DNA from: Alphaproteobacteria bacterium
Lineage (GTDB): Bacteria; Pseudomonadota; Alphaproteobacteria; MPNO01
Reading direction: 5' to 3'
Length of the DNA stretch: 64,000 bases
NCBI GenBank assembly: GCA_964291675.2
Contig: OZ219866.1
Location: 2,176,001-2,240,000, forward strand
Below, piece after piece: positions 1 through 64,000 of this stretch. The translations under genes and the position numbers were made by a program. Under the pieces are notes generated by a model. That model was not told where the DNA came from and did not search any database. It saw only the letters and a program-made list of their open reading frames with translations. Numbering within the stretch: position 1 is the first letter of the stretch; the number at the start of each line of letters is the position of its first letter.

Positions 1-2618
1 TTGCCGATACAGTCCTTGTTCTTCGACACCATGCGCTGCAACCCCAGCATGCGCGCCGTGGAATGGCCGTTCAGCTCGTTGCCGGCCGCGTGTCCCTTCT
101 CGATCCGCATCACCCCGAGCGCCTCGGTGCCGTAGGCGACCGCATCGAACTCCTCGCCGGCCGCAAACAGCGCTTCCATCAGCGCCTCGCCGTAGCGCGC
201 CGGCACGGCGATCTCGTAGGCCAGCTCGCCGGAGAACGAGATGCGGAACAGCCGGGCCGGCGTTCCGCCGCGCACGGCGATCTCGCCGCACGCCATGAAG
301 GGGAAGGTTTCGTCGGAGATGTCGTGCTCGGGATCGACGATCTTCTCCAGCAGCCTTCGCGAGTTGGGGCCGGCGACGGCGAACTGCGCCCACTGCTCGG
401 TCGCCGAGATCAGATGCACGTCGAGCCCGGGCCACAGGCACTGGCGGGCGAACTCCATGTTGCGGAACACCAGCACCGCGTTCGCCGTGGTCGTCGTCAT
501 GACGAAATGGTTCTCGCCGAGCCGCGCCGTCGTGCCGTCGTCGTAGACGAAGCCGTCCTCGCGCAGCATCAGGCCGTAGCGCACCTTGCCGACCGCGAGT
601 CTGGCGAAGCCGTTGGCGTAGATCCGGTTCACGAATTCCTGCGCGTCGCGTCCCTGGATGTCGATCTTGCCGAGCGTCGTCACGTCGCAGATGCCGACCG
701 AGGAGCGGGTCTGCAACACCTCCCGGTCGACCGACTGCCGCCAATGGGTCTCGCCCGGCAGCGGAAACCATTGCGCGCGCAGCCACATGCCGGTCTCGAC
801 GAACACGGCGCCCCGCCGTTCCGCCCAGTCGTGGCTCGGGGTCAGCCGGGTCGGTCGGAAGTCGCTGCCGCGCGAGCGCCCGCCGAAGGCCCCGATGGGG
901 ACCGGCGCATAGGGCGGGCGGAACACGGTCGTCCCGGTCTCGGCGATGCCGCGCCCGGTCAGCCCGGCCATGACCGCGAGCCCCAGCACATTGGCCGTCC
1001 TGCCCTGGTCGGTCGCCATGCCGAGCGTGGTGTAGCGCTTCAGATGCTCGACCGAGCGGAAGCCCTCGCGATGCGACTGTTCGACGTCCTTCACCGTCAC
1101 GTCGTTCTGCAGGTCGAGCCACGCGCGGCCCTTGCTCTCCCGAACGTGCCAGAAGGGGGCGATGTCGCCCGCCTCGTCGCTCGCGCCGGGCGGATCGCCC
1201 GCGGAATGTGGAATGCCGAGCTCTCCGAGCGCCTCGACCGCCGACCGGTGGCCCTCTGCGAGCGCCGCCGCGGTCGTCAGGCTGCCGCCGGCCGCGCCGG
1301 CGACGGCCATGCAAGGGGGCAGGTCGCCGCCCGGCACGAAAGCGGCGATTTCTTCGCGCCAGACCGGCCTGCCCCCGTGATGACAGGTCAGGTGGACGTT
1401 CGGGCTCCAGCCGCCGGAGACCGCGAGGCAATCCAGCGCGATCCGTTCGCCGGTCGCCAGCGTCACGCCCTTCAGGCCGTGGCGGCCCCGGGTCGCGGTC
1501 ACGCGGCCCCCCATCGCGATCCGGGCGCCCGGGACCTCGAACGGGGGCGCGCGATCCCGCACGTCGACGACCGCGGCAACCGATACGCCCCTGGCGGCGA
1601 GATCCGCCGCCGTGCGCCAGCCGTCGTCGTTGTTGACGAACAGCCCCACGTGGCGGCCCGCGCCGACCGCGAACCGGTTGGCGTAGGCCCGCGTTGCCCC
1701 AGCCAGCATGATCCCCGGGCGGTCGTTGCCGGCAAACGCGATCGGCCGCTCGGTAGCGCCCGCGCACAGAATCGCGCGCTTGCTGTAGATCCGCCACAGG
1801 ATCTGGCGCGGTTTTCCGTCCGCCGCGGCCAGATGATCCGTCCGGCGTTCCAGCGCGCCGTAGATACCGTGGTCGTAGGCGCCGAACACCGTGGTCCGCG
1901 GCATCGGGCGGACCCTCTCCATGGACGCCAGCTCGCCTACCGCCTCGGCCGCCCAGGCGGCGCCGGGCCGGCCGTCGACCTCATGGGTCTCGGCATTGAG
2001 CCGCCCGCCCATGACGAAATCCTCGTCGGCCAGGATGACCCGCGCGCCGCTTCGCCCGGCGGCTAGCGCGGCGGCAAGCCCGGCCGGACCCGCGCCGACG
2101 ACCAGCAGGTCGCAATGCAGGAAGCCCTTGTCGTAGCTGTCGGGGTCGGCCTCGCCCGACAGGCGTCCCAGACCGGCGGCCTCGCGGATGGCGGGCTCGT
2201 AGACCCGCTCCCAGAAGCTCTTCGGCCACATGAAGGTCTTGTAGTAGAAGCCGGCCGAGAGAAAGGGCGCGAGCAGGTCGTTGACCGCCATCAGGTCGCA
2301 GCGCAACGAGCCGAGGTGGTTCTGGCTCCTCGCCTCCAGCCCGTCGAACAGCTCGGCGACGGTTGCCCGCGTGTTCGGCTCCCGGTGCGCGCCGCTGCGC
2401 AGCTCGACCAGCGCGTTGGGCTCCTCCGAGCCGGAAGCGAAGACGCCGCGGGGCCGGTGGTACTTGAAGCTCCGCCCGACCAGCCGGATCCCGTTGGCGA
2501 GCAGCGCCGAGGCCAGGGTATCGCCGGGATGGCCGGTCAGCCGCCTTCCGTCGAAGCGGAAGGCGAGGCTGCGGGCGCGGTCGATCGCGCCGCCGTCCAG
2601 CCGGAACGGGCCGCTCAC
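1..2618 (-). CDS. soxA: Heterotetrameric sarcosine oxidase-family alpha subunit (N-methylglutamate dehydrogenase MgdC-like); 3' end outside window
   Basis: Not in the ORF track because it runs off the edge. Manual translation from GTG at 2618 (overlapping the soxD stop) gives SGPFRLDGGAIDR...GDTLASALLANG..VGRSFKYHRPRG...AGFYYKTFMWP...VVGAGPAGLAAA, typical of SoxA; C-terminal part is GcvT-like. Confidence 0.92.
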   Translation of the reverse strand, partial: MSGPFRLDGGAIDRARSLAFRFDGRRLTGHPGDTLASALLANGIRLVGRSFKYHRPRGVFASGSEEPNALVELRSGAHREPNTRATVAELFDGLEARSQNHLGSLRCDLMAVNDLLAPFLSAGFYYKTFMWPKSFWERVYEPAIREAAGLGRLSGEADPDSYDKGFLHCDLLVVGAGPAGLAAALAAGRSGARVILADEDFVMGGRLNAETHEVDGRPGAAWAAEAVGELASMERVRPMPRTTVFGAYDHGIYGALERRTDHLAAADGKPRQILWRIYSKRAILCAGATERPIAFAGNDRPGIMLAGATRAYANRFAVGAGRHVGLFVNNDDGWRTAADLAARGVSVAAVVDVRDRAPPFEVPGARIAMGGRVTATRGRHGLKGVTLATGERIALDCLAVSGGWSPNVHLTCHHGGRPVWREEIAAFVPGGDLPPCMAVAGAAGGSLTTAAALAEGHRSAVEALGELGIPHSAGDPPGASDEAGDIAPFWHVRESKGRAWLDLQNDVTVKDVEQSHREGFRSVEHLKRYTTLGMATDQGRTANVLGLAVMAGLTGRGIAETGTTVFRPPYAPVPIGAFGGRSRGSDFRPTRLTPSHDWAERRGAVFVETGMWLRAQWFPLPGETHWRQSVDREVLQTRSSVGICDVTTLGKIDIQGRDAQEFVNRIYANGFARLAVGKVRYGLMLREDGFVYDDGTTARLGENHFVMTTTTANAVLVFRNMEFARQCLWPGLDVHLISATEQWAQFAVAGPNSRRLLEKIVDPEHDISDETFPFMACGEIAVRGGTPARLFRISFSGELAYEIAVPARYGEALMEALFAAGEEFDAVAYGTEALGVMRIEKGHAAGNELNGHSTARMLGLQRMVSKNKDCIG

Positions 2619-2902
2619 CGGTCCCGCCCCCTGGCGAGCGCGACATCGCGCGCCAGCTCGACCCGGACGATCTCGTGGGTCAGCGTGTCGCGGGTCACCA
2701 CCAGCCAGGACCGGTCGCCCTGCTCGTGAAACCAGAGCTCGCGGTGCTCGCCGGCCGGGTTGTCGCGCAGATGGAGATAGTCGTGGAACCGCCGCCCCGC
2801 GTCGTCCGCCTGCCAGTCGGGCCGGTCGATCAGCGCGGCATCGCCCAGATAGACGAACTCCGCCGCATCGCGCGGGCCGAGCAGGGGATGGTCGATGATC
2901 AC
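2615..2902 (-). CDS. soxD: Sarcosine oxidase-family delta subunit (MgdB-like)
   Basis: 95 aa, GPRDAAEF..., YLHLRDNPAGEHRELWFH, WLVVTRDTLTHEI; lies between beta and alpha subunits. Confidence 0.9.
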   Translation of the reverse strand: MIIDHPLLGPRDAAEFVYLGDAALIDRPDWQADDAGRRFHDYLHLRDNPAGEHRELWFHEQGDRSWLVVTRDTLTHEIVRVELARDVALARGRDR

Positions 2903-2911
2903 GCCGTCCCC

Positions 2912-4162
2912 CTAGTGCAGGTTCGGCTGGGCGCCGGCGCCGTTCTCGGCGATCGGGGCGCCGGTGGCGAAACGGTCGAGCCGCATCGCCGCGGCGGCGG
3001 GGTGCGGCGCGCCGGTCGCCACCAGATGGGCCAGGCAATAGCCGCCCGCCGGGATCGCCTTGAAGCCGCCATAGCACCAGCCGCCGGTGAAATAGAGGCC
3101 CTCGACCGGAGTCCTGTCGATGAAGGGCGAGCCGTCCATCGACATGTCGACCACGCCGCCCCACATGCGCAGCACCCGCGCCCGGCCGATCGCCGGCATC
3201 AGCGCCATGCCGCCCTCGCAGACATCCTCCACCGTCGGCAGATTGCCCCGCCGGGCGTATGAGTTGTAGCCGTCGAGATCGCCGCCGAAGACGATTCCGC
3301 CCTTGTCCGACTGGCATACGTAGAAATGCCCGGCCCCGAAGGTGATCGCGCCGTGGATGAGGGGTTTCAGCCCTTCGGTCACGCAGGCCTGCAGGACATG
3401 GCTCTCGATCGGCAGGCGTAGCCCGGCGAGCTCCATCACCCGGCTGGACGAGCCGGCGGCGCAGACCGCCACCCTGTTCGCGCCGATGGCGCCGCGCGTC
3501 GTCTCGACGCCCCGGCAGACCCCGTCCCGGATGTCGAAGCCGGTGACCTCGCAGTTCTGGATCAAATCGACGCCGCGCCGGTCGGCGCCCCTTGCATAGC
3601 CCCAGACCACCGCGTCGTGGCGCGCCGTGCCGGCGCGCGGTTGCCACAGACCGCCCTTGATGGGGAAGCGCTCGTTGTCGAAGTCGAAGAACGGGAACTT
3701 GCGTTGCAGCGCTTCGCGGTCGAGCAGCACCGCATCCACCCCGGCCAGGATCATGGCGTTGCCGCGCCGGGCGGCGGCGTCGCGCTGGGGATCGTTGTGG
3801 AGCAGGTTGACGATCCCGCGCTGCGAGACCATGGCGTTGTAGTTGAGCTCCCGTTCCAGCCCCTCCCACAGCTTCATCGACAGTTCGTAAAAATGCTGGT
3901 TGCCGGGCAGCAGATAGTTGGACCGGACGATGGTCGTGTTGCGTCCGACATTGCCGGAGCCGAGCCAGCCCTTTTCCAGCACCGCGACATCGGTGAGCCC
4001 GTGCCGCTTCGCCAGATAGTAGGCCGTGGCGACGCCGTGCCCGCCGCCGCCCACGACGACGATGTCGTAGCGCCGCCTGGGCTCCGGCTCGCGCCAGAGC
4101 GGCTTCCAGCCGCGATTGCCGGTCAGGCCTTGCCTGAGGATTTGCAGGGCGGAATAGCGCAT
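2912..4162 (-). CDS. soxB: Sarcosine oxidase-family beta subunit (MgdA-like flavoprotein)
   Basis: MRYSALQ start (ATG 4162); VVGGGGHG FAD motif, GNVGRNTTIVRSNY, GTARHDAVVWGYA, GWCYGGFKA. Confidence 0.93.
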   Translation of the reverse strand: MRYSALQILRQGLTGNRGWKPLWREPEPRRRYDIVVVGGGGHGVATAYYLAKRHGLTDVAVLEKGWLGSGNVGRNTTIVRSNYLLPGNQHFYELSMKLWEGLERELNYNAMVSQRGIVNLLHNDPQRDAAARRGNAMILAGVDAVLLDREALQRKFPFFDFDNERFPIKGGLWQPRAGTARHDAVVWGYARGADRRGVDLIQNCEVTGFDIRDGVCRGVETTRGAIGANRVAVCAAGSSSRVMELAGLRLPIESHVLQACVTEGLKPLIHGAITFGAGHFYVCQSDKGGIVFGGDLDGYNSYARRGNLPTVEDVCEGGMALMPAIGRARVLRMWGGVVDMSMDGSPFIDRTPVEGLYFTGGWCYGGFKAIPAGGYCLAHLVATGAPHPAAAAMRLDRFATGAPIAENGAGAQPNLH

Positions 4163-4223
4163 CGCTCGGTCCACTGACCGGTCGATTGATGCGCCGGAGG
4201 GCGCGCCCATGCTTTCCTGAAAA

Positions 4224-4248
4224 GGACGTTTGTTTTAATATTTCGGAC
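4224..4248. promoter_or_regulatory. Putative AraC/GlxA-type operator (GGAC-N17-GGAC) in the soxB/regulator divergent region
   Basis: GGAC at 4224 and 4245 (21-bp period) around an AT-rich spacer; similar pattern at 8504-8528. Confidence 0.3.
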
Positions 4249-5235
4249 ATGACGAAGCCGAACCCGGCCGCCCGCCGAATCGCCTTCCTGCTGGTCGAGG
4301 GATTCGCCCTGATGTCGTTCGCGGCCGTGACCGAGCCCTTGCGCGCGGCCAATTTGCTGGCCGGCAGGCGCATATACGAGACCTCCTTTTTCGCGGCGGG
4401 ATCGAGGCCCTCGGAGTTCCTCGACAGCTCGTCCGCGGCCTCGGTGGCGGTGGCGGCGCTCGGCGAAGCCACCGGCGAGTTCGACCTCGCCTTCGTCGTG
4501 GCCGGGGGCGATCCGGTCGGCTTCCGCGACGACGGCGCGTTCCAGTGGTTGCGGCGTCAGGCCCGGCACGGCTGCGTGCTTGGCGGGGTTTCCGGCGGTC
4601 CCGCGGTGCTCGCCAATGCCGGCGTCATGCGGAACCGGCGGATGACGCTTCACTGGGAGCATTCGGCCGCGCTGGAGGAGCGTCATCCCGGCCTGCTCCT
4701 GGAACGGACCCTTTACGTGGTGGACCGGGACCGCATGACCTGTGCCGGCGGCACGGCGCCGCTGGACATGATGCATGCCCTGATCGCCGAGCACCACGGT
4801 ACCGACTTCGCCCGCAGGGTCAGCGACTGGTTCATGCATACCGACGTGCGTCCCGCCGGCGGTCCGCAGCGGGCCGGTCTGGCGCAGCGCTACGGCACCA
4901 ACAGCCACACCGTGCTGGCCGCCATCGAGACCATGGAGAACCACATCGCCGACCCGCTCCCCTTGTCGGATCTGGCCCGGCTTGTCGGGGTGAGCGCGCG
5001 TCACCTGAACCGGCAGTTCGGCGCCGATCTGGGGTGCAGCGCCGGCGCGTTCTACCGCGATCTGCGCCTCGGCAAGTCGCGCGAGCTGTTGCGCCAGACC
5101 GCCCTGCCGGTGCTCGAAATTGCCATCGCGTCGGGCTTTTCCAGCGCCGCCCATTTCGCGACCGCCTACAGGAGGCGGTTCGGCGAGGCCCCGTCGCGCC
5201 ATCGCCTGGACGCGCTGCCGGCGAACCAATTCTGA
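4249..5235 (+). CDS. GlxA-family transcriptional regulator (DJ-1/PfpI-like domain + AraC HTH)
   Basis: FALMSFAAVTEPLRAAN, TLHWEH, TCAGGTAPLD, C-terminal IAIASGFSSAAHFATAYRRRFG; start taken at ATG 4249. Confidence 0.9.
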   Translation: MTKPNPAARRIAFLLVEGFALMSFAAVTEPLRAANLLAGRRIYETSFFAAGSRPSEFLDSSSAASVAVAALGEATGEFDLAFVVAGGDPVGFRDDGAFQWLRRQARHGCVLGGVSGGPAVLANAGVMRNRRMTLHWEHSAALEERHPGLLLERTLYVVDRDRMTCAGGTAPLDMMHALIAEHHGTDFARRVSDWFMHTDVRPAGGPQRAGLAQRYGTNSHTVLAAIETMENHIADPLPLSDLARLVGVSARHLNRQFGADLGCSAGAFYRDLRLGKSRELLRQTALPVLEIAIASGFSSAAHFATAYRRRFGEAPSRHRLDALPANQF

Positions 5236-5399
5236 CCAATGTGGATCGCTTGCAACCAAGATTGTTGAAGCATCTTCCGGAAACGGCCATGCTTCACCGG
5301 CGTGGACAGGCGCCGGCCGGCACTCGATCGGATGCAACCGGTTTCCACCTGCGGCCGGGCGCCAAGGACAACCGCTCGAGTATCTGGGGAGCCAAGGCC

Positions 5400-6755
5400 A
5401 TGGAAGGCAATCTCAACGCCATAACGACGGTATTCACCGAGTTCTACTACTGGGCGACCATCCCGCTGATGTTCTTCATCCATATCGGCTTCTGCATGTA
5501 CGAGGTCGGCGCCAGCCGGCGGCGCAACCACATGCACACGCTGATGAAGAACACGATGCTGATCCCGCTGGTGACGATCACGTTCTTCTTCTTCGGCTGG
5601 TGGCTCTACTGGGCCATGCCGAACGGACCATGGATTACCGGCGGTCTCGACCTCGAGGCCGCGGCGGCCAACACGGCCTGGTCGGAGACCATGGGCCCGC
5701 ATGCCGGCGACCGCATCACCGGGGTGTTCTGGGCGGCCTTCCTGCTGTTCTCCTGGACGGCGGCCTCGATCGTCTCGGGATCGGTGATCGAACGGATCAA
5801 TTCCGGCGCGTTCTGGATCCTGGCGGTGGTGATCGGATCGGTCGCCTGGATCATCGATGCCGCCTGGGGCTGGCACTATGGCGGCTGGATGGTGCAGGTG
5901 CTCGGCTATCACGACGCCTACGCATCGGGCGTGATCCACGCGATCGCCGGCGGCTTCGCGCTCGGCATCCTGTTCGTGCTGGGGCCCAGGCTGGGCAAGT
6001 TCGCCAAGGACGGCACGCCGCGGGATATCACGCCGCACAACCCGTGGATGGTGTGCCTCGGGCTGTTCTTCATCTATGCCGGGTTCTGGGGCTTCTACGT
6101 GGCCTGCAACGTGCCGCTCATCGATCCCCCGACCATCGACGGCCAGATCACGGGCGCGACCTGGACGGCGACGACGATCTACCTGACGCCGACCACGCTC
6201 GGCGCGATCACGGTGAACTTCCTGATGTCGCTGTCGGGCGGTCTCCTGGTCGGCTACCTGGTCTCCGGGGGCAACGGCTTCTGGACCTATTCCGGCGGCC
6301 TGGCGGGCATCATCACGGCGTCGGCGGGCAACGACCTCTACCACCCGATCCAGGCCATGATCATCGCCGGCTTCGGCACCTGGTGCGCCTACAAGCTGCA
6401 TCACTGGGTGGAGCGCAAGTACAGGATCGACGATGCGGTCGGCGCCGTGGCGGTGCACGGCTATGCGGGGTTTATCGGCCTGGTGATCTGCGGCTTCGTG
6501 CTGTGGGGCCATCCGAGCTCGCCCTATGAAGGCTACGCCACGATCAACCCGCTCGGCCAGTTCGTCGGCGCGATCATCATGTTCTTCGTGCTCGGTTTCC
6601 TGCCCGGCTGGATCGTCGCCAAGATCCTTGCCGCGGCCGGCATGCTGCGCATCCCCAAGCAGGTCGAGCTGCTGGGGCTGGACTTCCGGACCAACCGGGA
6701 AGAACAGGCGGCCGCGGCCGACGTGCGCGCCACCGAGAAGGAAGCAGCGGCCTGA
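5400..6755 (+). CDS. Ammonium transporter (Amt) family permease, atypical; possible methylamine transporter
   Basis: From ATG 5400 (MEGNLNA); multi-TM; SIVSGSVIER, SGVIH, LGPRLGKF, IDDAVGAVAVHG motifs. Confidence 0.88.
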   Translation: MEGNLNAITTVFTEFYYWATIPLMFFIHIGFCMYEVGASRRRNHMHTLMKNTMLIPLVTITFFFFGWWLYWAMPNGPWITGGLDLEAAAANTAWSETMGPHAGDRITGVFWAAFLLFSWTAASIVSGSVIERINSGAFWILAVVIGSVAWIIDAAWGWHYGGWMVQVLGYHDAYASGVIHAIAGGFALGILFVLGPRLGKFAKDGTPRDITPHNPWMVCLGLFFIYAGFWGFYVACNVPLIDPPTIDGQITGATWTATTIYLTPTTLGAITVNFLMSLSGGLLVGYLVSGGNGFWTYSGGLAGIITASAGNDLYHPIQAMIIAGFGTWCAYKLHHWVERKYRIDDAVGAVAVHGYAGFIGLVICGFVLWGHPSSPYEGYATINPLGQFVGAIIMFFVLGFLPGWIVAKILAAAGMLRIPKQVELLGLDFRTNREEQAAAADVRATEKEAAA

Positions 6756-6790
6756 CCGGCCCGCCGGAACCGAGACAAGGAGACTGAAGC

Positions 6791-7009
6791 ATGTCTACCA
6801 CAGGCATCGAGAGCTGGGCCGTCGATCTGAAGGATGTCGGCGCCCTCTACCCCTTCCAGGGCGCCGAAGGCCTCTTCGTGATCGTCGGCGTGGCGCTGTG
6901 GATCGGCTGGCACGTGCTGCAGATCCGGGCCGAGAGGCGCGAATACGAGCAGATCGTGCGCGACCACGGCGACAACGCCACGATCGCCGAGGCGCTCGAA
7001 GGCGAGTAG
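6791..7009 (+). CDS. Small single-TM membrane protein co-oriented with amt
   Basis: 72 aa, strong RBS (AAGGAGA) upstream, one hydrophobic segment LFVIVGVALWIGWHVL. Confidence 0.75.
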   Translation: MSTTGIESWAVDLKDVGALYPFQGAEGLFVIVGVALWIGWHVLQIRAERREYEQIVRDHGDNATIAEALEGE

Positions 7010-7035
7010 TCGCGCCGCGCGGCTCCGCGACGTCG

Positions 7036-7068
7036 GGGGCCGGCAGGGGGTTCGTCCCTGCCGGCCCC
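7036..7068. terminator. GC-rich hairpin between convergent genes (likely terminator)
   Basis: GGGGCCGGCAGGG (7036-7048) pairs with CCCTGCCGGCCCC (7056-7068). Confidence 0.6.
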
Positions 7069-7077
7069 TTGGCGCGA

Positions 7078-8421
7078 TCAGCTCCAGGGGAACGGGCTGT
7101 TGCTCAGCGGGTGCAGCTTGCCCTCGGCGTAGCGGCTGAAGCGGAAGGGTTCGAGCAGGGCCTGCTTCTCGCCCATCATCTCGTCGGCCACCAGGTGGCC
7201 CACGCCGATCATCTTGAAGCCGTGATTGCTGTCGGCGACGACGTGGACGTTCTCGCAGAACGTGTCGAAGACCGGGAAGCTGTCCGGGGTGAAGCAGCCC
7301 AGACCTCCCGAGGGCTCCTTCCTGAACTTGCCGATCTGGCCGGAGAAGCGTTCCTGGCAGAAGGCGAGCGCCGAGCACCACATATGGGCGAAATCGTCGC
7401 CGACGATGAATTCCGGCGATTCCGGGCCGTAGGGATCGATCGCCACCTCGTCCGCCGGCGTCTTGACCTCGTACGGCATGGCGCCGCCCTGGACGCCGCC
7501 GAAATGGAAGTCCGGCTTGTAGTAGATGCCCCACGGCTCCTCGGCGATCAGCGACCCGTCGACGTCGGAGTGGAGCGGTGCGTCGGTGTCGACGTGGATG
7601 ACCGGCGGCATGGAGCCGTCGTTCAGCCTTTGCAGATCCGGGTCGACCCCGATGACGCCCTCCTCGAGGCACCAGTAGCGCCAGGTCGGGATGCCGTCAT
7701 GCATCCTGCCGCCGGCACCCTTGATGGAAACCTCCCGGGGCAACTCCAGCATGTCCCAGATCGTCTTGACCCACGGCCCGACCGCGACCACCACCTGCTC
7801 GCATCTGATGGTTCCCCGGTCGGTCACGACGCCGGTGACCGCATCGGAATTGCTGCCGCGCTCGAAGCCGGTGACCTCGACGCCCGTCATGATGCGCACG
7901 CCGTGCGCCTCGGCCTTGCCGGCCAGGCCGTAGACCGCGGCGGTGTTGTTAGCGTAGCCGCCTCTCTTCTCGTGCAGGACGGAGGTGATGCCCGCCGCGC
8001 GCCAGTCCGACAGCAGGCCCTTCATATAGGCCGTGCAGTCCTTCTCGCCCTCGATGAAATCGGAGTCGTAGCCGATCTCCCTCTGCTGCTCGTAGATGCT
8101 CGCGACATTCTCGCGCATCGCCTCGTGGCTGATCTGCATGTAGCCGACCGGGTGATAGCTGAACCCCCTGGGATCGGTCTCCCAGACGTCGACGCTGTGC
8201 GCCATCAGCTCGCGCATCGCCGGCTGGAAATAGTTGTTGCGCACAACGCCGCAGGCGATGCCGCTGGCGCCGGCGGCAATCGCGGTCTTGTCGAGAACCA
8301 GGATGTCCGTCCCGTTGGCCCGGCCGGACGCCTTGAGCCGTTCGGCCAGCCGCCAGGCGGTCGACAGCCCGTGAACCCCCGCGCCGATCACGACATGGCG
8401 GGCATGGGTCGGGAAAGCCAT
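7078..8421 (-). CDS. FAD-dependent oxidoreductase, DAO/monomeric sarcosine oxidase-like
   Basis: From ATG 8421 (MAFPTHARHVVIGAGVHG); GASGIACGVVRNNY; CFTPDSFPV, SNHGFKMIGVG C-terminal motifs. Confidence 0.85.
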   Translation of the reverse strand: MAFPTHARHVVIGAGVHGLSTAWRLAERLKASGRANGTDILVLDKTAIAAGASGIACGVVRNNYFQPAMRELMAHSVDVWETDPRGFSYHPVGYMQISHEAMRENVASIYEQQREIGYDSDFIEGEKDCTAYMKGLLSDWRAAGITSVLHEKRGGYANNTAAVYGLAGKAEAHGVRIMTGVEVTGFERGSNSDAVTGVVTDRGTIRCEQVVVAVGPWVKTIWDMLELPREVSIKGAGGRMHDGIPTWRYWCLEEGVIGVDPDLQRLNDGSMPPVIHVDTDAPLHSDVDGSLIAEEPWGIYYKPDFHFGGVQGGAMPYEVKTPADEVAIDPYGPESPEFIVGDDFAHMWCSALAFCQERFSGQIGKFRKEPSGGLGCFTPDSFPVFDTFCENVHVVADSNHGFKMIGVGHLVADEMMGEKQALLEPFRFSRYAEGKLHPLSNSPFPWS

Positions 8422-8503
8422 GGCGATACCCCTTCGGCAATGATGACTGTTGCGAGTGCGGGCGCATCCTGCGCTTTCCGAAACGAAGGAAAAACCATGT
8501 AGC

Positions 8504-8528
8504 GGACAGAAAACGTCACTATTCTGAC
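8504..8528. promoter_or_regulatory. Putative AraC/GlxA-type operator (GGAC-N17-TGAC)
   Basis: Same 21-bp spacing and TATT(T)C context as 4224-4248, in the second divergent enzyme/regulator interval. Confidence 0.3.
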
Positions 8529-8559
8529 GATCGCCGCCCATAATTCGGGAAACGCAACC

Positions 8560-9525
8560 ATGGCGAAGGCGGAGCCGGTCGAGGTCGACTTCTTCCTGGT
8601 GCCGGGCTTTTCGCTGCTCGCGCTCTCCTGCGCGGTCGATGCGCTGCGCGCGGCCAACCTGGTGCTCGACCGCCCGGCCTATCGGTGGCGGCTGTCGGCC
8701 GATGCCGAGGGTGCCGAGGCGGGCGTGGCCTCGTCCAGCCATATCCGCCTCGCCGCGGCGCCGCTTTCCGGCCCGCCCGGTGGCGCCGGCGATCTGATCG
8801 CGGTGGTCGGCGGCGAGCGGTCGCACGATTACGATTCGCCGCCGCTGGCCGCCGCGCTCGGCCGCGCGGCCGGGCGCGGCGCCCGGATCGGCTCGATCTC
8901 CGACGGCGCGTTCCCTGTCGCCGCCGCCGGGCTGTTCGACGGCTACCGCTCGACCATCCACTGGAAATGCCTGGATGCCTATCGCGAGCGCTTCCCCGGT
9001 CTCGACATCCGCACCTCGATATTCGAGATCGACCGCAACCGGTTCAGCTGCGCCGGCGGGACCACCAGCCTCGACCTGATGCTCACATTCGTCATGGAGG
9101 CGCATGGCGCGGAGACCGCCGCCCTGGTGGCCGAGAACTACGTGCACGACCGGATTCGCGAATCGGCGCAGGAGCAGCAGGTTACCGCCGCCATCCGCAT
9201 GGCCGGCCGCAAGCGGCACCTGGCGGAGGCGATCCTGATCATGGAGCGGCACCTGGAAGACCCGCTCCCGGTCGGGCATATCGCCGATTCCGTCGGGCTG
9301 TCGGTCCGCCAGCTCGCCCGGCTGTTCCGCGACCATCTACGGCGCCCGCCGGGCAGGTTCTATCTCGACCTCAGGATCGACCGCGCCGCCAGCCTGCTGC
9401 GCCAGACCGGGCTCAGCGTCTCCGAGATCGCCGTCGGCTGCGGCTTCCAGTCCGCCTCCCATCTCGGCCGCCACCTCAAACGCCGCCACGGCACCACGCC
9501 CGGCCAGTGGCGCCGCGGGCCTTAG
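8560..9525 (+). CDS. GlxA-family AraC transcriptional regulator
   Basis: PGFSLLALSCAVDALRAAN, STIHW, SCAGGTTSLD, IAVGCGFQSASHL. Confidence 0.9.
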   Translation: MAKAEPVEVDFFLVPGFSLLALSCAVDALRAANLVLDRPAYRWRLSADAEGAEAGVASSSHIRLAAAPLSGPPGGAGDLIAVVGGERSHDYDSPPLAAALGRAAGRGARIGSISDGAFPVAAAGLFDGYRSTIHWKCLDAYRERFPGLDIRTSIFEIDRNRFSCAGGTTSLDLMLTFVMEAHGAETAALVAENYVHDRIRESAQEQQVTAAIRMAGRKRHLAEAILIMERHLEDPLPVGHIADSVGLSVRQLARLFRDHLRRPPGRFYLDLRIDRAASLLRQTGLSVSEIAVGCGFQSASHLGRHLKRRHGTTPGQWRRGP

Positions 9526-9567
9526 GGCGTCTCGGTCTCCGCCGGACTCTTGCGGGCGTTCCTCGAT

Positions 9568-9601
9568 GTCATGCTTGGCGTGGGCCGACCATCCACGAGT
9601 T
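9568..9601. repeat. Degenerate REP-like palindromic element
   Basis: GTCATG...CCATCCACG ends match the element at 37551-37600 read on the minus strand. Confidence 0.4.
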
Positions 9602-9678
9602 CATTCGGCGATCCGAACGGCGCAATAAGAGAAGGGGGCTATAGGCGACAGTATTCCGCTCATCCAGAAACCTGTAAC

Positions 9679-9999
9679 CTAACCGCCACAAAACACTTCG
9701 GACTCGAGCGGCGGAAGTTTCAGGTACTTCCGTTTGCTGTTAACCAAGAGCTCGACTTCCGAACACCACTCCAGGTGTCGAAGTCGGTATTCGGCCGCAA
9801 GTCTAGCCGACTCCTCCTTGGCGGCAATCGCAGCCTCCGCGCGTCGGTCCAGAGAATAGTCGCTCCCAAGGTAGAACGACACGCTGAACAGGATCACGAG
9901 TATCGATACGGCCTTGAGGCTTACGTTCTCGCGGTCCTTCGCAGCCCAAATGACTGCGACACTGAACGACGGGATGACCGCCGGGATAACGGCGCCCAA
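9679..9999 (-). CDS. Hypothetical membrane protein (start uncertain)
   Basis: Two hydrophobic stretches; frame stays open upstream to 10134 without an ATG; visibly lower-GC segment. Confidence 0.4.
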   Translation of the reverse strand: MGAVIPAVIPSFSVAVIWAAKDRENVSLKAVSILVILFSVSFYLGSDYSLDRRAEAAIAAKEESARLAAEYRLRHLEWCSEVELLVNSKRKYLKLPPLESEVFCGG

Positions 10000-10097
10000 T
10001 ACCTCCGGATCAGGCCCGCTCTCGCCCGTGAGCGATCCAGAGAGAATGCCAACGGCTATGACGGCCGCGGCCGCAAACGGATAGGCCGCAGGAAGCT

Positions 10098-10433
10098 CTA
10101 GTTCCGTGTCAATTTGGCCGACACCCCGATTATCCTAAGCTGTTCCACCGGAGCCGCGGTCCAGATCCTCGCGCCCTTTGCGCTCTTGGCCGTAAAGAGG
10201 CCCTCCGTTCTCAGCATGGGACGAGGGACGGCCTCTCCATTGCAGGACTTCCAGTCTCCACCCTCCTTGCTGATACATTGCTCGAATTCTCCGATCGAAG
10301 TCGGAGTCGACGACTCCGGTTCGTCGGCCGGAGCGGCCCAGGGAAGGAGCAGAGCCAAGAACCCTGGGAGAATTCCCCTCAACATAGCGGAACTCCGAAG
10401 AAGATCGCGTATATGGCGTGTTTCGCGGGGCAA
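10098..10433 (-). CDS. Hypothetical protein, possibly secreted
   Basis: Internal MLRGILPGFLALLLPWAAPA resembles a signal peptide; two Cys; lower-GC segment. Confidence 0.3.
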   Translation of the reverse strand: MPRETRHIRDLLRSSAMLRGILPGFLALLLPWAAPADEPESSTPTSIGEFEQCISKEGGDWKSCNGEAVPRPMLRTEGLFTAKSAKGARIWTAAPVEQLRIIGVSAKLTRN

Positions 10434-10548
10434 ATCAAGCGATCGCTCCCGAGTCGCGCCCCCCGCGGGTGAGCGTCTTGACTTTCCCCGTCTTCGGAGC
10501 TAGGTCGCCGGCTTGTCAATGGTGCGGGGCGGTACCGAGAATGTGCGC

Positions 10549-11103
10549 ATGACCCCGGAAGCCCTGCGCGAACGGTTTCTCATCTGGCAATGCCGGATCC
10601 GCCAGATCGCCATGCGCGAGGACGGCGGGCGGCCCTCCGAAGGCATGCGGCCGAAAATCCGCTCGTCCGGCGGCGAGATCCTGTCGGACGGCGTGATCGT
10701 ATTGCTGGTGCGCAGCGACCCGGCAGAGAGCACGGATTTCTTCGAATTCCAGGTCCGCAAGAACCACGACCCGAACGAGGTCTACCAGAAGGGGCTGGAA
10801 TTTCTGCAGGCCACCCACTATCACCGCGCCAACCGGTTCTCCGACGAGGTGACGGCGCTGTTCCTGGCGGAATCCCGGCTCGCCGCGGCGCTGGCCGGGC
10901 TGGACGTTTGCCGGCTCGACTTTCATCAGTTCGGGCAGTCCTGGCGCCTGCCCTGCGCGGTGCGCGAGCTGGAGGCCGACGAGCCGGCCCATCGGCACAC
11001 GCTGTGGCACAATCGGCTGTTCAACACCCAGCTCTCGGACGACGTCAGGGTCCTGGGATTCCGGCCGGACTGGACGGCGGCGCTCCTGCTCGCGGCCGAC
11101 TGA
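10549..11103 (+). CDS. Hypothetical protein of the methylamine island
   Basis: 184 aa from ATG 10549, normal codon usage, distinctive FLIWQCRIRQIAMR and TLWHNRLFN motifs; no family recognised. Confidence 0.75.
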   Translation: MTPEALRERFLIWQCRIRQIAMREDGGRPSEGMRPKIRSSGGEILSDGVIVLLVRSDPAESTDFFEFQVRKNHDPNEVYQKGLEFLQATHYHRANRFSDEVTALFLAESRLAAALAGLDVCRLDFHQFGQSWRLPCAVRELEADEPAHRHTLWHNRLFNTQLSDDVRVLGFRPDWTAALLLAAD

Positions 11104-11144
11104 CTGCCTTCCCCCGAAACCGGCTTGCGGCCCGGGAGGGGACG

Positions 11145-11555
11145 TCAGAACTTCCGATAGGCCTTGTACAGCTCCACCATCGGGTGATCGGGCGACATCT
11201 GGAACTTGATCAGCATCTCCCGGGCGATCATGTCGCGGTCCTGCTGGTTGTCCGGCAGCTCCATGTCCTCGGGGATCGCGACCCAGCCGTTGATGTTGCG
11301 GTCGAACACCGCGGGCTGGCCGTCGTCGTAGCCCATATGGACGTCTTCCAGCCAGTTGAGGTCCTCCCAGCCCATGAATTCCAAATAGTCCTTCAGGAAC
11401 GGGGTCAGCCTGTCGTAGTCGGGCAGAAGATTGACGTCGTAGCGGTAGCCGATGTGCTGCCCGATGTCCTGCTCGCGCTCGGAGTCGATTCCGCCGCCCT
11501 TGAGGAAGTGGTCGACATCCTCGATTGCGGCGCCCTTGTATCCGGATCCGGCCAT
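11145..11555 (-). CDS. Hypothetical acidic protein directly downstream of mgsC
   Basis: 136 aa, 13 bp after the mgsC stop, purine-rich RBS (GGAAGGG), typical codon usage. Confidence 0.8.
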   Translation of the reverse strand: MAGSGYKGAAIEDVDHFLKGGGIDSEREQDIGQHIGYRYDVNLLPDYDRLTPFLKDYLEFMGWEDLNWLEDVHMGYDDGQPAVFDRNINGWVAIPEDMELPDNQQDRDMIAREMLIKFQMSPDHPMVELYKAYRKF

Positions 11556-11568
11556 TCTGCCCTTCCGT

Positions 11569-12945
11569 TCAGATGTGGTGATAGTCCTCGACGCCGACCG
11601 TGTAGTCGGTGCCGGCGAGCGGGACCTGCGCGATGGCGGACGCCTCCATGGTCAGCGCGGCGAGGTCCTCCGGCTCCAGCGAGTGGATGTCGGTCTTGCC
11701 GCAGGCGCGGGCCATCATCTGCGCCTCCATGGTGAGCGTGTGCAGGAAGTTGTAGACCCGCTCGGCCGCCTCGTCGGGGTTGAGCCGCTTGCGCAGCTCC
11801 GGGTCCTGCGTGGCGACGCCGACCGGGCAGCGGCCGGTATGGCAGTGATAGCAGGCACCCGCGGGAACCCCCATCTCCGACGGGAAGTCGGCTTCCGGGA
11901 TGTCCTTGTTGCAGTTGAGCGCCATCATCGCCGAATGGCCGATGGCGATCGCGTCCGCGCCGAGCGCCAGCGCCTTGGCGACGTCGCCGCCGTTGCGGAT
12001 GCCCCCGGCATAGACCAGCGAGATCTCGCCCCGCTTGCCGAGGTCGTCGATGGCGCGCCTTGCCTGCCGGATCGCCGCCATGCCCGGCACGCCGGTCTCC
12101 TCGGTGGCCAGATGCGGGCCGGCGCCGGTGCCGCCCTCCATGCCGTCGATGTAGATCGAATCCGGATCGCATTTCACCGCCATGCGGACGTCGTCATAGA
12201 CCCGCGCGGCGCCGAGCTTGAGCTGGACCGGGATCTGCCAGTCGGTCGCCTCGCGGATCTCCAGGATCTTGAGAGCCAGATCGTCGGGCCCCAGCCAGTC
12301 GGGGTGGCGCGCCGGCGAGCGCTGGTCGATACCGGCCGGCAGCGAGCGCATCTCGGCGACCTGGTCGGTCACCTTCTGGCCCATCAGATGGCCGCCCAGC
12401 CCGACCTTGCAGCCCTGGCCGATGAAGAACTCGCAGCCGTCCGCCAGCAGCAAGTGGTGCGGGTTGAAGCCGTAGCGCGACTGGATGCACTGGTAGAACC
12501 ACTTGGACGAGTAGCGCCGTTCGTCGGGGATCATGCCGCCTTCGCCGGAACAGGTCGCGGTGCCGGCCATGGTGGCGCCGCGGGCGAGCGCCGTCTTGGC
12601 CTCGAACGAGAGCGCGCCGAAGCTCATGCCGGTGATGTAGATCGGGATATCGAGCACCACCGGGCGCTTGGCGCGCGGCCCGATCACCGTCCTGGTCTCG
12701 CATTTCTCGCGATAGCCCTCGATCACGAACCGGGTCAGCGTGCCGGGCAGGAAGGTGAGGTCGTCCCAGTGCGGAATCTTCTTGAACAGCGAGAAGCCGC
12801 GCATCCGGTAGCGGCCGAGCTCCGACTTCACGTGGATGTCGTTGATGACCTCCGGGGTGAAGATCTGGCTCCGGCCGAGGATGTATTTTTCCTCGATTTC
12901 CTGCTTGGCGTGGCGGTTGCCGCCCGGGATCGCATCGTCCGGCAT
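11569..12945 (-). CDS. mgsC: N-methylglutamate synthase subunit C (FMN-binding glutamate synthase-like, GlxD)
   Basis: TGMSFGALS, GEGG, GQGCKVGLGGHL, SPARHPD, IDGMEGGTGA, GGIRNGGD, CYHCHTGRCPVG cluster motif. Confidence 0.9.
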   Translation of the reverse strand: MPDDAIPGGNRHAKQEIEEKYILGRSQIFTPEVINDIHVKSELGRYRMRGFSLFKKIPHWDDLTFLPGTLTRFVIEGYREKCETRTVIGPRAKRPVVLDIPIYITGMSFGALSFEAKTALARGATMAGTATCSGEGGMIPDERRYSSKWFYQCIQSRYGFNPHHLLLADGCEFFIGQGCKVGLGGHLMGQKVTDQVAEMRSLPAGIDQRSPARHPDWLGPDDLALKILEIREATDWQIPVQLKLGAARVYDDVRMAVKCDPDSIYIDGMEGGTGAGPHLATEETGVPGMAAIRQARRAIDDLGKRGEISLVYAGGIRNGGDVAKALALGADAIAIGHSAMMALNCNKDIPEADFPSEMGVPAGACYHCHTGRCPVGVATQDPELRKRLNPDEAAERVYNFLHTLTMEAQMMARACGKTDIHSLEPEDLAALTMEASAIAQVPLAGTDYTVGVEDYHHI

Positions 12946-12977
12946 GTCGGTCTGTTCCTGCGCTGCGACGGCGCTGG

Positions 12978-13820
12978 CTAAAGCACCAGCTTCTTCTCCG
13001 TCGGTTCGAGATTGTCGTAGCTCCACAGCTGCTTGCCGGCGACGATCTTGGTGAAGTGGTCGACACCCTGCGGCGGCAGCAATTCGTACATCTTGAGCTT
13101 GCGGGCGAGCCAGGCCCGGTCGAGATCCGTCAGCGCCGCCGGCACCGCATCGACGCCGAGGTCCTGGATCTCGCCGCCGACATAGATCGTGCCGTCATAC
13201 ATCGAGTCGCCGAGATTCTTGCCCGCGTTGCCGCAGACGACGATGCGGCCGCGCTGCATCATGAAGCCGGAGAATGCGCCGGTGTCGCCGCCGACGATGA
13301 TGGTGCCGCCCTTCTGGTCGATGCCGGTGCGCGAGCCCACCGAGCCCTTGCACACCAGGTCGCCGCCGCGCAGCGCGGCGCCGAAGGTGGAGCCGGCATT
13401 CTTCTCGATCACGCAGATTCCGGCCATCATGTTCTCGCCGAACGACCAGCCGACCCGGCCGGAAATCCGCACCACCGGCCCGTCCAGCAGGCCGCAGCCG
13501 AAATACCCCAGGCTGCCTTCGACGATGATGTTCATCCGGTTGAGGATGCCCACGATCAGCGAATGCTTGGCGCCCGGGTTGCGGAGCACGATGGAGCCGT
13601 GGCCCGACTCCATGAGCTCGCGTATCTTCCGGTTGATCTCCGTCGGCTCCAGCGCGGCGCAGTCGATCTCGGCGCGCCGGTTGAAATCGACATCGAGCGC
13701 GAAGTGGTAGGCAAAGCCGCCTTCGTTCTCCAGCCTGAACTTGGTCTTGATGTCCCGGCCCGTCAGGGGCTCGGTATGCATCCCCATCTCGGTGGAGACC
13801 GACCGGTCTACGCCTGCCAT
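12978..13820 (-). CDS. mgsB: N-methylglutamate synthase subunit B (GXGXG domain, GlxC)
   Basis: Repeated GXGXG beta-helix motifs (GSLGYF, GENMMAG, GFMMQRG, LGDSMYDG); overlaps mgsA stop. Confidence 0.88.
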   Translation of the reverse strand: MAGVDRSVSTEMGMHTEPLTGRDIKTKFRLENEGGFAYHFALDVDFNRRAEIDCAALEPTEINRKIRELMESGHGSIVLRNPGAKHSLIVGILNRMNIIVEGSLGYFGCGLLDGPVVRISGRVGWSFGENMMAGICVIEKNAGSTFGAALRGGDLVCKGSVGSRTGIDQKGGTIIVGGDTGAFSGFMMQRGRIVVCGNAGKNLGDSMYDGTIYVGGEIQDLGVDAVPAALTDLDRAWLARKLKMYELLPPQGVDHFTKIVAGKQLWSYDNLEPTEKKLVL

Positions 13821-14743
13821 ACCCGGACCTCCTCGTCATAGGGGTCGGTGGTGTCGATCTCGTGCGGGATGATCGCCCGGATCGCGACCTCCTCGGAAGC
13901 CAGCGCCACGATGTCGTCCGCTTCGTAGAGCACCATCGGCTTGGCGGCCATCGTGTCCTTCGCCATGCCGAGCTCGTTCCGGGTCGTGATCAGATAGGTG
14001 AACACCCCGTCGATCTCCTCGATCGAGGTGCGGAGCGAGTCCTCCAGGGTCATCCCCTTTTCGAGATTGACCGCCGTGTAGACCGCCAGCAGCTCCGAAT
14101 CGCAGTTGCTGACGAAGCGCTGCCCGTCGCGCTCCAACTGCCGGCGCATCAGCCAGTAGTTGGTGACCTGGCCGTTGTGAACGACCGCGATGTCGTTATA
14201 GGGATAGGCCCAGTAGGGATGGGCGGAGCGGATGTCGACATCCGATTCGGTCGCCATCCTGGTATGCCCGATGCCGTGGGTCCCGCGGAAGTCGCCGAGG
14301 TCGTAGTCGCCCGAAACGTCGGCCGCGTCGCCCAGATCCTTGATCAGCTCCAGGGCGTTGCCGATCGACAGGATCTCGGTGCCCTCGATCTCCTCGATCT
14401 GGTCGGCCAAGACCTTCATGTCGCCGTCATGGGCGATCCGGTAGCGGTTCGCGTACTCGGTCGGCCCGTCGCGGTCGAGCACGGCGACGCCGAGCTCCTC
14501 CAGCAGGGTATCGACCGCCGCCTTGCGCTCGGCGATCGCCCGGTGGATCCTGGTCCCGCCGCCCAGATCCTCCTTCTCGGCGACCTTGAAGCGCAGGATG
14601 TACTGGTTCGGCCCGGGCTCGCCGTAGATGGCGAATCCGGTGGAATCCGGGCCGCGATGCTTCAGCGCCTGCAACATGGCGGTCATCTCGCCGCCGATGT
14701 TGCGGGAGCCGTCGCGGTAGATCAGTCCGGCAATGCCGCACAT
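13808..14743 (-). CDS. mgsA: N-methylglutamate synthase subunit A (class II glutamine amidotransferase, GlxB)
   Basis: MCGIAG N-terminal nucleophile, HRGPDS, GHTRMATES, VHNG, DSE. Confidence 0.9.
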   Translation of the reverse strand: MCGIAGLIYRDGSRNIGGEMTAMLQALKHRGPDSTGFAIYGEPGPNQYILRFKVAEKEDLGGGTRIHRAIAERKAAVDTLLEELGVAVLDRDGPTEYANRYRIAHDGDMKVLADQIEEIEGTEILSIGNALELIKDLGDAADVSGDYDLGDFRGTHGIGHTRMATESDVDIRSAHPYWAYPYNDIAVVHNGQVTNYWLMRRQLERDGQRFVSNCDSELLAVYTAVNLEKGMTLEDSLRTSIEEIDGVFTYLITTRNELGMAKDTMAAKPMVLYEADDIVALASEEVAIRAIIPHEIDTTDPYDEEVRVWQA

Positions 14744-14769
14744 GGGCTGTTTCTCCCGTCGAACGCCGG

Positions 14770-16239
14770 TCAGGGCAGGCAGTCGAGATAGGTTTCCATG
14801 TCCCACTCGGTCGTGGTGTGCAGGAAACGCTCCCACTCGTCGCGCTTGTATTCGTCGTACAGGCGGTACATCTCGCCCGGCATCGCCGCCTTGATGACCT
14901 CGTCCCCGGCGAGCGCGTCGAGCGCGTCTCCCAGCGTCATCGGCAGCTTGGTGACCAGCTTGCCCGCCTCCATCGCCTCGTAGATGTTGCGGTCTTCCGG
15001 CGGGCCGGGGTCGATGTCGTTCCTGATGCCGTCATCGGCCGCCTTGAGGATGGCGGCGGCCATCAGATGCGGGTTCACCATCGAGTCCACCGAGCGGTAC
15101 TCGAAGCGTCCCGGCGCGGAGATGCGCAGGCCCGTGGTGCGGTTCTGATAGCCCCAGTCGGCGAATACCGGCGCCCAGAAGCCGGTATCCCACAGCCGGC
15201 GATAGGAGTTCACCGTCGAGGCGCCGATGGCGGTGAGCGCGCCGAGATGCTTCACGATGCCGCCGACCACCTGGAGGCCGGTCTTGCCCGGGAGCTGAAC
15301 GTCGTCGGTATCCGGCAGGAAGGTGTTCTCGCCGCCCTTAAGATACATGAAGTTGCCTTCCATGCCGGGCAGCGGATCGTTGCCGAGCGCATTGAACCGC
15401 TCCTCGCCGCCGCGCCACAGCGAGATGTTGTGATGGCAGCCGGAGGCCGACACGCCCATGAAGGGCTTGGACATGAAGCAGGCGATCAGGTTGTTCTCGC
15501 GGGCGACCTGGGCGCAGATCTGGCGGTAGGTCGTCAGCCGGTCGGCGGTCCTGAGCGCGGTGTCGAAGGTGAAGTTGAGCTCGAGCTGGCCCGGCGCGTC
15601 CTCATGGTCGCCCTGGATCATGTCCAGCCCCATGGCGCGGGAATACTCGATGACCCGCAGGAAGACCGGCCGCAGGCTCTCGAACTGGTCGATGTGATAG
15701 CAGTAGGGGTTGGAGAAGCCGCCATCCGGCTTGCCGTCCTCGCCCCGCTTCAGCCACATCATCTCCGGCTCGGTGCCGTGGCGCAGATGCAGGCCGTCGT
15801 GATCCTCCTGGAACTGGGCGTGGATGCGACGCAGATTGCCGCGGCAGTCCGCGGTGAGGAACGCGCCGGGCTCGTCGCGCTCTTCCCGGTTGCGGAACAG
15901 GGTGCACCAGACCCGCGCGACCCGCTTGTCCCAGGGGAGCTGGCAGAAGGTATCGGGCTCCGGGATGCCGACCAGCTCCTTCTCGTGCGGCCCGTAGCCG
16001 AGATACTCGCCGTGCCGGTTGAGGAACAGGTTCACGGTCGCGCCGTAGACCAGTTGGAAGCCGCGTTCGGCGACGGTTTCCCAATGATCCGACGGGATGC
16101 CCTTGCCGCAGATCCGGCCGGTGATCGACACGAACTGGAGATAGAGATACTCGATGCCGAGCTCGTCGATCCTTGCCCGCACCTGCCTTACCAGATCGTC
16201 GCGTCCGTCCTGTTGCACAAAGGCTTCGATATCCATCAT
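14770..16239 (-). CDS. gmaS: Glutamine synthetase-like protein, gamma-glutamylmethylamide synthetase by context
   Basis: GTEPE, DHEDAPGQLE, FMSKPF..SASGCHHNIS, TVNSYRRL, NRT, FEYRSVD; first gene of the mgsABC operon. Confidence 0.82.
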   Translation of the reverse strand: MMDIEAFVQQDGRDDLVRQVRARIDELGIEYLYLQFVSITGRICGKGIPSDHWETVAERGFQLVYGATVNLFLNRHGEYLGYGPHEKELVGIPEPDTFCQLPWDKRVARVWCTLFRNREERDEPGAFLTADCRGNLRRIHAQFQEDHDGLHLRHGTEPEMMWLKRGEDGKPDGGFSNPYCYHIDQFESLRPVFLRVIEYSRAMGLDMIQGDHEDAPGQLELNFTFDTALRTADRLTTYRQICAQVARENNLIACFMSKPFMGVSASGCHHNISLWRGGEERFNALGNDPLPGMEGNFMYLKGGENTFLPDTDDVQLPGKTGLQVVGGIVKHLGALTAIGASTVNSYRRLWDTGFWAPVFADWGYQNRTTGLRISAPGRFEYRSVDSMVNPHLMAAAILKAADDGIRNDIDPGPPEDRNIYEAMEAGKLVTKLPMTLGDALDALAGDEVIKAAMPGEMYRLYDEYKRDEWERFLHTTTEWDMETYLDCLP

Positions 16240-16457
16240 GTCGCCGTCCCCTCCTGGCGCGCTTTGCCGACGCTCGTCGCGTCACCCCGGCGGTTGACGC
16301 AACCAATACGAACCATTACATTGGCTCCGATCGAACGATCGCGGGTGACGCGACCGACAGAGAAATATTTAGATATCCTCGGTAGGTCCCGTTTGACAAT
16401 CGGCGTGGCCGGATGACCCGCATTGCTTGAACGGTCGCCAGTCTGCATCGTCGATTG

Positions 16458-16494
16458 ACCAATTGCAAACCAATTTTGCCAATACCAACCAATT
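16458..16494. promoter_or_regulatory. Helically phased (A/G)CCAAT repeats, candidate GntR/FadR operators
   Basis: ACCAATT 16458, ACCAATT 16469, GCCAATA 16478, ACCAATT 16488; further ACCAAT at 16302. Confidence 0.5.
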
Positions 16495-16537
16495 AGTGCA
16501 GGGGCGGCGTTGGCGGTGAATCGGGGAGGGTCGGGTT

Positions 16538-17278
16538 GTGGATGACGCGGGCGCGTCCGCGCAGCAGGTTCGACCCGTCGCCGGCCTGCGTCCCGGCGAG
16601 GGCGGCCGCCATGTCGGGCACATCACCGCGCAGCTGCGCGAGGCCATCCGCAGCGGCTTCTACGTGACCGGCGACCAGCTTCCGGCCGAGCGCGAGCTGG
16701 CCGAGCGGTTCGCCACCGCGCGCAGCACCATCCGCAAGGTACTGCTCAATCTGGAGACCGACGGCCTGATCGAGCGGCGGGTCGGCAGCGGCACGTTTGT
16801 GACCTGCGACGACATGGCGATCGATGCCGCGCGCGACATCGTCGGCCGGGTCAGCCCGCTGGAGCTGATCGAAGCCCGTCTGGCGGTCGAGCCGCACATG
16901 ATCCGGCTCGCGGTGCTCAACGCGACGGCCAACGAAATCGGGATGCTGGGATCCATCCTCGACGACCTCGAGCAGTGCCGGAACGACAAGGAGACCTTTT
17001 CCCGGCACGACAGCATGTTCCACGAATGGCTTGCCAGGAGCTCCAAGAACCCGCTGCTGCTCCACCTCTACCAGCAGATCAACGCGGTGCGCGGCCACGG
17101 CCAGTGGGACGCCATGAAGAACAAGATCCTGTCGTCCGAAGTGATCGACGAATACAACCGCCAGCACCGCGCGCTGTACGAAGCGATCAGGCGCCGCGAC
17201 ATCGTCGCCGCCGTGAAGCACATCAACGACCATCTGGAAAAGGCGCGCAAGGACCTGACGGGCGCCGGCGAGATCTGA
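16538..17278 (+). CDS. GntR/FadR-family regulator with FCD domain (TmoR-like by context)
   Basis: GDQLPAERELAERF wHTH, RRVGSGTFV, LIEARLAVE, DSMFH..LA..SKNPLL. Confidence 0.9.
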   Translation: MDDAGASAQQVRPVAGLRPGEGGRHVGHITAQLREAIRSGFYVTGDQLPAERELAERFATARSTIRKVLLNLETDGLIERRVGSGTFVTCDDMAIDAARDIVGRVSPLELIEARLAVEPHMIRLAVLNATANEIGMLGSILDDLEQCRNDKETFSRHDSMFHEWLARSSKNPLLLHLYQQINAVRGHGQWDAMKNKILSSEVIDEYNRQHRALYEAIRRRDIVAAVKHINDHLEKARKDLTGAGEI

Positions 17279-17285
17279 TCGTCCG

Positions 17286-18308
17286 TCAGGCGTCGCAATC
17301 GACCCACACGTCGTCCGACCGCGGCACCGCCTGGCACAGCAGGATGTAGCCCCTCTCCTTGTCGCGCTTCGACAGGATGGTGCTCTTGCGCATCGCGACC
17401 TCGCCGGATTTCCTGATCACCATGCAGGAGCCGCAATGGGCGTCCTTGCAGGAATGCACCGGATCGAGGCCCTGGGCCAGCATGCAATCGAGCAGGGTTT
17501 CTCCGGCTGAATAGGCCACCTCGCGGTCTTCGCCGTCGAGGGTGGCGCGGAAGCCCGCGACGCCGCCGGCTCCGGCGACCGGCTCCGAGTCTCCGGCGCC
17601 GGCATCGTCGTCGGACATGGTGAAACGCTCGATGAACACGTCGCGGTCGTCGACGCCGAGCTCCGCCAGCACGTCCACCGTCAGGTCCATGAACGGTGCC
17701 GGCCCGCAGACGAAGAAGTGGCAATCCGTCGAATCGCCCGCGAACTGCGCGATGCGCTCGGCGTCGGCCAGCCCGGCCTCCGCGTCGAGATGGTGGCGGC
17801 AGCCGAGCCGGCCGGGAAACCGCGCGCCCAGCTCGTCGAGCTCGCGCCGGAAGATGATCTGGTCGTACGCCGTGTTGGCGTAGAACAGTCGCGGCGACAG
17901 CGCGGTCTCGTGGAGCGCCTGCTTGATCAGCGAAATCACCGGGGTGATCCCGCTGCCGCCGGCGAACAGGACCATGGGCCGGTCGGGCCGGCGCATGACG
18001 AAGCGCCCGCTGGGGGGCGCGGCCTCGATGACGTCGCCCGGCCGCGGCACGTCGTTGAACCAGCTGGAGCCGGGCCCGCCCCGGACCCGCTTGACCGTGA
18101 CCTGCATCTCGTCGTCGCAGGCCGGCGCGCTCGACAGCGAGTAGCAGCGCTCGACGGGGCCGCCTGTCGCGGGAATCCGGAAGGTCAGGAACTGCCCGGG
18201 CCGGTAGCCGAACAGCGGCGCGTGTTCGGCTTCCGGCCTGAGCCGGAACGACCGTGCCTGCGGCGTCTCGTCGACGATCCCGCTTATCGTGAGCGGATAG
18301 AACTTCAC
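17286..18308 (-). CDS. Ferredoxin-NAD(P)+ reductase with C-terminal [2Fe-2S] domain
   Basis: PGQFLT, RCYSLSS, AGGSGITP, VCGPAPFM, CKDAHCGSC...LLCQA. Confidence 0.9.
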   Translation of the reverse strand: MKFYPLTISGIVDETPQARSFRLRPEAEHAPLFGYRPGQFLTFRIPATGGPVERCYSLSSAPACDDEMQVTVKRVRGGPGSSWFNDVPRPGDVIEAAPPSGRFVMRRPDRPMVLFAGGSGITPVISLIKQALHETALSPRLFYANTAYDQIIFRRELDELGARFPGRLGCRHHLDAEAGLADAERIAQFAGDSTDCHFFVCGPAPFMDLTVDVLAELGVDDRDVFIERFTMSDDDAGAGDSEPVAGAGGVAGFRATLDGEDREVAYSAGETLLDCMLAQGLDPVHSCKDAHCGSCMVIRKSGEVAMRKSTILSKRDKERGYILLCQAVPRSDDVWVDCDA

Positions 18309-18375
18309 CGGTACATCAATGCAACAGGCATTCCACCTCCAAGGGGCGAAGCCACAAACCGCACGCGCCTGCCGG

Positions 18376-19002
18376 CTAGAACGCGGCGGCAGCTTCCCTG
18401 GCTTCCTCGATCACCTTGGCCCGCGTCGCCGCCTGTTCCTCCGGCGATGTCAGCATCGGCTCGACGACCAGCGAACGGACATCCTCGAAGCCGATGAAGC
18501 TGAACAGGAAGTCCAGGTACCGCTTCTGGAAGTCGACCTCGAAGAAATCGGAGGGCGGCATATAGGCGGCGCCGCGCGCAACGATCACCATCGCCGGCTT
18601 GCCCTTGACCAGGCCTTCGTACCCGCCTTCCACCACGGCGAAGGCGAGGTCCGGCTGGACGATGATGTCGATCAGATGCTTCAGCTTGTAGGGAACGTTG
18701 AAGTTCCACATCGGCGTGCTGAGCACGATCTTGTCGGCCGAATTGAACCGGTTGAAGGTTTGCACCACGACCCGCCAGGCATCGGCTTCCCGTTGGTCGA
18801 GCTCGCCGAGATCCAGCAGCCTGTATTTCGCGTCGATCATGGCAATGTTGAGCTCGGGCAGCTCGGTATCCCAGAGATCCATCTTGTCGATCTCGTGATC
18901 GGGATTGGCGGCGCTGTAGGCCTCCAGGAACGCTTCCGCCACGGCGATCGAATGCGACCGCTCCTTGCGGGGCGAGACTTCAATGTAGAGAACCTTGGTC
19001 AT
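18376..19002 (-). CDS. FMN-dependent NADH-azoreductase (AzoR/AcpD family)
   Basis: SPR..RSHS, PMWNFNVPYKLK, ARGAAY, FIGFED. Confidence 0.88.
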   Translation of the reverse strand: MTKVLYIEVSPRKERSHSIAVAEAFLEAYSAANPDHEIDKMDLWDTELPELNIAMIDAKYRLLDLGELDQREADAWRVVVQTFNRFNSADKIVLSTPMWNFNVPYKLKHLIDIIVQPDLAFAVVEGGYEGLVKGKPAMVIVARGAAYMPPSDFFEVDFQKRYLDFLFSFIGFEDVRSLVVEPMLTSPEEQAATRAKVIEEAREAAAAF

Positions 19003-19050
19003 CTTCAGCCTCCTCTGTTCGTTTTATCGCCCGTCCGGCTCCGACGATCG

Positions 19051-19833
19051 TCAATCGGCCAGAGCGATGGCGTCCCCCTTGCGGACGGGGCCTTCCTTGA
19101 TGACCGCGGCATAGACGCCGGCGAACCCCTCATGCGCCCGGGTCACGTGCCGCAGCAATGCGGGGTCCGTCTCGGCGGTTTCCGGATGGATCGTAATGAA
19201 CTTGCAGCGCGGGTCGCGCTCCACCACCATGACCTCCACCGTGTCGCCGACCTTCACCGTCCTGCCGACGAGCTCGTCTTCGTAGAAGCCGCCCTGCTCG
19301 TTCCAGTCGACATAGAAATTGGCCCGGAACTGCAGCTTGTGGATGTCGCTGCCGGTCTCCTGGCTGAGCTGGTCCACCGTCTGCAGCGAGAACAGCGTCA
19401 CCGGCCGGCAGTCGACGATGTTGCGCTGGGTATGGTGCAGCGCAAGCTCGCCCTCGGACTTGTCCTTGAGGCCTTCCAGGAAGGCCGGGTCCTCGATATC
19501 CACCACCGTGCCGTCGGGGATCTCGACCTCGACCGCGAAGGCGCCCGGGTCCGTCGGGAACGGCGCATGGATGTTGGCGGGATGCCCCATGGCCTCCACC
19601 ATGTTGTCGGGCTTCAGGGTCCCGTCGCGCTGCTTGAAGCGGGCCTGGTAGAGCACATAGTCTTCCTGCTCGCGGGCCGTGTGCCAGGGAAAGGCCTTGT
19701 CGGCTGCGGTCGAAGACACCGCATAGACCCGGTCGCCCATCAAGCCGGTGAAGGCGACGAATATTTCATCGACCTCTTCTCCGCGCATGCTCTTGACGGG
19801 ATAGCGCCAAATGCTCTCCAGCTTTCCCAACAT
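19051..19833 (-). CDS. MOSC-domain molybdoprotein (MOSC_N + MOSC; mARC/YcbX-like)
   Basis: IWRYPVKSMRGE, GDRVYA, QFRANFYV, DPRCKFITIHPET with the putative Moco-ligating Cys, G.V..GD.I C-terminus; start ATG 19833. Confidence 0.85.
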   Translation of the reverse strand: MLGKLESIWRYPVKSMRGEEVDEIFVAFTGLMGDRVYAVSSTAADKAFPWHTAREQEDYVLYQARFKQRDGTLKPDNMVEAMGHPANIHAPFPTDPGAFAVEVEIPDGTVVDIEDPAFLEGLKDKSEGELALHHTQRNIVDCRPVTLFSLQTVDQLSQETGSDIHKLQFRANFYVDWNEQGGFYEDELVGRTVKVGDTVEVMVVERDPRCKFITIHPETAETDPALLRHVTRAHEGFAGVYAAVIKEGPVRKGDAIALAD

Positions 19834-20207
19834 CGATCCCTCCCTCGCGATTATAGGTTGAGTGTCCGCCGCCATCGGTGAAGTCGGTCGCTCTCGCGCG
19901 GCGGCACAAGCGGCGACCCACGGTCCGCAGCCGGTATCGTCATTGCCGAATTCGACCGTGTTCGGCTTGCCGGCAAGCAGGCACACATGGGGTCACCCGC
20001 CTTGGCAGGCATCGTTTCTTCCCACCAGACGCCGACCCCGGGCGATCACCAGCCGAAAATCAGGTCGGCTCTTGCGATTCAACGGGGTCGCCGCGCATCG
20101 GCGACCCGCTCGACTTCGAAGTTGACGCCTTTCGAGGCTATCACCCGGTTTCCGGGGTGTCCAGCCGATGCCCCTGCCCATCGGCGCGCCTGGTTGCCGG
20201 GACACCC

Positions 20208-21053
20208 TCACGCCGCCGCGGTATCCAGCGGCGTCATCGGCGAAATCGGCCGGTCATGGTCGAGCGCCGGTATCCTTCTACGCGCCTCGGCGACACGCCC
20301 GGGGTCGATCTCCGCCAGCACGATGCCCTCGCCCTCGCCGCCGTCGGCGAGCACCGCGCCCCAGGGGTCCACGATCAGCGAATGGGCGAAGCAGGCGCCG
20401 CCCCCTTCGACCTCGCCGTATTGGCATGGCGAGATCATGTAGCAGCCGTGCTCGATCGCCCGGGCGCGGTTCAGCACGTGCCAGTGCGCCTTGCCGGTCT
20501 CCCTGGTGAACGCGGCCGGCGCCGCCAGCATGATCGCCCCGTCCCGGGCGAGCTGGCGGTACAGCGGCGCAAAGCGCAGGTCGTAGCAGATCGACAGGCC
20601 CAGCCCGCCCCACGGCGTCTCCGCGACGACCGAGCGGTCGCCGGGCGCTATCGTCGCGGATTCGGTGACGGGACCGGATTCGAGCTCCACGTCGAACAGG
20701 TGGATCTTGTCGTAGCGGGCAACGATCCCGCCATCGCCGTCGATAACATAGGCCCGGTTGGAGATGCGCCCGTCCGGGTTCACCACGCCGAGCGAGCCGA
20801 GCAGGAACCAGACGTTCCGGTCCCGGGCCGCCCGTGCGAAGGCCGGCAGCACCGGATGCTCGGCTTCGGCAAACGCGGTCGGGAGAAACAGCCCGTTCTC
20901 GGTGCGCAGCCCGGAGAAATACTCGGGCGTGCAGATCAGCCGGGCGCCCGCCTCCGCCGCCTCGCGCGCGAGCCGGAGCGACACGTCGATGTTGAAATCG
21001 ACATCCGGCGTCGCGTTGTTCTGGATACAGGCCGCGACGAATTTCTTGGACAT
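20208..21053 (-). CDS. Carbon-nitrogen hydrolase (nitrilase superfamily, Nit1-like amidase)
   Basis: Catalytic triad motifs TPEY, YDKIHLFDV, SICYDLRF; RARAIE, HSLIVDPWG; start ATG 21053. Confidence 0.9.
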   Translation of the reverse strand: MSKKFVAACIQNNATPDVDFNIDVSLRLAREAAEAGARLICTPEYFSGLRTENGLFLPTAFAEAEHPVLPAFARAARDRNVWFLLGSLGVVNPDGRISNRAYVIDGDGGIVARYDKIHLFDVELESGPVTESATIAPGDRSVVAETPWGGLGLSICYDLRFAPLYRQLARDGAIMLAAPAAFTRETGKAHWHVLNRARAIEHGCYMISPCQYGEVEGGGACFAHSLIVDPWGAVLADGGEGEGIVLAEIDPGRVAEARRRIPALDHDRPISPMTPLDTAAA

Positions 21054-21088
21054 CCGGTGCTCCCGCCGGCGTCGCGCCGGGTCTTGGC

Positions 21089-23485
21089 TCAGGCCTTCAC
21101 CCGCGACTTGGTCGGGTCGTAGAAGGGGAAGGGCACGACCTTCGCCGGTATGCGCTTCTGGTGGCCGTCCAGCTTGCCCACCTCGACCGCCGTCCCCTCC
21201 GCCGATGCCGTCACGTCCATCCGGCAGAGCGCGATATTCCGGCGCAGGACCGGCGAGCGCATGCCGCTGGTGATGACCCCGACCTGGGCGCGGCCGACAT
21301 GGACGCAATCGCCGTGCGCCGCCGCCTCCTGCCCCTCCAGCTCGAGCCCGACCAGCCTGCGCTGCGGCGTGTCCTTGCGCCGGATCAGCGCCTCCCGGCC
21401 GACGAAATCGTCCTCTTTCGACTTGAGCGGCACGGTAAAGCCGATGCCGGCCTCGAACGGATCGGTCTGGTCGTCGAACTCGTAGCCGGCGAAGATCAGC
21501 CCGGCCTCGATGCGGACCATGTCGAGCGCCTCCAGGCCGAAGGGCGACAGGCCCTCGGACTCGCCGGCCCGCCAGATCGCGTCCCACACCCCGGCGGCGT
21601 GGCGCGGATGGCACCACACTTCGAAGCCCAGCTCGCCGGTATAGCCGGTGCGGGAGACGACGATCGGGATGCCGTCGTGATCGCCGATCCGGCCGATGGC
21701 GAAGCGGAACCAGCCGAGCTCCTCGATGGACGGCTGGACCGGCGGCGTCCACACCACCTGCTTGAGGATGTCCCGGCTGGCGGGCCCCTGCACGGCGACG
21801 TTGTGGAGCTGATCGGTCGACGAGCGGACCCAGACGTTCAGCCCGAGCTTCGCGGCTTGCTCGCGCATCCACTCGCCGCCGTAATCGCAGCCGCCCACCC
21901 AGCGGAAATTGTCGTCGCCCAGCCGGAAGGCGGTGCCGTCGTCGATCATGCCGCCGGTCTCGTAGCACATCGCGGAATAGACCACCTGCCCGGTCGCCAG
22001 GCGCCGGACGTTGCGGGTCAGCACCCATTGCATCAGCCGTTCGGCGTCCGGCCCCAACACCTCGAACTTGCGCAGCGGCGACAGGTCCATGATCGCGGCG
22101 CGCTCGCGGCAGGCCCAATATTCGTCCAGCGCCCCCCGATTGGTGAAATCGCTGGCCAGCCAGTAGCCGTTGTATTCGGTGAAGTTTCTCGTGTGTTCGG
22201 CAAACCGGCCGTGGAACCCGGTCTCCCGGGTCAGCTTGGGATCGGCGTCGGGAGTCATGCGAAAGGCCACCGCTTTGGAAAACACGTTCTCGCGGGGATA
22301 GACCCGCACGTGGATATCGGTCGGGTTCCAGCCATTGGCGGCGTCGATGTCGTCGGGGCAGGCCGAGGAGACGCAGACGAGGTCGGTCATCGCCTGCAGC
22401 AGCACGTAATCCCCCGGCCGCGACCAGGGATCGTCGAACACCGCCCGGTCGGCATCGAAACCGGTGTTGAAGAAGAAGTTGAGCGCCATCCAGCCGCGGC
22501 GCGGTGCGATCCCGAAGGGCGCGAGCGCGCCGTTGAAGTTGTCGGTGCAGTTGACGTGGCCGGGATAGCCCATGTCGTCGTAGTACTTGGCCGTGCAGGC
22601 GTAGAGGAAGCTGTCGTGCCGGCCGCAGGTGTCGCGGATGACCTCGACCATCGGCTGCAGGTTGACGTCGTAGCATTTCGACAGCAGGCCGGGCGCCGGG
22701 TAGGCGCTGCCCATCAGCGTGCGGGTCGCCGTCGCGTCCAGGCAGTACTCCTGCCCCGCGTCGAGGCCGGCGACGGTGAACGCCTGGAAGTCCGAGCATT
22801 CGCGGCCCTGCACGTCGATGATCTGGATGAACTCGCCCGCCTTCACCTCGTAGGCTTCGGCGGTGCGGGCGGCGATCCGCCGGTCGATCCTGGGGTCGGC
22901 CAGGGGTTCGGGCACCGGGTGCTCGTCCGGCGCCACCGGGTTGGCGCGCGTAACGAAGATCTCGACCGGCGTCGGCGGGTCCTGCCGGTCGACGCGCATC
23001 GGGCCGCCCGGCGCGGCGACGAAGCAGACCAGCGGGCGTTCGGCGCAAAGGCTCGCCTCGTCGCCCGGGCGCGACTCGCCGCCCAGCACGTCGATCGAGC
23101 GCGCCGCGGCGATGTCGAGGCCGCGCCGCTGCAGGCTTCCCGCCAGCGACCGGGACCGTTCGCCGCCGGCGCCCAGGATCGACTTGAGGCCCGCGGCGGA
23201 CCCGCTCACGGCGCCACCCAGCGCTTCGGTATCCGGCGAACCGTCGGGCGCGAAGGCGGCGATCTCGGCTTGCTGCCGGCCTTCGCGGTCGCGCAGCGTG
23301 AGCCCGTCGCCCGGCTCCAGCGAGAAGACGGCCGCCGCGCCGCCTTCGGCAACGTAGCGCTCCACCCCGAGCCCCAGCGTCGGCACGCCGGGGACCAGCA
23401 CGGCGCCGGCCCGGGACGGTTGCAGCGACAGCGGCGGTTGCGAATTGCGGCCGTCAGGCATGGCAATGCTCCCCGGCTTGTCCAA
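21089..23485 (-). CDS. tdm: Trimethylamine N-oxide demethylase (DUF1989 + GcvT-like THF domain)
   Basis: CSDF, DTCGRHDS..ACT.KYY..GYPGHVNCTDNF, SSACPDDID.ANGWNPTDIHVR, then DLSPLRKFEV, RTGYTGELG, RIEAG; alternative start ATG 23461. Confidence 0.88.
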   Translation of the reverse strand: MDKPGSIAMPDGRNSQPPLSLQPSRAGAVLVPGVPTLGLGVERYVAEGGAAAVFSLEPGDGLTLRDREGRQQAEIAAFAPDGSPDTEALGGAVSGSAAGLKSILGAGGERSRSLAGSLQRRGLDIAAARSIDVLGGESRPGDEASLCAERPLVCFVAAPGGPMRVDRQDPPTPVEIFVTRANPVAPDEHPVPEPLADPRIDRRIAARTAEAYEVKAGEFIQIIDVQGRECSDFQAFTVAGLDAGQEYCLDATATRTLMGSAYPAPGLLSKCYDVNLQPMVEVIRDTCGRHDSFLYACTAKYYDDMGYPGHVNCTDNFNGALAPFGIAPRRGWMALNFFFNTGFDADRAVFDDPWSRPGDYVLLQAMTDLVCVSSACPDDIDAANGWNPTDIHVRVYPRENVFSKAVAFRMTPDADPKLTRETGFHGRFAEHTRNFTEYNGYWLASDFTNRGALDEYWACRERAAIMDLSPLRKFEVLGPDAERLMQWVLTRNVRRLATGQVVYSAMCYETGGMIDDGTAFRLGDDNFRWVGGCDYGGEWMREQAAKLGLNVWVRSSTDQLHNVAVQGPASRDILKQVVWTPPVQPSIEELGWFRFAIGRIGDHDGIPIVVSRTGYTGELGFEVWCHPRHAAGVWDAIWRAGESEGLSPFGLEALDMVRIEAGLIFAGYEFDDQTDPFEAGIGFTVPLKSKEDDFVGREALIRRKDTPQRRLVGLELEGQEAAAHGDCVHVGRAQVGVITSGMRSPVLRRNIALCRMDVTASAEGTAVEVGKLDGHQKRIPAKVVPFPFYDPTKSRVKA

Positions 23486-23514
23486 ACTACCCTACCGGCG
23501 CGACGTTGCCGGCG

Positions 23515-24211
<697 letters not shown>

Positions 24212-24222
<11 letters not shown>

Positions 24223-25009
24223 GGCCCGCCCCGCTGTCGGCGGCCGCCCCGAGATAGGCCTCGATCACCGCCGGATCGTTGCGCACCTCCTCCGGCGCGC
24301 CTTCGACCAGAAGAGCGCCGAAATTCATCACCGTGATGGTGTCGCACAAATTCATGACCGCCTGCATGTCGTGCTCGACCAGCATGACGGTGACGCCGCC
24401 GTCGCGGATGCGCCGGACCAGCGACATCATGCGCCGGGTCTCCTGCGGGTTCATGCCGGTGAACGGCTCGTCCAGCAGCAGCACCTTCGGCTCCGCCGCC
24501 AGGGCGACCGCCATGCCGAGCATGCGCTGGTGCCCGTGCGACAGGTTGGATGCAAGCTCTCCGGCCAGGTCTTCGAGGCCGAAGAAGGCGAGCGTCTCCC
24601 GCGCCCTGGCGTCGGCGGCGCGTTCCGACGGCCGGTCGGTGCCGAGCAGGCGGCTCGCGAACCCGGCTCGGGCGGCGAGGTGGCGGCCGACCCGGACATT
24701 GTCGAGAACCGAGAGCTCCTGGAACAGGGTCGAGCCCTGGAAGGTGCGCACCAGGCCCATCGCGGCCAGCGCGCTGGTCTTGCGGCCGGAAACGTTGCGG
24801 CCGCGATAGAGGACCTGGCCCGCGTTCGGCGCGTAGAAGCCGCTGATCACGTTGAACGTCGTCGTCTTGCCGGCGCCGTTCGGCCCGATCAGCCCGTGGA
24901 TCGCCCCCGCGCGGACGGCGAAGCTGAAATTGTCGACCGCCACGAGGCCGCCGAACCGGCGGATCAGCCCGCGCGCCTCGAGGATCGGCTGCTCGCCCGG
25001 ACCGCTCAT
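24212..25009 (-). CDS. Branched-chain amino acid-type ABC transporter ATPase (LivG-like)
   Basis: From ATG 25009; [36 protein letters not shown]. Confidence 0.92.
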
Positions 25010-26037
25010 GCCGCCCCGCTCCCGGCCGCCGCCGGGTCCCGCTCGCGGCGCCGCAGCCGCGCGCGCAGCCTGGGTCCCAGGCTCTCCAGCCCGTCCGGCA
25101 GATAGAGCACCGACAGGATCAGGATGGCGCCGTAGATCAGCGGCCGGACCGTGTCCATGCCGAGCCCGCGCAGCACGATCTCGTTGATCACGGTCAGCAC
25201 CACGACGCCGAGGATCGGGCCGTGCAGGGTCGCGGTGCCGCCGACGATCGCCCAGACCAGGACATAGACCATCTGGTCGACGCCGAACCTTGTGGGGTTC
25301 ACCGCCCCGACATAGTGGCCGTAGAGGCCGCCGGCGATCCCGGCGAAGAAGGACGCGATGACGAAGGCAAGCGTCCGGTAGCGGAAGGTGTCGACGCCGA
25401 CGGACTCGGCGAGCCTGTCCTGCCAGTGGATGGCGTGGAAGGTGAGCCCGATGCGCGACCGCTCGATCCGGTAAAGGACGTAGAGCGATGCCGAGACCAC
25501 GATCAGCGCCAGGAAGTAGTAGTTGACCGGCTCGTAGAAATCGATCTCCAGGAAGCCGATATCGATGTCCGGAAAGGCGTCGATCCGCTTCAGCCCCTTG
25601 GGGCCGCCGAACGGGTCGGTGAAGCGCTTCCAGATCAGGCGGATGATCTCGCCGGCCGCAAACGAGCCGATCAGGAAGTAAAACCCCTTCATGCGGAACA
25701 GCGGGAAGCTCAGGATCGCCGCGCCGGCCGCGGCGACCATGCCGCCCGCCAGCATGGAGACCGGCACCGGCACGCCGAGCCGCTTGGTCAGCAACGCGCT
25801 GGCATAGGCGCCGACCCCCATCATGACGACATGGCCGAGCGACCATTCGCCGGTGAGCGTGAGCAGGCGGTAGCTGCACACCAGCAGGACGTTGATCACC
25901 AGCAGGACGGCGATCTCCTGCTGCGAATAGCTCAGCAGATAGGGCAGCGCGGCGAGCGCCGCAAACAGCAGGAGCAGCCGAAGCCTTACCGCCATGCGCC
26001 ACACCGCGTTGCCCGCCGCTTCCGCCCGCTCAGGCAC
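25006..26037 (-). CDS. LivM-like ABC permease
   Basis: [39 protein letters not shown]; start GTG 26037 or ATG 25995. Confidence 0.88.
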
Positions 26038-26893
26038 GTTCCTTCGCCCCGAACAGGCCGGTCGGCCGCACCACCAGCACGGCAAGCATCAGCGCGAGGC
26101 CGACGATGTTGGCGATCACCCCGTCGAAGAAGGTGGTCACGAAGGTGTGCACGAAGGCGTAGAGCACGGCTGCGATCACCGCGCCTTCGAGGCTGCCGAT
26201 GCCGCCGACGATGATGATTATGAAGGCGGTGACGATGACCGAATGGCCGATATAGGGGGTGGGGCTGACCAGCGGCGCGGTGAGCGCGCCGGCGACGCCG
26301 GCCAGCGCGGCGCCGATGAACATGGCGATGCGCGCGGTCTGGGTCATCGAGATGCCCTGGAGCGCGGCGGCCTCCGAATCCTGGGCGCAGGCGCGCAGCG
26401 CCCAGCCGAATCTGGTGCGCTTGAGGAAGGCCCACAGCGCGACCAGCAGCAGAACGGCGGCGACGATGACGAGCAGCCGCTGATGGGTCAGGACCGCGCC
26501 GAAGATATCGAGCTTCTCCTGGGTCGGCGGCGGAACGTGGCCCATGCGCCGGCCGAAGCCCAGCACGACCAGGGTCTGCAGGATCAGCAGGAAGCCGATC
26601 GATGCGATCAGCCCGCTCAGCGGGTTGTCCCGCAGCGGCCGGAACATCGCGCGTTCCATGAACAGGCCGACGAGACCGACGAACACCAGACCCGCGGCGA
26701 CCGCGGGCAGAAAGGGGAAGCTCTCCTGGGCGTAGAGATACACCACGCAATAGGCGCCCAGCATGTAGAGCTCGCCATGGGCGAAGTTGATCACCCCCAT
26801 GACGCCGAAGATCATCACCAGCCCGACCGCGATCAGCGACATGTAGCTGGCGGCATACATGGCGTTGATGGCGGTCTGCCACAGCAGATCCAT
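26030..26893 (-). CDS. LivH-like ABC permease
   Basis: GVMGVINFAHGELYMLG, GWALRACAQD, IVGGIGSLEG, VRPTGLFG. Confidence 0.92.
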   Translation of the reverse strand: MDLLWQTAINAMYAASYMSLIAVGLVMIFGVMGVINFAHGELYMLGAYCVVYLYAQESFPFLPAVAAGLVFVGLVGLFMERAMFRPLRDNPLSGLIASIGFLLILQTLVVLGFGRRMGHVPPPTQEKLDIFGAVLTHQRLLVIVAAVLLLVALWAFLKRTRFGWALRACAQDSEAAALQGISMTQTARIAMFIGAALAGVAGALTAPLVSPTPYIGHSVIVTAFIIIIVGGIGSLEGAVIAAVLYAFVHTFVTTFFDGVIANIVGLALMLAVLVVRPTGLFGAKERA

Positions 26894-26928
26894 CGGGCAG
26901 CCTCAAACGCTGTGGCGGAGAAACGGAA

Positions 26929-26955
26929 CCGGGGCCGGGCAGAGCCCGGCCCCGG
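26929..26955. terminator. Hairpin downstream of the binding-protein gene (attenuator or mRNA stabiliser)
   Basis: CCGGGGCCGGGC-AGA-GCCCGGCCCCGG perfect 12-bp stem. Confidence 0.55.
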
Positions 26956-27003
26956 CAGCCGATCCAGGCGCGGCGGCGATGCCGCGCGGATTGCGTCGCC
27001 GGA

Positions 27004-28311
27004 TCAGCGCTGGTTCCACATCTGGCCCAGCGCGGTCATGTGCTTGATCATCAGCTTGCTGTGCTTCGCCCACCAGGCGGGGATGGACTTGAAGGCCTTG
27101 ATCCGCGCCTTGCCGTCCTCGATGACCACGACCGGCCAGTTGCCGACCAGGGCGTTGTCGATGCCGAACAGCTCCTTGCCCCACCACTTGGCGTCGCCGA
27201 AGGCGTGCTTGCCGGTGCCGTCGGCCTTCATCGCTTTCAGGACCGGGCCGGGCTCGGCGCTGCCCGCCTTGGTGGCGGCATCGGCCCACAGATCCATGAT
27301 CGAGGCGTATTCCCAGGAGACGGCGCTCCATTCCGCGGCGCCGAAGCGCTTGGCGTATTCGGCGTAGAACTCGTTCGGCTTGACGAAATTCACGTCCTTG
27401 CTGTTCAGCGCCGGGTCGTCGAAATCCGGGAACTGGAAGATGAAGCCTTCCATGAACTCCTTGGACGTCTTCTCGATGATCTTCTGGTAGAAGTCGGCTG
27501 TGCAGGAGATGATCTGCCCCTTGTAGCCCTGCTGGAACGCCTGTTCGCAAAGCGGGTGGACATAGTCGGCGTAGCAGGTGTCCAGGCACAGGATGTCCGG
27601 CTTCTTGGCCAGCAGCTTGGTCATCACCGGCGCGAAATCGGTGGTCGCCGGATCGAAGAACTCCGGCTTGTCGACCATCTCGATCCCGGCCGCCTCGAAG
27701 GCTGCCAGGTAGGTCGCCACCGAAGGCTTGCCGAGCGCGTCGTCCTGCGCGCAGATCGCCGCGGTCTTCAGGTCCTTCTTGTTCTCCGCCAGCCATTCGA
27801 CCCCGGTCACGTTGTAGATCGGATGCACCTCGCACGGCGCGAGCAGGGTCTTGGTCTCCGGCGACAGGTCGCTCGGCAGCAGCGTCGAGAACAGCATGCC
27901 CTCGCGTTCGGCGATCTTCTGCACGCCCGGCCAGGTGTCGCCCCCCAGCATCATGACGAACTTGACGCCGTCCTCCTTGATCAGCTTGGTGGCGCCGGTA
28001 CGCGCCTTGGCGGGGTCGTATTCGTTGTCGTAGCCGACGAATTCGATCTTGTGCGACTTGTCGCCGATCTTGACACCGCCCTTGGCGTTGACCCAGTCGG
28101 CCCAGATCAGGCAGCCATCGAGGCCGGGCTTGCCCCACGCCGCCACCGGCCCGGTGAGCGGCGCGAGGAATCCGATCTTGATGGTCGCGTCCGCGGCGAA
28201 GGACACGCGGGGAAAGCCCGCCCCCATCGCCGCCAGCGCCGCTCCGGAAGCCGCCGAAGTGCCGAGGAATTTCCGCCTGCTGATCTTTCCGTCGAGTGAC
28301 TTGCGAGACAT
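27004..28311 (-). CDS. LivJ/K-type ABC substrate-binding protein with Tat signal peptide
   Basis: From ATG 28311: MSRKSLDGKISRRKFL (twin-arginine), IKIGFLAPLTG, NAKGG, TTDFAPV. Confidence 0.9.
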   Translation of the reverse strand: MSRKSLDGKISRRKFLGTSAASGAALAAMGAGFPRVSFAADATIKIGFLAPLTGPVAAWGKPGLDGCLIWADWVNAKGGVKIGDKSHKIEFVGYDNEYDPAKARTGATKLIKEDGVKFVMMLGGDTWPGVQKIAEREGMLFSTLLPSDLSPETKTLLAPCEVHPIYNVTGVEWLAENKKDLKTAAICAQDDALGKPSVATYLAAFEAAGIEMVDKPEFFDPATTDFAPVMTKLLAKKPDILCLDTCYADYVHPLCEQAFQQGYKGQIISCTADFYQKIIEKTSKEFMEGFIFQFPDFDDPALNSKDVNFVKPNEFYAEYAKRFGAAEWSAVSWEYASIMDLWADAATKAGSAEPGPVLKAMKADGTGKHAFGDAKWWGKELFGIDNALVGNWPVVVIEDGKARIKAFKSIPAWWAKHSKLMIKHMTALGQMWNQR

Positions 28312-28434
28312 CCGTGCCTCCCTCCATTGATCCGCCGGCGTCCGTCGCCGGGCGGCGTTCCCGAGGGACCGAGCGCCCATCCGGCGGCGCCGCAATAGGC
28401 CCGCGCAACCGGAACCGGGGGTCGACCCATGAGC

Positions 28435-28659
28435 ACCAAACCAATTCGGACCAATTCGCGCGACCGAGAATCTCGATTGGCGCGATTGCGGTCGAACCCC
28501 TACAGCATGCCAAACCGGGGGCAAGATGCAAGGAAAATATGCATTATTGGCGCCATGCAACCGGACTTCGTTCGCCCCGCCGGGGTCGGACAGACGATGG
28601 AAATCCAGACCGCGTTGGGATATAGTGGTATGCGGTGGTGCAGATTGGTGTAGATTGGA
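28435..28659. promoter_or_regulatory. Divergent tmm/transporter promoter with phased CCAAT/ATTGG repeats
   Basis: ACCAATT at 28440 and 28450; 10-bp periodic GTGGT/GTGGT/ATTGGT/ATTGGA at 28625-28659. Confidence 0.45.
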
Positions 28660-28737
28660 TTCCGCCGCCGAAGGGGATTGGACGATGCCGGCGACTCGGA
28701 GCGATGCGGACCGCCGGCCAGGACGGGGAGCGAGAAC

Positions 28738-30081
28738 ATGGCCAAACGGGTTGCGGTGATCGGCGCGGGGCCGTCCGGCCTGGCCCAGCTGCGGGCGTTC
28801 CACTCGGCGGCGGCCGGCGGGGCGGAGATTCCGGAGATCGTCTGCTTTGAGAAACAGGCCGACTGGGGCGGGCTGTGGAACTACACGTGGCGGACAGGGC
28901 TCGACGAATACGGCGAGCCGGTGCATTGCTCGATGTACCGTTACCTGTGGTCGAACGGCCCCAAGGAAGGGCTCGAGTTCGCCGACTATTCCTTCGAGGA
29001 GCATTTCGGCAGGCAGATCGCCTCCTACCCGCCGCGCGAGGTCCTGTTCGACTACATCGCCGGCCGGGCCAGGCAGGCCGGCGTGCGCGACCGGATCCGG
29101 TTCCTCACCCCGGTCCGGCGGGTCTCCTACGATTCCGGCTCCGGGCAATTCCGGGTCATCGCCCACGACCTGGCGAACGACCGGGAATACGGCGAGGATT
29201 TCGACCATGTCATCGTCGCGACGGGTCATTTCTCGACCCCCAACGTGCCGCATTTCGACGGTCTCGACGCGTTCAACGGCCGGGTCATGCACGCCCACGA
29301 TTTTCGCGACGCCGTCGAGTTCAAGGACAAGGACATCCTGATCATCGGCACCAGCTACTCGGCCGAGGATATCGGCTCGCAGTGCTGGAAGTACGGCTGC
29401 AAGTCGGTCACCGCCAGCCACCGCACCGCGCCGATGGGCTATGACTGGCCGGACAACTGGAAGGAGGTGCCGCTGCTGCAGAGGGTCGCGGGCAACACCT
29501 GCACCTTCAAGGACGGCTCGACGGCCGATGTCGACGCCATCATCCTGTGCACCGGCTATCTGCACCACTTTCCCTTCATGGCGCCGGAGCTGTGCCTCAA
29601 GACGGCCAACCGGCTGGCGACCGCGGATCTCTACAAGGGCGTGGTCTGGGTCGACAATCCGCGGCTGTTCTATCTCGGCATGCAGGACCAGTGGTACACC
29701 TTCAGCATGTTCGACGCCCAGGCCTGGTATGTCCGCGACATCGTGCTCGGCCGGATCGCGGTGCCCGACCGCGCGGCCCGCGCCGCCGACGTCGCCGACC
29801 GGGAGGCCCGGGAAGACGCCATCGAGGACGACTATGCCGCGATCCGCTACCAGGGCGACTATATCCGCGAGCTGATCGCGGACACCGATTACCCGAGCTT
29901 CGACGTCGACCGCACCGACGAGGCGTTCTTCGAGTGGAAGAAGTTCAAGAAGCAGGGGATCATGTCGTATCGCGACCACGGCCATCGCTCGGCCATGACC
30001 GGCACCGACGCCCCGGTCCACCATACGTCCTGGGTCGAGGAGATGGACGATTCGATGGAGAGCTATCTGCGGGACGGATAG
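28738..30081 (+). CDS. tmm: Trimethylamine monooxygenase (bacterial flavin-containing monooxygenase)
   Basis: [35 protein letters not shown] fingerprint [26 protein letters not shown]; start ATG 28738; linked to tdm. Confidence 0.92.
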
Positions 30082-30100
30082 AGGAACCCCTTCCCCGACC

Positions 30101-30835
30101 ATGCGGGCTTCGCCGGCGGAATGGGAGTGGGACGCCCTCTCGGCCGCCGCGCTGGAGGCCTATCGCGCGGCGCGGCGCGAGGAAGCGGTGCATTTGTGGC
30201 GGCGCGCGGGCGCGCTCGCGCAGGATTTTCCGGTCGGCGACCCGCGCCGCGCGGCCAGCGAGAACAACGGCGCGCTGGCCTTGCTGATCGACCACGATCA
30301 CGACGGCGCCGCCCGGGCGCTGTCGTCCGCGCTCGCTTCGTGGGACGGGGCGCTCGCGTGGACGCGCGGCATGTCGGTCGCGGCCGTCGCCCGCAGCTCG
30401 CTCTTTCACCAGCGCCTGGAGCAGCGCCATGTCGAGACCTATGGCGACGTCCGGCGCGCGCGGCACCGCGAATTCCTGAGCGGCGCGGCCGCGCTGACCC
30501 GCTTCAACCTCGCCATCGCCGATCTCTTCCTGGACCGGGACGACACGGCCGACCGCCTGCTCGAAACCGCCCTCGCCGAACGCGAGCGGGCGTTCGGGCC
30601 GAACAACGGGGAGGTCGCCGAGATCGCGCGCGTGCTGTCGGGCCGGGCCGACGCCGCCGGGGACGATGCCCGGATGGAGGCCTACGACGCCAGGGTCCGG
30701 GGCGCCGTCGAGAACCGGGCCGCCGACGTGCTCGACGCCTGGCGCCGGGAACAGCCGCTGGAGATGAACGATACCCGTCGCCTCCTGGCGGCGGCCTATC
30801 TCACGGCGATCGTGCACGAGCGGGATTTTCTCTAG
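30101..30835 (+). CDS. Hypothetical helical (TPR-like) protein downstream of tmm
   Basis: 19 bp after the tmm stop; Ala-rich helical repeats, DPRRAASENN, ARSSLFHQRLEQRH. Confidence 0.7.
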   Translation: MRASPAEWEWDALSAAALEAYRAARREEAVHLWRRAGALAQDFPVGDPRRAASENNGALALLIDHDHDGAARALSSALASWDGALAWTRGMSVAAVARSSLFHQRLEQRHVETYGDVRRARHREFLSGAAALTRFNLAIADLFLDRDDTADRLLETALAERERAFGPNNGEVAEIARVLSGRADAAGDDARMEAYDARVRGAVENRAADVLDAWRREQPLEMNDTRRLLAAAYLTAIVHERDFL

Positions 30836-30867
30836 CGTCCCGGCCCCACCCGGCTCTCCCTGCATCG

Positions 30868-30901
30868 CCCGTGGGCGCCCGGAACGAGTCCGGCCATGAC
30901 G
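30868..30901. repeat. REP-like palindromic element
   Basis: CCCGTGGGCGCCCGGAACGAGTCCGGCCATGAC, near-copy of 35562-35593. Confidence 0.55.
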
Positions 30902-30988
30902 ACACAGGGGAGAGGCACAAGACCATGTGTCCCTCCCGGTCGGGAAAGCGGCTTGCCTTGCAGCGGCCCGGAGTGACAGGATTCCGGG

Positions 30989-31855
30989 ATGCCAGCAGGA
31001 AGGAGCTTTGCCGTAGTTTCGCGCCGTCGCTTTCTCGCAGCCTCGACCGCGGCCGCGCTGCTGCCCGCGGCCGCGCGCGCCGCCGGCGCGCCGCTGCCGA
31101 TCTTCGACGCCCATATCCATTTCAGCCACGACGCGGCCGAGCGCATTTCCGCCGGCCAGGCCGTCGCCATTCTGAAGCAGGCGGGGCTGAAGCGGGCGCT
31201 GGTGTCCAGCTCGGGCGACGCCGGTACCCGCGCGCTCCACGCCGCGGCGCCGGCTCTCGTCCTGCCCAGCCTGCGCCCCTACCGCCGGCGCGGCGAGATC
31301 GACCTCTGGGTCGACGATCCGTCGGCGATCGACTTCCTCGAGGACCGTCTAAAACGCTTCAAGTGGGTCGCGGTCGGCGAGTTCCACCTTTACGCCGCGC
31401 AGACCGACAAGGCGGTGCCGCGGCGCATGGTCGAGCTGGCACGGCAGCACAACCTTCTCCTGCACGCCCATTCCGACGCCGGCGCGGTCGACGCGATCTT
31501 CGTCCAATGGCCGGAAGCGCGGGTGCTGTGGGCCCATGCCGGCTTCGTCGATCCGGATATCGTCGGCCCGATGCTCGGCAAGCACGCGAATTTGTGGACC
31601 GATCTCGCCTTCCGCAGCGAACACGCCCATGGCGGCAGGGTCGACGACGACTGGCGCAGCCTGTTCGCCGCCTTCCCGGACCGCGTCATGGTCGGCACCG
31701 ACACTTTTACGCCGGAGCGCTGGCACTATGTCGTCGAGCACGCCGAGTGGACCCGGCGTTGGCTGGCCGACCTGCCGCCCGAGCTCGCGGAAAACATCGC
31801 CTGGCGCAACGGCGAGGCGATGATCCGGCCGCATCTCCGAAACCTCCGAAAATAA
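30989..31855 (+). CDS. Tat-exported amidohydrolase-superfamily metalloenzyme
   Basis: SRRRFL Tat motif; DAHIH, GEFH, HAHSD, WAHAG, VGTD metal-binding motifs. Confidence 0.82.
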   Translation: MPAGRSFAVVSRRRFLAASTAAALLPAAARAAGAPLPIFDAHIHFSHDAAERISAGQAVAILKQAGLKRALVSSSGDAGTRALHAAAPALVLPSLRPYRRRGEIDLWVDDPSAIDFLEDRLKRFKWVAVGEFHLYAAQTDKAVPRRMVELARQHNLLLHAHSDAGAVDAIFVQWPEARVLWAHAGFVDPDIVGPMLGKHANLWTDLAFRSEHAHGGRVDDDWRSLFAAFPDRVMVGTDTFTPERWHYVVEHAEWTRRWLADLPPELAENIAWRNGEAMIRPHLRNLRK

Positions 31856-31857
31856 CC

Positions 31858-32262
31858 GTGGCCAGGCGGCACCTCGGCGGACCGACTCTGGCGGTCGCGC
31901 TCGTGCTCGCGGCCGGCGGGGCGGCGGCCTGCGACCGTCCGGAGGGCTGGACCGGCGGCGCGAGGATCGCCGGCGAGGTCTGGACGGCATGGTGGCGGTC
32001 GGAGCCCGCCCCCATCCCGGTCGGGGAGCATTTTTCCATCCGTTTCCATCTCTGCGGGCCGCCGGTCGGCCGGGTCGGCGTGCGCGGCTGGATGCCGGAC
32101 CACCGGCACGGCATGAACTACCGCCCCGCGGTGACCCTGGACGGCCTGTCGGGCACGGCCGAGGGCCTGCTGTTCCACATGCCGGGGCGCTGGCAACTGA
32201 TTCTGGACATCCGCGGCGCGGCGGGACGTGACAGGCTGACCGCCGAAACGGTGCCGGAGTGA
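31858..32262 (+). CDS. Periplasmic YtkA/FixH-like Ig-fold protein
   Basis: From GTG 31858; signal peptide; WMPDHRHGMNYRP and GLLFHMPGRWQL motifs. Confidence 0.7.
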   Translation: MARRHLGGPTLAVALVLAAGGAAACDRPEGWTGGARIAGEVWTAWWRSEPAPIPVGEHFSIRFHLCGPPVGRVGVRGWMPDHRHGMNYRPAVTLDGLSGTAEGLLFHMPGRWQLILDIRGAAGRDRLTAETVPE

Positions 32263-33473
32263 CGCCTCGGCGCTCCGGCGCGTCCCTCGCCGCCCGGCTG
32301 TCGGGATTCTCGATCGTGATTTGCATGCTTTCCGGCCTCGCCTCGCCGGCGCCGGCGCTCGACTTCACCGCCGAGGAAAGGCGCCGCATCCTGCGCCACG
32401 GGCCGTGGCCGCCGGCCTTGCTGCCCGATCCGAGCAACCGGGTTTCCGGCAAGCCGGCCGCCATCGCCTTCGGCCGGGCGCTGTTCTTCGATCGGCGCCT
32501 GTCGGTCTCCGGCGCGGTCTCCTGCGCAACCTGCCACAAGCCGGAGCGGGCCTGGACCGACGGCCTGCCGCGCAGCCGCGGGCAGCGGGTTGTCGACCGC
32601 AACGCGCCCAGCCTGTTCAACCTCCGCTTCAACCGCTGGTTCGGCTGGGACGGCGCGCAGGACTCGCTGTGGGCGCAGAACCTCAGGCCCCTGCTCGATG
32701 CGCGAGAGATGGGCGTCGGCCCCGGCGGCGCGGCGCGGCTGGTGCGCTCCGACGGCCAGCTTTCCTGTCTCTACCGGCGCGCGTTCGACGCAGCGCCCGG
32801 CGCGGACGACGCACGGGTCTTCGTCGATCTTGGCAAGGCGCTGGCGGCGTTCCTGGAAACCCAGGTCACCGGCCGGACGCCGTTCGACGAATTCCGCGAC
32901 GCGCTCGCGCGCAACGACGCCGCCGGCCAGGCGCGCTATCCCGCCGCGGCCAGGCGCGGCCTGCGACTGTTCCTCGGCCGGGGCAACTGCGCCTTCTGCC
33001 ATTTCGGCCCGGCCTTCACCAACGGCGAGTTCGCCGATGCCGGCGTGCCGCATTTCGTCGAGCCGGGCCGGGTCGATCCCGGCCGGCACGGCGGCATCCG
33101 CAAATTACGCCGGAGCCCCTACACCCTGCTGGGCCGCTTCAACGACGATGCAGAACGCTCCACCGCCGCCAAGACCCGCTATGTCCGCCTGCGCCACGGC
33201 AATTTCGGCGAGTTCCGGGTGCCGGGCCTGCGCAACGCGGCGCTGACGGCGCCCTACATGCATGCCGGCAGCCACAAGACGCTCGCCGATGTCGTGCATC
33301 ACTATTCGACGCTCGACGAGGAACGGCTGCACGCCGGAGGCGAACGCATCCTGCGCCGCCTCGACCTCGGCGCGCGCGAACGGGCCGATCTCGTCGCCTT
33401 CCTCGAAACGCTGACGGAGAACGAGCCGCTTCGCGAATCCGCAGGCGAGACCGGCGACGCCGAGTGCCGGTAG
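32259..33473 (+). CDS. Di-heme cytochrome c peroxidase/MauG-superfamily protein
   Basis: Two CxxCH (CATCH, CAFCH), GRALFFD.RLS, RNAPSL.N, WDG, FRVPGLRN...TAPYMH. Confidence 0.88.
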   Translation: MTPRRSGASLAARLSGFSIVICMLSGLASPAPALDFTAEERRRILRHGPWPPALLPDPSNRVSGKPAAIAFGRALFFDRRLSVSGAVSCATCHKPERAWTDGLPRSRGQRVVDRNAPSLFNLRFNRWFGWDGAQDSLWAQNLRPLLDAREMGVGPGGAARLVRSDGQLSCLYRRAFDAAPGADDARVFVDLGKALAAFLETQVTGRTPFDEFRDALARNDAAGQARYPAAARRGLRLFLGRGNCAFCHFGPAFTNGEFADAGVPHFVEPGRVDPGRHGGIRKLRRSPYTLLGRFNDDAERSTAAKTRYVRLRHGNFGEFRVPGLRNAALTAPYMHAGSHKTLADVVHHYSTLDEERLHAGGERILRRLDLGARERADLVAFLETLTENEPLRESAGETGDAECR

Positions 33474-33594
33474 CCATGCCAGGCTGGCCGCCCGGCCCCG
33501 CCGCGCTCCGCCCAGCGGCCGGCTTGGCGGAGAAATCGCCGATGCACTAACATCCGAAACCGAGCCGTCTCCGAAGGCAGGTCAGGAGGATCGC

Positions 33595-34491
33595 TTGCTG
33601 CCGGGTCACGCACGATACGGGCCGTCGGCCATACCCGCGCGACCGGTCTACGACTGGCCGGACGGCAAGCGGCTCGCGTTCTATGTCGGCATGAACATCG
33701 AGGTCTTCGGCTTTCTCGCCGGCCTCGGCCCCGACCCCGTCCTTCTCTCCGCGCCGCAAACCCACCGGAACTACGCGTGGCGGGATTACGGCAACCGCGT
33801 CGGCATCTGGAACCTGTTCGACCTGTTCGACGAGTTCGCGCTGCCCGCCTCGTGCATCGTCAACGCGTGGCTCTACGACCACTATCCCGAGATCTTCGAT
33901 CGCATTCGCGCCCGCGGCGATGCGATCGTGGGGCACGGCCGCACCAACGCCGAGCGGCAGAGCGGGCTCTGGGAGGAGGACGAGCGGCGGCTCATTGCCG
34001 AGGCGACGGATACCATCGAGCGCCACGAGGGGGTAAGGCCCAAGGGCTGGCTCGGGCCCGGCTCGGTGGAGACCGCGGTTACCCCGGACCTGCTGAAGGA
34101 GGCGGGCTACCGCTACTGCCTGGATTGGCCGTGCGACGATCAACCGATCTGGCTGAGCACGCGGAGCGGAAGGCTGCTATCGGTGCCCTATCCGTTCGAG
34201 CTCAACGATATCGGCCAGATCGTCTTCCGCCACCACACCGCGCGCGAGTTCGCCGACATGGTCGTCGATCAATTCGAAGCCATGGTCCGTCAGTGCGTCC
34301 ACCGGCCGCTGGTGTTCTCGGTCTCTCTGCACAGCTTCATCGCCGGCCAGCCATTCCGCATGACGGCGCTGCGGCGGGCCTTCGAGCACATCCGCAAGCA
34401 CGAGCTCAGCGACCGGGTCTGGTTCACGCATTCGGATGCGATCGCGGAGTATTGCCACGGTCTCGATCCGGCCAAGCTGCCCGGAGGCTGA
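33595..34491 (+). CDS. Polysaccharide deacetylase-family (PuuE/allantoinase-like) hydrolase
   Basis: WPDGKRLA, WRDYGNRVG, GHG, PKGWLGP, DDQP, PYPFELND, SLHSFI.GQPFR. Confidence 0.85.
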   Translation: MLPGHARYGPSAIPARPVYDWPDGKRLAFYVGMNIEVFGFLAGLGPDPVLLSAPQTHRNYAWRDYGNRVGIWNLFDLFDEFALPASCIVNAWLYDHYPEIFDRIRARGDAIVGHGRTNAERQSGLWEEDERRLIAEATDTIERHEGVRPKGWLGPGSVETAVTPDLLKEAGYRYCLDWPCDDQPIWLSTRSGRLLSVPYPFELNDIGQIVFRHHTAREFADMVVDQFEAMVRQCVHRPLVFSVSLHSFIAGQPFRMTALRRAFEHIRKHELSDRVWFTHSDAIAEYCHGLDPAKLPGG

Positions 34492-34506
34492 TCCCGCGAC
34501 CGCGGG

Positions 34507-35406
34507 CTATGCGGGTTCGAGGAGGTCCTCCACGGGCGTGCCGTGCCAGCCCTCCTCGCGCCGGCTCCAGTAGCGCGACTGGAGGTGGCCGGTCAGAAGG
34601 CCGGCATGGCCGTTGCCGACCGGCCTGTCGCCGATGCGGATCACCGGCATGACGCCGCCCGCCGTGGTGCTCGCGAACACCTCGTCGGCCGCGCGCAGCT
34701 CCTCCGGCTCCACCCGGCGGCATGAGAAGGGGATGCCGTCCTCGCGGCAGAGCTCGGCCACCGCGCGCCTGGTGATGCCCTCCAGGACGTTGGCATCGGG
34801 CGTCGCGACCGCGCCGTCCTTCACCACGAAGACGTTGTAGCCCGGCCCTTCCGTGAGCGCGCCGTCAGCACCCACCAGCAGCGCATCGTCGCAGCCCCGG
34901 TCGTAGGCCTCGAAGCGGGCCTGCACGAAGTCGGCCCGGTTGTAGTTCTTGCAGCGGGCGTCGATCGCCCTCGACGAGACGCGCTCGACGCCGCTGACAT
35001 GGAGCGCGGCGCCGTTGCGGCACTTGTCCTCGCCCCAGATCCAGACATAGGGCATGGCGTAGGCCACGAACTCGGGCGCGCCGAGGCGGGGATCGCGGGC
35101 CCCGCTTTGGATGACGCCGCGGGTGAGCTGGAGCTTGACGTAGCAGTTGTCGTGCCCCGACCGGGCCACGCATTCGGCGAGGATACGGCGCATGTCGTCG
35201 GCGCCGTAGGGATTCTCCAGCCGGAACCCGGCGCAGGACCGGGCGAAGCGCTCCAGATGCTCGTCCAGCATGAAGAACCAGCCGGCCCAGGTTGAGGTCA
35301 CGTCGTAGACCGTGTCGCCCCAGACGAAGCCGGCATCGAAGATCGACATCCGGGCGTCCTCGGGCAAGACGTACTCGCCGCCGATGAACACGCATCCCTC
35401 GGTCAT
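34507..35406 (-). CDS. PLP-dependent fold-type IV aminotransferase
   Basis: DAGFVWGDTVYDV, HLERF, LTRG, catalytic KNYN, TEGPGYNVF, LEGITR, STTAGG. Confidence 0.9.
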   Translation of the reverse strand: MTEGCVFIGGEYVLPEDARMSIFDAGFVWGDTVYDVTSTWAGWFFMLDEHLERFARSCAGFRLENPYGADDMRRILAECVARSGHDNCYVKLQLTRGVIQSGARDPRLGAPEFVAYAMPYVWIWGEDKCRNGAALHVSGVERVSSRAIDARCKNYNRADFVQARFEAYDRGCDDALLVGADGALTEGPGYNVFVVKDGAVATPDANVLEGITRRAVAELCREDGIPFSCRRVEPEELRAADEVFASTTAGGVMPVIRIGDRPVGNGHAGLLTGHLQSRYWSRREEGWHGTPVEDLLEPA

Positions 35407-35488
35407 CGTTTCGTCCTCCGGCAGTCCCTGGCCGTCGTCCCGCGGGTTTCGATGATAGCCGCAGCGACGCCGGCCGCCACCGCCACCC

Positions 35489-35593
35489 CGTCAAGGCCGG
35501 CCCCCGGATCGAGTCCGGGCGTGACGAGGGGGCAGGCATGGCGGTGGGGCGGCCCGCCCCGCCCGTGGGTGCCCGGAACGAGGCCGGGGTGAC
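35489..35593. repeat. Cluster of two REP-like palindromes left of IS110
   Basis: 35489-35524 is an inverted copy (3 mismatches in 36 nt) of 37565-37600; 35562-35593 resembles 30868-30901. Confidence 0.6.
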
Positions 35594-35811
35594 AACGGAG
35601 GGGCAGGGACGGCAAGTGCGGGCGTGCGGCGATCCGTGTCCCGATCCGGCGGATGCGCCGATATCCCGCCCGGAACAAGGCTTTGCGCCCGGTCCAGCTC
35701 ATATAAACCGTCATGGTCTCGGCGGTGCTGAGCCACCCCGTGGCATGAAACTCGGGGCGTTCGGCTGAGGGTTTGCCGATCGTCGCGCGGGTCTGCCGTG
35801 GCAGGATGGGA

Positions 35812-35999
35812 ACGGTGGAGGCGGCGACGCGTGAGCGTTCCGTTTATCGGTGATGTGGTTCCCGAGATATAAACTGCTTCCGGCGGTCGGCTCCGCACCC
35901 CGTACTGTGCCCGGCCCGCGGCCGTGGACGCGCGGCAAATCGAACCGCACCCGCTCGACGGGTGCGTGTCCTTCCGACCGCTGTCCCCGCCTCCACCGT
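35812..35999 (+). ncRNA. Candidate IS110 bridge/seek RNA (structured left non-coding end)
   Basis: 13-bp closing stem ACGGTGGAGGCGG/CCGCCTCCACCGT, inner stems GCGGTCGG/CCGACCGC and GCACCCG/CGGGTGC; short matches to target and donor flanks. Confidence 0.45.
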
Positions 36000-36058
36000 G
36001 GCGATGCCACGGCGCGATCCTACGCCGCCGTGGCGAGAGCGCAACGAGGAGGACAGCG

Positions 36059-37309
36059 ATGAAGACGGAAGGCTTGCACGTCGTGCGGCCGCACGCGGCG
36101 GGTCTGGACGTGCACAAGATGGAGATCACCGCGACGGTTCGCCTGTGCGAGGGCGAGGGCGAGCCGGTGGTGGAGACGCGCTGCTTCAGCTCGCTTCCGA
36201 GCGGTCTGGCGGAGATGGTCGCCTGGCTGACCGGTCGCCGCGTCGAGGCCGCTGTCATGGAAGGGACCGGGATCTACTGGCAGGCGCCCTTCGCGGCGGT
36301 GGAGGCGGCGGGGATCGAAGCGATCCTGGTGCACGCGCGTCAGGTCAAGCAGTTGAAGGGGCGCAAGACCGATGTCGCCGACAGCGTGTGGCTGGCCTGC
36401 GTGTGCCAGTTCGGGCTCTGCACGCCTTCCCATGTTCCCCCCGAGCCGTTCCGGCAGCTGCGCTCGCTGAGCCGCCAGCGGCGCACCCTGGTCAGGCAGC
36501 GCTCGACCGTGCGCAACCGGGTGCAGAAGATCGTCGACCGCGCCGGCCTGCGCATCGGCGGCATCCTCTCCGACGTCTTCGGCGTCAACGGCCGCAAGAT
36601 CCTCGACGGGCTGGCGCAAGCCACGCCGCGCGCGGTCATCCTCGCCTCGCTCACCGGCCACGTCGCCAACAAGCTGGAGGGGCTCGGCGAGGCGCTCTCC
36701 CTGAGCCTGGGCGACAACGACCGCTTCATGCTCGGCGATCTGCTGGACGAGCATGACGCGCTCGAGGCGCGCATCGCGTCCTACGGCGAGAAGATCGACC
36801 GGCAGATGACGCCGTGGCAGGAACAGCTCCGCCTGCTGACCACCATCCCCGGCATCGACCGCATCGCCGCCTCGACCATCCTGATCGAGATCGGCCCGGA
36901 TATCGAGGCGTTCGCCTCCAAGCAGCACTTCGCCGCCTGGGCCGGGCTCTGCCCCGGCAACAACGAAAGCGGCGGAAAGCGCCGCAACGCGCGCACCCGA
37001 AGGGGCTCCAAGACGCTGCGCGCCAGCCTCGTCGAATGTGCCCACGGCGCGGCCCGAACCAAGGGGTGCCAGTTCGAGGCCCACCACCGCGCGCTCGCCG
37101 CCCGGCGCGGATACAAGCGCGCCATCGTGGCCAGCGCACACAAGATGCTGCGCATCGTTTATGTCGTGCTCAAGACCGGCAGGCCCTACTACGACCGCAC
37201 CGCCGACTACGACGCGCTGATGGTCAAGCGCAACGCCCCGCGCTGGATCCGAATGCTCCGCCGCTACGGCTACATCCAACCCCGGCGCGCCGAACCCAAG
37301 GCCACCTGA
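36059..37309 (+). CDS. IS110-family transposase (DEDD recombinase)
   Basis: RBS GAGGAGG; GLDVHK, VMEGTGIYW, GRKTDVADS (D-E-D-D), TIPGID, AWAGLCPGNNESGG. Confidence 0.95.
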   Translation: MKTEGLHVVRPHAAGLDVHKMEITATVRLCEGEGEPVVETRCFSSLPSGLAEMVAWLTGRRVEAAVMEGTGIYWQAPFAAVEAAGIEAILVHARQVKQLKGRKTDVADSVWLACVCQFGLCTPSHVPPEPFRQLRSLSRQRRTLVRQRSTVRNRVQKIVDRAGLRIGGILSDVFGVNGRKILDGLAQATPRAVILASLTGHVANKLEGLGEALSLSLGDNDRFMLGDLLDEHDALEARIASYGEKIDRQMTPWQEQLRLLTTIPGIDRIAASTILIEIGPDIEAFASKQHFAAWAGLCPGNNESGGKRRNARTRRGSKTLRASLVECAHGAARTKGCQFEAHHRALAARRGYKRAIVASAHKMLRIVYVVLKTGRPYYDRTADYDALMVKRNAPRWIRMLRRYGYIQPRRAEPKAT

Positions 37310-37466
37310 CCGGCCCGCATAACGCCGGACCGTCGCGCGGGACCGCTTCGGGCCACATCGGGGAAGTCCACCGCTCGTCTCGCCGCCCCCTTCCGGCGAT
37401 CTCAGCCAACTCCCTCCCGGCGTTGGATGGGGCCCTCGCGCGCCCCCACCGAAACTGTTTCACGGC

Positions 37467-37697
37467 AAACCGGACAGCAGTGGACTCGATCCGGGCATCC
37501 ATGGGCGCCGCCGCCCCTCTCGTCGGACCGTCGTGCGGGCGGAGAGGCCGCGTGGATGGCCGGATCACCCCCGGACTTGATCCGGGGGCCGGCCATGACG
37601 TAGGGGTGACAGCGGGAGCGGAGATGCAGATGTTCACGGGCGCGGAGCCCGCGCCGAAAATCTAAACCGGACAGCAGTGGACCTGATCCGGGCATCC
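37467..37697. repeat. Two direct copies of AAACCGGACAGCAGTGGAC(TC/CT)GATCCGGGCATCC with a REP-like palindrome between them
   Basis: Copies at 37467-37500 and 37664-37697; palindrome at 37551-37600. Confidence 0.75.
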
Positions 37698-37822
37698 GTC
37701 GCGTGGCGGGGGCGCCGTGCGGATGGGCGTGAATTTCCGAACCGGGACACTGGATGCGCGCATGCGGTTTGCGGTCGTGCCGGGGTTTCAATACGCTTTT
37801 TCCGGCACGCTGGAGACACGAG

Positions 37823-40039
37823 ATGCTTCCGATCACCGGCTATGCCGACCGCTATTCCGTAGCGCCCGGCCAATCCATCGCGTTCAAGGTATCCTCGACC
37901 GTGCCGGAGGACTACGAGGCGCGCCTGGTGCGCGTGATCTGCGGCGACCCCAACCCGGCCGGACCCGGCATGCGGGAACAGCCCGTCGAGGCCGCCTTTG
38001 CCGGAAGCTACCCCTCCCGGGTGCAGCCGATCCACAACGGCTCGTGGGCGCGCGTCGCCGCCACCGCACCGCTCGATGCGCTGAGCAGCTTCACGGTGAC
38101 CGCCACCGTCTGGCCCACCCTGCCCCGCCTCCCCCGCCGGCAGGGTCTGGTGTCGCGCGTCGATGCCGCCACCGGCGCCGGCTTCACGCTGGAGATCGAC
38201 GAGGCCGGCTCGCTTGCCGCCACGCTGAGCGACGGCGCCCGCACGGTCGTCCTCGACACCGGCAAGGCACTGCGTGCCCGCGCCTGGTACCGGGTCTTCC
38301 TCAGCTACGACGCGGGCACGGGCGAAATCCGCGTCGGCCAGCGTGCGCTCGCGCCCACGATGACGGTGGACGATTCGGGCACCGCCGCCGCCTCGGCCGC
38401 CTTCGAGGGCGGATGCACCGGGAGCGGCGATCTCGCGTTCGCGGCGCGGGCGGGCTCGCCTCCCGGCGATCACTATAACGGCAAGCTCGAAGCGCCGCGG
38501 ATCGTGGCGGCCGCCCTCGACCCGGATTCGGCATTCCGCGCCGCGGAGGAAGACCCCGCGCGATCCGGCGAGCGCCTGGTCGCCGCGTGGGACTTCTCGC
38601 GCGAGATGTCGTCGGCGCGCATCCTGGACACCGGCCCGCACGCGATGCACGGCGAGACCGTCAACCTGCCGGCGCGCGCGATGACGGGCTGGCGCTGGAC
38701 CGGCGAGGAGATGTGCTGGCGCCACGCTCCGGCGCAGTACGGCGCCATCCACTTCCACGACGACGACCTCTACGACTGCGGCTGGGAGACCGATTTCAGC
38801 TTCGAGGTGCCCGACGACTTCAGGAGCGGCGCCTACGCGGTGCGCCTCGCCGCCGGCGGCGAAGAGGACATGATCCCCTTCTTCGTGCGCGCCCGGGCGG
38901 GCCGGGCGCAGTCGAGCGCCTGCGTGCTGATCCCCGTCTTCACCTACACCGTCTACGCCAACTTCGCCCGCGGCAATGTCGACGACGCCTATCGCGCGCA
39001 GGTCGCGCGCTGGAGCGCGCGCCCGTGGACGCCGGACGAGCACCCCGAATACGGGATCTCGACCTACAACCGCCATAGCGACGGCAGCGGGGTCGCCTAT
39101 TCGTCGCGGCTTCGTCCGATCCTCAACCAGCGCTCCGGATACTGCGCCTATGCGGACCCCAAGGGCGGCTCCTGCCTGCGCCACTTCCCCGCCGACACCC
39201 ATCTTCTCGCCTGGCTGAATGCGCTCGGCCACGATTTCGACGTCATCACGGACGAGGATCTCGAGGCGGACGGCGTCGGCGCGATCGCGGACTACAAGGC
39301 GGTGATGACGGGCTCCCACCCGGAATACCACACCCCGGGCTCGCTCGACGCGCTCGCCGAGTACACCGAACGGGGCGGGCGCCTGATGTATCTCGGCGGC
39401 AACGGCTTCTACTGGCGCGTCGCGGTGAATGCGGCGCTGCCGGGCGCGGTCGAGATCCGCCGCGGCGAGACCGGAATCCGCGCCTGGGCGGCCGAGCCGG
39501 GGGAGTACTACAACGCCTTCGACGGCGGCTATGGCGGGCTGTGGCGGAACAGCGGCCGCGCGCCGCAGCGTCTCGTCGGGGTGGGGTTCATCGCCCAGGG
39601 CGACTTTCACGGCACCGCCTACCGGCGCCTGCCCGCCTCGCGCGACCCCCGCGCCGCCTGGATCTTCGAGGGGATCGAGGACGACGAGCTTTTGGGCGAT
39701 TTCGGCCTGAGCGGCGGCGGGGCGGCCGGGTTCGAGCTCGACTGGCTCGACCCGAGCCTCGGATCGCCGGCCCACGCCCTGGTGCTCGCCCGCTCGGAGC
39801 CGCAGGACGACACCTTCATGCTGGTGCCGGAGGAGATGCTGAACCACTACGTCAACCGCCCCGGCCTGCCGACCGAGGACCTCATCCGCTCGGAGATCGT
39901 GTACTTCGAGACGCCCAACGGCGGCGCAGTGTTCTCGGTCGGCTCGATCACCTTCTGCGGCAGCCTCCCGCACAACGACTTCCACAACAACGTCTCGCGC
40001 ATGCTCGACAACGTGTTGCGCAGGTTCCGGGCGGGCTGA
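37823..40039 (+). CDS. N,N-dimethylformamidase large-subunit family protein
   Basis: GYADRYSVAPG, LamG-like region, YGAIHFHDDDL, TYTVYAN, STYNRHSDG, GSHPEYHT, MYLGGNGFYW, AAGFELD; start ATG 37823. Confidence 0.87.
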   Translation: MLPITGYADRYSVAPGQSIAFKVSSTVPEDYEARLVRVICGDPNPAGPGMREQPVEAAFAGSYPSRVQPIHNGSWARVAATAPLDALSSFTVTATVWPTLPRLPRRQGLVSRVDAATGAGFTLEIDEAGSLAATLSDGARTVVLDTGKALRARAWYRVFLSYDAGTGEIRVGQRALAPTMTVDDSGTAAASAAFEGGCTGSGDLAFAARAGSPPGDHYNGKLEAPRIVAAALDPDSAFRAAEEDPARSGERLVAAWDFSREMSSARILDTGPHAMHGETVNLPARAMTGWRWTGEEMCWRHAPAQYGAIHFHDDDLYDCGWETDFSFEVPDDFRSGAYAVRLAAGGEEDMIPFFVRARAGRAQSSACVLIPVFTYTVYANFARGNVDDAYRAQVARWSARPWTPDEHPEYGISTYNRHSDGSGVAYSSRLRPILNQRSGYCAYADPKGGSCLRHFPADTHLLAWLNALGHDFDVITDEDLEADGVGAIADYKAVMTGSHPEYHTPGSLDALAEYTERGGRLMYLGGNGFYWRVAVNAALPGAVEIRRGETGIRAWAAEPGEYYNAFDGGYGGLWRNSGRAPQRLVGVGFIAQGDFHGTAYRRLPASRDPRAAWIFEGIEDDELLGDFGLSGGGAAGFELDWLDPSLGSPAHALVLARSEPQDDTFMLVPEEMLNHYVNRPGLPTEDLIRSEIVYFETPNGGAVFSVGSITFCGSLPHNDFHNNVSRMLDNVLRRFRAG

Positions 40040-40060
40040 GCAGCGTACGATACCGGCAGC

Positions 40061-40840
40061 TCAGACTTGCGAGAAATCCGGGCACCATTTCAGGATGCCG
40101 TCCCTGTAGCTCTCCCTGTCCCGATGTGCCGCCGCCCAGCGCCAGACGTTCGGGTAGCTCTCGAACGGATAGCCGCACCCGACCAGCACGAAGTGCACGG
40201 GGATCCAGGAAATATCGGCCAGGGTGTAGCGATCGCCCATCATCCAATCGCGGCCCTCCAGGGCGTTCTCGAGCTTGGCGAAACACGCTTCCAGCGTCTC
40301 CCGCGCGCGGGCGATATCCTGTTCGCCGAACGCGGCGCCGCCGGCGTGTTTTGCGTGAAACTCCTTCAGCTCCTCGTTCTTCTGGAGCGCGTCGTATTTT
40401 TCCTGTTCCGCGGCGGTCTTCTTCAATTTTTTCTGCATCCTGGTCGCGTAGACATAGGGCTTGATCGCCGGCACGTGGATGGATGCGGCGAGACGAAGCC
40501 ATTCCAGCATCTCGTCTTCATCGCCCGCCGCACGCAGCGAGGGTTCGGGGTAGGTTCGGTCGAGATAGTCGATGATGTCGTTGGACTCGATATGGACGAC
40601 GCCGTTGTCGATCAGGGTCGGCACCAGGCCGTTCGGATTGATGCCGAAGTAGTCGTCCGAAATGTTCTCCTTCAGCTTCAAATCGAGGTGATGGCTGGTC
40701 CAGGGCAAGCCTTTCTCGATCAGCGCCATGCGGACCCGCATCGAGCAGTTCGAGATATCGCCGTGATAGAGGTGGATTCCCTCGAATGATTCCACCGACT
40801 TGTCGGTCGGAACGATAACTGCCATGGGAAGGCTCTCCAT
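40061..40840 (-). CDS. Glutathione S-transferase family protein
   Basis: SNCSMRVR, INPNGLVPTL, ESNDIIDYL, YTLADISW. Confidence 0.9.
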   Translation of the reverse strand: MESLPMAVIVPTDKSVESFEGIHLYHGDISNCSMRVRMALIEKGLPWTSHHLDLKLKENISDDYFGINPNGLVPTLIDNGVVHIESNDIIDYLDRTYPEPSLRAAGDEDEMLEWLRLAASIHVPAIKPYVYATRMQKKLKKTAAEQEKYDALQKNEELKEFHAKHAGGAAFGEQDIARARETLEACFAKLENALEGRDWMMGDRYTLADISWIPVHFVLVGCGYPFESYPNVWRWAAAHRDRESYRDGILKWCPDFSQV

Positions 40841-40861
40841 TCAGGTTCAACGACCTCGGCC

Positions 40862-41332
40862 TCAATCCCCCGCGAACGCGATCAATCGTCCGCAGACCAG
40901 CGCGCCCAGCCAGCAGACCATGGACAGCACGGCGTGACCGGCGAGCCGGGCGCGCGGGGCGTCCTTGAGCAGGAGCCCGTGGCGCCGGCAGAGGGCGAGC
41001 GCGGACAGGACCGCGACGGCGATGAAGACCAGCTTGAGCTGCAGGAAGCCGACGGCGCCGTATTCCCGCGCCCGCACCGCGAACAGCAGCGGCCCCGTGA
41101 GCAGGGCGAGCACGAGCCCGCTCGCGGCGACGGGGGCGAGCAGCCGCACCGCCGCCTCGCGGGAGATCCCGCGCCACAGGCCGAGCAGCCGCAGGTTGAG
41201 CGGGACCACGGAGCCGATCAAGAGGGCGATGGCGAGGATGTGCGCGGCATTGACGCCGGCATAAAGCCAGCGGGAGCCCCGCAGGGCCTCGGCCAGCGCC
41301 GTCCCTTCCAGCGCGGCGAACAGGGACTCCAA
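40862..41332 (-). CDS. Small multi-TM membrane protein (DUF6644-like)
   Basis: AHILAIALLIG, LNLRLLG, FLQLKL, GRLIAF; four hydrophobic segments. Confidence 0.7.
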   Translation of the reverse strand: MESLFAALEGTALAEALRGSRWLYAGVNAAHILAIALLIGSVVPLNLRLLGLWRGISREAAVRLLAPVAASGLVLALLTGPLLFAVRAREYGAVGFLQLKLVFIAVAVLSALALCRRHGLLLKDAPRARLAGHAVLSMVCWLGALVCGRLIAFAGD

Positions 41333-41336
41333 GGTC

Positions 41337-41705
41337 TCAGTCGCGCTCGGGGTAGAGCACGTACTCCCGCTTGCCGAGGAACAGCCGCTCCACCTTGACC
41401 CGCCTTTCCGACAGATCGGCGGCGGGCTCGCCGATCACCCGGATCTCGACCCCTTCCGCCAGATCGCCTTCCTTCAGGCCGGCGCGCCGGTTGCGCCAGG
41501 GCTGACCGACCTCGACCCTCCACTCCTCGCCCTCCGCGTCGACCTTCAGGATGCCGTGGGGATTGCCCAGGCGGACGGTCTTGATGATGCCGGTCAGATC
41601 GATATTGCCGCCGGCGGTCCACGACCAGCCGTGATGGGCCAGAGCCCCGGCCGCCGGGGCCGTGAGCCCCAGGGCGAGGACCGCGATCGACAAGAGCCTC
41701 GTCAT
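41337..41705 (-). CDS. Periplasmic OB-fold-like protein (DUF6152-like)
   Basis: Signal peptide followed by AHHGW; NPHG motif; start ATG 41705. Confidence 0.75.
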   Translation of the reverse strand: MTRLLSIAVLALGLTAPAAGALAHHGWSWTAGGNIDLTGIIKTVRLGNPHGILKVDAEGEEWRVEVGQPWRNRRAGLKEGDLAEGVEIRVIGEPAADLSERRVKVERLFLGKREYVLYPERD

Positions 41706-42008
41706 CGTGCGCCTCCGATGCTTCACGCGCTGCCGGAAAGGTTGCGCCGCACGACCGGACAATCAACCCGGCACTTCCCGGACAGGCAGCGGGTCCATGG
41801 CGATCATACCCCGGGAGTATGGACGACCGTGAGGCGGATCGCGGGGGTGGTGCTCCGGACGCCGCCGCCGGTGCCGCGAGAGCGGGTATCGACACCGGCG
41901 AGCAGAAGGTGGCACGCTTGATCCCGCAACGAGGGTTGCACGGGACGGCGGCACCGGGTCCGGCGGAATTCCGGCGCGGCGTCGTGGCGCGGCTCGACCG
42001 GGGGACGC

Positions 42009-43835
42009 ATGGATCCGATCACGTTTTCGATCATCCGCCATCGCCTGTTTCGCGTCGTCGACGAGGCGGTGATCACGCTGAAACACGTGTCGGGCACCGC
42101 GATCACCAATGAGGGCCACGACCTCATGGCCTCGCTCTACCGCGCCGACGGGTCGCTGCTGATGGGCGGGGTCGGGTTCCTGCATCACCTGACCAGCGCG
42201 GCCGAGGCCTGCAAGGCGATCATCCGCCGCTTCGGGGACGATATCCGCGACGGCGACATCTACCTCCTCAACGATCCCTACACGGCGGCGCTGCACACCT
42301 CCGACGTCTATCTCGTCGCCCCCATCCACCATCGCGGCGAGCTCGTCGCCTGGAGCGCCTGCTTCGTCCATGTCTACGACATCGGCGCGACCAATCCCGG
42401 CGGCTTCTGCCCCGATTCCCGGGACATCTTCACCGAGGGCTATTCCTCGCCGGGCATCCGGCTGGTGAGCGGCGGGACCGTGAACCGGGACGTGCTCGAC
42501 ACCCTGCTCAACATGGTCCGGTCCCCGGAGATGGTCGCGCTCGACATCGCCTCGATGATCGCCTGCAACAACGTCGCGCGCGAGCGCATGCTCGCGCTGA
42601 TCGACAGATACGGCTACGAGACCGTCGATATGGCCTGCCGCACCCTGATCCAGCAATCCGAAGACCTGCTGCGCCGGCGGTTGCGCGACCTGCCCGACGG
42701 GGAGTGGCGTTCACGGCAGTATCTCAGCGTGAAGGACGACGTCTATCGGGTCGCGCTCAAGATGACCAAGCGCGGCGACGCGTTGGAGTTCGACTTCTCC
42801 GGGTCGAGCCCGCAGGCGCCGGTCGCGGTCAACTGCACCAGATGGGCCTCGCTCGGCGGCCTGTTCGCACCGCTGTTTCCCCTGCTGTGTTTCGACATCA
42901 CCTGGAACGAGGGGGTCATTCGCCCGATCAGCATGATCGCGCCGGAGGGCACGATCGTGAACTGCACCCGGCCGGCACCGGTCTCGGTGGCGACGGTGGG
43001 CGCCATCCAGTCGGTGAACAACGCGGCCTGCGCGACCATCGGCAAGATGCTCGACGCAAGCGATGCCCATGCCGAACAGGCCACCGCGGTCTGGCACGCC
43101 AACCACTTCGCGGTCTTCCTGTTCGGCCGCAATCAGTACGGGCAGGACTCGATCGGCACGCTGACCGAGACCTTCGCCGGGTCGGGGGGCGGGCGCAATA
43201 TCGGCGACGGCGTCGATGTCGGCGGCGAGATGCCCAACCCGATCTCGCGCATGGCCAATGTCGAGACGCTGGAGAGCACGCTCCCGCTGCGCTACCTGTT
43301 CCGCCGGCGGGTAACGGATTCGGGCGGTCCCGGCAAGCACCGCGGCGGCACCGGCATGGAGTTCGCGCTCACCCCCCACGATGCGCCCGATGGCGGCCTG
43401 CACTGCGTCATCACCGGCAAGGGTGTGGCGTTTCCGATGAGCGACGGCCTGTCGGGAGGCTATCCGGGCGCGCCCAACCGCTACCAACGGGTGCGCAACG
43501 GCGCCGCGCCGGGCGACGGACGGGCGGCCTTCGCCCGGAGCGTGGCCGAGATGGCGGGCGAGCCCGAGACCGTGAGCTGGGGCGTCTATCCGGTGATGGG
43601 AGGGGATGTCTTCTACCTGCGCTGGAACGGCGCCGGCGGGTACGGCGATCCGCTGGCGCGCGACCCGCAGGCGGTGCTCACGGATTGCGAGGACGGCGTG
43701 GTGTCGATGGAGGCGGCACGCGACGTCTACGGCGTTGTGTTCGAGGGCGGCCGGCCGGCGGTCGATCTTGCCGCCACGGCTGCCAGGCGCCGCGCGCTGA
43801 TGGCCGGGCGCATCGGCCGGGCGGAAGCCGGATGA
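42009..43835 (+). CDS. Hydantoinase B/oxoprolinase family (acetone carboxylase alpha-like) subunit
   Basis: MDPITF, GDIYLLNDPY..ALHTSD, HVYDIG..NPGG, DSGGPGKHRGG, GAGGYGDPL.RDP. Confidence 0.9.
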   Translation: MDPITFSIIRHRLFRVVDEAVITLKHVSGTAITNEGHDLMASLYRADGSLLMGGVGFLHHLTSAAEACKAIIRRFGDDIRDGDIYLLNDPYTAALHTSDVYLVAPIHHRGELVAWSACFVHVYDIGATNPGGFCPDSRDIFTEGYSSPGIRLVSGGTVNRDVLDTLLNMVRSPEMVALDIASMIACNNVARERMLALIDRYGYETVDMACRTLIQQSEDLLRRRLRDLPDGEWRSRQYLSVKDDVYRVALKMTKRGDALEFDFSGSSPQAPVAVNCTRWASLGGLFAPLFPLLCFDITWNEGVIRPISMIAPEGTIVNCTRPAPVSVATVGAIQSVNNAACATIGKMLDASDAHAEQATAVWHANHFAVFLFGRNQYGQDSIGTLTETFAGSGGGRNIGDGVDVGGEMPNPISRMANVETLESTLPLRYLFRRRVTDSGGPGKHRGGTGMEFALTPHDAPDGGLHCVITGKGVAFPMSDGLSGGYPGAPNRYQRVRNGAAPGDGRAAFARSVAEMAGEPETVSWGVYPVMGGDVFYLRWNGAGGYGDPLARDPQAVLTDCEDGVVSMEAARDVYGVVFEGGRPAVDLAATAARRRALMAGRIGRAEAG

Positions 43836-44101
43836 GCACCCGGGTCTCCGAGGCGCTGGAGCGCAGCCAGGGCATGATCTGCTGCCGCGCCTGCGGGCAC
43901 GGGATCGCGCAAGCGGGGACGCCCTGGAAGCCGGCGGCGGCGCTCGACGAGGCGCCGATGCGCGGTGCCGGGGGCGCGGTCTACAGCGCCGGGCCGGAGG
44001 TGTTGCTGCGCCGCTTCTGCTGCCCGGGCTGTGGCGCGTTGCTGGATTGCGAGACGGCGCTCGAGGGCGATCCGTTCCTCGACGACGTGATCTTCGGCTG
44101 A
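43832..44101 (+). CDS. Acetone carboxylase gamma subunit-like zinc-ribbon protein
   Basis: From ATG 43832 (overlaps the previous stop); CRACGH and FCCPGCGALL. Confidence 0.8.
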   Translation: MSTRVSEALERSQGMICCRACGHGIAQAGTPWKPAAALDEAPMRGAGGAVYSAGPEVLLRRFCCPGCGALLDCETALEGDPFLDDVIFG

Positions 44102-44144
44102 GGGAGATGCAGATGTACCGTGCCGGGCGCAGGCAGGCGAAGCC

Positions 44145-44831
44145 ATGACCGCGACCGTCCGCCTCGAAGCACGGCCCGGGCCGGTCGAGATCGGGCTCGA
44201 CACCAGCGCGGTCATCGTGAACGACATGCAGAACGCCTTCGTGTCGCCCGGCGGCTATCTCGACAAGGCCGGGTTCGACATCGCGGGCGCGGGGGCCGTG
44301 GTGGACGCCGTCGACACCACGCTCGAAGTCGCCCGTGCGGCCGGGCTGCCGGTGTTCTATTTCCGCAACGGTTTCGATGCCGAGCTTCACGCCGCCCCGG
44401 CCGGCTCGCCCTGGCGGGTAAAGTCCCACGCGCTGCGGCTGATGCGCGAGCGCCCGGAGCTCGAAGGGACCCTGCTGATCCGGGGGAGCTGGGACCACGA
44501 CATCGTCGATGCGCTGACGCCGAGGCCGGGCGACGTCGTGGTCGACAAGACGCGGCCGAGCTGTTTCGCCGGGACCGATCTTCAGATGATGCTGAACGCG
44601 CGCGGCGTCCGCAGCATCGTGGTGGTGGGAATCGCCAGCAATGTGGGCGTCGAGTGGACGCTGCGCGACGGGCTGTCGCGCGAGTTCTTCGGCATCATGC
44701 TGGAGGACGCGACGATGCCGGCGGGGCCCGACTACCTTCAGGCGGCCACGGCGTTCAATGTCGAGACCTTCATCGGCTGGGTCTCCACCAGCGCCGCGTT
44801 CGCGGACGCGCTCGGGGCCGGCCGGCGTTGA
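44145..44831 (+). CDS. Isochorismatase/cysteine hydrolase family (RutB-like), nucleophile Cys replaced by Gly
   Basis: VNDMQNAF.SPGGY, GSWD, DKTRPSCF, GIASNVGVE. Confidence 0.85.
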   Translation: MTATVRLEARPGPVEIGLDTSAVIVNDMQNAFVSPGGYLDKAGFDIAGAGAVVDAVDTTLEVARAAGLPVFYFRNGFDAELHAAPAGSPWRVKSHALRLMRERPELEGTLLIRGSWDHDIVDALTPRPGDVVVDKTRPSCFAGTDLQMMLNARGVRSIVVVGIASNVGVEWTLRDGLSREFFGIMLEDATMPAGPDYLQAATAFNVETFIGWVSTSAAFADALGAGRR

Positions 44832-46351
44832 GCGCCGGCCCCGACAGCGAGCCCGTCCTCGAGCTCCGGGGCATAACCAAGTCCTACCCGGGCGTGTTGG
44901 CCAACGACGATGTGAGCCTGCGGCTCCACCGTGGCGAGGTTCTGGGCCTGCTGGGCGAGAACGGAGCCGGCAAGTCGACGCTGATGAACATCGTGTCGGG
45001 GCTCGCGACGCCGGATGCGGGCAGCGTTCTGGTCGACGGCGCGCGCGTCCGCATACGCTCGCCGCGCGACGCGATCCGCCTGGGCATCGGCATGGTGCAT
45101 CAGCACTTCCTCCTGGTCCCCACGCTGACGGTGGCGGAGAACGTCATCCTGGGGGACCGCCGGCGGTTCCGCTTGCGGTTGCCGGTCGGCTCGCTGGCGC
45201 GGCAGGTGCGCCGGATTGCCGAGCGATACGCGCTGCCGCTCGATCCCGATGCCGTCGTCGGCACCCTCGACATCGGCGCGCAGCAGCGCGTCGAGATCGT
45301 CAAGGCGCTCTACCGCGACGCCCGCATCCTGATCCTCGACGAACCCACCGCCGTGCTGTCGTCGGCCGAGGCCGACCGGCTGTTCGAAACCGTCCGCACC
45401 CTGGCCGGTCGCGGTGCGTCGGTGATCCTGATCAGCCACAAGCTGGACGACATATTCGCGGTCTGCGAGCGCGTCGCGGTCATGCGCGGCGGGCGGGCGG
45501 TCGCCGAGCGGGAGATCGGCGACGTTGCCAGGGACGAGCTCGTCCGCCTGATGGTGGGCGAGGACATCGCGATGCCGGGCCGCCCGTCCCCCGCCGCCGG
45601 CGGCCGGCCGGTGCTTTCCGTGCGCGGGCTTTCCGTCGCCGGGCGCGGCGGCAGGCCTGCCGTGGACCGCGCGAGCTTCGAGCTGCACGGGGGCGAGATC
45701 CTCGGCCTCGCCGGGGTCGATGGCAACGGCCAGAAGGAGCTCGTCGAGTCCCTCACCGGACTCTGTCCCGCGGCGGCGGGGCGGATATTGATCGACGGCG
45801 AAACGCGGGCCGAGCGCATGAGCGTCCGGCGCAGGCGGCTCGGCGGCATGCGCCACGTGCCGGCGGACCGGCACGCCCATGGCATCCTTCCCGGCCTGTC
45901 GCTCGAACGCAACTTCCTCCTGTCCCATTTCTTCGCCCGGACATTCAACCGCTGGGGCGCGCTGCACAACGGCCGCGCACGCCGCATGCTCGCGGGCCTG
46001 GTTGCCAGGTTCGACGTGCGCGCTCCGGGAACCGGGACCCGCATCGATGCGCTGTCCGGAGGCAACCAGCAGAAGCTCGTCCTCGCCCGCGAGCTCGCCC
46101 TCTCGCCCAGGATTCTGGTCGCGTCCCACCCGACGCGGGGGCTCGACGTCCGCACCATCGCGTTCGTCCGCGCGACCCTGCTGGAGCAGCGCCGGGCGGG
46201 CACCGGCATTCTTCTGGTGTCCTCCGACCTGTCGGAGATCTGGGAGCTCTCCGATCGCATCATGGTCATCGCGGACGGCCGGATACGCGGCCCCGTCGCC
46301 CTGGAACAGGCGGATCTGCAACAGGTCGGGGCGTGGATGACCGGGCGGTGA
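44828..46351 (+). CDS. Nucleoside/sugar (CUT2) ABC transporter ATPase, two NBDs
   Basis: GENGAGKST, GIGMVHQHF, DEPTAVL, LSGGNQQK, PTRGLD; start TTG 44828. Confidence 0.9.
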   Translation: MSAGPDSEPVLELRGITKSYPGVLANDDVSLRLHRGEVLGLLGENGAGKSTLMNIVSGLATPDAGSVLVDGARVRIRSPRDAIRLGIGMVHQHFLLVPTLTVAENVILGDRRRFRLRLPVGSLARQVRRIAERYALPLDPDAVVGTLDIGAQQRVEIVKALYRDARILILDEPTAVLSSAEADRLFETVRTLAGRGASVILISHKLDDIFAVCERVAVMRGGRAVAEREIGDVARDELVRLMVGEDIAMPGRPSPAAGGRPVLSVRGLSVAGRGGRPAVDRASFELHGGEILGLAGVDGNGQKELVESLTGLCPAAAGRILIDGETRAERMSVRRRRLGGMRHVPADRHAHGILPGLSLERNFLLSHFFARTFNRWGALHNGRARRMLAGLVARFDVRAPGTGTRIDALSGGNQQKLVLARELALSPRILVASHPTRGLDVRTIAFVRATLLEQRRAGTGILLVSSDLSEIWELSDRIMVIADGRIRGPVALEQADLQQVGAWMTGR

Positions 46352-47397
46352 CCGCCGGCTTCCGCCCGCCGCGCGGGCTCGCCGCGCTCGCCGGCGTCGG
46401 CGGGGTCGCGACGATCGCCATCGCCGTTGCCGCCGCCTTCATCGCCGCTTCCGGCGTCGATCCCTGGCATGCGTTCTCGGTGATGGCGGCGCACGCGCTG
46501 GGGTCGGCGGACGGCTTGCTCGAGGTGCTGGTCCGCGCCATCCCGTTCACCATCGCCGGCCTCGGCATCGTCGTCGCGTTTCGCGTCAACGCCTTCAATA
46601 TCGGCGCCGACGGCCAGATCATCGTCGGCGCGATCGCCGCGGTGTGGCTGGCGACCGCGCTTCCCGATCTCGCGGGATGGCTGCTCGCCCCGCTGTTCCT
46701 GATCGCCGGGTTCGTTGCCGGCGGCCTGTTCGGCGGCTTCGCCGGGTGGCTCCGGGCACGCTACAACGCGAGCGAGATCATCAGCACGATCATGCTCAAC
46801 TATGTCGCGATCCAGCTTCTCGGCCACCTCGTGCGCGGGCCGCTGCAGGAGACCATGCGGATCATGCCGCAGTCGGAGCGGGTTCCCGACAGCGTCGTCT
46901 TCGACATCCTGATCGACGGATCGCGCGTCCATGCGGGGCTGATCCTCGCCGTCGTGCTGACCGCCCTGTTCTGGGGGCTCAAGCGGTTGACTGCGTTCGG
47001 ATACAGCCTCCACGCGGTGGGCAGCAACCCGGACGCTGCGCGCTACGGGGGCATCGACGACCGCCGGGTGCTGACTCTCGCCATGGCGCTCTCGGGCGCC
47101 ATGGCCGGGCTCGCCGGGGCGGTCGAGATCGCCGGGCTGCACCATCGCCTGCAGGAGAATTTCGCCCCCGGCTTCGGGATCACCGCGATCGCGGTCGGGC
47201 TGCTCGCGCGGCTCAACCCTTTGCTCGTGCCGGCGATGGCGGTGCTGTTCGGCATCCTCCATGTCGGCTCGGGCGCCATGCAGCGCGAAGCGGCGGTCCC
47301 GCTCCCCATAGTCTGGGTGATCGAAGGCGTCGTCATCCTCGCCTTCCTGGTCTACGGGCGGCTCCGTCCGGGTTCGGCTTCCGCGGCGGCCGGTTGA
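46348..47397 (+). CDS. Nucleoside-type ABC permease 1
   Basis: FNIGADGQ, EIISTIMLNY, VGSNPDAARYGG; start GTG 46348. Confidence 0.88.
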   Translation: MTAGFRPPRGLAALAGVGGVATIAIAVAAAFIAASGVDPWHAFSVMAAHALGSADGLLEVLVRAIPFTIAGLGIVVAFRVNAFNIGADGQIIVGAIAAVWLATALPDLAGWLLAPLFLIAGFVAGGLFGGFAGWLRARYNASEIISTIMLNYVAIQLLGHLVRGPLQETMRIMPQSERVPDSVVFDILIDGSRVHAGLILAVVLTALFWGLKRLTAFGYSLHAVGSNPDAARYGGIDDRRVLTLAMALSGAMAGLAGAVEIAGLHHRLQENFAPGFGITAIAVGLLARLNPLLVPAMAVLFGILHVGSGAMQREAAVPLPIVWVIEGVVILAFLVYGRLRPGSASAAAG

Positions 47398-48332
47398 TGT
47401 GGGACCTGGTGTTCTGGACGGGGTTGCTCGGCGGCGCGTTGCGGCTCGCGACCCCCATCCTGTTCGCCGCAATCGGCGAGACGCTCGCCCAGCGTTCGGG
47501 GGTCCTCAATGTCGGCATCGAGGGAACCATGCTGGCCGGCGCCTTTCTCGGCTTCTACGGGGCCGTGGAGTCCGGCTCGCCCTGGATCGGGCTGCTGGCG
47601 GCGATGGCCGGCGGCGCCCTGTTCGGGCTGCTCCACGCCGTCTTCTGCGTCAGCTTGCGGGTCGACCAGATCGTGGCCGGGATCGCGCTGGTGGTGCTCG
47701 GGCTCGGGCTCTCCGGCTTCGCCTACCGCCTCACCCTCGGCGCCGCCGACCGGCCGCCCGATGCGCCGACCTTCGACCGGCTCGATTTCGGCATGCTCGG
47801 CAGGCTGGACTTCGTCGGCCCGGTCCTGTTCGGCCATCATGCGCTGGTCTATATCGGCATCGGCGCCGCGCTCGCGCTGTTCTGGTTTCTCTACCGCACC
47901 GCGCCGGGTCTTGAGATCCGCGCGATGGGAGAGAGCCCGGCGGCCGCCGATGCCGTCGGCGTGGACGTCGTCCGGACCCGCTATGTCTGCACGATCTTCG
48001 GCGGCGTCATGGCGGGCATCGGCGGCGCCTATCTTTCGATCGGCCAGGTCGGCGGTTTCGTCGAGAACATGGTGTCGGGCCGCGGCTTCATCGCCATCGC
48101 GTGCGTCGTCTTCGGCCGCTGGAACCCGCTGGGCGCCATGTCGGCGGCGCTGTTCTTCGGCCTCGTCGACGCCGCGCAGATCAGGCTCCAGGTGCTCAAC
48201 TCGGACATCCCCTACCAGTTCTTCGTGATGCTGCCCTATGTGCTTGCGGTGGGGTTCCTGATCCTGTTCGCCGGCCGGGCGCGGATGCCCGCTGCGCTGG
48301 GCATCCCGTTCTTCGGCGGGCGGCGGCGCTGA
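47397..48332 (+). CDS. Nucleoside-type ABC permease 2
   Basis: ATPILFAAIGE, SGVLNVGIEG, GRGFIAIA..FGRWNP. Confidence 0.88.
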   Translation: MWDLVFWTGLLGGALRLATPILFAAIGETLAQRSGVLNVGIEGTMLAGAFLGFYGAVESGSPWIGLLAAMAGGALFGLLHAVFCVSLRVDQIVAGIALVVLGLGLSGFAYRLTLGAADRPPDAPTFDRLDFGMLGRLDFVGPVLFGHHALVYIGIGAALALFWFLYRTAPGLEIRAMGESPAAADAVGVDVVRTRYVCTIFGGVMAGIGGAYLSIGQVGGFVENMVSGRGFIAIACVVFGRWNPLGAMSAALFFGLVDAAQIRLQVLNSDIPYQFFVMLPYVLAVGFLILFAGRARMPAALGIPFFGGRRR

Positions 48333-48425
48333 GACCGGCGAAGCGATCGCCCGTTGCACGCGAACAGACGACGCGGGATAGTGAATTCGATAACCAAACG
48401 AAGCTCGATCGGGGAGGACAAAATC

Positions 48426-49403
48426 ATGGCCTTTGGACGTTCGATTCTTGCCTGCGCGGCGCTCTTGCTGCTCGCGCCGGTCGCGGTCGATGCCCAGGAC
48501 AAGCCGCTGCGCGTGGCTCTCGTGCTGCCCGGGCCGATCACCGACGGCACTTTCAACTCCGCCGCCAACAAGGGCATCGAGCTCGCCAAGAAGAAATACA
48601 AGCTCGACGTGTCCATGCAGGAGAACACCCCCTTCGCCGGGATGGAGGAGGCGCTGCTCAACTATGCGCGGGCCGGCTATGACGTGGTCATCGGCCACGG
48701 TTTCCAGTTCGCCGAACCGGCCAGGAAGATCCACAAGCGCTTCGCCAAGACGTGGTTCGTCGTAACCATGGCCAAGGTGTCCGGCGGTCCCAACCTCGCG
48801 TCGCTCGACGTGCGGCTCGGCGATTCCGGCTATGTCGCCGGCGCGCTCGCGGCGCTGGTCAGCAAGACCGGCGTGATCGGCACCGTCGGCGGCATTCCGG
48901 TCCCGGTGATCCAGGAATACACCGACGGGTTCGAACGCGGCGCCAAGCGCTTTCGTCCCGACATCGAGGTGCTGTCGGCCTATGTCGGCTCGTTCACCGA
49001 CGTGGCCAAGGCCAAGGAGATCACCACGTCGATGATCGAGCGCCGCGCGGACGTGGTGACCGCCCAGGGCAACGAGTCGGTTATGGGCACCATCAACGCC
49101 GCCAAGGAAGCCAAGATCATGGCGATCGGGACGTTCTTCGACGCGCACATGGCGGCGCCCGAGAGCATCGTATCGACGGCGCTGGTCAACATGGATGTCG
49201 GCATAGATCTGCTGCTCGGCAAGATCATCGACGGGTCCATCGAGCCGCGGAACTACCTGTTCGGCTTCAAGGAAGGCGTGCTCGGCCTCGCGCCGTATCA
49301 CGCCTTCGACGCCAAAATACCCGCCGCAGACAAGGAGAAGATCCGCGCCCTGATCGCCGACATCGAGGCGGGCAAGGTCGAGGACCTGCCGAAGATTCGC
49401 TAG
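48426..49403 (+). CDS. BMP-family ABC substrate-binding protein
   Basis: RBS GGAGG; signal peptide; D.TFN, GHGFQF, GSFTD..KAKE; start ATG 48426. Confidence 0.9.
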   Translation: MAFGRSILACAALLLLAPVAVDAQDKPLRVALVLPGPITDGTFNSAANKGIELAKKKYKLDVSMQENTPFAGMEEALLNYARAGYDVVIGHGFQFAEPARKIHKRFAKTWFVVTMAKVSGGPNLASLDVRLGDSGYVAGALAALVSKTGVIGTVGGIPVPVIQEYTDGFERGAKRFRPDIEVLSAYVGSFTDVAKAKEITTSMIERRADVVTAQGNESVMGTINAAKEAKIMAIGTFFDAHMAAPESIVSTALVNMDVGIDLLLGKIIDGSIEPRNYLFGFKEGVLGLAPYHAFDAKIPAADKEKIRALIADIEAGKVEDLPKIR

Positions 49404-49633
49404 CCGGGCGGGCAAAGACGGGTTCGACGTCCGCTTCGGAGCGCCGAACGCCGGCGTTGGCCGGTTTCAGCGAAAGGCAACTTTGACCGTCGGCGGCGGC
49501 GACCGGCGTTACGAGTTCTTGCAGTTGTCGGGCCTATGCTTGACGCTGAGAACCGGCAGTGAGAGCATGCCGCGGTCGAGCTTCGTTCCGAACTCCCCCA
49601 ACGCGTTGCCCGCCGGGGCCTGGAGGGCGAGCC

Positions 49634-50845
49634 ATGTCGAGGAACCTTGCTGAGTGGCGGGCGGTTCCCGCGTTGCCGCACAGCCACTTCGTCGACAATT
49701 CGATCTACACCGACGAAGCCGTGTTTCGCGAGGAACAGGCGAAGATATTCGGCGGCATCTGGAAGTTCGTCTGCCACGAGGGCGAAATTCCCGATGCCAA
49801 CGATTTTCGCACCTGCCAGGCCGCCGGCCAGCCGCTGGTCGTCACCCGGGGAGAGGACGGCCGGGTGAGGACGTTCGTCAACGCGTGCTCGCACCGGGGC
49901 ACGATGGTGGTCACTGAACCCGCGGGCAATGCCACGCACTGGACCTGCGTCTTCCACCAATGGGTCTACGACAACCTGGGCGCCTGCGTCGCCATACCGC
50001 GGGACGAGGCCTACCGGCATTGCGATATCGACCGTTCGAAGCTCGGCTTGCGCGAGGTGCGCACCGAGGTCCGGCTGGGCCTGGTGTTCGTCAATCTCGA
50101 CGACGGCGCGGAACCGCTCGATGCGTTCCTGGGCGATGCGCTGAGCCCGCTCGAGAGCGTGCTGGGCGAACGGCCGCTGGAGCCGTTCCACTATCATCGC
50201 TGCGTGCTCGACACGAACTGGAAGCTCTGGCAGCTCACCAATACCGAGCCCTACCACGAGTTCATGCACGTCTATAACCGGAAGACGAGCCTCACCCGGA
50301 ACGATTTCTTCGATCGCGCGTTCAACTGCCTGCCCAACGGTCATCTGAGCATCGGCTCCTTCAAGCCCAACTACGCGCGCGGGACCGATTACGGGACGGA
50401 CGAGGTGCGGATGCGGCCGCTCCCGGGCCTCCAGCCCGACGAGTGGATCATCGTCGACCTTTTTCCCGACGTGATGATCAACGTCCGGACGACCGTGGCC
50501 CGCATCGACTCCCTGGTCCCGCTGAGCCCGACGAAGACGCTGGTGGAATACCGCGGCCTCGGGATCAAGGGCGAGCCCGAGGAAGACCGCGCCATGCGCA
50601 TCCGCCACCACAACGACGTGTGGGGACCGTTCGGGCGCAACCTGCCGGAGGACAACCGGGGCACCGAATTGCAGATGAAGGTGATGCGCGGCGATGCGAT
50701 TCCCTACAGCATCCATGCGCGGGAGGAGGGAGGCACCGGCCAGGACGACAAGCCGGTGCGCGCGTTCTTCGCCGAATGGGGCCGGTTGATGGGCCGCGAT
50801 CCGGCAAACCCCTTCAATGGCGCGCCGGCGACCCGGGTTTCGTGA
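49634..50845 (+). CDS. Rieske non-heme iron oxygenase alpha subunit, methanesulfonate monooxygenase MsmA-like
   Basis: CSH-X17-CVFH Rieske motif, EPYHEFMH iron ligands, MSRN..EW N-terminus and HHN..WGPFGRNL.ED as I recall them for MsmA. Confidence 0.8.
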   Translation: MSRNLAEWRAVPALPHSHFVDNSIYTDEAVFREEQAKIFGGIWKFVCHEGEIPDANDFRTCQAAGQPLVVTRGEDGRVRTFVNACSHRGTMVVTEPAGNATHWTCVFHQWVYDNLGACVAIPRDEAYRHCDIDRSKLGLREVRTEVRLGLVFVNLDDGAEPLDAFLGDALSPLESVLGERPLEPFHYHRCVLDTNWKLWQLTNTEPYHEFMHVYNRKTSLTRNDFFDRAFNCLPNGHLSIGSFKPNYARGTDYGTDEVRMRPLPGLQPDEWIIVDLFPDVMINVRTTVARIDSLVPLSPTKTLVEYRGLGIKGEPEEDRAMRIRHHNDVWGPFGRNLPEDNRGTELQMKVMRGDAIPYSIHAREEGGTGQDDKPVRAFFAEWGRLMGRDPANPFNGAPATRVS

Positions 50846-50848
50846 ACC

Positions 50849-51313
50849 ATGACGGTCACGCGCGATGCCGTCATGGAGGTCATCTACGGCTCGTGCCTGC
50901 TGCTCGACGAAGAGCTCTACGACGATTGGCTCGACGAGCTCTGCGATCCCGGGTTTCGCTACAGCATCACCGCGTATTCCAACGAGATAAAGAAGCGCAT
51001 GACCTGGCTCGATCACGGCGCCGAGTCGCTGCGCGCGCTGTGCGCGATGATCCCCGAGCACGTGACCTACCAGGGCCGGTTCCACCGCCACGCGACCCTG
51101 TACCGGCTCTCGCTCGCGAAAGTCGCGGGTACCGCCGAGGCGGTGTCGTCGCTGGTGGTGATCCACACCGACCTCGAGGGCGAGTCGCGGTTCTATGCGG
51201 CGGGCCGCTACAACGACACGCTGGACCTGTCGGGCGCCCAGCCCCGCCTGCTCGCGCGCAATGTCGACCTCGATACCCGCGTCCTCGAATTCGGCTCGCA
51301 CAGGCCGTTGTGA
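50849..51313 (+). CDS. Rieske oxygenase beta subunit, MsmB-like (NTF2 fold)
   Basis: IYGSCLLLD, FRYSITAYS.EI....WLDH, GRY.D, DTRVL. Confidence 0.78.
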   Translation: MTVTRDAVMEVIYGSCLLLDEELYDDWLDELCDPGFRYSITAYSNEIKKRMTWLDHGAESLRALCAMIPEHVTYQGRFHRHATLYRLSLAKVAGTAEAVSSLVVIHTDLEGESRFYAAGRYNDTLDLSGAQPRLLARNVDLDTRVLEFGSHRPL

Positions 51314-51412
51314 CCGCAAGGCGGGACGCGCGATCGCGTCTTGTTACCGGGGGATCTGCGCGCGAGGCAGGATCGACGATAAAGCTGCAACAAGACCAAG
51401 GGAGGACAACAG

Positions 51413-52411
51413 ATGAAGAACTCGTTCGGACGCATCGTCCTTGCAGCCTCTGTGGGCTGCCTTTCCGCCGGCGCCGGGTTGCACGCCGTCGCGGCGGAAG
51501 TGACGCTAAAATCGCTCTCGGCGGCGCCCCGCCATCTCGTCTTCATGAAACCGATGGACGAGTTCGAACGGCTGGTCAACGAGAGAGGCGAGGGGGTCGT
51601 GAAGATCAGCTATCTCGGCGGGCCCGAAGCGATTCCGACGCCCGAGCAGTTCCGTGCCATCAGCACCGGCCTGGTCGATGTCCATGTCGGGCCGAACCAA
51701 TGGTTCCAGGGCCAGCTCGCCTACTCCCAGGTCTTCAATCCGGGCAACAAGTCGGTCGCGGAGCTGCGCGAGGGCGGCGGCTTCGCGGCGATTCAGGCGG
51801 AGTATCGCAAACACGCCAATCTTGAACTGTTGAACTACCTGGGGGAGCCGGTCAGGTTCTATCTCTACTTGCGGAAACCGCCCAAGCGGACCGCCGACGG
51901 CGGCATCGACCTGTCCGGGCTGACCATCCGCGGGACCGGCACCGAGAAAACGTTTCTCCACAAGCTCGGCGCCGTGCATCGCAATATCCAGGTGCCGGAG
52001 ATGTACACCGCCTTGCAGCGGGGCGCGATCGACGGGGTCACCTATGTCAACATCGCGGTTACCCAGCTCGGGCTTCACAAGTTCCTGAAGTATCGGGTTC
52101 GGCCGACATTCGCCCAAGGCGATCTCGCCACCAACGTCAATCTCGACCGGTGGAAGTCGCTGTCCCGCGAAGCCAGGGCCGTCCTGAACCAGGCAGCCCG
52201 CGATACCGAGACCTGGACCAATGCGTTTTGGGAGAAGATCGCCGCCGAAGAGCTCGCCAAGCTGCGGCAGGCCGGCATGCAGGACATCGCCCTGACGGGC
52301 AAGGCCGCCAAGACCTATGTCGGGCATTACACGAACTCGCGTTGGGCAGAGATCGCCAAGCGAATCGGGCCCGACGAGTCCAAGCGCTTTCATGACCTCT
52401 TCACCAAGTAG
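51413..52411 (+). CDS. TRAP transporter substrate-binding protein (DctP)
   Basis: Signal peptide, GGPEAIP, LSGLTIRG, EMYTALQRGAIDG. Confidence 0.88.
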   Translation: MKNSFGRIVLAASVGCLSAGAGLHAVAAEVTLKSLSAAPRHLVFMKPMDEFERLVNERGEGVVKISYLGGPEAIPTPEQFRAISTGLVDVHVGPNQWFQGQLAYSQVFNPGNKSVAELREGGGFAAIQAEYRKHANLELLNYLGEPVRFYLYLRKPPKRTADGGIDLSGLTIRGTGTEKTFLHKLGAVHRNIQVPEMYTALQRGAIDGVTYVNIAVTQLGLHKFLKYRVRPTFAQGDLATNVNLDRWKSLSREARAVLNQAARDTETWTNAFWEKIAAEELAKLRQAGMQDIALTGKAAKTYVGHYTNSRWAEIAKRIGPDESKRFHDLFTK

Positions 52412-52436
52412 CGGTTGTTGACCGGGCGCCGAACGC

Positions 52437-52949
52437 GTGCAGCGTTTGGCCAGGATCTATGACGCCACGATCGTCGCCTCCGCGGTCGTGGCGGGCGCGC
52501 TCGTCGCATTCATCTTCGCGGCGATCTTTGTCGATGTGACGGTTCACGCCTTCGGTGTTCAGCCCCCGGTCTGGGCGGCCTCGGCGGTCGAGTATTCCAT
52601 GCTTTATCTGACCATGCTTGCGGCCCCCTGGCTGGTGCGCAAGAAGGCTCACATCGTCATCGATATCGTCCGGTCCCAGGTTTCCGAGGCGGCGCGGCGG
52701 AGGCTTGAGCTCATCGTCTGTGCGACCGCGATCGTCGCCTGCTTCATCCTCGCCTATTTCGGCGCGGAGCTGACCATTGACACCTACGAACGCGGCGATC
52801 TCGACATCCGCTCGGTCGACGTGCCGCGCTGGCTGCTATACGCGCCGATGCCGGCCGGGTTCCTGTTGCTCGGGTGCGAGTTCGTGCGCCTTCTGTTCGG
52901 TGCCGACTCGCTCTATCGCGACAAGCCGGCCGAGGGCGGAGGCCTGTAG
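52437..52949 (+). CDS. TRAP small permease (DctQ)
   Basis: Four TM segments, EYSMLYLTML.APW, HIVID. Confidence 0.85.
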   Translation: MQRLARIYDATIVASAVVAGALVAFIFAAIFVDVTVHAFGVQPPVWAASAVEYSMLYLTMLAAPWLVRKKAHIVIDIVRSQVSEAARRRLELIVCATAIVACFILAYFGAELTIDTYERGDLDIRSVDVPRWLLYAPMPAGFLLLGCEFVRLLFGADSLYRDKPAEGGGL

Positions 52950-52951
52950 AC

Positions 52952-54265
52952 TTGGCCTGGTACGAAGCCGGCGGATTGATGCTGGGCCTGCTCCTTGCCC
53001 AGATGGCCATCGGCATGCCTGTCTTTCTCGCCTTTCTCACGACCAATGCGATAGGCGTCATGCTGTTCATGGGCGGGACCGGCGACTTCGCCCAGCTCAT
53101 TTCGAACGCGACCGTGACGGTGACCAGCTTCCTGCTGGTTCCGGTTCCCCTCTTCATCCTGATGGGGGAGATATTCTTCCACACCGGACTCGCGCTTCGC
53201 GTCTTCGAGGGCGTCGACAAGATGGTCGGGCGCCTGCCGGGGCGATTGTCGTATCTGGCGGTCGTCAGCGGCACCATCTTTGCGACGCTCTCCGGTTCGA
53301 GCATCGCCAGCGGGGCGATGATGGCCTCGATGCTGGTGCCCGAAATGACCAAGCGCGGCTACAGCATCAACCTCTCGGTCGGTCCCATCCTGGGGTCGGG
53401 CGGCCTCGCGATGATCATCCCGCCCTCGGCGCTCGCGGTGCTGCTCGGCAGTCTGGCGCGAATCGACATCGGTGCGCTTTTGATCGCCGGGTTGTTCCCC
53501 GGCATGATCCTGGGCGGCCTCTACGTCATCAATATCTTCATCCACGTCAAGGTGAACCCGGAAGCGGCGCCGGAATACGACGTCGCGTCGACATCGCTCC
53601 TCGAAAAGCTGTGGGCATTCGTCGCCAATATCCTGCCCATGGTGGTGATCGTGTTTGCGGTCGTCGGCGTGATCATCCTCGGCATCGCGACGCCGTCGGA
53701 ATCGGGCGCCTTCGGAGTGTTCAGCGTTCTCGCTCTCGCCGCCGCCTACAGACGGCTCAGCGTGGACGCGATCGTGCGCGCCGTAAGGGGGACGCTGATC
53801 GTCACCGCGATGACGTTCATCATTCTCGTCGGCTCATCCACCTTCAGCCAGATCATGGCGTTCGCCGGCGCGAGCTCCGGGCTGGTGGTGCTGGCGGGCG
53901 AGCTTCGCCTCGGGCCCACCGAGATGCTGCTGGTGATGTTCACCGTGCTCGTGCTGCTCGGCATGTTCGTCGATCAGCTATCGCAGATGATGCTGACGCT
54001 GCCGATCTTCATGCCGCTGATCGTCGCCCTGGGGTTCGATCCGATCTGGTTCGGCGTGGTCATGCTGCTGGCGATGGAAATCAGCCTGATCACGCCGCCC
54101 TTTGGCGTCCTCCTGTTCGTCATGATGGGCGCCGGCCCGCCCGGAGCGACATTGCCCAAGGTCGCCCTGGCGGGGCTGCCCTATATCTTGTGCGGGATCG
54201 TGCTGCTCGGTCTGCTGATAGCGTTTCCCGGGATAGCGCTCTATCTGCCCGGGCTTGCCGGTTGA
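52952..54265 (+). CDS. TRAP large permease (DctM)
   Basis: PVPLFILMG, FATLSGSS, IIPPS, TPSESGA, ITPPFG; start TTG 52952 or ATG 52979. Confidence 0.9.
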   Translation: MAWYEAGGLMLGLLLAQMAIGMPVFLAFLTTNAIGVMLFMGGTGDFAQLISNATVTVTSFLLVPVPLFILMGEIFFHTGLALRVFEGVDKMVGRLPGRLSYLAVVSGTIFATLSGSSIASGAMMASMLVPEMTKRGYSINLSVGPILGSGGLAMIIPPSALAVLLGSLARIDIGALLIAGLFPGMILGGLYVINIFIHVKVNPEAAPEYDVASTSLLEKLWAFVANILPMVVIVFAVVGVIILGIATPSESGAFGVFSVLALAAAYRRLSVDAIVRAVRGTLIVTAMTFIILVGSSTFSQIMAFAGASSGLVVLAGELRLGPTEMLLVMFTVLVLLGMFVDQLSQMMLTLPIFMPLIVALGFDPIWFGVVMLLAMEISLITPPFGVLLFVMMGAGPPGATLPKVALAGLPYILCGIVLLGLLIAFPGIALYLPGLAG

Positions 54266-54287
54266 GGCCGCCGCGGCGACGCCGTCC

Positions 54288-57053
54288 TCAGAACCCGTCC
54301 GGAAGCAGCCCCATCTCCCGCGCGCGGCGCACCGCCTCCGTGCGGTTGCGCGCCTTCAGCTTGGCGAACAGCTTGCGGATGTGATAGCGCACGCCGTAGG
54401 CGCTCAGCCCCAGCGCGTCGGCGATCTCTGTGTCCCGCTCTCCCTCGAGCCGCCGCAGAACCTCCCTCTCTCGCTCGCTCAGGGCTGGAGGTCGAGCACC
54501 ATCGAGCCTTTCCATCGCCGCCAGAATCGAGCGCGCGCTCTCCTTGCCGGGAGACTCCGGGGCGGCTTCGAGCAATGCCGCCAGGGGTCCGGCGCAGTCC
54601 GCGCGCTCCCGCACCAGCGGGCCCGCGTAGGGCGTTTCGGCGTACAGGTCGAGATACGCCTCCATATGTCCGGCCGCGGCCGCTGCCGCGCCGGCGCGGA
54701 TTTCGAGCACAACGGTCAGCGCGAGCGCGCGCATCAGCGTCCGCCGCAACCCCCGCGCCGCCACCGCCGCGCGCAGCTCGTCGGCGAAGCCGCGGCCTTC
54801 CTCGAAGCGCCCGCGCCCGATCGCCAGGCGAAGGCGCGCACAGGACAGCGCCTCCATCTCGCGCCAGGTCTGGCCGGTCAGGTCCAGGCAGCCGGCCGCC
54901 GTCTCCGGCAGATCGTCCGACTTCCAGGCGCTTTCCGCTTCGCCGACCAGCCCCGCCATCGCCAGCAGCGAAACCCGGAGCGCCGAAACGTACCGCACGA
55001 GGGCCGGCAGCCGGGCGCCGCGCACGTAACCCAGCATGTCTTCCGCCGCGGTCAGCGCGCTGTCGACACCGTCGTCCCGCAGCTTCAGCTCCACCACCGT
55101 GCCGCTCGCCCCCGCAGCGGCCCGCAAGGGCGAGCTTCCCGGCTCCAGCGCCCGCGGGATGCGGGTGAGCTCCGCCTCCGGCGCCGCGCGGCCGCATTCC
55201 AGGGCAAGCTCCTGCGACAGAACCTCGCAGATCGCCGCCGACTCGCTCTCGACCCCGTAACTCTCCCGCGCGACCCTCGCGGCTCGACCGTAATGCGCCG
55301 CCGCGTCCTTCACCCGGCCCTGCGCCATGGCGATCTGCCCGACGTGGATTTCGAGGAACATCGTCATGTAGCGACTCTTGCCCAGGCACGCCTGCGCCCG
55401 CGCGGCATGGTCGAGGCCGGTCCTGAAATTCGCCGTCATGCTGCCCACGATGCAGAGGCTGACCTCCATGATGCCCCGCGTCAGAACGTCGATCGACGGC
55501 GAGTCCGCGAGCCGTTCGACCTCGGCCAGAAGCGTCCGCACCAGCGAAGAGCCGAAGCGCTCCGCGCCGTACAGGACGATCATGCCGCGTACCACGCAGT
55601 GCTCCGCCGCCGTCTCCAACGCCACCTCGCTCGCATCGTCTTCGAGACTGCCGATAAGCGCCGCCAGGGGACGGTATCTCTCCTTCGCCTCTTCCATCCG
55701 CCCCGACAGGATCAGCGCCAGGCAGCGCGCCAGCCCGAGCCGCGGCCGCGCGCCGATGACGTCTTCGCTCAGCAGACGCTCGGCGGCCTGGAACTGGACC
55801 AGCCCCTCCCGGGAGAGCAGGCGAACGCCGCCCGCCCGCTCCATGATCTCGCCCGCGAGCGCCGCCTCTCCCGCCTCGACGGCATGACGCATGGCGACCG
55901 CCGTCTGGCCCCGGCGCGCGAGAGCTTCGGCGATGCGCCGATGGATGATGCGAAACCGCTGCGGCGCCTCCCGGAAGCGGCGTCTGACGCAATGTTCGCG
56001 GATCAACGGATGCAACCGCCAGATATCCGTCGCGCCGTCGCGGACAGGCTCGAGCATGCCGACCAGGACGGGCATCGTGTCGATCCGGTGCATCGAATCG
56101 CTGCGCTGCAATACGTCGTCGAGAAGCGCCGCGTCCATCCACTCGAACAGCCCGATATCGAGCAGGAATTCCCGGTCCTCCCACCCGAGCCCGGCGAAGA
56201 GCCGCGACTCCACCCAGTTCTCCACGATTTCCTGCGCCGCCCGCGCGGCATCGCGCCCGCCGCCCGCCAGCTCGTTGCGGGAGATCCGGAGCGCGAACGG
56301 CCAACCGGCCGATTCCGACATCAACGCCGTCAGCCGCTCCCGCGTGAGCTTGCCGTCGAAAAACGCCGCGACCTCCGCGCGGGAAAACCGCAGGTCTTCC
56401 GCCGACAGGATCGCCGCCCGGCCTTCCAGCACGGCGCCGGCCACGTTCACGCCGGCGGGCAACTGCCGGCACGCGAATGCGAAATGCAGGTTGGGCGGGC
56501 CGCGCTTCAGCAGGTATTCCAGCAGCGCCGCCGAATCCGGGTTCCCGAGCCGTTCAAGCTCGTCGAACACCAGCACGAACGGCTCTTCGAGATGCGCGAT
56601 CTCGCGCAGCGCGATCTCGCTGCGGCGTTCCGTCCCGCCCTCCGTCTGGCCCAAATCGGACATCGCGAGGCCCTCCAGCCCCGCGACGGAACCCGCCGCG
56701 GCGGACTGGCAGGCATAGGCGATATAGGTGTCGAGAACGGCGGGCTCGTCCTGCTCGTCCACGGAAACCCAGGCGGTGCGGACCCCGTCGTCGCGCAGGC
56801 GGCGGCAGCATTCCGCAAGCAGGATGGTCTTGCCGAACCCGGCAGGCGCCTGCAGCACCGTGAGACGCCGGCGGGTCGGCATGGCGAGCTCGACCAGCGC
56901 CGCGCGCTCCAGGTAGCCGGCCACCCGGTCCGGCACCGCGACCTTCTGGCCCAGCAACCAGGGAAGAGACCGTCCGTCCCCGGAGTGTCCGCCCGCGCCG
57001 GCGGGCGATCCCTCCGCCTTGCCGCCTCGCATGTCCCGATCGGTTCCGCTCAT
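54288..57053 (-). CDS. MalT-like (STAND ATPase + LuxR HTH) transcriptional regulator
   Basis: APAGFGKT Walker A, DLRFS..E, SAGWP, HPLIRE, C-terminal LSERE.EVL...IA..LGLS..GVRYH.RKLF.KL; start uncertain. Confidence 0.88.
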   Translation of the reverse strand: MSGTDRDMRGGKAEGSPAGAGGHSGDGRSLPWLLGQKVAVPDRVAGYLERAALVELAMPTRRRLTVLQAPAGFGKTILLAECCRRLRDDGVRTAWVSVDEQDEPAVLDTYIAYACQSAAAGSVAGLEGLAMSDLGQTEGGTERRSEIALREIAHLEEPFVLVFDELERLGNPDSAALLEYLLKRGPPNLHFAFACRQLPAGVNVAGAVLEGRAAILSAEDLRFSRAEVAAFFDGKLTRERLTALMSESAGWPFALRISRNELAGGGRDAARAAQEIVENWVESRLFAGLGWEDREFLLDIGLFEWMDAALLDDVLQRSDSMHRIDTMPVLVGMLEPVRDGATDIWRLHPLIREHCVRRRFREAPQRFRIIHRRIAEALARRGQTAVAMRHAVEAGEAALAGEIMERAGGVRLLSREGLVQFQAAERLLSEDVIGARPRLGLARCLALILSGRMEEAKERYRPLAALIGSLEDDASEVALETAAEHCVVRGMIVLYGAERFGSSLVRTLLAEVERLADSPSIDVLTRGIMEVSLCIVGSMTANFRTGLDHAARAQACLGKSRYMTMFLEIHVGQIAMAQGRVKDAAAHYGRAARVARESYGVESESAAICEVLSQELALECGRAAPEAELTRIPRALEPGSSPLRAAAGASGTVVELKLRDDGVDSALTAAEDMLGYVRGARLPALVRYVSALRVSLLAMAGLVGEAESAWKSDDLPETAAGCLDLTGQTWREMEALSCARLRLAIGRGRFEEGRGFADELRAAVAARGLRRTLMRALALTVVLEIRAGAAAAAAGHMEAYLDLYAETPYAGPLVRERADCAGPLAALLEAAPESPGKESARSILAAMERLDGARPPALSEREREVLRRLEGERDTEIADALGLSAYGVRYHIRKLFAKLKARNRTEAVRRAREMGLLPDGF

Positions 57054-57639
57054 CGCGCGCGCCGCACGGGACACGGCGGCCCGCGCCGATGTCGCGCGCC
57101 TGCCCGCGCGGTCGCGACCGCCCGCGGGCTGGGCGGCCCGGCACCGCAAATTGTCGGCCTGCTACACATCGACCTTCGTCAAGCCTGTCGGCTGGATGAC
57201 GGCCGCGCCGTCAATCGAACCTGTGGTAAATCGCTTTGCGCCAAACTATATAAAATTTTGCCCTTTGCTAAAATTCCCGGGCTTCACCGCAGATGAATTT
57301 CGCGCACGCGCTCGACCCGAAGCGGCACGACCGGCGATCGCGCCCGCTCGCAAGAGCTCGATCGTCTCGCCCATCCTTGCGAGATCGGCGAGACTGGCCG
57401 TCCGCCGCGCGGCCCTCCGATCGGGGGTCGGTCTTCCAGGCCGACCGCCAAGCAGGGGGCCGGCGCGTGACAGGCCGCTGCCGGCCGGTCGGCGGCAACC
57501 GCATTGAACGGATTTCCCGTGGAAACTCAGTAACGTACAAGAAGTCGCCCGGGTGTCTTCCCGCCGTTTCGGTCCTCTGGTCGCGCTTGCGCCGGCCGCG
57601 GTGGCCACCTAGATTCCAGACCGGGACGGGAGAAACGAG

Positions 57640-57777
57640 ATGGGCGAGGATCGGGAGTTCAGGGCCGCGGCCCCCGAGCGGCAGGCGAACGCGCTCCTGA
57701 AGCCGACGAAGAACACGGCATCGACCGACACCGGCCGCACGGCCGAAAAGGAAGCGGAACGCGCTTCCGCCGCCTAG
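57640..57777 (+). CDS. Possible 45-aa small protein
   Basis: GGGAGA RBS-like motif, ATG 57640 to TAG 57777 (MGEDREF...ASAA), immediately before the 83-aa ORF. Confidence 0.25.
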   Translation: MGEDREFRAAAPERQANALLKPTKNTASTDTGRTAEKEAERASAA

Positions 57778-57791
57778 CCCGGGATCCGGCG

Positions 57792-58043
57792 ATGTCTCAG
57801 ACGAAGACCGTCAGCACTGCGGTTGTCGCCTCGCTGTTGATTGCTTTCGCATCAGCCATTCGAGAAGTCGATTCCCTTCAAGAAGCAGGCTATCAAGAGA
57901 AATTGCTGCAGTCCCTCGATCGCCACCTCGCGCCCCTGCTCGCCGAGGATTCTCCGCTGCCGGAGACTGACAGGAGGAACCTTGAGACGCTTCGGACGGC
58001 GTTCGAGAAATATCTTGAGAGCCCGCTCTTGTGGTCTCACTAG
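57792..58043 (+). CDS. Hypothetical 83-aa protein
   Basis: ATG start, helical composition, lower-GC codon usage; no family recognised. Confidence 0.5.
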   Translation: MSQTKTVSTAVVASLLIAFASAIREVDSLQEAGYQEKLLQSLDRHLAPLLAEDSPLPETDRRNLETLRTAFEKYLESPLLWSH

Positions 58044-58586
58044 CGCTTGACATCGGAGGTGCCCCGATCGGCGATGATTTGTACCTTATGCCGGATGCGC
58101 CGGCAGGGCCGTCAAGTCAAGTATGTGAGTGCAAAATGGGACGGTGTCATGCCGCTTCGGCGAGACCGCCTTGTAGTGCCGACTTGTAGTACGCGCTTGC
58201 AGTTAATGGATCGACAACACTGCACACGCCAGCATTGCATTTGCCGAATTCGCGAGAGCGGAGCGGGAAGAGAGCCACGACCGCATGACATCGGAGGGGA
58301 TCGCAATGCGTGACGGGGCGTTGCGGGCTTCAACGCTCTCCGAGCGCTCTGCCGGTCCCGATCACCAAGATGCCGACGGCGAGAACCGACGGACAGGAAC
58401 GCCCGCGCCCCGGCAAGAGACGCGCCGCCCGGGTCGGGTCTTCCGGGTCGGGATGGGCGTGCGGCGCGAAGCGGATGCGACCGGCTCCGCCGTCCGGGGA
58501 TCGCGGAGGCTCCGGTCCGCACTGGCGCCGGCGGCGCAACCGTGTCAAAACGCCCGGACAAACGCAGAAATCCGGGAGGATTCTCC

Positions 58587-59663
58587 ATGTTACAGCGTCT
58601 TCTGGCGGTCCTGGCTGCCGTCGTCCTTGTCTGGTCGGGCGGCTTCGCGAAGGCCGCGGACTATTTCGACGGCAAGACCATCACCGTCCTCAGCCCGGTA
58701 CCGGGCGGCAGCGGGCTCGACCGGCTGACGCGCGCCTTCGTCAGGCACTGGCCGAAGCATATCCCGGGCGAGCCGAAGGTGATCGTCAAGAACATGCCCG
58801 GCGCGGGCGGCGCCAAGGCGCTGAACTTCCTGCAGGAACGCGCCCGGCCCGACGGGTTGACGCTGTATCTGGGTCCCTGGGCCGCGCCCGGCATCATCGC
58901 CGGCGACCCGGCGCTGCGCTACGTGCCGGAAGAGCTGGTGATGATCGGCGCCGGCGGTCTCGACCGGGTCACGCTGATGCGCACCGACGTCGCGCCGGGA
59001 ATCAAGAAGCCGGCCGACGTGATGAAGGTGAAATCGTTCAATGTCGGCGGGCGCCGCCCCGACCAGATGCTGGACTTTTTGGGCAACCTCTCGATGGAGA
59101 TGATCGGCGCCAACTATCGCTTCATCGGCGGCTATCGCGGCATGGCCAAGATCCGCCCGGCCTTCATGTCCAACGAGGTGCAGGCCGCCAATAGCGGCAG
59201 CATCGGCTACTACATATTCTTCAAGGACACCATGCTGAAGGACGGCTCGGCGATCGCGCTGTGGTCGCACCCGAACTTCGACGAGGACGGGAATATCGTC
59301 AAGGCGACATCCTTCCCCGGCGTGCCGAGCTTCGAGGAGGTCTACAAGGAGGTGCACGGGAAAATGCCGGGCGGCCCGCTGTGGAAGACCTACAAGTGGT
59401 ACTCCATGGCGCTCAGCAACGCGACCATGACCGTGTTCGCCGCGCCGAAGACGCCCGGGGAAGCCGCCGATATCCTGCGCGCGGCCTACCAGGCGGCGGC
59501 GAAGGACCCGGCCTATGTCGGCCCGGAAACCAAGCGCCTGGGCGGCACGGGGGTCAACTTCGTCAGCACCGAGGACGCGCTAAAAATCCAGTCGACTTAC
59601 CGCAACGTCGACGACGAAATCCTGGCGACGCTGAAGAGGGTGAGCAGGATCGGGCAGAACTGA
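58587..59663 (+). CDS. Tripartite tricarboxylate transporter substrate-binding protein (Bug/TctC)
   Basis: RBS GGAGG; signal peptide; PGGSGLD, HIPG.P, NMPGAGG, PDGLT; start ATG 58587. Confidence 0.88.
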   Translation: MLQRLLAVLAAVVLVWSGGFAKAADYFDGKTITVLSPVPGGSGLDRLTRAFVRHWPKHIPGEPKVIVKNMPGAGGAKALNFLQERARPDGLTLYLGPWAAPGIIAGDPALRYVPEELVMIGAGGLDRVTLMRTDVAPGIKKPADVMKVKSFNVGGRRPDQMLDFLGNLSMEMIGANYRFIGGYRGMAKIRPAFMSNEVQAANSGSIGYYIFFKDTMLKDGSAIALWSHPNFDEDGNIVKATSFPGVPSFEEVYKEVHGKMPGGPLWKTYKWYSMALSNATMTVFAAPKTPGEAADILRAAYQAAAKDPAYVGPETKRLGGTGVNFVSTEDALKIQSTYRNVDDEILATLKRVSRIGQN

Positions 59664-59689
59664 GGGACGTATTCCGGGTGCCGGAGACC

Positions 59690-59712
59690 GGCGGGGCCCG
59701 CGCGGCCCCGCC
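59690..59712. terminator. Hairpin between convergent tctC and tctA
   Basis: GGCGGGGCC...GGCCCCGCC 9-bp stem. Confidence 0.5.
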
Positions 59713-59730
59713 TTCGTCTCTGGAGGGGGG

Positions 59731-61710
59731 TCAGCCGAACAGCAGCGGCTGGTGCCAGAAGACGTTCATCACCCTGCCGTAGAAGAGGTAGAGAAACGCC
59801 CAGCCGGCGGCCGCGTAGCCGAGAGACACGGTCCACCCGTACCCGCCCCAGCGCCGCAGATAGGCCGCGACGAACAGCGGCAACGCCACCATCTGGCCGA
59901 ACAGGTAGCCGATTGCGAGCAGGGCGGTCAGGTAGCCGAAGAAAACGCACGCCCTCCCCAGCACCGCGTTCTCGGTATCGACCGCGGCCACGACCCGAAA
60001 GCCCCCGGCCTTTGCCGCCGCCTCGCGCAACGCCCGGCCCTCGATGCACAGAACGGCGAGCGACAGCGCCGCTGCCGGAATGGCCGCCGTCAGCGGAAAC
60101 TGGCGCACCATGGCGGGCCAGGCGAGCGACTCGATTGCGGCCCAGACGAACAGCGCCGTCATCGCCGCAGCCAGCGGGACCGAGACGGTGAGATTGCGTT
60201 CCGTCCCCTCGCCGATGGCCGGCCCGTCCGGCCGGCGCCTCGATGTCGCGTATCGGTAGGCGGACAACGCCAGCGTCAGCACCACCAGGGCGGCGATCAC
60301 CAGGACGATCGGCCGGCCGAGCCAGCCCGGGCCCGCATACACCCGCATGCTGATGTGGAACGCGTTTTCGAGGATGGGCCCGAGGATCAGGGCGAGCACC
60401 AGCGGCGGCCGGGGCCAGCCGCCGCGCTTCATGACGAAGCCGACAACCCCGAGCGCCAGGCAGGCCATCCAGTCGCCCATCGACGCCCCGCCGAGCCACG
60501 CCCCCATGAATACGAACAGGATCACCCCGGGGACGATCAGGTGGCCCCGGATGAAGGCGACCTTGGCGACCTGGTTGCTCCAGACCATCAGCAGCCCGGC
60601 GACCAGGATGTTGGCGATCACGATGGTCCAGATCATGCTGAAGGTGAGGTCGAGCTTGTCGGTCAGCATTTCCGGGCCGGGCTTGAGGCCCTGGATCAGC
60701 AGCGCCCCCATCAGGATGGCGGTGCCGAGGCTGCCCGGGATGCCGAACGCCACCATGGGCAACAGCGCGCCGCCCCGCGTGGCGTTGTTGGCGGCCTCCG
60801 GCGCGATCACGCCGCGGACGTCGCCGCGCCCGAACATCGATGCGTCCTTGGCCGACTGGACGGCGTGCCCGTAGGCGAACCAGTCGACCACCGCCGCGCC
60901 CAGCCCCGGCAGCATGCCGACATAGGTGCCGAGCGCGGCGCAGCGCAGCGTCAGCCACCAGTGCCGGAAGGCGTCCCTGATTCCCTCCAGCATGCCGCCG
61001 CCCTGGGTCTGCTCCCTGGGGATGCGGGCGATCGAGGAATCGCGGATCGCGAGCTCCATCAGCTCGGGAATCGCGAACAGGCCGAGCACCACCGGGATCA
61101 GCGGCAGCCCGTCGAGCAGATAGGTGGTTCCCATCCAGTAGCGCGGGATCGCCGCCATCTCGGCATAGCCGATCATCGATATCATCAGCCCGAGCAGGGC
61201 GACGATCAGCCCCTTGAGGATCGAGCCGCCGCTGAGCGAGCCCACCATGGCGAGGCCGAGGACCCCCAGCATCAGCAATTCGGGCGATCCGAAGGCGAGG
61301 ATGATGGGGAGCACCAGCGGGATCGACGCCGCCAGGATCAGCGCGCCGAACACCCCGCCGAAGGCGGAGACGGTGAACGCGGCGCCGAAGGCGCGGGCGG
61401 CCTTGCCCTGCTGCGCCATCGGGTAGCCGTCGAGGATCGTCGCCTGCGACGCGGCGGTGCCGGGAATCCCCAGCATCACCGAGGCGATGGTGTCGCTGGT
61501 CGAGGTGACCGCGAACATGCCGAGCAGCAGCGCGAAGGCGGAGACCGGGTCCATCCCGTAGGTGAAGGGCAGCAGGATCACCAGGCCGATGATGCCGCCG
61601 AGCCCGGGGACCGCGCCGAGCCAGATCCCGAGGAGCACGCCGAGCACCAGAAAACCGATCGCCGGCCACTGGAACACCAGCACGAGGCCGTCCAGCACGG
61701 CATCGATCAT
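59731..61710 (-). CDS. TctA-family permease fused to a C-terminal TctB-like domain
   Basis: GAVPGLGG, GIPGT, LDGYPMA, PEAANNA, GIPGS, PGP; about 160 extra hydrophobic residues at the C-terminus; start ATG 61710. Confidence 0.85.
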   Translation of the reverse strand: MIDAVLDGLVLVFQWPAIGFLVLGVLLGIWLGAVPGLGGIIGLVILLPFTYGMDPVSAFALLLGMFAVTSTSDTIASVMLGIPGTAASQATILDGYPMAQQGKAARAFGAAFTVSAFGGVFGALILAASIPLVLPIILAFGSPELLMLGVLGLAMVGSLSGGSILKGLIVALLGLMISMIGYAEMAAIPRYWMGTTYLLDGLPLIPVVLGLFAIPELMELAIRDSSIARIPREQTQGGGMLEGIRDAFRHWWLTLRCAALGTYVGMLPGLGAAVVDWFAYGHAVQSAKDASMFGRGDVRGVIAPEAANNATRGGALLPMVAFGIPGSLGTAILMGALLIQGLKPGPEMLTDKLDLTFSMIWTIVIANILVAGLLMVWSNQVAKVAFIRGHLIVPGVILFVFMGAWLGGASMGDWMACLALGVVGFVMKRGGWPRPPLVLALILGPILENAFHISMRVYAGPGWLGRPIVLVIAALVVLTLALSAYRYATSRRRPDGPAIGEGTERNLTVSVPLAAAMTALFVWAAIESLAWPAMVRQFPLTAAIPAAALSLAVLCIEGRALREAAAKAGGFRVVAAVDTENAVLGRACVFFGYLTALLAIGYLFGQMVALPLFVAAYLRRWGGYGWTVSLGYAAAGWAFLYLFYGRVMNVFWHQPLLFG

Positions 61711-61967
61711 CGCCCGGCCCCCGGTTCTCCGGGCGTGCCGGCCGGGTCGCGGCTCGGGACGTAACGCACCGAACCGGCCGCGCAAACCTCCCCGACCGCT
61801 TCGGAACGCAGGATGCGGTTAGCCATGTCCGCATGATAACCGCCGACGCAGAGGCTGCGCGCCCCTTCGACCGTCATGCGATCCGCCTCATTAGTAAATT
61901 GACTTCATAGCGGCCGGGCGGACACTGTGACACGAGACCGGCCAACGCCGCGGGGGGAGGATCTGCC

Positions 61968-62903
61968 ATGCCAAGGGCCGTCGATCTGTCGCATGTCGTT
62001 TATCGGGTCGCCGACCTGGACTCGATGGAGACGTTCATGAACGACTTCGGGTTGGCCACGGCGCAAAAATCGCGCGACGCGCTCTTCCTGCGGACGGCGG
62101 GGCCCGCGCCCTACGTCCATGTCAGCCTTCCGGGCGAGGAGAACCGCTTCGTCGGCGCCGGCTTCAGGATGCAGTCGCGGGCCGATCTGGACACCCTCGC
62201 CGGGCTCCCCGGCTCTTCGCCCGTCGAACCCATAGAGGACGCGCCGGGCGGCGGCTGGCGGGTTCGCATGACGGCCCCGGACGGTTTTCTGATCGACGCG
62301 GTATGGGGGCAGGAAGAGGCGGAAATCCTGCCGCATCGGCCGCCCAACCCGTTCAACTGGGGCGAGCGCAAGGAGCGGGTGAACCGGTTCCTCAGGCCGA
62401 AGCGGGAGCCGGGGACGGCTCTGCGCCTGGGGCACTTCGTCCTTGCCGCGAGCGACCACGACGCCATGCTGGACTGGCTGTGCGAGCGCTTCGGTCTGCT
62501 CACCTCCGACGTGATGTGCACCCCGGACGACGAGTCCCGGGTCATCGGCACCTTCATGCGGCTCGACCGCGGCGACGAGCCGGTCGACCATCACTGCATT
62601 CTCATCACCCAGGCCGGAACGGTCGGGGTGCACCATTGCAGCTTCGAGATGCAGGACATCGATTCGGTGATGGGGGCGCACGACTACCTCAAATCGAGAG
62701 GCTACGAGCACGATTGCGGCGTCGGCCGCCACCTCATCGGCAGTCAGATCTTCGACTACTGGCGGGACCCGTTCGGCTTCCGCGTCGAGCACTACACCGA
62801 CGGCGATGTCGGCAACGCGGATTACGAGACCGTCCGCTACGCCGTGTCGATCGAGGACACGACGCAATGGGGCATGGATCCGACGCCCGACTTCTTCGAC
62901 TGA
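61968..62903 (+). CDS. VOC-family extradiol dioxygenase (trihydroxytoluene oxygenase-like)
   Basis: LGHFVL, HHCSFE, GVGRHLIGSQIFDYWRDP.G..VEHYTDGD; RBS GGAGG. Confidence 0.82.
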   Translation: MPRAVDLSHVVYRVADLDSMETFMNDFGLATAQKSRDALFLRTAGPAPYVHVSLPGEENRFVGAGFRMQSRADLDTLAGLPGSSPVEPIEDAPGGGWRVRMTAPDGFLIDAVWGQEEAEILPHRPPNPFNWGERKERVNRFLRPKREPGTALRLGHFVLAASDHDAMLDWLCERFGLLTSDVMCTPDDESRVIGTFMRLDRGDEPVDHHCILITQAGTVGVHHCSFEMQDIDSVMGAHDYLKSRGYEHDCGVGRHLIGSQIFDYWRDPFGFRVEHYTDGDVGNADYETVRYAVSIEDTTQWGMDPTPDFFD

Positions 62904-62940
62904 CGATCCGCCCCGCCCAACCGGCACCGAGGTCCGCACA

Positions 62941-63354
62941 ATGGCAGACAAGATCGAACGATTCGTGTCCCCGAAGGTCGCGGAGTACCCGCCCGGGCAC
63001 TGGTCCAACTGCCTTCGCGTCGGCGACCACATCTGGCTGTCGGGCTTCACGGCGAGAGACGCCGACCTGAAGACGATCGGCGGCAAGGGCAGCGCCTACG
63101 AACAGGCGAGAATCGTCTTCGCCAAGGTGAAGGACTGTCTCGAAGGGGCGGGAGCTTCGATGGGGGATGTGGTCAACATGACGATCTACCTGACCGACAT
63201 CGCCGACAACCGGGAGGTCTGGCGCGCGCGCCGGGAGTTCTTCACGGGCGACTTCCCGTGCTCCACCCTGGTCGAGGTATCGGCGCTGGCCGATCCCGAC
63301 ATCCTGGTCGAGATCACCTGCCAGGCGATGGCGGGGAGCGGCCATGACCGATAG
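62941..63354 (+). CDS. RidA/YjgF-family protein
   Basis: From ATG 62941; YEQA..VF, VV..TIYLTD, RREFF, PCSTLVEVSAL, VEI. Confidence 0.85.
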   Translation: MADKIERFVSPKVAEYPPGHWSNCLRVGDHIWLSGFTARDADLKTIGGKGSAYEQARIVFAKVKDCLEGAGASMGDVVNMTIYLTDIADNREVWRARREFFTGDFPCSTLVEVSALADPDILVEITCQAMAGSGHDR

Positions 63355-64000
63355 CGCCGCGGTTCCCCTCACCGGGAAGGAATATCTCGACAGCCTCGAC
63401 GACGGCAGGGAAGTCTGGATCTACGGCGAGCGCGTCGCGCGGATCGCCGAGCATCCCGCGTTCCGCAACGCCGCCCGCATGGTCGCCCGGCTCTACGATG
63501 CGCTGCACGATCCCGAGCGCCAGCACATCCTCACCGAGCCGACCGAGTGGGGCGGCTTCACCCACCGGTTCTACCGCGCTCCCCACACGGTGGAGGACCA
63601 GGTCGCGCAGCGCGATGCGATCACCGAATGGCAACGCATCGCCTGGGGCTGGATGGGCCGCTCGCCCGACTACAAGGGCTCGTTTCTCGGCACGCTGGGC
63701 GCCAATGCCGGCTTCTATCGGGGCTTCGAGGAGAACGCCGCAAGGTGGTACCGCAAGGCGCAGGAACGCACCTGGTACATCAACCACGCCATCATGCACC
63801 CGCCCGTCGACCGTCACTTGCCGACGGCCGACGGATCGGACGTCTTCGTGCGGGTGGAGAAGGAGACCGATGCCGGGATCTACCTCAGCGGCGCGAAGGT
63901 GGTGGCGACCAACTCGGCGCTCACCCACTTCACCTTCGTTGCCCATATCGCGCAGGTGCCGATCGCCGATCCCGATTTCGGGCCGGTGTTCATGGTCCCC
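63344..64000 (+). CDS. Two-component flavin-dependent aromatic monooxygenase oxygenase subunit (HpaB/4-HPA 3-hydroxylase family); 3' end outside window
   Basis: Manual translation from ATG 63344: PLTGKEYLDSLDDGREVWIYGERV...HPAFRN, GWMGRSPDYK, NHAI..PPVDR, SGAKVVAT. Confidence 0.87.
   Translation, partial: MTDSAAVPLTGKEYLDSLDDGREVWIYGERVARIAEHPAFRNAARMVARLYDALHDPERQHILTEPTEWGGFTHRFYRAPHTVEDQVAQRDAITEWQRIAWGWMGRSPDYKGSFLGTLGANAGFYRGFEENAARWYRKAQERTWYINHAIMHPPVDRHLPTADGSDVFVRVEKETDAGIYLSGAKVVATNSALTHFTFVAHIAQVPIADPDFGPVFMVP

What the first reader, a model, noticed from the sequence alone, without database searches (positions are those of the whole stretch)
1..30835. Methylated-amine island with the dimethylamine step missing and unexplained genes in its place
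Seen: tmm, tdm, gmaS-mgsABC and soxBDA-type genes cluster within about 31 kb. Known: these cover TMA to TMAO to DMA, and MMA to GMA to NMG to methylene-THF; DMA to MMA normally needs DmmDABC (heme-dependent DMA monooxygenase) or a DMA dehydrogenase. Seen: neither is recognisable here, while at least six unassigned genes are embedded (7078-8421, 10549-11103, 11145-11555, 17286-19833, 20208-21053, 30101-30835). Inference: this lineage may use an undescribed DMA-processing route or accessory set.
Basis: partly seen in the sequence, partly recalled or inferred. Interest (0 to 1): 0.72.

Follow-up and report, generated by a model that had tools for sequence, protein, structure and literature searches.

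The report
Paralogous amine module where dimethylamine step is missing
This bacterium really lacks the known enzymes for breaking down dimethylamine, but the genes read as its ordinary methylamine pathway are a second, unstudied copy of that pathway, also found in SAR11 ocean bacteria, and this copy is the best candidate for the missing step.

Summary
Observation partly confirmed. tmm, tdm and soxBDA-type genes are real. No dmmDABC marker (PF11927, PF22290, PF22289) and no TMA/DMA-dehydrogenase-sized protein was found in the whole genome.

The "gmaS-mgsABC" at 11569-16239 is not the canonical methylamine module. Its ligase scores below NCBIfam's GmaS cut-off. A complete canonical mgsABC-gmaS-mgdABCD cluster lies about 420 kb away.

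The island copy is a conserved sister module: DAO flavoprotein 7078-8421, GS-like ligase, split glutamate-synthase-like A/B/C and a 136-aa protein, plus a flavin-type split-barrel protein.

Among the tdm-bearing genomes I examined, the module marker is in 54 of 57 without dmm and 1 of 41 with dmm. These samples are not phylogenetically independent.

Best reading (0.5): the module handles dimethylamine by glutamate-linked chemistry. Against it, 7 of 16 module-bearing genomes in an even sample have no tdm.

The other flagged genes are not DMA candidates. The MOSC/reductase/flavodoxin trio is a recent insert, 20208-21053 is a Nit2-like amidase, and 30101-30835 travels with tmm.

The missing dmm in such genomes is in print (Lidbury 2017); the module is not in the papers I searched. 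This scan noted the same module before on other DNA.

The parts
1..2618 (-). Sarcosine-oxidase-type alpha subunit (SoxA family). It runs off the left end of the window.
   Evidence: TIGR01372, 1232.6 bits, cut-off 1164. Pfam Fer2_4, SO_alpha_A3 and GCV_T.
2615..2902 (-). SoxD-type delta subunit.
   Evidence: PF04267, 101 bits.
2912..4162 (-). SoxB-type beta subunit.
   Evidence: TIGR01373, 657.1 bits, cut-off 529.45.
4249..5235 (+). AraC-type regulator with a DJ-1/PfpI domain (GbdR/TmaR-like), divergent from soxBDA.
   Evidence: Pfam HTH_18 and DJ-1_PfpI. NF052371 GbdR, 247.8 bits, below its cut-off of 480. A TmaR-type regulator next to mgd is described in PMC13390433 (passages read).
5400..6755 (+). 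Amt-family transporter; likely takes up (methyl)ammonium.
   Evidence: PF00909, 176.9 bits. It lies in 20 of the 80 tdm loci, usually beside the module.
6791..7009 (+). 72-aa protein with one hydrophobic stretch, always placed just after amt.
   Evidence: No Pfam or NCBIfam match. The amt-orf72 pair recurs in 12 of 80 loci.
7078..8421 (-). DAO437: a 447-aa DAO-family FAD flavoprotein and member of the sister module. Proposed oxidative N-demethylase.
   Evidence: Pfam DAO matches residues 2-216 only. TIGR01373 gives 85.1 bits against a cut-off of 529.45. The best solved relative is SoxB, E 1.1e-13. Orthologs at 59% identity or more occur in 40 of 50 tdm+ genomes. In 10 of 12 class-sample genomes it lies 4.7-6.1 kb upstream of unk136 on the same strand.
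8560..9525 (+). Second AraC/DJ-1-type regulator, divergent from DAO437.
   Evidence: Pfam HTH_18 and DJ-1_PfpI. The same arrangement occurs in L017 and L021-L023.
10543..11103 (+). unk186: a protein with the FMN-binding split-barrel (PNPOx-like) fold, an accessory to the module.
   Evidence: No Pfam or NCBIfam match. AlphaFold model pLDDT 95.8. VIA-align Z 10.2 to 3db0_B, and nearly all of the 50 rows shown are split-barrel proteins. Foldseek found nothing at E <= 0.001.
11145..11555 (-). unk136: a 136-aa protein of no known family and the last gene of the sister operon.
   Evidence: 65 invariant columns in 17 sequences from several phyla. It lies directly after the MgsC-like gene in 28 of 80 loci. 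The structure model is poor, pLDDT 59.7.
11569..12945 (-). Mgs'C: FMN-type glutamate-synthase domain protein, a paralog of canonical MgsC.
   Evidence: PF01645, 303.2 bits. It is 50% identical to the canonical MgsC of this genome. Mean column identity is 88% across phyla.
12978..13820 (-). Mgs'B: GXGXG-domain protein.
   Evidence: PF01493.
13808..14743 (-). Mgs'A: class-II amidotransferase-like protein.
   Evidence: PF13522 and PF13537.
14770..16239 (-). GS': a glutamine-synthetase-like ligase, sister to GmaS. Proposed gamma-glutamyl-dimethylamide synthetase.
   Evidence: TIGR03105, 303.6 bits, below the cut-off of 469.6. It is 30-36% identical to this genome's canonical GmaS. Orthologs in other phyla are 63-95% identical.
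16538..17278 (+). GntR/FCD regulator.
   Evidence: PF00392 and PF07729. It is conserved between tdm and GS' in many loci.
17286..19833 (-). Lineage-specific three-gene insert: FAD/NAD/2Fe-2S reductase (17286-18308), Flavodoxin_2/azoreductase-like protein (18376-19002) and MOSC protein (19051-19833).
   Evidence: Pfam and NCBIfam. It occurs only in L006 and L007 of the 80 tdm loci. The reductase has no DmmA-like_N match.
20208..21053 (-). Nit1/Nit2-like carbon-nitrogen hydrolase (omega-amidase type).
   Evidence: PF00795, 173.2 bits. The closest solved chain is mouse Nit2, E 9.5e-43. It lies next to tdm in 14 of the 18 closest loci.
21089..23485 (-). Tdm, TMAO demethylase.
   Evidence: NF053776, 1225 bits, cut-off 1100.
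23515..28206 (-). Liv/HAAT-type ABC transporter: two ATPases, two permeases and a Peripla_BP_6 binding protein.
   Evidence: Pfam. It recurs beside tdm/tmm in the close clade and in L026, L051 and L063.
28756..30081 (+). Tmm, trimethylamine monooxygenase.
   Evidence: NF058570, 805.1 bits, cut-off 675.
30101..30835 (+). unk244: a protein of no known family that always follows tmm.
   Evidence: No Pfam or NCBIfam match. The tmm-unk244 pair is in 15 loci.

Best explanation
The island holds Tmm, Tdm, a transporter and regulators. Where a dimethylamine enzyme would be expected, it holds a paralogous 'sister' of the N-methylglutamate pathway rather than the canonical methylamine genes.

Module parts:
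- a GS-like ligase (14770-16239)
- a split glutamate-synthase-like enzyme, Mgs'A/B/C (11569-14743)
- a 136-aa protein (11145-11555)
- a DAO-family flavoprotein (7078-8421)
- a flavin-type split-barrel protein (10543-11103)

Shown here: the module is a distinct orthologous group, it coexists with a full canonical mgsABC-gmaS-mgdABCD cluster elsewhere in the genome, and it is complementary to dmmDABC among tdm-bearing genomes.

Inferred mechanism:
1. The ligase joins dimethylamine to glutamate, giving gamma-glutamyl-dimethylamide.
2. Mgs'ABC passes the amine to the 2-oxoglutarate skeleton, giving N,N-dimethylglutamate.
3. The DAO flavoprotein removes one methyl group as formaldehyde, giving N-methylglutamate.
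4. An Mgd/Sox-type four-subunit dehydrogenase finishes the job.

DMA would thus be mineralised without free methylamine and without DmmDABC.

The MOSC/reductase/flavodoxin trio, the Nit2-like amidase and the tmm-linked 244-aa protein are side functions, not the DMA step. The trio probably reduces N-oxygenated by-products. The amidase probably salvages 2-oxoglutaramate-type derivatives of the gamma-glutamyl amides. Both roles are inference.
For: 1) No known DMA enzyme was found in the genome (controls).

2) The island ligase fails the GmaS model: 303.6 bits against a cut-off of 469.6. A canonical GmaS (668.1 bits) lies in an eight-gene mgsABC-gmaS-mgdABCD cluster at L113:6815-16236.

3) Canonical GmaS orthologs (59% identity or more) coexist with the module in 14 of the 16 module-bearing genomes of the class sample. 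So the module is an extra function, not a replacement of the methylamine pathway.

4) Complementarity with dmm:
- In the evenly drawn class sample, 11 of 200 genomes have tdm. Nine carry the module marker and no dmmDABC. Two carry dmmDABC and no marker.
- In 50 genomes chosen by Tdm likeness, the marker is in 47. A real dmmDABC is in 1.
- In 40 genomes chosen by DmmC, tdm is in 39 and the marker in 0.

5) Gene order follows pathway order. tdm, DAO437 and GS' are consecutive in L047 and L061; tdm is followed by DAO437 in L035; DAO437 is followed by GS' in L055 and L085, the latter a Pelagibacteraceae record.

6) 9 of 10 tested module-bearing genomes carry two SoxD-type operons. The proposed last step is therefore available, and DAO437 is not needed as an N-methylglutamate dehydrogenase.

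7) Literature (passages read):
- dmm is absent from SAR11 and from marine Gamma- and Deltaproteobacteria (PMC5520151).
- SAR11_1304, annotated 'monomeric sarcosine oxidase', lies next to SAR11_1303. Sun et al. call SAR11_1303 an aminomethyltransferase of unknown substrate; that it is Tdm is my recollection (PMC3160333).
- SAR11_1304 is the second most induced protein under nitrogen limitation, and its function is unknown (PMC3870248).
Against: 1) In the class sample, 7 of the 16 module-bearing genomes have no tdm. DAO437 is in 7 of 7 tdm-less but only 5 of 9 tdm+ module genomes. The module does not depend on TMAO-derived DMA.

2) One genome (G270) has both a real dmmDABC and the module.

3) The three samples are not independent. 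The dmm+ set is almost entirely Rhodobacterales, Mesorhizobium and Kiloniella. The 50-genome set was chosen by likeness to this Tdm. So the pattern could be two island types inherited as blocks.

4) No substrate evidence exists. GS-like ligases accept many amines (recalled: putrescine, isopropylamine, ethylamine).

5) By the paper's own words, no SAR11 strain has been shown to oxidise DMA (PMC5520151).

6) In this genome DAO437 is separated from the operon by a regulator and unk186.

7) DAO437 has no folate-binding domain to take up formaldehyde.
Confidence: 0.5

Rival explanations
1. The DMA gap is real. The organism oxidises TMA and TMAO only as far as DMA, which it releases; this is the published 'bottleneck'. 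The sister module is a second glutamate-linked route for methylamine (for example high-affinity nitrogen scavenging) or for another primary amine.
For: - 7 of 16 module-bearing genomes lack tdm.
- DAO437 is not enriched in tdm+ module genomes: 5 of 9 against 7 of 7.
- The SAR11 protein of this description is induced by nitrogen limitation together with AmtB (PMC3870248, passages read).
- An Amt transporter travels with the module.
- No SAR11 strain is known to oxidise DMA (PMC5520151, passages read).
Against: - This reading does not explain why the module marker is in 54 of 57 dmm-less but 1 of 41 dmm-bearing tdm+ genomes.
- 14 of 16 module genomes already have a canonical GmaS.
Confidence: 0.3
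2. The DAO-family flavoprotein 7078-8421 alone is a dimethylamine oxidase or dehydrogenase (DMA to MMA plus formaldehyde). The rest of the module is an ordinary variant of GmaS/MgsABC that takes the methylamine. This is the idea raised for SAR11 in print.
For: - Its position between tdm and GS' in L047, L061 and L035.
- Orthologs in 40 of 50 tdm+ genomes.
- Lidbury et al. name an 'amine oxidase' of SAR11 as an untested candidate (PMC5520151, passages read).
Against: - 10 of 50 tdm+ genomes lack DAO437, while only 3 of 50 lack the module marker.
- 4 of 9 tdm+ module genomes in the class sample lack DAO437.
- This reading leaves the duplication of the ligase and synthase beside a canonical set unexplained.
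Confidence: 0.1
3. The MOSC protein, the 2Fe-2S flavin reductase and the flavodoxin-like protein (17286-19833) form the undescribed DMA-processing system.
For: They lie between the regulator and tdm. The reductase has the same domain order as the reductase subunit of many oxygenases.
Against: - The trio is found in only 2 of 80 tdm loci, L006 and L007. The other 16 of the 18 closest loci lack it.
- The reductase has no DmmA-like_N domain.
- MOSC enzymes are reductases of N-oxygenated compounds (recalled), not demethylases.
Confidence: 0.03

Closest known systems
N-methylglutamate pathway: GmaS, NMG synthase MgsABC, NMG dehydrogenase MgdABCD (Methyloversatilis, Methylocella, Ruegeria pomeroyi)
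   Same: Same four protein families in the same order: a GS-like ligase, a class-II amidotransferase, a GXGXG protein and an FMN glutamate-synthase domain. Mgs'C is 50% identical to this genome's canonical MgsC, and both keep the C-x2-C-x4-C motif.
   Different: The ligase is below the GmaS model cut-off and 30-36% identical to the canonical GmaS. The module carries a single DAO flavoprotein, a 136-aa protein and a split-barrel protein that the canonical cluster lacks. It coexists with the canonical cluster.
Dimethylamine monooxygenase DmmDABC (haem-dependent oxidative N-demethylase type)
   Same: It occupies the same logical place in TMA/TMAO islands. The two are nearly mutually exclusive among the tdm+ genomes examined.
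   Different: No shared protein family. PF11927, PF22290 and PF22289 were not found in this genome.
SoxB/MgdA beta subunit of heterotetrameric sarcosine oxidase, and dimethylglycine oxidase
   Same: DAO437 shares the FAD-binding N-terminal half. SoxB is the best solved relative (E 1.1e-13), and dimethylglycine oxidase/dehydrogenase match weakly. The proposed reaction, tertiary to secondary N-methyl amino acid, mirrors dimethylglycine to sarcosine.
   Different: TIGR01373 gives only 85.1 bits against a cut-off of 529.45. The C-terminal 230 residues match no model. There is no fused folate-binding domain, and no SoxD/A/G partners are encoded beside it in most loci.
SAR11_1304 of 'Ca. Pelagibacter ubique' HTCC1062 (annotated monomeric sarcosine oxidase)
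   Same: The description and context fit. It is a single-subunit Sox-like gene next to SAR11_1303, an aminomethyltransferase of unknown substrate in PMC3160333 (that this is Tdm is recalled). Its function is unknown and it is induced under nitrogen limitation (PMC3870248). A Pelagibacteraceae record (L085) carries a 63% identical DAO437 homolog upstream of GS'.
   Different: I did not compare the HTCC1062 sequence itself, so orthology is inferred.

Membership tests
DmmDABC dimethylamine monooxygenase | Haem subunit of family PF11927 (HODM alpha / DmmC) | tested here: not met
   0 matches in the whole genome. The same search rang in 21 of 201 class genomes.
DmmDABC dimethylamine monooxygenase | DmmA-like domains PF22290 and PF22289 | tested here: not met
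   0 matches in the genome. PF22289 rang in G133, G145 and G270.
DmmDABC dimethylamine monooxygenase | Reductase subunit with DmmA-like_N plus 2Fe-2S domains | tested here: not met
   The reductase at 17286-18308 has FAD_binding_6, NAD_binding_1 and Fer2 but no PF22290. True DmmB proteins show PF22290.
Trimethylamine/dimethylamine dehydrogenase | N-terminal Oxidored_FMN domain followed by a roughly 350-aa ADP-binding part (about 730 aa; the length is recalled) | tested here: not met
   5 PF00724 matches in 4 frames. The frames end 0-80 residues after the FMN domain.
GmaS (TIGR03105, type III glutamate-ammonia ligase equivalog) | Score at or above the curated cut-off of 469.6 bits | tested here: not met
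   The window ligase scores 303.6 bits. The second ligase of the genome, L113:9748-11052, scores 668.1 bits.
NMG synthase MgsABC | Three adjacent genes: class-II GATase, GXGXG protein, FMN Glu_synthase domain | tested here: met
   Pfam. This is an architecture-level match only. The window set is a paralog of the canonical set (50% identity for MgsC).
Sarcosine oxidase beta family (TIGR01373) | Score at or above 529.45 bits | tested here: not met
   DAO437 scores 85.1 bits, residues 1-205 only. The window's SoxB scores 657.1 bits.
TMAO demethylase Tdm (NF053776) | Score at or above 1100 bits; DUF1989 plus GCV_T architecture | tested here: met
   1225 bits. Pfam DUF1989, GCV_T and GCV_T_C.
Trimethylamine monooxygenase Tmm (NF058570) | Score at or above 675 bits | tested here: met
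   805.1 bits.
FMN-binding split-barrel (PNPOx-like) superfamily | Split beta-barrel fold | tested here: met
   unk186 model pLDDT 95.8. VIA-align Z 10.2, rmsd 2.4, 111 residues aligned to 3db0_B, with 13 chains at Z >= 8. Foldseek found nothing at E <= 0.001.
FMN-binding split-barrel (PNPOx-like) superfamily | Bound flavin, F420 or haem cofactor | not testable with these tools
   No coordinates or ligand modelling were available.
Nit1/Nit2 branch of the nitrilase superfamily | CN_hydrolase domain with closest likeness to Nit2 / omega-amidase | tested here: met
   PF00795, 173.2 bits. Mouse Nit2 E 9.5e-43, yeast YLR351C E 2.7e-39. It is below the cut-offs of the two deaminated-glutathione amidase models.

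The most novel reading that the evidence does not exclude
A glutamate-mediated dimethylamine pathway exists that needs no DmmDABC and produces no free methylamine:
DMA -> gamma-glutamyl-dimethylamide (GS-like ligase) -> N,N-dimethylglutamate (Mgs'ABC with the 136-aa protein) -> N-methylglutamate (DAO flavoprotein) -> glutamate (Mgd).

It would be carried by SAR11, SAR324, many marine Alpha- and Gammaproteobacteria, Acidobacteriota and Latescibacterota. The supposed marine 'DMA bottleneck' would then be largely an annotation gap.
Probability: 0.3. Interest if true: 0.9.

Novelty: new variant of a known kind. Interest (0 to 1): 0.7.

Why it matters
Methylated amines are a sizeable pool of marine dissolved nitrogen and a source of aerosol-forming gases.

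Since 2013-2017 it has been an open question how SAR11 and other abundant bacteria that make DMA from TMAO dispose of it. They lack dmmDABC, and the gap has been used to explain DMA-rich marine aerosols (PMC5520151).

This work gives a defined gene set of six or seven genes that is almost mutually exclusive with dmm in tdm-bearing genomes. That makes the question directly testable with ordinary enzymology and complementation.

It also shows two annotation problems:
- Counting 'gmaS' or 'mgsABC' by family-level likeness mixes two different modules.
- PF11927 alone overcalls dmm. Only 1 of the 5 PF11927 hits had dmm neighbours. Three of the other four were checked by Pfam on one or more neighbours, and G248 only by matching gene lengths.

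Tried and rejected
- Complex prediction of Mgs'C (alignment A3) with the 136-aa protein (A1): no verdict, score 0.02 against a mark of 0.32. This says nothing either way about binding.
- Structure model of the 136-aa protein: pLDDT 59.7, too poor for a fold search. The ESM Atlas gave only scores of 0.85 or less to unrelated clusters.
- ESM Atlas for DAO437: returned only generic DAO clusters.
- Foldseek of the unk186 model against the PDB: nothing at E <= 0.001. The fold call rests on VIA-align.
- Rfam on window 1-34000: no match at gathering scores. The gene-poor stretch 9526-10542 stays unexplained.
- MOSC protein against PDB sequences: no hit at E <= 0.01.
- I first thought that close relatives G245 and G248 had swapped DAO437 for dmm. 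Rejected: their PF11927 gene stands alone beside Sel1-repeat and glycosyltransferase genes. Pfam was run on the G245 locus L093. G248 (L094) was judged only by the same run of gene lengths.
- I first read DAO437 as a possible single-subunit NMG dehydrogenase. Set aside because 9 of 10 module genomes have two SoxD operons.
In this genome both paralogs keep C-x2-C-x4-C, so I did not use that argument.
- Run search and read laying: contigs of one sponge RNA library lie on all 30 bins of 4001-24000 at 88-95% likeness. They come from relatives, DNA carry-over is not excluded, and contigs cannot rank genes. So this is no proof of expression or habitat.
- Supplementary tables of PMC5520151 (distribution of dmm) could not be read and may list further lineages.

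Full report
**Anatomy**

The window is about 68% G+C, so I called genes by third-position G+C and named them with Pfam and NCBIfam. From left to right, 1-30835 holds:
- soxA/D/B-type genes (1-4162, minus strand)
- an AraC/DJ-1 regulator (4249-5235)
- an Amt transporter with a 72-aa partner (5400-7009)
- a 447-aa DAO-family flavoprotein, here called DAO437 (7078-8421, minus strand)
- a second AraC/DJ-1 regulator (8560-9525)
- unk186 (10543-11103)
- a minus-strand operon: GS-like ligase, GATase, GXGXG protein, Glu_synthase domain protein, unk136 (16239 down to 11145)
- a GntR regulator (16538-17278)
- a reductase, a flavodoxin-like protein and a MOSC protein (17286-19833)
- a CN_hydrolase (20208-21053)
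- Tdm (21089-23485)
- a Liv-type ABC transporter (23515-28206)
- Tmm (28756-30081)
- unk244 (30101-30835)

Tdm, Tmm, SoxB and SoxA pass their curated NCBIfam cut-offs.

**Are the known DMA enzymes missing?**

Yes, as far as these searches reach.
- The genome (2 contigs, 4.81 Mb, 93.7% complete) has no match to PF11927, PF22290 or PF22289.
- None of 41 genomes of the same genus, family and order has PF11927.
- The searches work. PF11927 rang in 21 of 201 genomes drawn evenly from the class. PF22289 rang in 3 of 5 genomes, exactly those with a dmm operon.
- Pfam scans of true dmm loci showed the expected order: GcvT-like DmmD, DmmA (PF22290 plus PF22289), DmmB (PF22290 plus Fer2), DmmC (PF11927).
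- Oxidored_FMN (PF00724) gave 5 matches in 4 frames. None has room for the C-terminal half of TMA/DMA dehydrogenase.
- The 12 kb left of the window holds a likely soxG and then unrelated genes.

**This gap is already in print**

Lidbury et al. 2017 (PMC5520151, passages read) report that dmmDABC is absent from all SAR11 and from abundant marine Gamma- and Deltaproteobacteria that carry tmm, tdm and gmaS. They call this a metabolic bottleneck. They mention an untested 'amine oxidase' of SAR11.

**The embedded genes are not one thing**

I fetched 80 loci around Tdm relatives and laid the window's 31 proteins on them.
- The reductase/flavodoxin/MOSC trio is in 2 of the 80 loci (L006, L007). It is missing from the other 16 of the 18 closest loci, where GntR abuts the hydrolase or tdm. 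It is a recent insert.
- The hydrolase is next to tdm in 14 of the 18 closest loci and in 3 distant ones. Its nearest solved relatives are Nit2 and yeast Nit3-type omega-amidases.
- unk244 always follows tmm. PMC13390433 (passages read) also notes a gene of unknown function beside tmm.
- unk136 is 59-93% identical and lies directly behind the MgsC-like gene in 28 of the 80 loci, from Alpha- and Gammaproteobacteria, SAR324, Latescibacterota and Acidimicrobiia.
- DAO437 is 59-90% identical in 11 loci, including Acidobacteriota, Terriglobia, SAR324 and a Pelagibacteraceae record.

**The turn: the island's gmaS-mgsABC is a paralog**

Notes of earlier agents in this scan said that such 'gmaS-mgsABC' blocks are a sister system. 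I tested that here.
- The window ligase scores 303.6 bits on the GmaS model TIGR03105, whose cut-off is 469.6.
- Searching the genome with the window's ligase and MgsC-like protein found a second set at C2, about 1.756-1.759 Mb.
- That region (L113) encodes mgsA, mgsB, mgsC, gmaS (668.1 bits) and four Sox-like genes in a row, that is mgsABC-gmaS-mgdABCD.
- The two MgsC proteins are 50% identical. The two ligases are 30-36% identical.

So the canonical methylamine pathway lies about 420 kb from the island, and the island carries a paralogous module.

**Is the module a separate function?**

- In the class sample of 200 genomes, the marker unk136 is in 16.
- DAO437 orthologs are in 17, two of them partial.
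- In 10 of the 12 genomes with both, DAO437 lies 4.7-6.1 kb upstream of unk136 on the same strand. That is just the room needed for the ligase and Mgs'ABC.
- Canonical GmaS orthologs (59-81% identical) are present in 14 of the 16 module genomes. They are missing in G134 and G143.
- 9 of 10 module genomes tested have two SoxD-type operons; G116 has none.

The module is thus an addition to a complete methylamine pathway, not a variant of it.

**Relation to dmm and tdm**

PF11927 alone overcalls dmm. Of 5 hits among 50 tdm+ genomes, only G270 has dmmD-A-B-C. G245 stands alone by Pfam of its neighbours. G248 was judged only by the same run of gene lengths. In G278 and G286 I tested only the downstream neighbours.

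| Sample | tdm+ | Module marker | Real dmmDABC |
|---|---|---|---|
| Even class sample (200 genomes) | 11 | 9 | 2 (neither carries the marker) |
| 50 genomes chosen by Tdm likeness (50 of the 80 loci) | 50 | 47 | 1 |
| 40 genomes chosen by DmmC likeness (40 of 80 loci; Rhodobacterales, Mesorhizobium, Kiloniella) | 39 | 0 | not checked locus by locus; their DmmC is 82-100% identical to a validated one |

- Two of the three genomes in the second row without the marker have the module cut by a contig end (L047, L085).
- DAO437 is in 40 of the 50 genomes of the second row.
- Two genomes occur in two samples (G195 = G249, G133 = G290). Counting them once, the marker is in 54 of 57 dmm-less and 1 of 41 dmm-bearing tdm+ genomes.

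Caveats that weaken this:
- The last two samples were chosen by likeness and are dominated by a few lineages.
- In the even sample, 7 of 16 module genomes have no tdm.
- DAO437 is in 7 of 7 tdm-less but only 5 of 9 tdm+ module genomes.
- G270 has both systems.

**Mechanism (inference)**

By analogy with GmaS/MgsABC/Mgd and with dimethylglycine oxidase, I propose:
1. The ligase makes gamma-glutamyl-dimethylamide.
2. Mgs'ABC makes N,N-dimethylglutamate.
3. DAO437 removes one methyl group, giving N-methylglutamate.
4. A four-subunit Mgd/Sox enzyme completes the conversion.

This explains three things: why the module has one flavoprotein and no four-subunit dehydrogenase of its own, why it coexists with mgd, and why a genome without canonical gmaS (G143, complete, two SoxD operons) can still carry it.

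The roles of the other parts are guesses:
- unk186 folds with high confidence (pLDDT 95.8) into the FMN-binding split barrel (Z 10.2). It may be a redox partner.
- unk136 has no recognisable fold. A test of binding to Mgs'C gave no verdict.
- The Nit2-like amidase would fit salvage of transaminated gamma-glutamyl amides.
- The MOSC trio would fit reduction of N-oxygenated by-products of Tmm.

**Literature check**

- SAR11_1304 ('monomeric sarcosine oxidase') lies next to SAR11_1303, which Sun et al. call an aminomethyltransferase of unknown substrate (PMC3160333, passages read). That this gene is Tdm is my recollection.
- SAR11_1304 is the second most induced protein under nitrogen limitation, its function is unknown, and the authors raise the DMA question explicitly (PMC3870248, passages read).
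- A search for SAR11_1304 found only these two papers.
- Searches for DMA dehydrogenase or oxidase and for dimethylglutamate, dimethylglutamine and glutamyl-dimethylamide found no paper on such a route.
- That DAO437 is the ortholog of SAR11_1304 is inferred from description and context, not from a sequence comparison.

**Verdict**

- The finding is a new variant of a known kind of pathway.
- Its link to DMA is supported by comparative genomics only.
- The same module was noted before by this scan on other genomes.

Noticed in passing
window 23515-28206: A Liv/HAAT-type ABC transporter lies between tdm and tmm. It recurs beside tdm/tmm in the close clade and at 52-84% identity in L026, L051, L060 and L063. 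It is a different family from the published TMAO transporter TmoXWV, so it may be an undescribed methylated-amine importer.
   Followed up: partly
window 5400-7009: The Amt-family transporter is followed by a 72-aa protein with one hydrophobic stretch and no known family. The pair is conserved in 12 of the 80 tdm loci across classes.
   Followed up: partly
window 30101-30835: A 244-aa protein of no family always sits directly after tmm (15 loci). A 2026 paper notes a gene of unknown function beside tmm in many strains. I did not test whether it is the same gene.
   Followed up: no
L093:8859-9752, L094, L096:4935-5858, L097:4955-5851: Stand-alone PF11927 (HODM alpha-like) proteins with no dmmA/B/D next to them. 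Their neighbours are a Sel1-repeat protein and a glycosyltransferase, a FAS1-dehydratase-like protein, and ruvAB. PF11927 alone therefore overcounts dimethylamine monooxygenase, and these proteins have some other, unknown role.
   Followed up: partly
window 9526-10542: A stretch of about 1 kb between the second AraC regulator and unk186 has weak coding signal and no Rfam match.
   Followed up: partly
window 17286-19833: MOSC protein, 2Fe-2S flavin reductase and azoreductase-like flavodoxin form a compact three-gene insert shared only with the two closest relatives. It looks like a complete electron chain to a molybdenum enzyme. It may reduce TMAO or N-hydroxylated amines.
   Followed up: partly
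L092:4121-4899 (G000:C2:2168121-2168899): A PrlF/YhaV-type toxin-antitoxin pair lies about 7 kb left of the window.
   Followed up: no
window 30989-33473: An Amidohydro_2 protein, a 134-aa protein without family and a di-haem cytochrome c peroxidase (MauG/CCP family) follow unk244. The first two are also present in L006.
   Followed up: no
G249:C2:563310-564638, G283:C3:312313-313638, G265:C23:25507-26838: A second family of 447-460-aa flavoproteins, 38-43% identical to DAO437, occurs in some genomes. This genome has none. Their gene context was not examined.
   Followed up: no

Follow-up and report, generated by a model that had tools for sequence, protein, structure and literature searches.

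The three genes studied here, together with a leader of about 370 nt, probably form an autonomous, relocatable cassette that encodes a split molybdenum N-reductase of the YcbX/mARC type; the evolutionary and physiological account that goes with this reading is held with the same moderate confidence. The window, a stretch of 64,000 nt from an alphaproteobacterial genome, holds a tmm-tdm-gmaS-mgs methylated-amine island, and the cassette lies inside this island, about 9 kb from tmm (Table 1). An earlier note had described a co-oriented trio with short gaps following tdm and an amidase. This layout holds, as all three genes lie on the minus strand and are separated by only 48 and 67 nt. Among 34 loci fetched, the trio is intact in 11 related loci and truncated in one further locus. 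Its retention as a block argues against a chance juxtaposition.

Table 1. Positions within the window of the cassette, its components and the neighbouring genes.
Feature	Coordinates	Strand	Remarks
Upstream non-coding leader	19834..20207	-	374 nt, between the MOSC gene and the upstream CN_hydrolase gene; conserved core 19938-20112
MOSC_N + MOSC protein	19051..19833	-	260 aa; Pfam; predicted Moco-binding catalytic subunit, YcbX/mARC type
AzoR-like FMN-dependent NAD(P)H oxidoreductase	18376..19002	-	208 aa; Flavodoxin_2
FNR-type reductase	17286..18308	-	340 aa; FAD_binding_6 + NAD_binding_1 + C-terminal plant-type [2Fe-2S]; predicted electron donor to MOSC
Inserted cassette, full extent	17279..20207	.	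gntR stop (17278) to CN-hydrolase stop (20208)
CN_hydrolase gene	20208-21053		
tdm	21089-23485		NCBIfam TMAO-demethylase equivalog, 1225 bits against a cut-off of 1100
tmm	28678-30081		
Nearest Rieske oxygenase	49559-50845		

The MOSC gene, whose start is preceded by the ribosome-binding site GAGGGAGGG, encodes a protein with Pfam matches to MOSC_N (PF03476; E 1e-6, 29 bits against a cut-off of 25) and MOSC (PF03473; E 1.2e-16, 61 bits against 22.7). The motifs R209-C210-K211 and D141-C142-R143-P144 are invariant across 17 homologues. The protein has no Pfam match to Fer2, a domain found instead on the neighbouring FNR protein, in agreement with the earlier description of a MOSC_N+MOSC protein that keeps the R-C motif and lacks a fused ferredoxin. 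Its nearest solved relative is mARC1, both by sequence profile and by fold. The family profile matches human mARC1 with an E value of 5e-8 and aligns C210 with the mARC1 RC cysteine (sRC). A Foldseek search with the MOSC model returned mARC1 (6fw2, E 4e-5) as the best match, besides YiiM and YuaD (E up to 6e-3), at TM values of just 0.3-0.4 and a mean model pLDDT of 63.8. The model stays under pLDDT 50 over its N-terminal half, and it was therefore not used for residue-level claims. The genome carries genes for Moco biosynthesis (two MoeA, MoaC and MoaE), and the protein is a predicted Moco-binding catalytic subunit. The wider MOSC family is mostly without a reductase neighbour. Neither neighbourhood clustering nor a Pfam census of 138 immediate neighbours revealed a conserved context for it; these neighbours represent 168 Pfam families, the commonest of which, MFS_1, occurs in only five. 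The search for fused MOSC-FNR relatives found two longer MOSC proteins, fused to a hydantoinase and to a carbonic anhydrase, neither of which has an FNR or Fer2 domain, although this negative is weak evidence.

The FNR protein contains the motifs RxYS, GGSGITP and Cx4Cx2Cx29C, the cysteine spacing being read off the sequence. In a 14-sequence alignment, R54-x-Y56-S57, G118-S-G-I-T-P and C287/C292/C295/C325 are invariant. Its architecture is of the class-I oxygenase-reductase type, and its best NCBIfam match is PaaE, but all equivalog scores stay below their cut-offs: 197 bits against 421 for PaaE, 128 against 500 for GbcB, 121 against 430 for BenC, and 119 against 383 for NF007964 ("NADH oxidoreductase"), which we take to be Hcr. 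In a reciprocal test on the loci of 80 FNR relatives, the nine best-ranked all have an adjacent MOSC gene, as do 11 of the 80 in all. Ten further loci hold MOSC-FNR pairs without AzoR, in the orders MOSC>FNR, FNR>MOSC or divergent, and the pairing was found again in independent lineages. A quick tree of 122 MOSC rows unites every pair and trio row in one clade (aLRT 100), in which the pairs are basal to the trio and a single trio origin suffices (one change, support 92). The pair of MOSC and FNR-[2Fe-2S] is, by this phylogeny, the old core, to which AzoR appears to have been joined once, in sponge-associated Alphaproteobacteria.

A direct contact between the two proteins is suggested by a complex model of MOSC with the Fer2 domain, which reached a median ipSAE of 0.68 compared with 0.03 for the best of three controls. 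In the calibration of this score, the mark was met by 58 of 80 solved complexes and by 2 of 110 mismatched pairs, counts that hold roughly, with our own shallow alignments being used. The Fer2 cluster loop is docked on the Mo-ligand cysteine loop of MOSC, with MOSC residues 208-211 (R-C-K) placed against Fer2 residues 291-294 (H-C-G-S). The runs have at least 95% of contacts in common, and the partner pLDDT is at least 89. Likeness to fused YcbX-type proteins may be a cause of the high score. The FNR protein is the predicted electron donor to MOSC. The self-contained mARC/YcbX-like N-reductive module proposed in the earlier note thus gains support from the domains, the intact motifs, the recurrent MOSC-FNR pairing, the complex model and the Moco genes.

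The third protein shares the Flavodoxin_2 fold with the AzoR family over its full length (Pfam, E 1e-43), and in the PDB it comes closest to the AzoR of Bacillus (3w78, E 7e-28), but it falls under every NCBIfam azoreductase cut-off (114 bits against 188 for a subfamily, 86 against 432). It represents a separate branch, with 79-100% identity within trios and then at most 54%. All 11 relatives that are at least 79% identical are encoded inside a trio, and the next-best ones are never found beside MOSC. We know of no AzoR that serves as the partner of a MOSC enzyme, and the partial literature records that join "MOSC domain" and "azoreductase" contained nothing related.

Known MOSC reductases provide the frame for these findings. 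mARC and YcbX reduce N-O bonds by means of a flavin/Fe-S or cytochrome b5 electron chain. YcbX has a fused [2Fe-2S] domain and requires the flavoprotein CysJ, and the YcbX forms of Vibrionales unite the Mo, FAD/NAD and Fer2 domains in a single polypeptide (available portions of PMC10637980). E. coli YcbX with CysJ resembles the trio in combining MOSC_N and MOSC with a conserved Mo-ligand cysteine, in passing electrons from flavin via [2Fe-2S] to Mo, and in its joint inventory of MOSC_N, MOSC, Fer2, an FNR-like FAD/NAD module and a flavodoxin-fold FMN protein (same portions of PMC10637980). It differs in that the trio has its [2Fe-2S] domain on the FNR protein instead of on MOSC, and a reductase gene of its own next to that of the enzyme, whereas YcbX borrows its reductase from sulfite reductase. 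As its FMN protein the trio has one of the AzoR/Flavodoxin_2 type, unlike the flavodoxin domain of CysJ. The single-chain Vibrionales form contains the same three redox modules, which are spread here over two genes; their union in one chain speaks for a natural partnership of MOSC with FNR-Fer2 (PMC10637980, as far as its available text goes). Eukaryotic mARC with cytochrome b5 and b5 reductase is likewise a three-component N-reductive chain, but its carrier is haem b5 instead of [2Fe-2S], it is membrane-anchored, and the profile match is only at an E value of 5e-8. From its sequence, the cassette is likely a split version of the YcbX/mARC system. Literature searches that joined "MOSC domain" with "trimethylamine monooxygenase", or "YcbX", "ferredoxin reductase" and "gene cluster", found nothing.

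The placement of this module as a member of the tmm/tdm locus, as read earlier, did not stand up to comparison with relatives. The trio occurs in 13 genomes, window included, and in at least five contexts, thus at least four besides that of the window. In same-genus and other relatives with an identical methylated-amine locus (L211, L212, L315 and L316), the site is empty: a gap of about 30-50 nt without any insert separates the stop codons of the CN-hydrolase and gntR genes, and these flanks are 80-87% (CN-hydrolase) and 80-86% (GntR) identical to those of the window. The cassette lies 374 nt downstream of tdm-CN-hydrolase in four genomes and far from tdm in eight of the 12 Tdm-positive trio genomes examined. 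No MOSC gene is near tdm in any of 32 other Tdm-bearing Alphaproteobacteria, nor in any of 20 fetched tdm regions. Three genomes (G155, G369 and G391) possess the same island and have no MOSC gene anywhere, which implies that the pathway runs without MOSC. Other contexts of the trio include PhyH, an FAD oxidase and UbiD, or, in L007, a nearby Rieske oxygenase; NCBIfam naming of neighbour enzymes in other loci yielded only scores below cut-off. The canonical tmm-tdm-(dmm)-gmaS-mgs island is present in the window with the cassette within it, whereas the cassette stands outside the conserved island, given the four empty sites and its absence near tdm in the 32 genomes. The cassette is not a conserved part of the tmm/tdm pathway. 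In the sublineage of the window it is, as far as the compared sites indicate, an insertion between the CN-hydrolase and gntR genes of a pre-existing tmm-tdm-gmaS-mgs island.

The cassette also has an upstream region of its own. The leader is alignable in all trio contexts despite differing upstream genes. A further leader alignment was built without L005, for which no match was obtained at the assumed offset, and without L003, which is too divergent. The sister MOSC-hydantoinase clade has no such leader before MOSC, nor has L028. Its identity of 50-60% is below the identity of third codon positions (72-78%), and conservation alone is therefore no proof of function. In the RNAalifold structure, 86.5% of cells are paired and 24 pairs show double changes; sliding the partners lowers these values to 35-48% and 8-14, respectively. 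Both comparisons use a structure drawn from the same alignment. A covariance model finds one strong copy per trio genome (G000, G401, G404 and G409; weak in G410), and all other hits reach at most 26 bits. A widespread RNA class was considered and dismissed, as strong copies occur in trio genomes only; blastn detected no second copy in the genome. No Rfam family, Moco riboswitch or other, was found in the leader by cmscan of positions 16000-24000 at E<=1, which returned just a chance-level iscRS inside the MOSC coding sequence. A scan for consensus promoters and terminators gave nothing in the 374-nt gap; elsewhere it gave one promoter-like site at 16294 (+) and three terminator-like sites, no more than in shuffles. 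At 91-98% likeness, RNA-library contigs of two metatranscriptomes from sponges extend over MOSC, AzoR and a portion of FNR. The junction of AzoR and MOSC is bridged by two of these contigs, although such contigs are no proof of a single transcript, and none from the two metatranscriptomes covers 19880-20311. A promoter of the cassette itself and a structured 5' UTR are presumably located in the leader.

The association with Tdm is strong as a phyletic pattern, with kinship ignored, whereas physical linkage to tdm is lineage-specific. It was assessed in two samples of 41 genomes. Among the relatives of G000, all five MOSC-positive genomes have Tdm and none of the 35 Tdm-negative genomes has MOSC. 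Among the relatives of G439, the corresponding counts are seven of seven, never near tdm, and none of 32. For the two family-level samples pooled, this amounts to 12 of 12 and 0 of 67, with kinship ignored. At the level of the genus, the trio is present in five and Tdm in six of 12 genomes, and all five trio genomes are Tdm-positive. Tdm also occurs in 15 of the 17 other genomes of clade I of the MOSC tree; it is lacking in G440, a trio genome, and in G450 of the MOSC-hydantoinase group. In a class-wide sample, only three of eight MOSC-positive genomes have Tdm. Tdm, like the cassette, is restricted to parts of two genus-level groups, so that the association may go back to a small number of independent events. 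Outside sponge-associated bacteria that have the TMAO-demethylase island, the cassette hardly ever occurs. This nesting in Tdm-positive genomes makes the removal of N-hydroxylated by-products of amine oxidation a live hypothesis.

The substrate, cofactor loading and nucleotide preference of the system are what we infer. Judging by family knowledge and the motifs, electrons would pass from NAD(P)H to the FAD of the FNR-like domain, on to its C-terminal [2Fe-2S] cluster, and from there to the Mo-molybdopterin held by Cys210 of MOSC. The Mo centre would carry out a two-electron reduction of an N-O bond to amine and water, with an N-hydroxylated substrate being likelier than an N-oxide. The AzoR-like protein is probably no obligatory electron carrier; as a co-regulated two-electron reductase, it would act on a related substrate of the oxidised-nitrogen or quinoid kind. 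Since the cassette occurs almost only in island-owning genomes, its most likely role would be to clear away N-oxygenated compounds that arise as side-products when methylated amines are oxidised; respiration or recycling of TMAO would be less likely.

Recycling of the Tmm product by reduction of TMAO to TMA in the cytoplasm, the first of two readings in the earlier note, is highly improbable. mARC1 does reduce TMAO in vitro, yet with very poor turnover and a very high Km, and mARC and YcbX favour N-OH substrates (available portions of PMC10637980). The cassette's position beside tdm-CN-hydrolase in four genomes and its co-occurrence with Tdm would suit TMAO recycling, but the reaction would create a futile cycle with the nearby Tmm, and the cassette was inserted together with a leader of its own and mostly lies far from tdm. 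It is just as improbable that the FNR protein serves an oxygenase of the Rieske, Dmm or PaaE-like type and that the three genes are mere neighbours. The PaaE match, the class-I architecture and the Rieske oxygenase in L007 point that way. However, all named models are far under cut-off, and no oxygenase gene adjoins the trio in the window, as had been noticed before; PF11927 is unmatched in the genome. Moreover, the closest FNR relatives are those beside MOSC, the block persists through at least five contexts, and the MOSC-Fer2 model exceeds its controls.

Two readings remain for the substrate. Metabolite repair, a sharper form of the second reading in the earlier note, in which N,N-dimethylhydroxylamine, N-methylhydroxylamine, hydroxylamine or gamma-glutamylhydroxamate is reduced to the amine or amide, can be entertained tentatively. 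These compounds would originate from Tmm meeting Tdm-released dimethylamine (DMA), or from GmaS meeting hydroxylamine, origins to which the same tentative status applies. This reading is supported by the pooled Tdm counts, which ignore kinship, and by the acceptance of hydroxylamine by GmaS (Km 211 uM; PMC7948447) and the oxidation of DMA by Tmm of M. silvestris (PMC3915288, in the part available). PF11927 (HODM/Dmm) has no match in G000, whereas the control search matched 9 of 32 other Tdm genomes, so that DMA may accumulate. The idea that the trio replaces the missing DMA monooxygenase was rejected, as PF11927 is also absent from 23 of these 32 genomes and same-island relatives lack the trio. 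MOSC adjoins gmaS in a cyanobacterial MAG (L040, 14-nt gap), lies within amine-demethylase clusters in L052 and L121, and stands beside a GcvT-like gene in L028. However, these amine neighbourhoods are a post-hoc minority; the 138 immediate neighbours show no amine theme, and gmaS is within 10 kb of MOSC in none of eight loci of an unbiased class sample. Other trio contexts suggest aromatic or other chemistry, and MOSC is missing from the three genomes with the same island. A general detoxification of N-oxygenated xenobiotics or sponge-host metabolites (nitro, oxime, hydroxamate or N-hydroxy-base compounds), with the Tdm link reflecting shared ecology only, is nearly as likely as metabolite repair, again only tentatively; the early two-electron steps would then fall to AzoR and the final one to MOSC. 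This detoxification reading fits the functions of YcbX, YiiM and mARC (PMC10637980, available portions), the variable contexts with aromatic-type enzymes, the mobile-like cassette with its own leader, a genome rich in UbiD paralogues, and the wider MOSC family without a fixed context. It leaves unexplained why none of the 67 Tdm-negative relatives has the cassette, and it indicates no specific substrate.

A more specific version of metabolite repair, unlikely as a whole, would make the cassette a dedicated accessory for damage control in the aerobic TMA/TMAO pathway. Tmm would inevitably N-hydroxylate the dimethylamine and methylamine released by way of Tdm, the more so without Dmm, as here. 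The cassette would reduce the resulting toxic hydroxylamines, or gamma-glutamylhydroxamate made by GmaS, to amines that can be used again, and the structured, cassette-specific leader RNA would sense the N-oxygenated amine. To our knowledge, bacterial MOSC reductases (YcbX, YiiM) are known only through resistance to artificial base analogues. If true, the damage-control version would for the first time assign a bacterial MOSC reductase to a pathway and to a class of physiological substrates, and it would add a new cis-regulatory RNA.

The cassette represents a compact, self-sufficient enzyme with a dedicated reductase that is open to direct reconstitution. Its evolutionary series is clear, leading from the pair to the trio and then to relocation, and its near-exclusive occurrence in sponge-associated bacteria with the TMAO-demethylase island offers an ecological handle. 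A functional Tdm link would mean that marine methylated-amine cycling includes a step of metabolite repair. Without such a function, the cassette still shows that guilt by association gives an attractive but misleading picture of the locus.

The window has a G+C content of 64-72% and comes from a genome of 4.8 Mb in two contigs; its nearest public relatives are sponge-associated alphaproteobacterial MAGs. Gene calls based on third-position G+C, Pfam and NCBIfam reveal a methylated-amine island, in which a MOSC_N+MOSC gene, an AzoR-like gene and an FNR-[2Fe-2S] reductase gene form a trio. The coordinates, domain assignments and R-C motif given in the earlier note are all correct, as are the lack of an adjacent oxygenase gene and the short gaps within the trio (48 and 67 nt).

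Features of the methylated-amine island and its surroundings, in window positions
Feature	Position	Strand	Remark
N,N-dimethylformamidase large-subunit-like	37754-40039		DMFA2_C, E 1e-95
IS110-family transposase	35924-37309
tmm	28678-30081	+
Liv-type ABC transporter	23515-28245	-
tdm	21089-23485	-	NCBIfam TMAO-demethylase equivalog, 1225 bits, cut-off 1100
CN_hydrolase	20208-21053	-
Gap	19834-20207		374 nt
Leader core	19938-20112	-	175 nt
MOSC_N+MOSC	19051-19833	-
AzoR-like Flavodoxin_2	18376-19002	-
FAD_binding_6+NAD_binding_1+Fer2	17286-18308	-
Insertion	17279-20207		2.93 kb
GntR/FCD regulator (convergent)	16538-17278	+
gmaS	14770-16239	-
mgsABC	11569-14836	-
Region downstream of mgsC	5235-11555

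The trio and its leader of about 370 nt are an addition to this island. MOSC is found in none of 20 tdm regions fetched from other Tdm-bearing Alphaproteobacteria. Three of these (L209, L211 and L212) share the gene order of the window, with tmm ... tdm-CN-hydrolase meeting gntR-gmaS-mgsABC directly. In L209, gntR is a 32-residue remnant, and in L211 and L212 the stop codons of the CN-hydrolase gene and gntR are about 30-50 nt apart. Such empty sites also occur within the window's own genus (G401 and G411). They imply that the window holds an insertion comprising the leader and the three genes, at which no target-site duplication was seen.

The CN-hydrolase gene goes with tdm, not with the cassette. 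It immediately follows tdm both in the window and in seven fetched loci from several families (L209, L211, L212 and L315-L318), and it seems to be a conserved component of the tdm locus that has gone undescribed; its product resembles Nit1/deaminated-glutathione amidase, far under the cut-offs (170 bits vs 500). A sarcosine-oxidase-like mgdABCD was not recognised by gene calls and Pfam downstream of mgsC, where gene calling is ambiguous: a 752-aa minus-strand ORF with a DAO domain in mid-protein only is overlapped by a plus-strand ORF for an AraC/DJ-1 regulator, and two more ORFs have no Pfam match. The N,N-dimethylformamidase-like protein, encoded after the IS110-family transposase, could, judging from its sequence, be a further source of dimethylamine. 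The genome also holds many UbiD-family paralogues (35 tblastn matches to a single UbiD query, each covering more than 60% of it) and at least nine GcvT-like genes.

The trio is a cassette whose core is the pair of MOSC and FNR genes. Among 34 fetched loci of close MOSC relatives, 11 carry the complete trio and one more is cut by a contig end; tdm lies beside it only in the three nearest (L001-L003). In L004, L006, L009 and L030, the trio is preceded by genes for a PhyH dioxygenase and an FAD oxidase and followed by one for a UbiD decarboxylase; it is near a Rieske oxygenase in L007 and in other settings in L005/L008, L010 and L011. Ten further loci of Alpha- and Gammaproteobacteria have the pair without AzoR, arranged as MOSC>FNR, as FNR>MOSC (L073/L135) or divergently (L128). 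L130, from a Rhodospirillaceae isolate, has the pair alone. A reciprocal scan from the reductase alignment finds MOSC adjacent in the nine best-ranked of 80 loci, and in 11 of all 80, with no adjacency in the other 69. Starting from AzoR, 78 new loci were obtained; all 11 at 79% identity or more are trios, and the next-best relatives (at most 54%) never adjoin MOSC.

A quick maximum-likelihood tree built from 122 MOSC proteins has two clades (aLRT 100), one of which takes in every pair and trio row; the trio requires a single origin (support 92), with the pair loci branching below it. In its sister group, the reductase has been lost and MOSC stands beside a fused hydantoinase/lactamase-like gene. 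These loci (L012-L027, L032 and L117; e.g. L012:10828-14472) carry MOSC proteins 80-84% identical, lack AzoR and FNR, and encode, 48 nt past MOSC, a 1214-aa fused hydantoinase A/B protein (caprolactamase-like, under the cut-off). Other arrangements were also observed. The database protein P0121 has MOSC fused to the N-terminal part of hydantoinase. P0018 (251 aa) combines MOSC_N and Fer2 domains, is 91% identical to the window's MOSC protein over 69% of it, and could represent a chimera or a trio that has been rearranged. In P0122, MOSC is fused with a beta-carbonic anhydrase, and Pro_CA was seen twice among 138 neighbours of the MOSC family. In L129 and L132 (=L045), from Kiloniellales and Rhodospirillales MAGs, the pair is preceded by a weak CN_hydrolase and a polysaccharide-deacetylase/PuuE-like gene, which is a second, separate amidase-MOSC association.

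All three trio proteins look functional, judged by intact motifs and length. R209-C210-K211 of the MOSC protein is invariant across 17 homologues with identity down to 51%. The only solved relative reached by the family profile is human mARC1 (E 5e-8), whose RC cysteine aligns with C210; the structure model, weak in its N-terminal half (pLDDT 63.8), has mARC1, YiiM and YuaD as top Foldseek matches. The reductase retains RxYS, GGSGITP and four cluster cysteines with the spacing Cx4Cx2Cx29C. The flavoprotein is AzoR-like over its full length (top PDB match 3w78, E 7e-28) and does not reach the NCBIfam azoreductase cut-offs. Moco genes are found elsewhere in the genome (MoeA in two copies, MoaC and MoaE). 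The genome has one more MOSC_N+MOSC paralogue (284 aa, 26% identical), whose gene at G000:C1:770073-770927 (L036:1051-1905) adjoins a DctM TRAP-transporter gene.

A complex model of the MOSC protein with the Fer2 domain (reductase residues 248-340), computed from the MOSC and reductase alignments, supports binding, with a median score of 0.68 against 0.03 for the best of three controls. Of 80 solved complexes, 58 attained this mark, as did 2 of 110 mismatched pairs, counts that are rough here since own alignments were supplied. The runs share at least 95% of contacts, with a partner pLDDT of at least 89. In the modelled contact, the cluster-binding loop H291-C292-G293-S294 faces R209-C210-K211, the predicted geometry being that expected for electron transfer from Fe-S to Mo; the pass may also stem from a resemblance to proteins that have these domains fused. 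From what is known of the family, electrons would flow from NAD(P)H through FAD and [2Fe-2S] to Mo, and the Mo centre would then reduce an N-O bond by two electrons. The AzoR-like protein is not taken as an obligatory carrier, because the pair dispenses with it in ten loci. The sections consulted of PMC10637980 describe E. coli YcbX as having a fused [2Fe-2S] domain and requiring the flavoprotein CysJ, and Vibrionales YcbX as uniting Mo, FAD/NAD and [2Fe-2S] modules in a single chain; compared with these, the trio has the same inventory divided differently between proteins. The proposal of a mARC-like module is supported by intact motifs, co-inheritance and the complex model.

The leader aligns in all trio contexts despite differing upstream genes, and MOSC is not preceded by it in the sister clade or in L028. 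RNAalifold yields ten helices, in which 86.5% of cells pair (35-48% with partners slid) and 24 pairs change on both sides (8-14 for slid partners); no shuffle of 500 is as high, except one for further pair types, and these figures are inflated because the same alignment had served to derive the structure. Leader identity (50-60%) is below that at third codon positions (72-78%). A covariance model of the core detects a single strong copy in each trio genome, located solely ahead of the trio, and nothing convincing beyond these copies in 41 relatives. The leader is read as the cassette's own promoter and a 5' UTR that may be structured; since several helices show compensatory changes and no Rfam family matches it, the core is a candidate new cis-regulatory RNA. 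Contigs (91-98% similar) from two sponge metatranscriptome libraries span MOSC, AzoR and part of the reductase gene, and two bridge the AzoR-MOSC junction. This places the sequences in an RNA library but does not demonstrate a single transcript, DNA carry-over being possible.

The cassette is not physically tied to TMAO metabolism. In a class sample of 401 genomes, a MOSC-domain gene is near tdm in none of 32 other Tdm genomes, and the two are at least 430 kb apart where they share a contig. Three relatives with an identical island (G155, G369 and G391) lack any MOSC gene, and no theme emerges from the immediate neighbours of 85 more distant family members, which number 138 and spread over 168 Pfam families. 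The phyletic picture differs.

Co-occurrence of MOSC (or the trio) with Tdm; counts and Fisher test ignore the relatedness of genomes
Genomes	MOSC+	Tdm+	Overlap
Window's genus, 12	5 (trio)	6	Trio genomes Tdm+ 5/5; adjacent in 4, 514 kb apart in G401
Relatives of window's genome, 41	5	6	MOSC+ are Tdm+ 5/5; MOSC in 0/35 Tdm-
Relatives of G439 (another family), 41	7	9	MOSC+ are Tdm+ 7/7, never near tdm; MOSC in 0/32 Tdm-
Clade I of MOSC tree, 17 others	17	15
Class-wide sample	8		Tdm in 3/8 MOSC+ vs 29/392 others (Fisher p 0.02)

As the cassette and Tdm are both restricted to parts of two genus-level groups, few independent events underlie these counts. The earlier note had placed the trio within a tmm/tdm locus; its standing as a component of that locus is not supported, given the insertion and the missing adjacency elsewhere. 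What survives is a looser functional link, suggested by the nesting in Tdm-positive genomes with relatedness ignored. Amine-catabolic MOSC neighbourhoods are a post-hoc minority among distant loci. In a cyanobacterial MAG (L040:2286-4609), MOSC lies 14 nt after a homologue of the window's gmaS (73% identity), with a PhyH dioxygenase gene nearby. The L052 neighbourhood includes an OYE/Fe-S amine-dehydrogenase-like gene together with ETF, GcvT, PhyH and gmaS; that of L121 includes two OYE/Fe-S amine-dehydrogenase-like genes and one that is dimethylglycine-dehydrogenase-like; and in L028 there is a GcvT-like gene.

The recycling of TMAO, also put forward in that note, is unlikely. It would reverse the Tmm reaction, and the consulted text of PMC10637980 reports that mARC1 turns TMAO over very poorly and with a very high Km, and that N-OH compounds are preferred by mARC/YcbX. 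N-hydroxylated small amines are a better fit than TMAO, and a tentative, rather improbable proposal. Tmm also oxidises dimethylamine (PMC3915288, as excerpted), which Tdm produces in the same cell; no Dmm/HODM homologue was found in the window's genome; and GmaS accepts hydroxylamine (PMC7948447, Table 1). The expected product of the window's Tmm on dimethylamine is N,N-dimethylhydroxylamine. A general role in detoxifying N-oxygenated xenobiotics or metabolites of the host has about the same likelihood as the role on small amines.

In the literature, part of it judged on titles and abstract openings, no description was found of MOSC with an adjacent reductase, an AzoR or a tmm link. The chemistry and the components are already known from YcbX/CysJ and mARC/b5/b5R. 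What is new is the gene-level split, with MOSC standing alone and the FNR-Fer2 reductase adjacent, together with the single acquisition of the AzoR member, the cassette-like behaviour with a dedicated leader, and the fact that its carriers nest among the Tdm-positive genomes.
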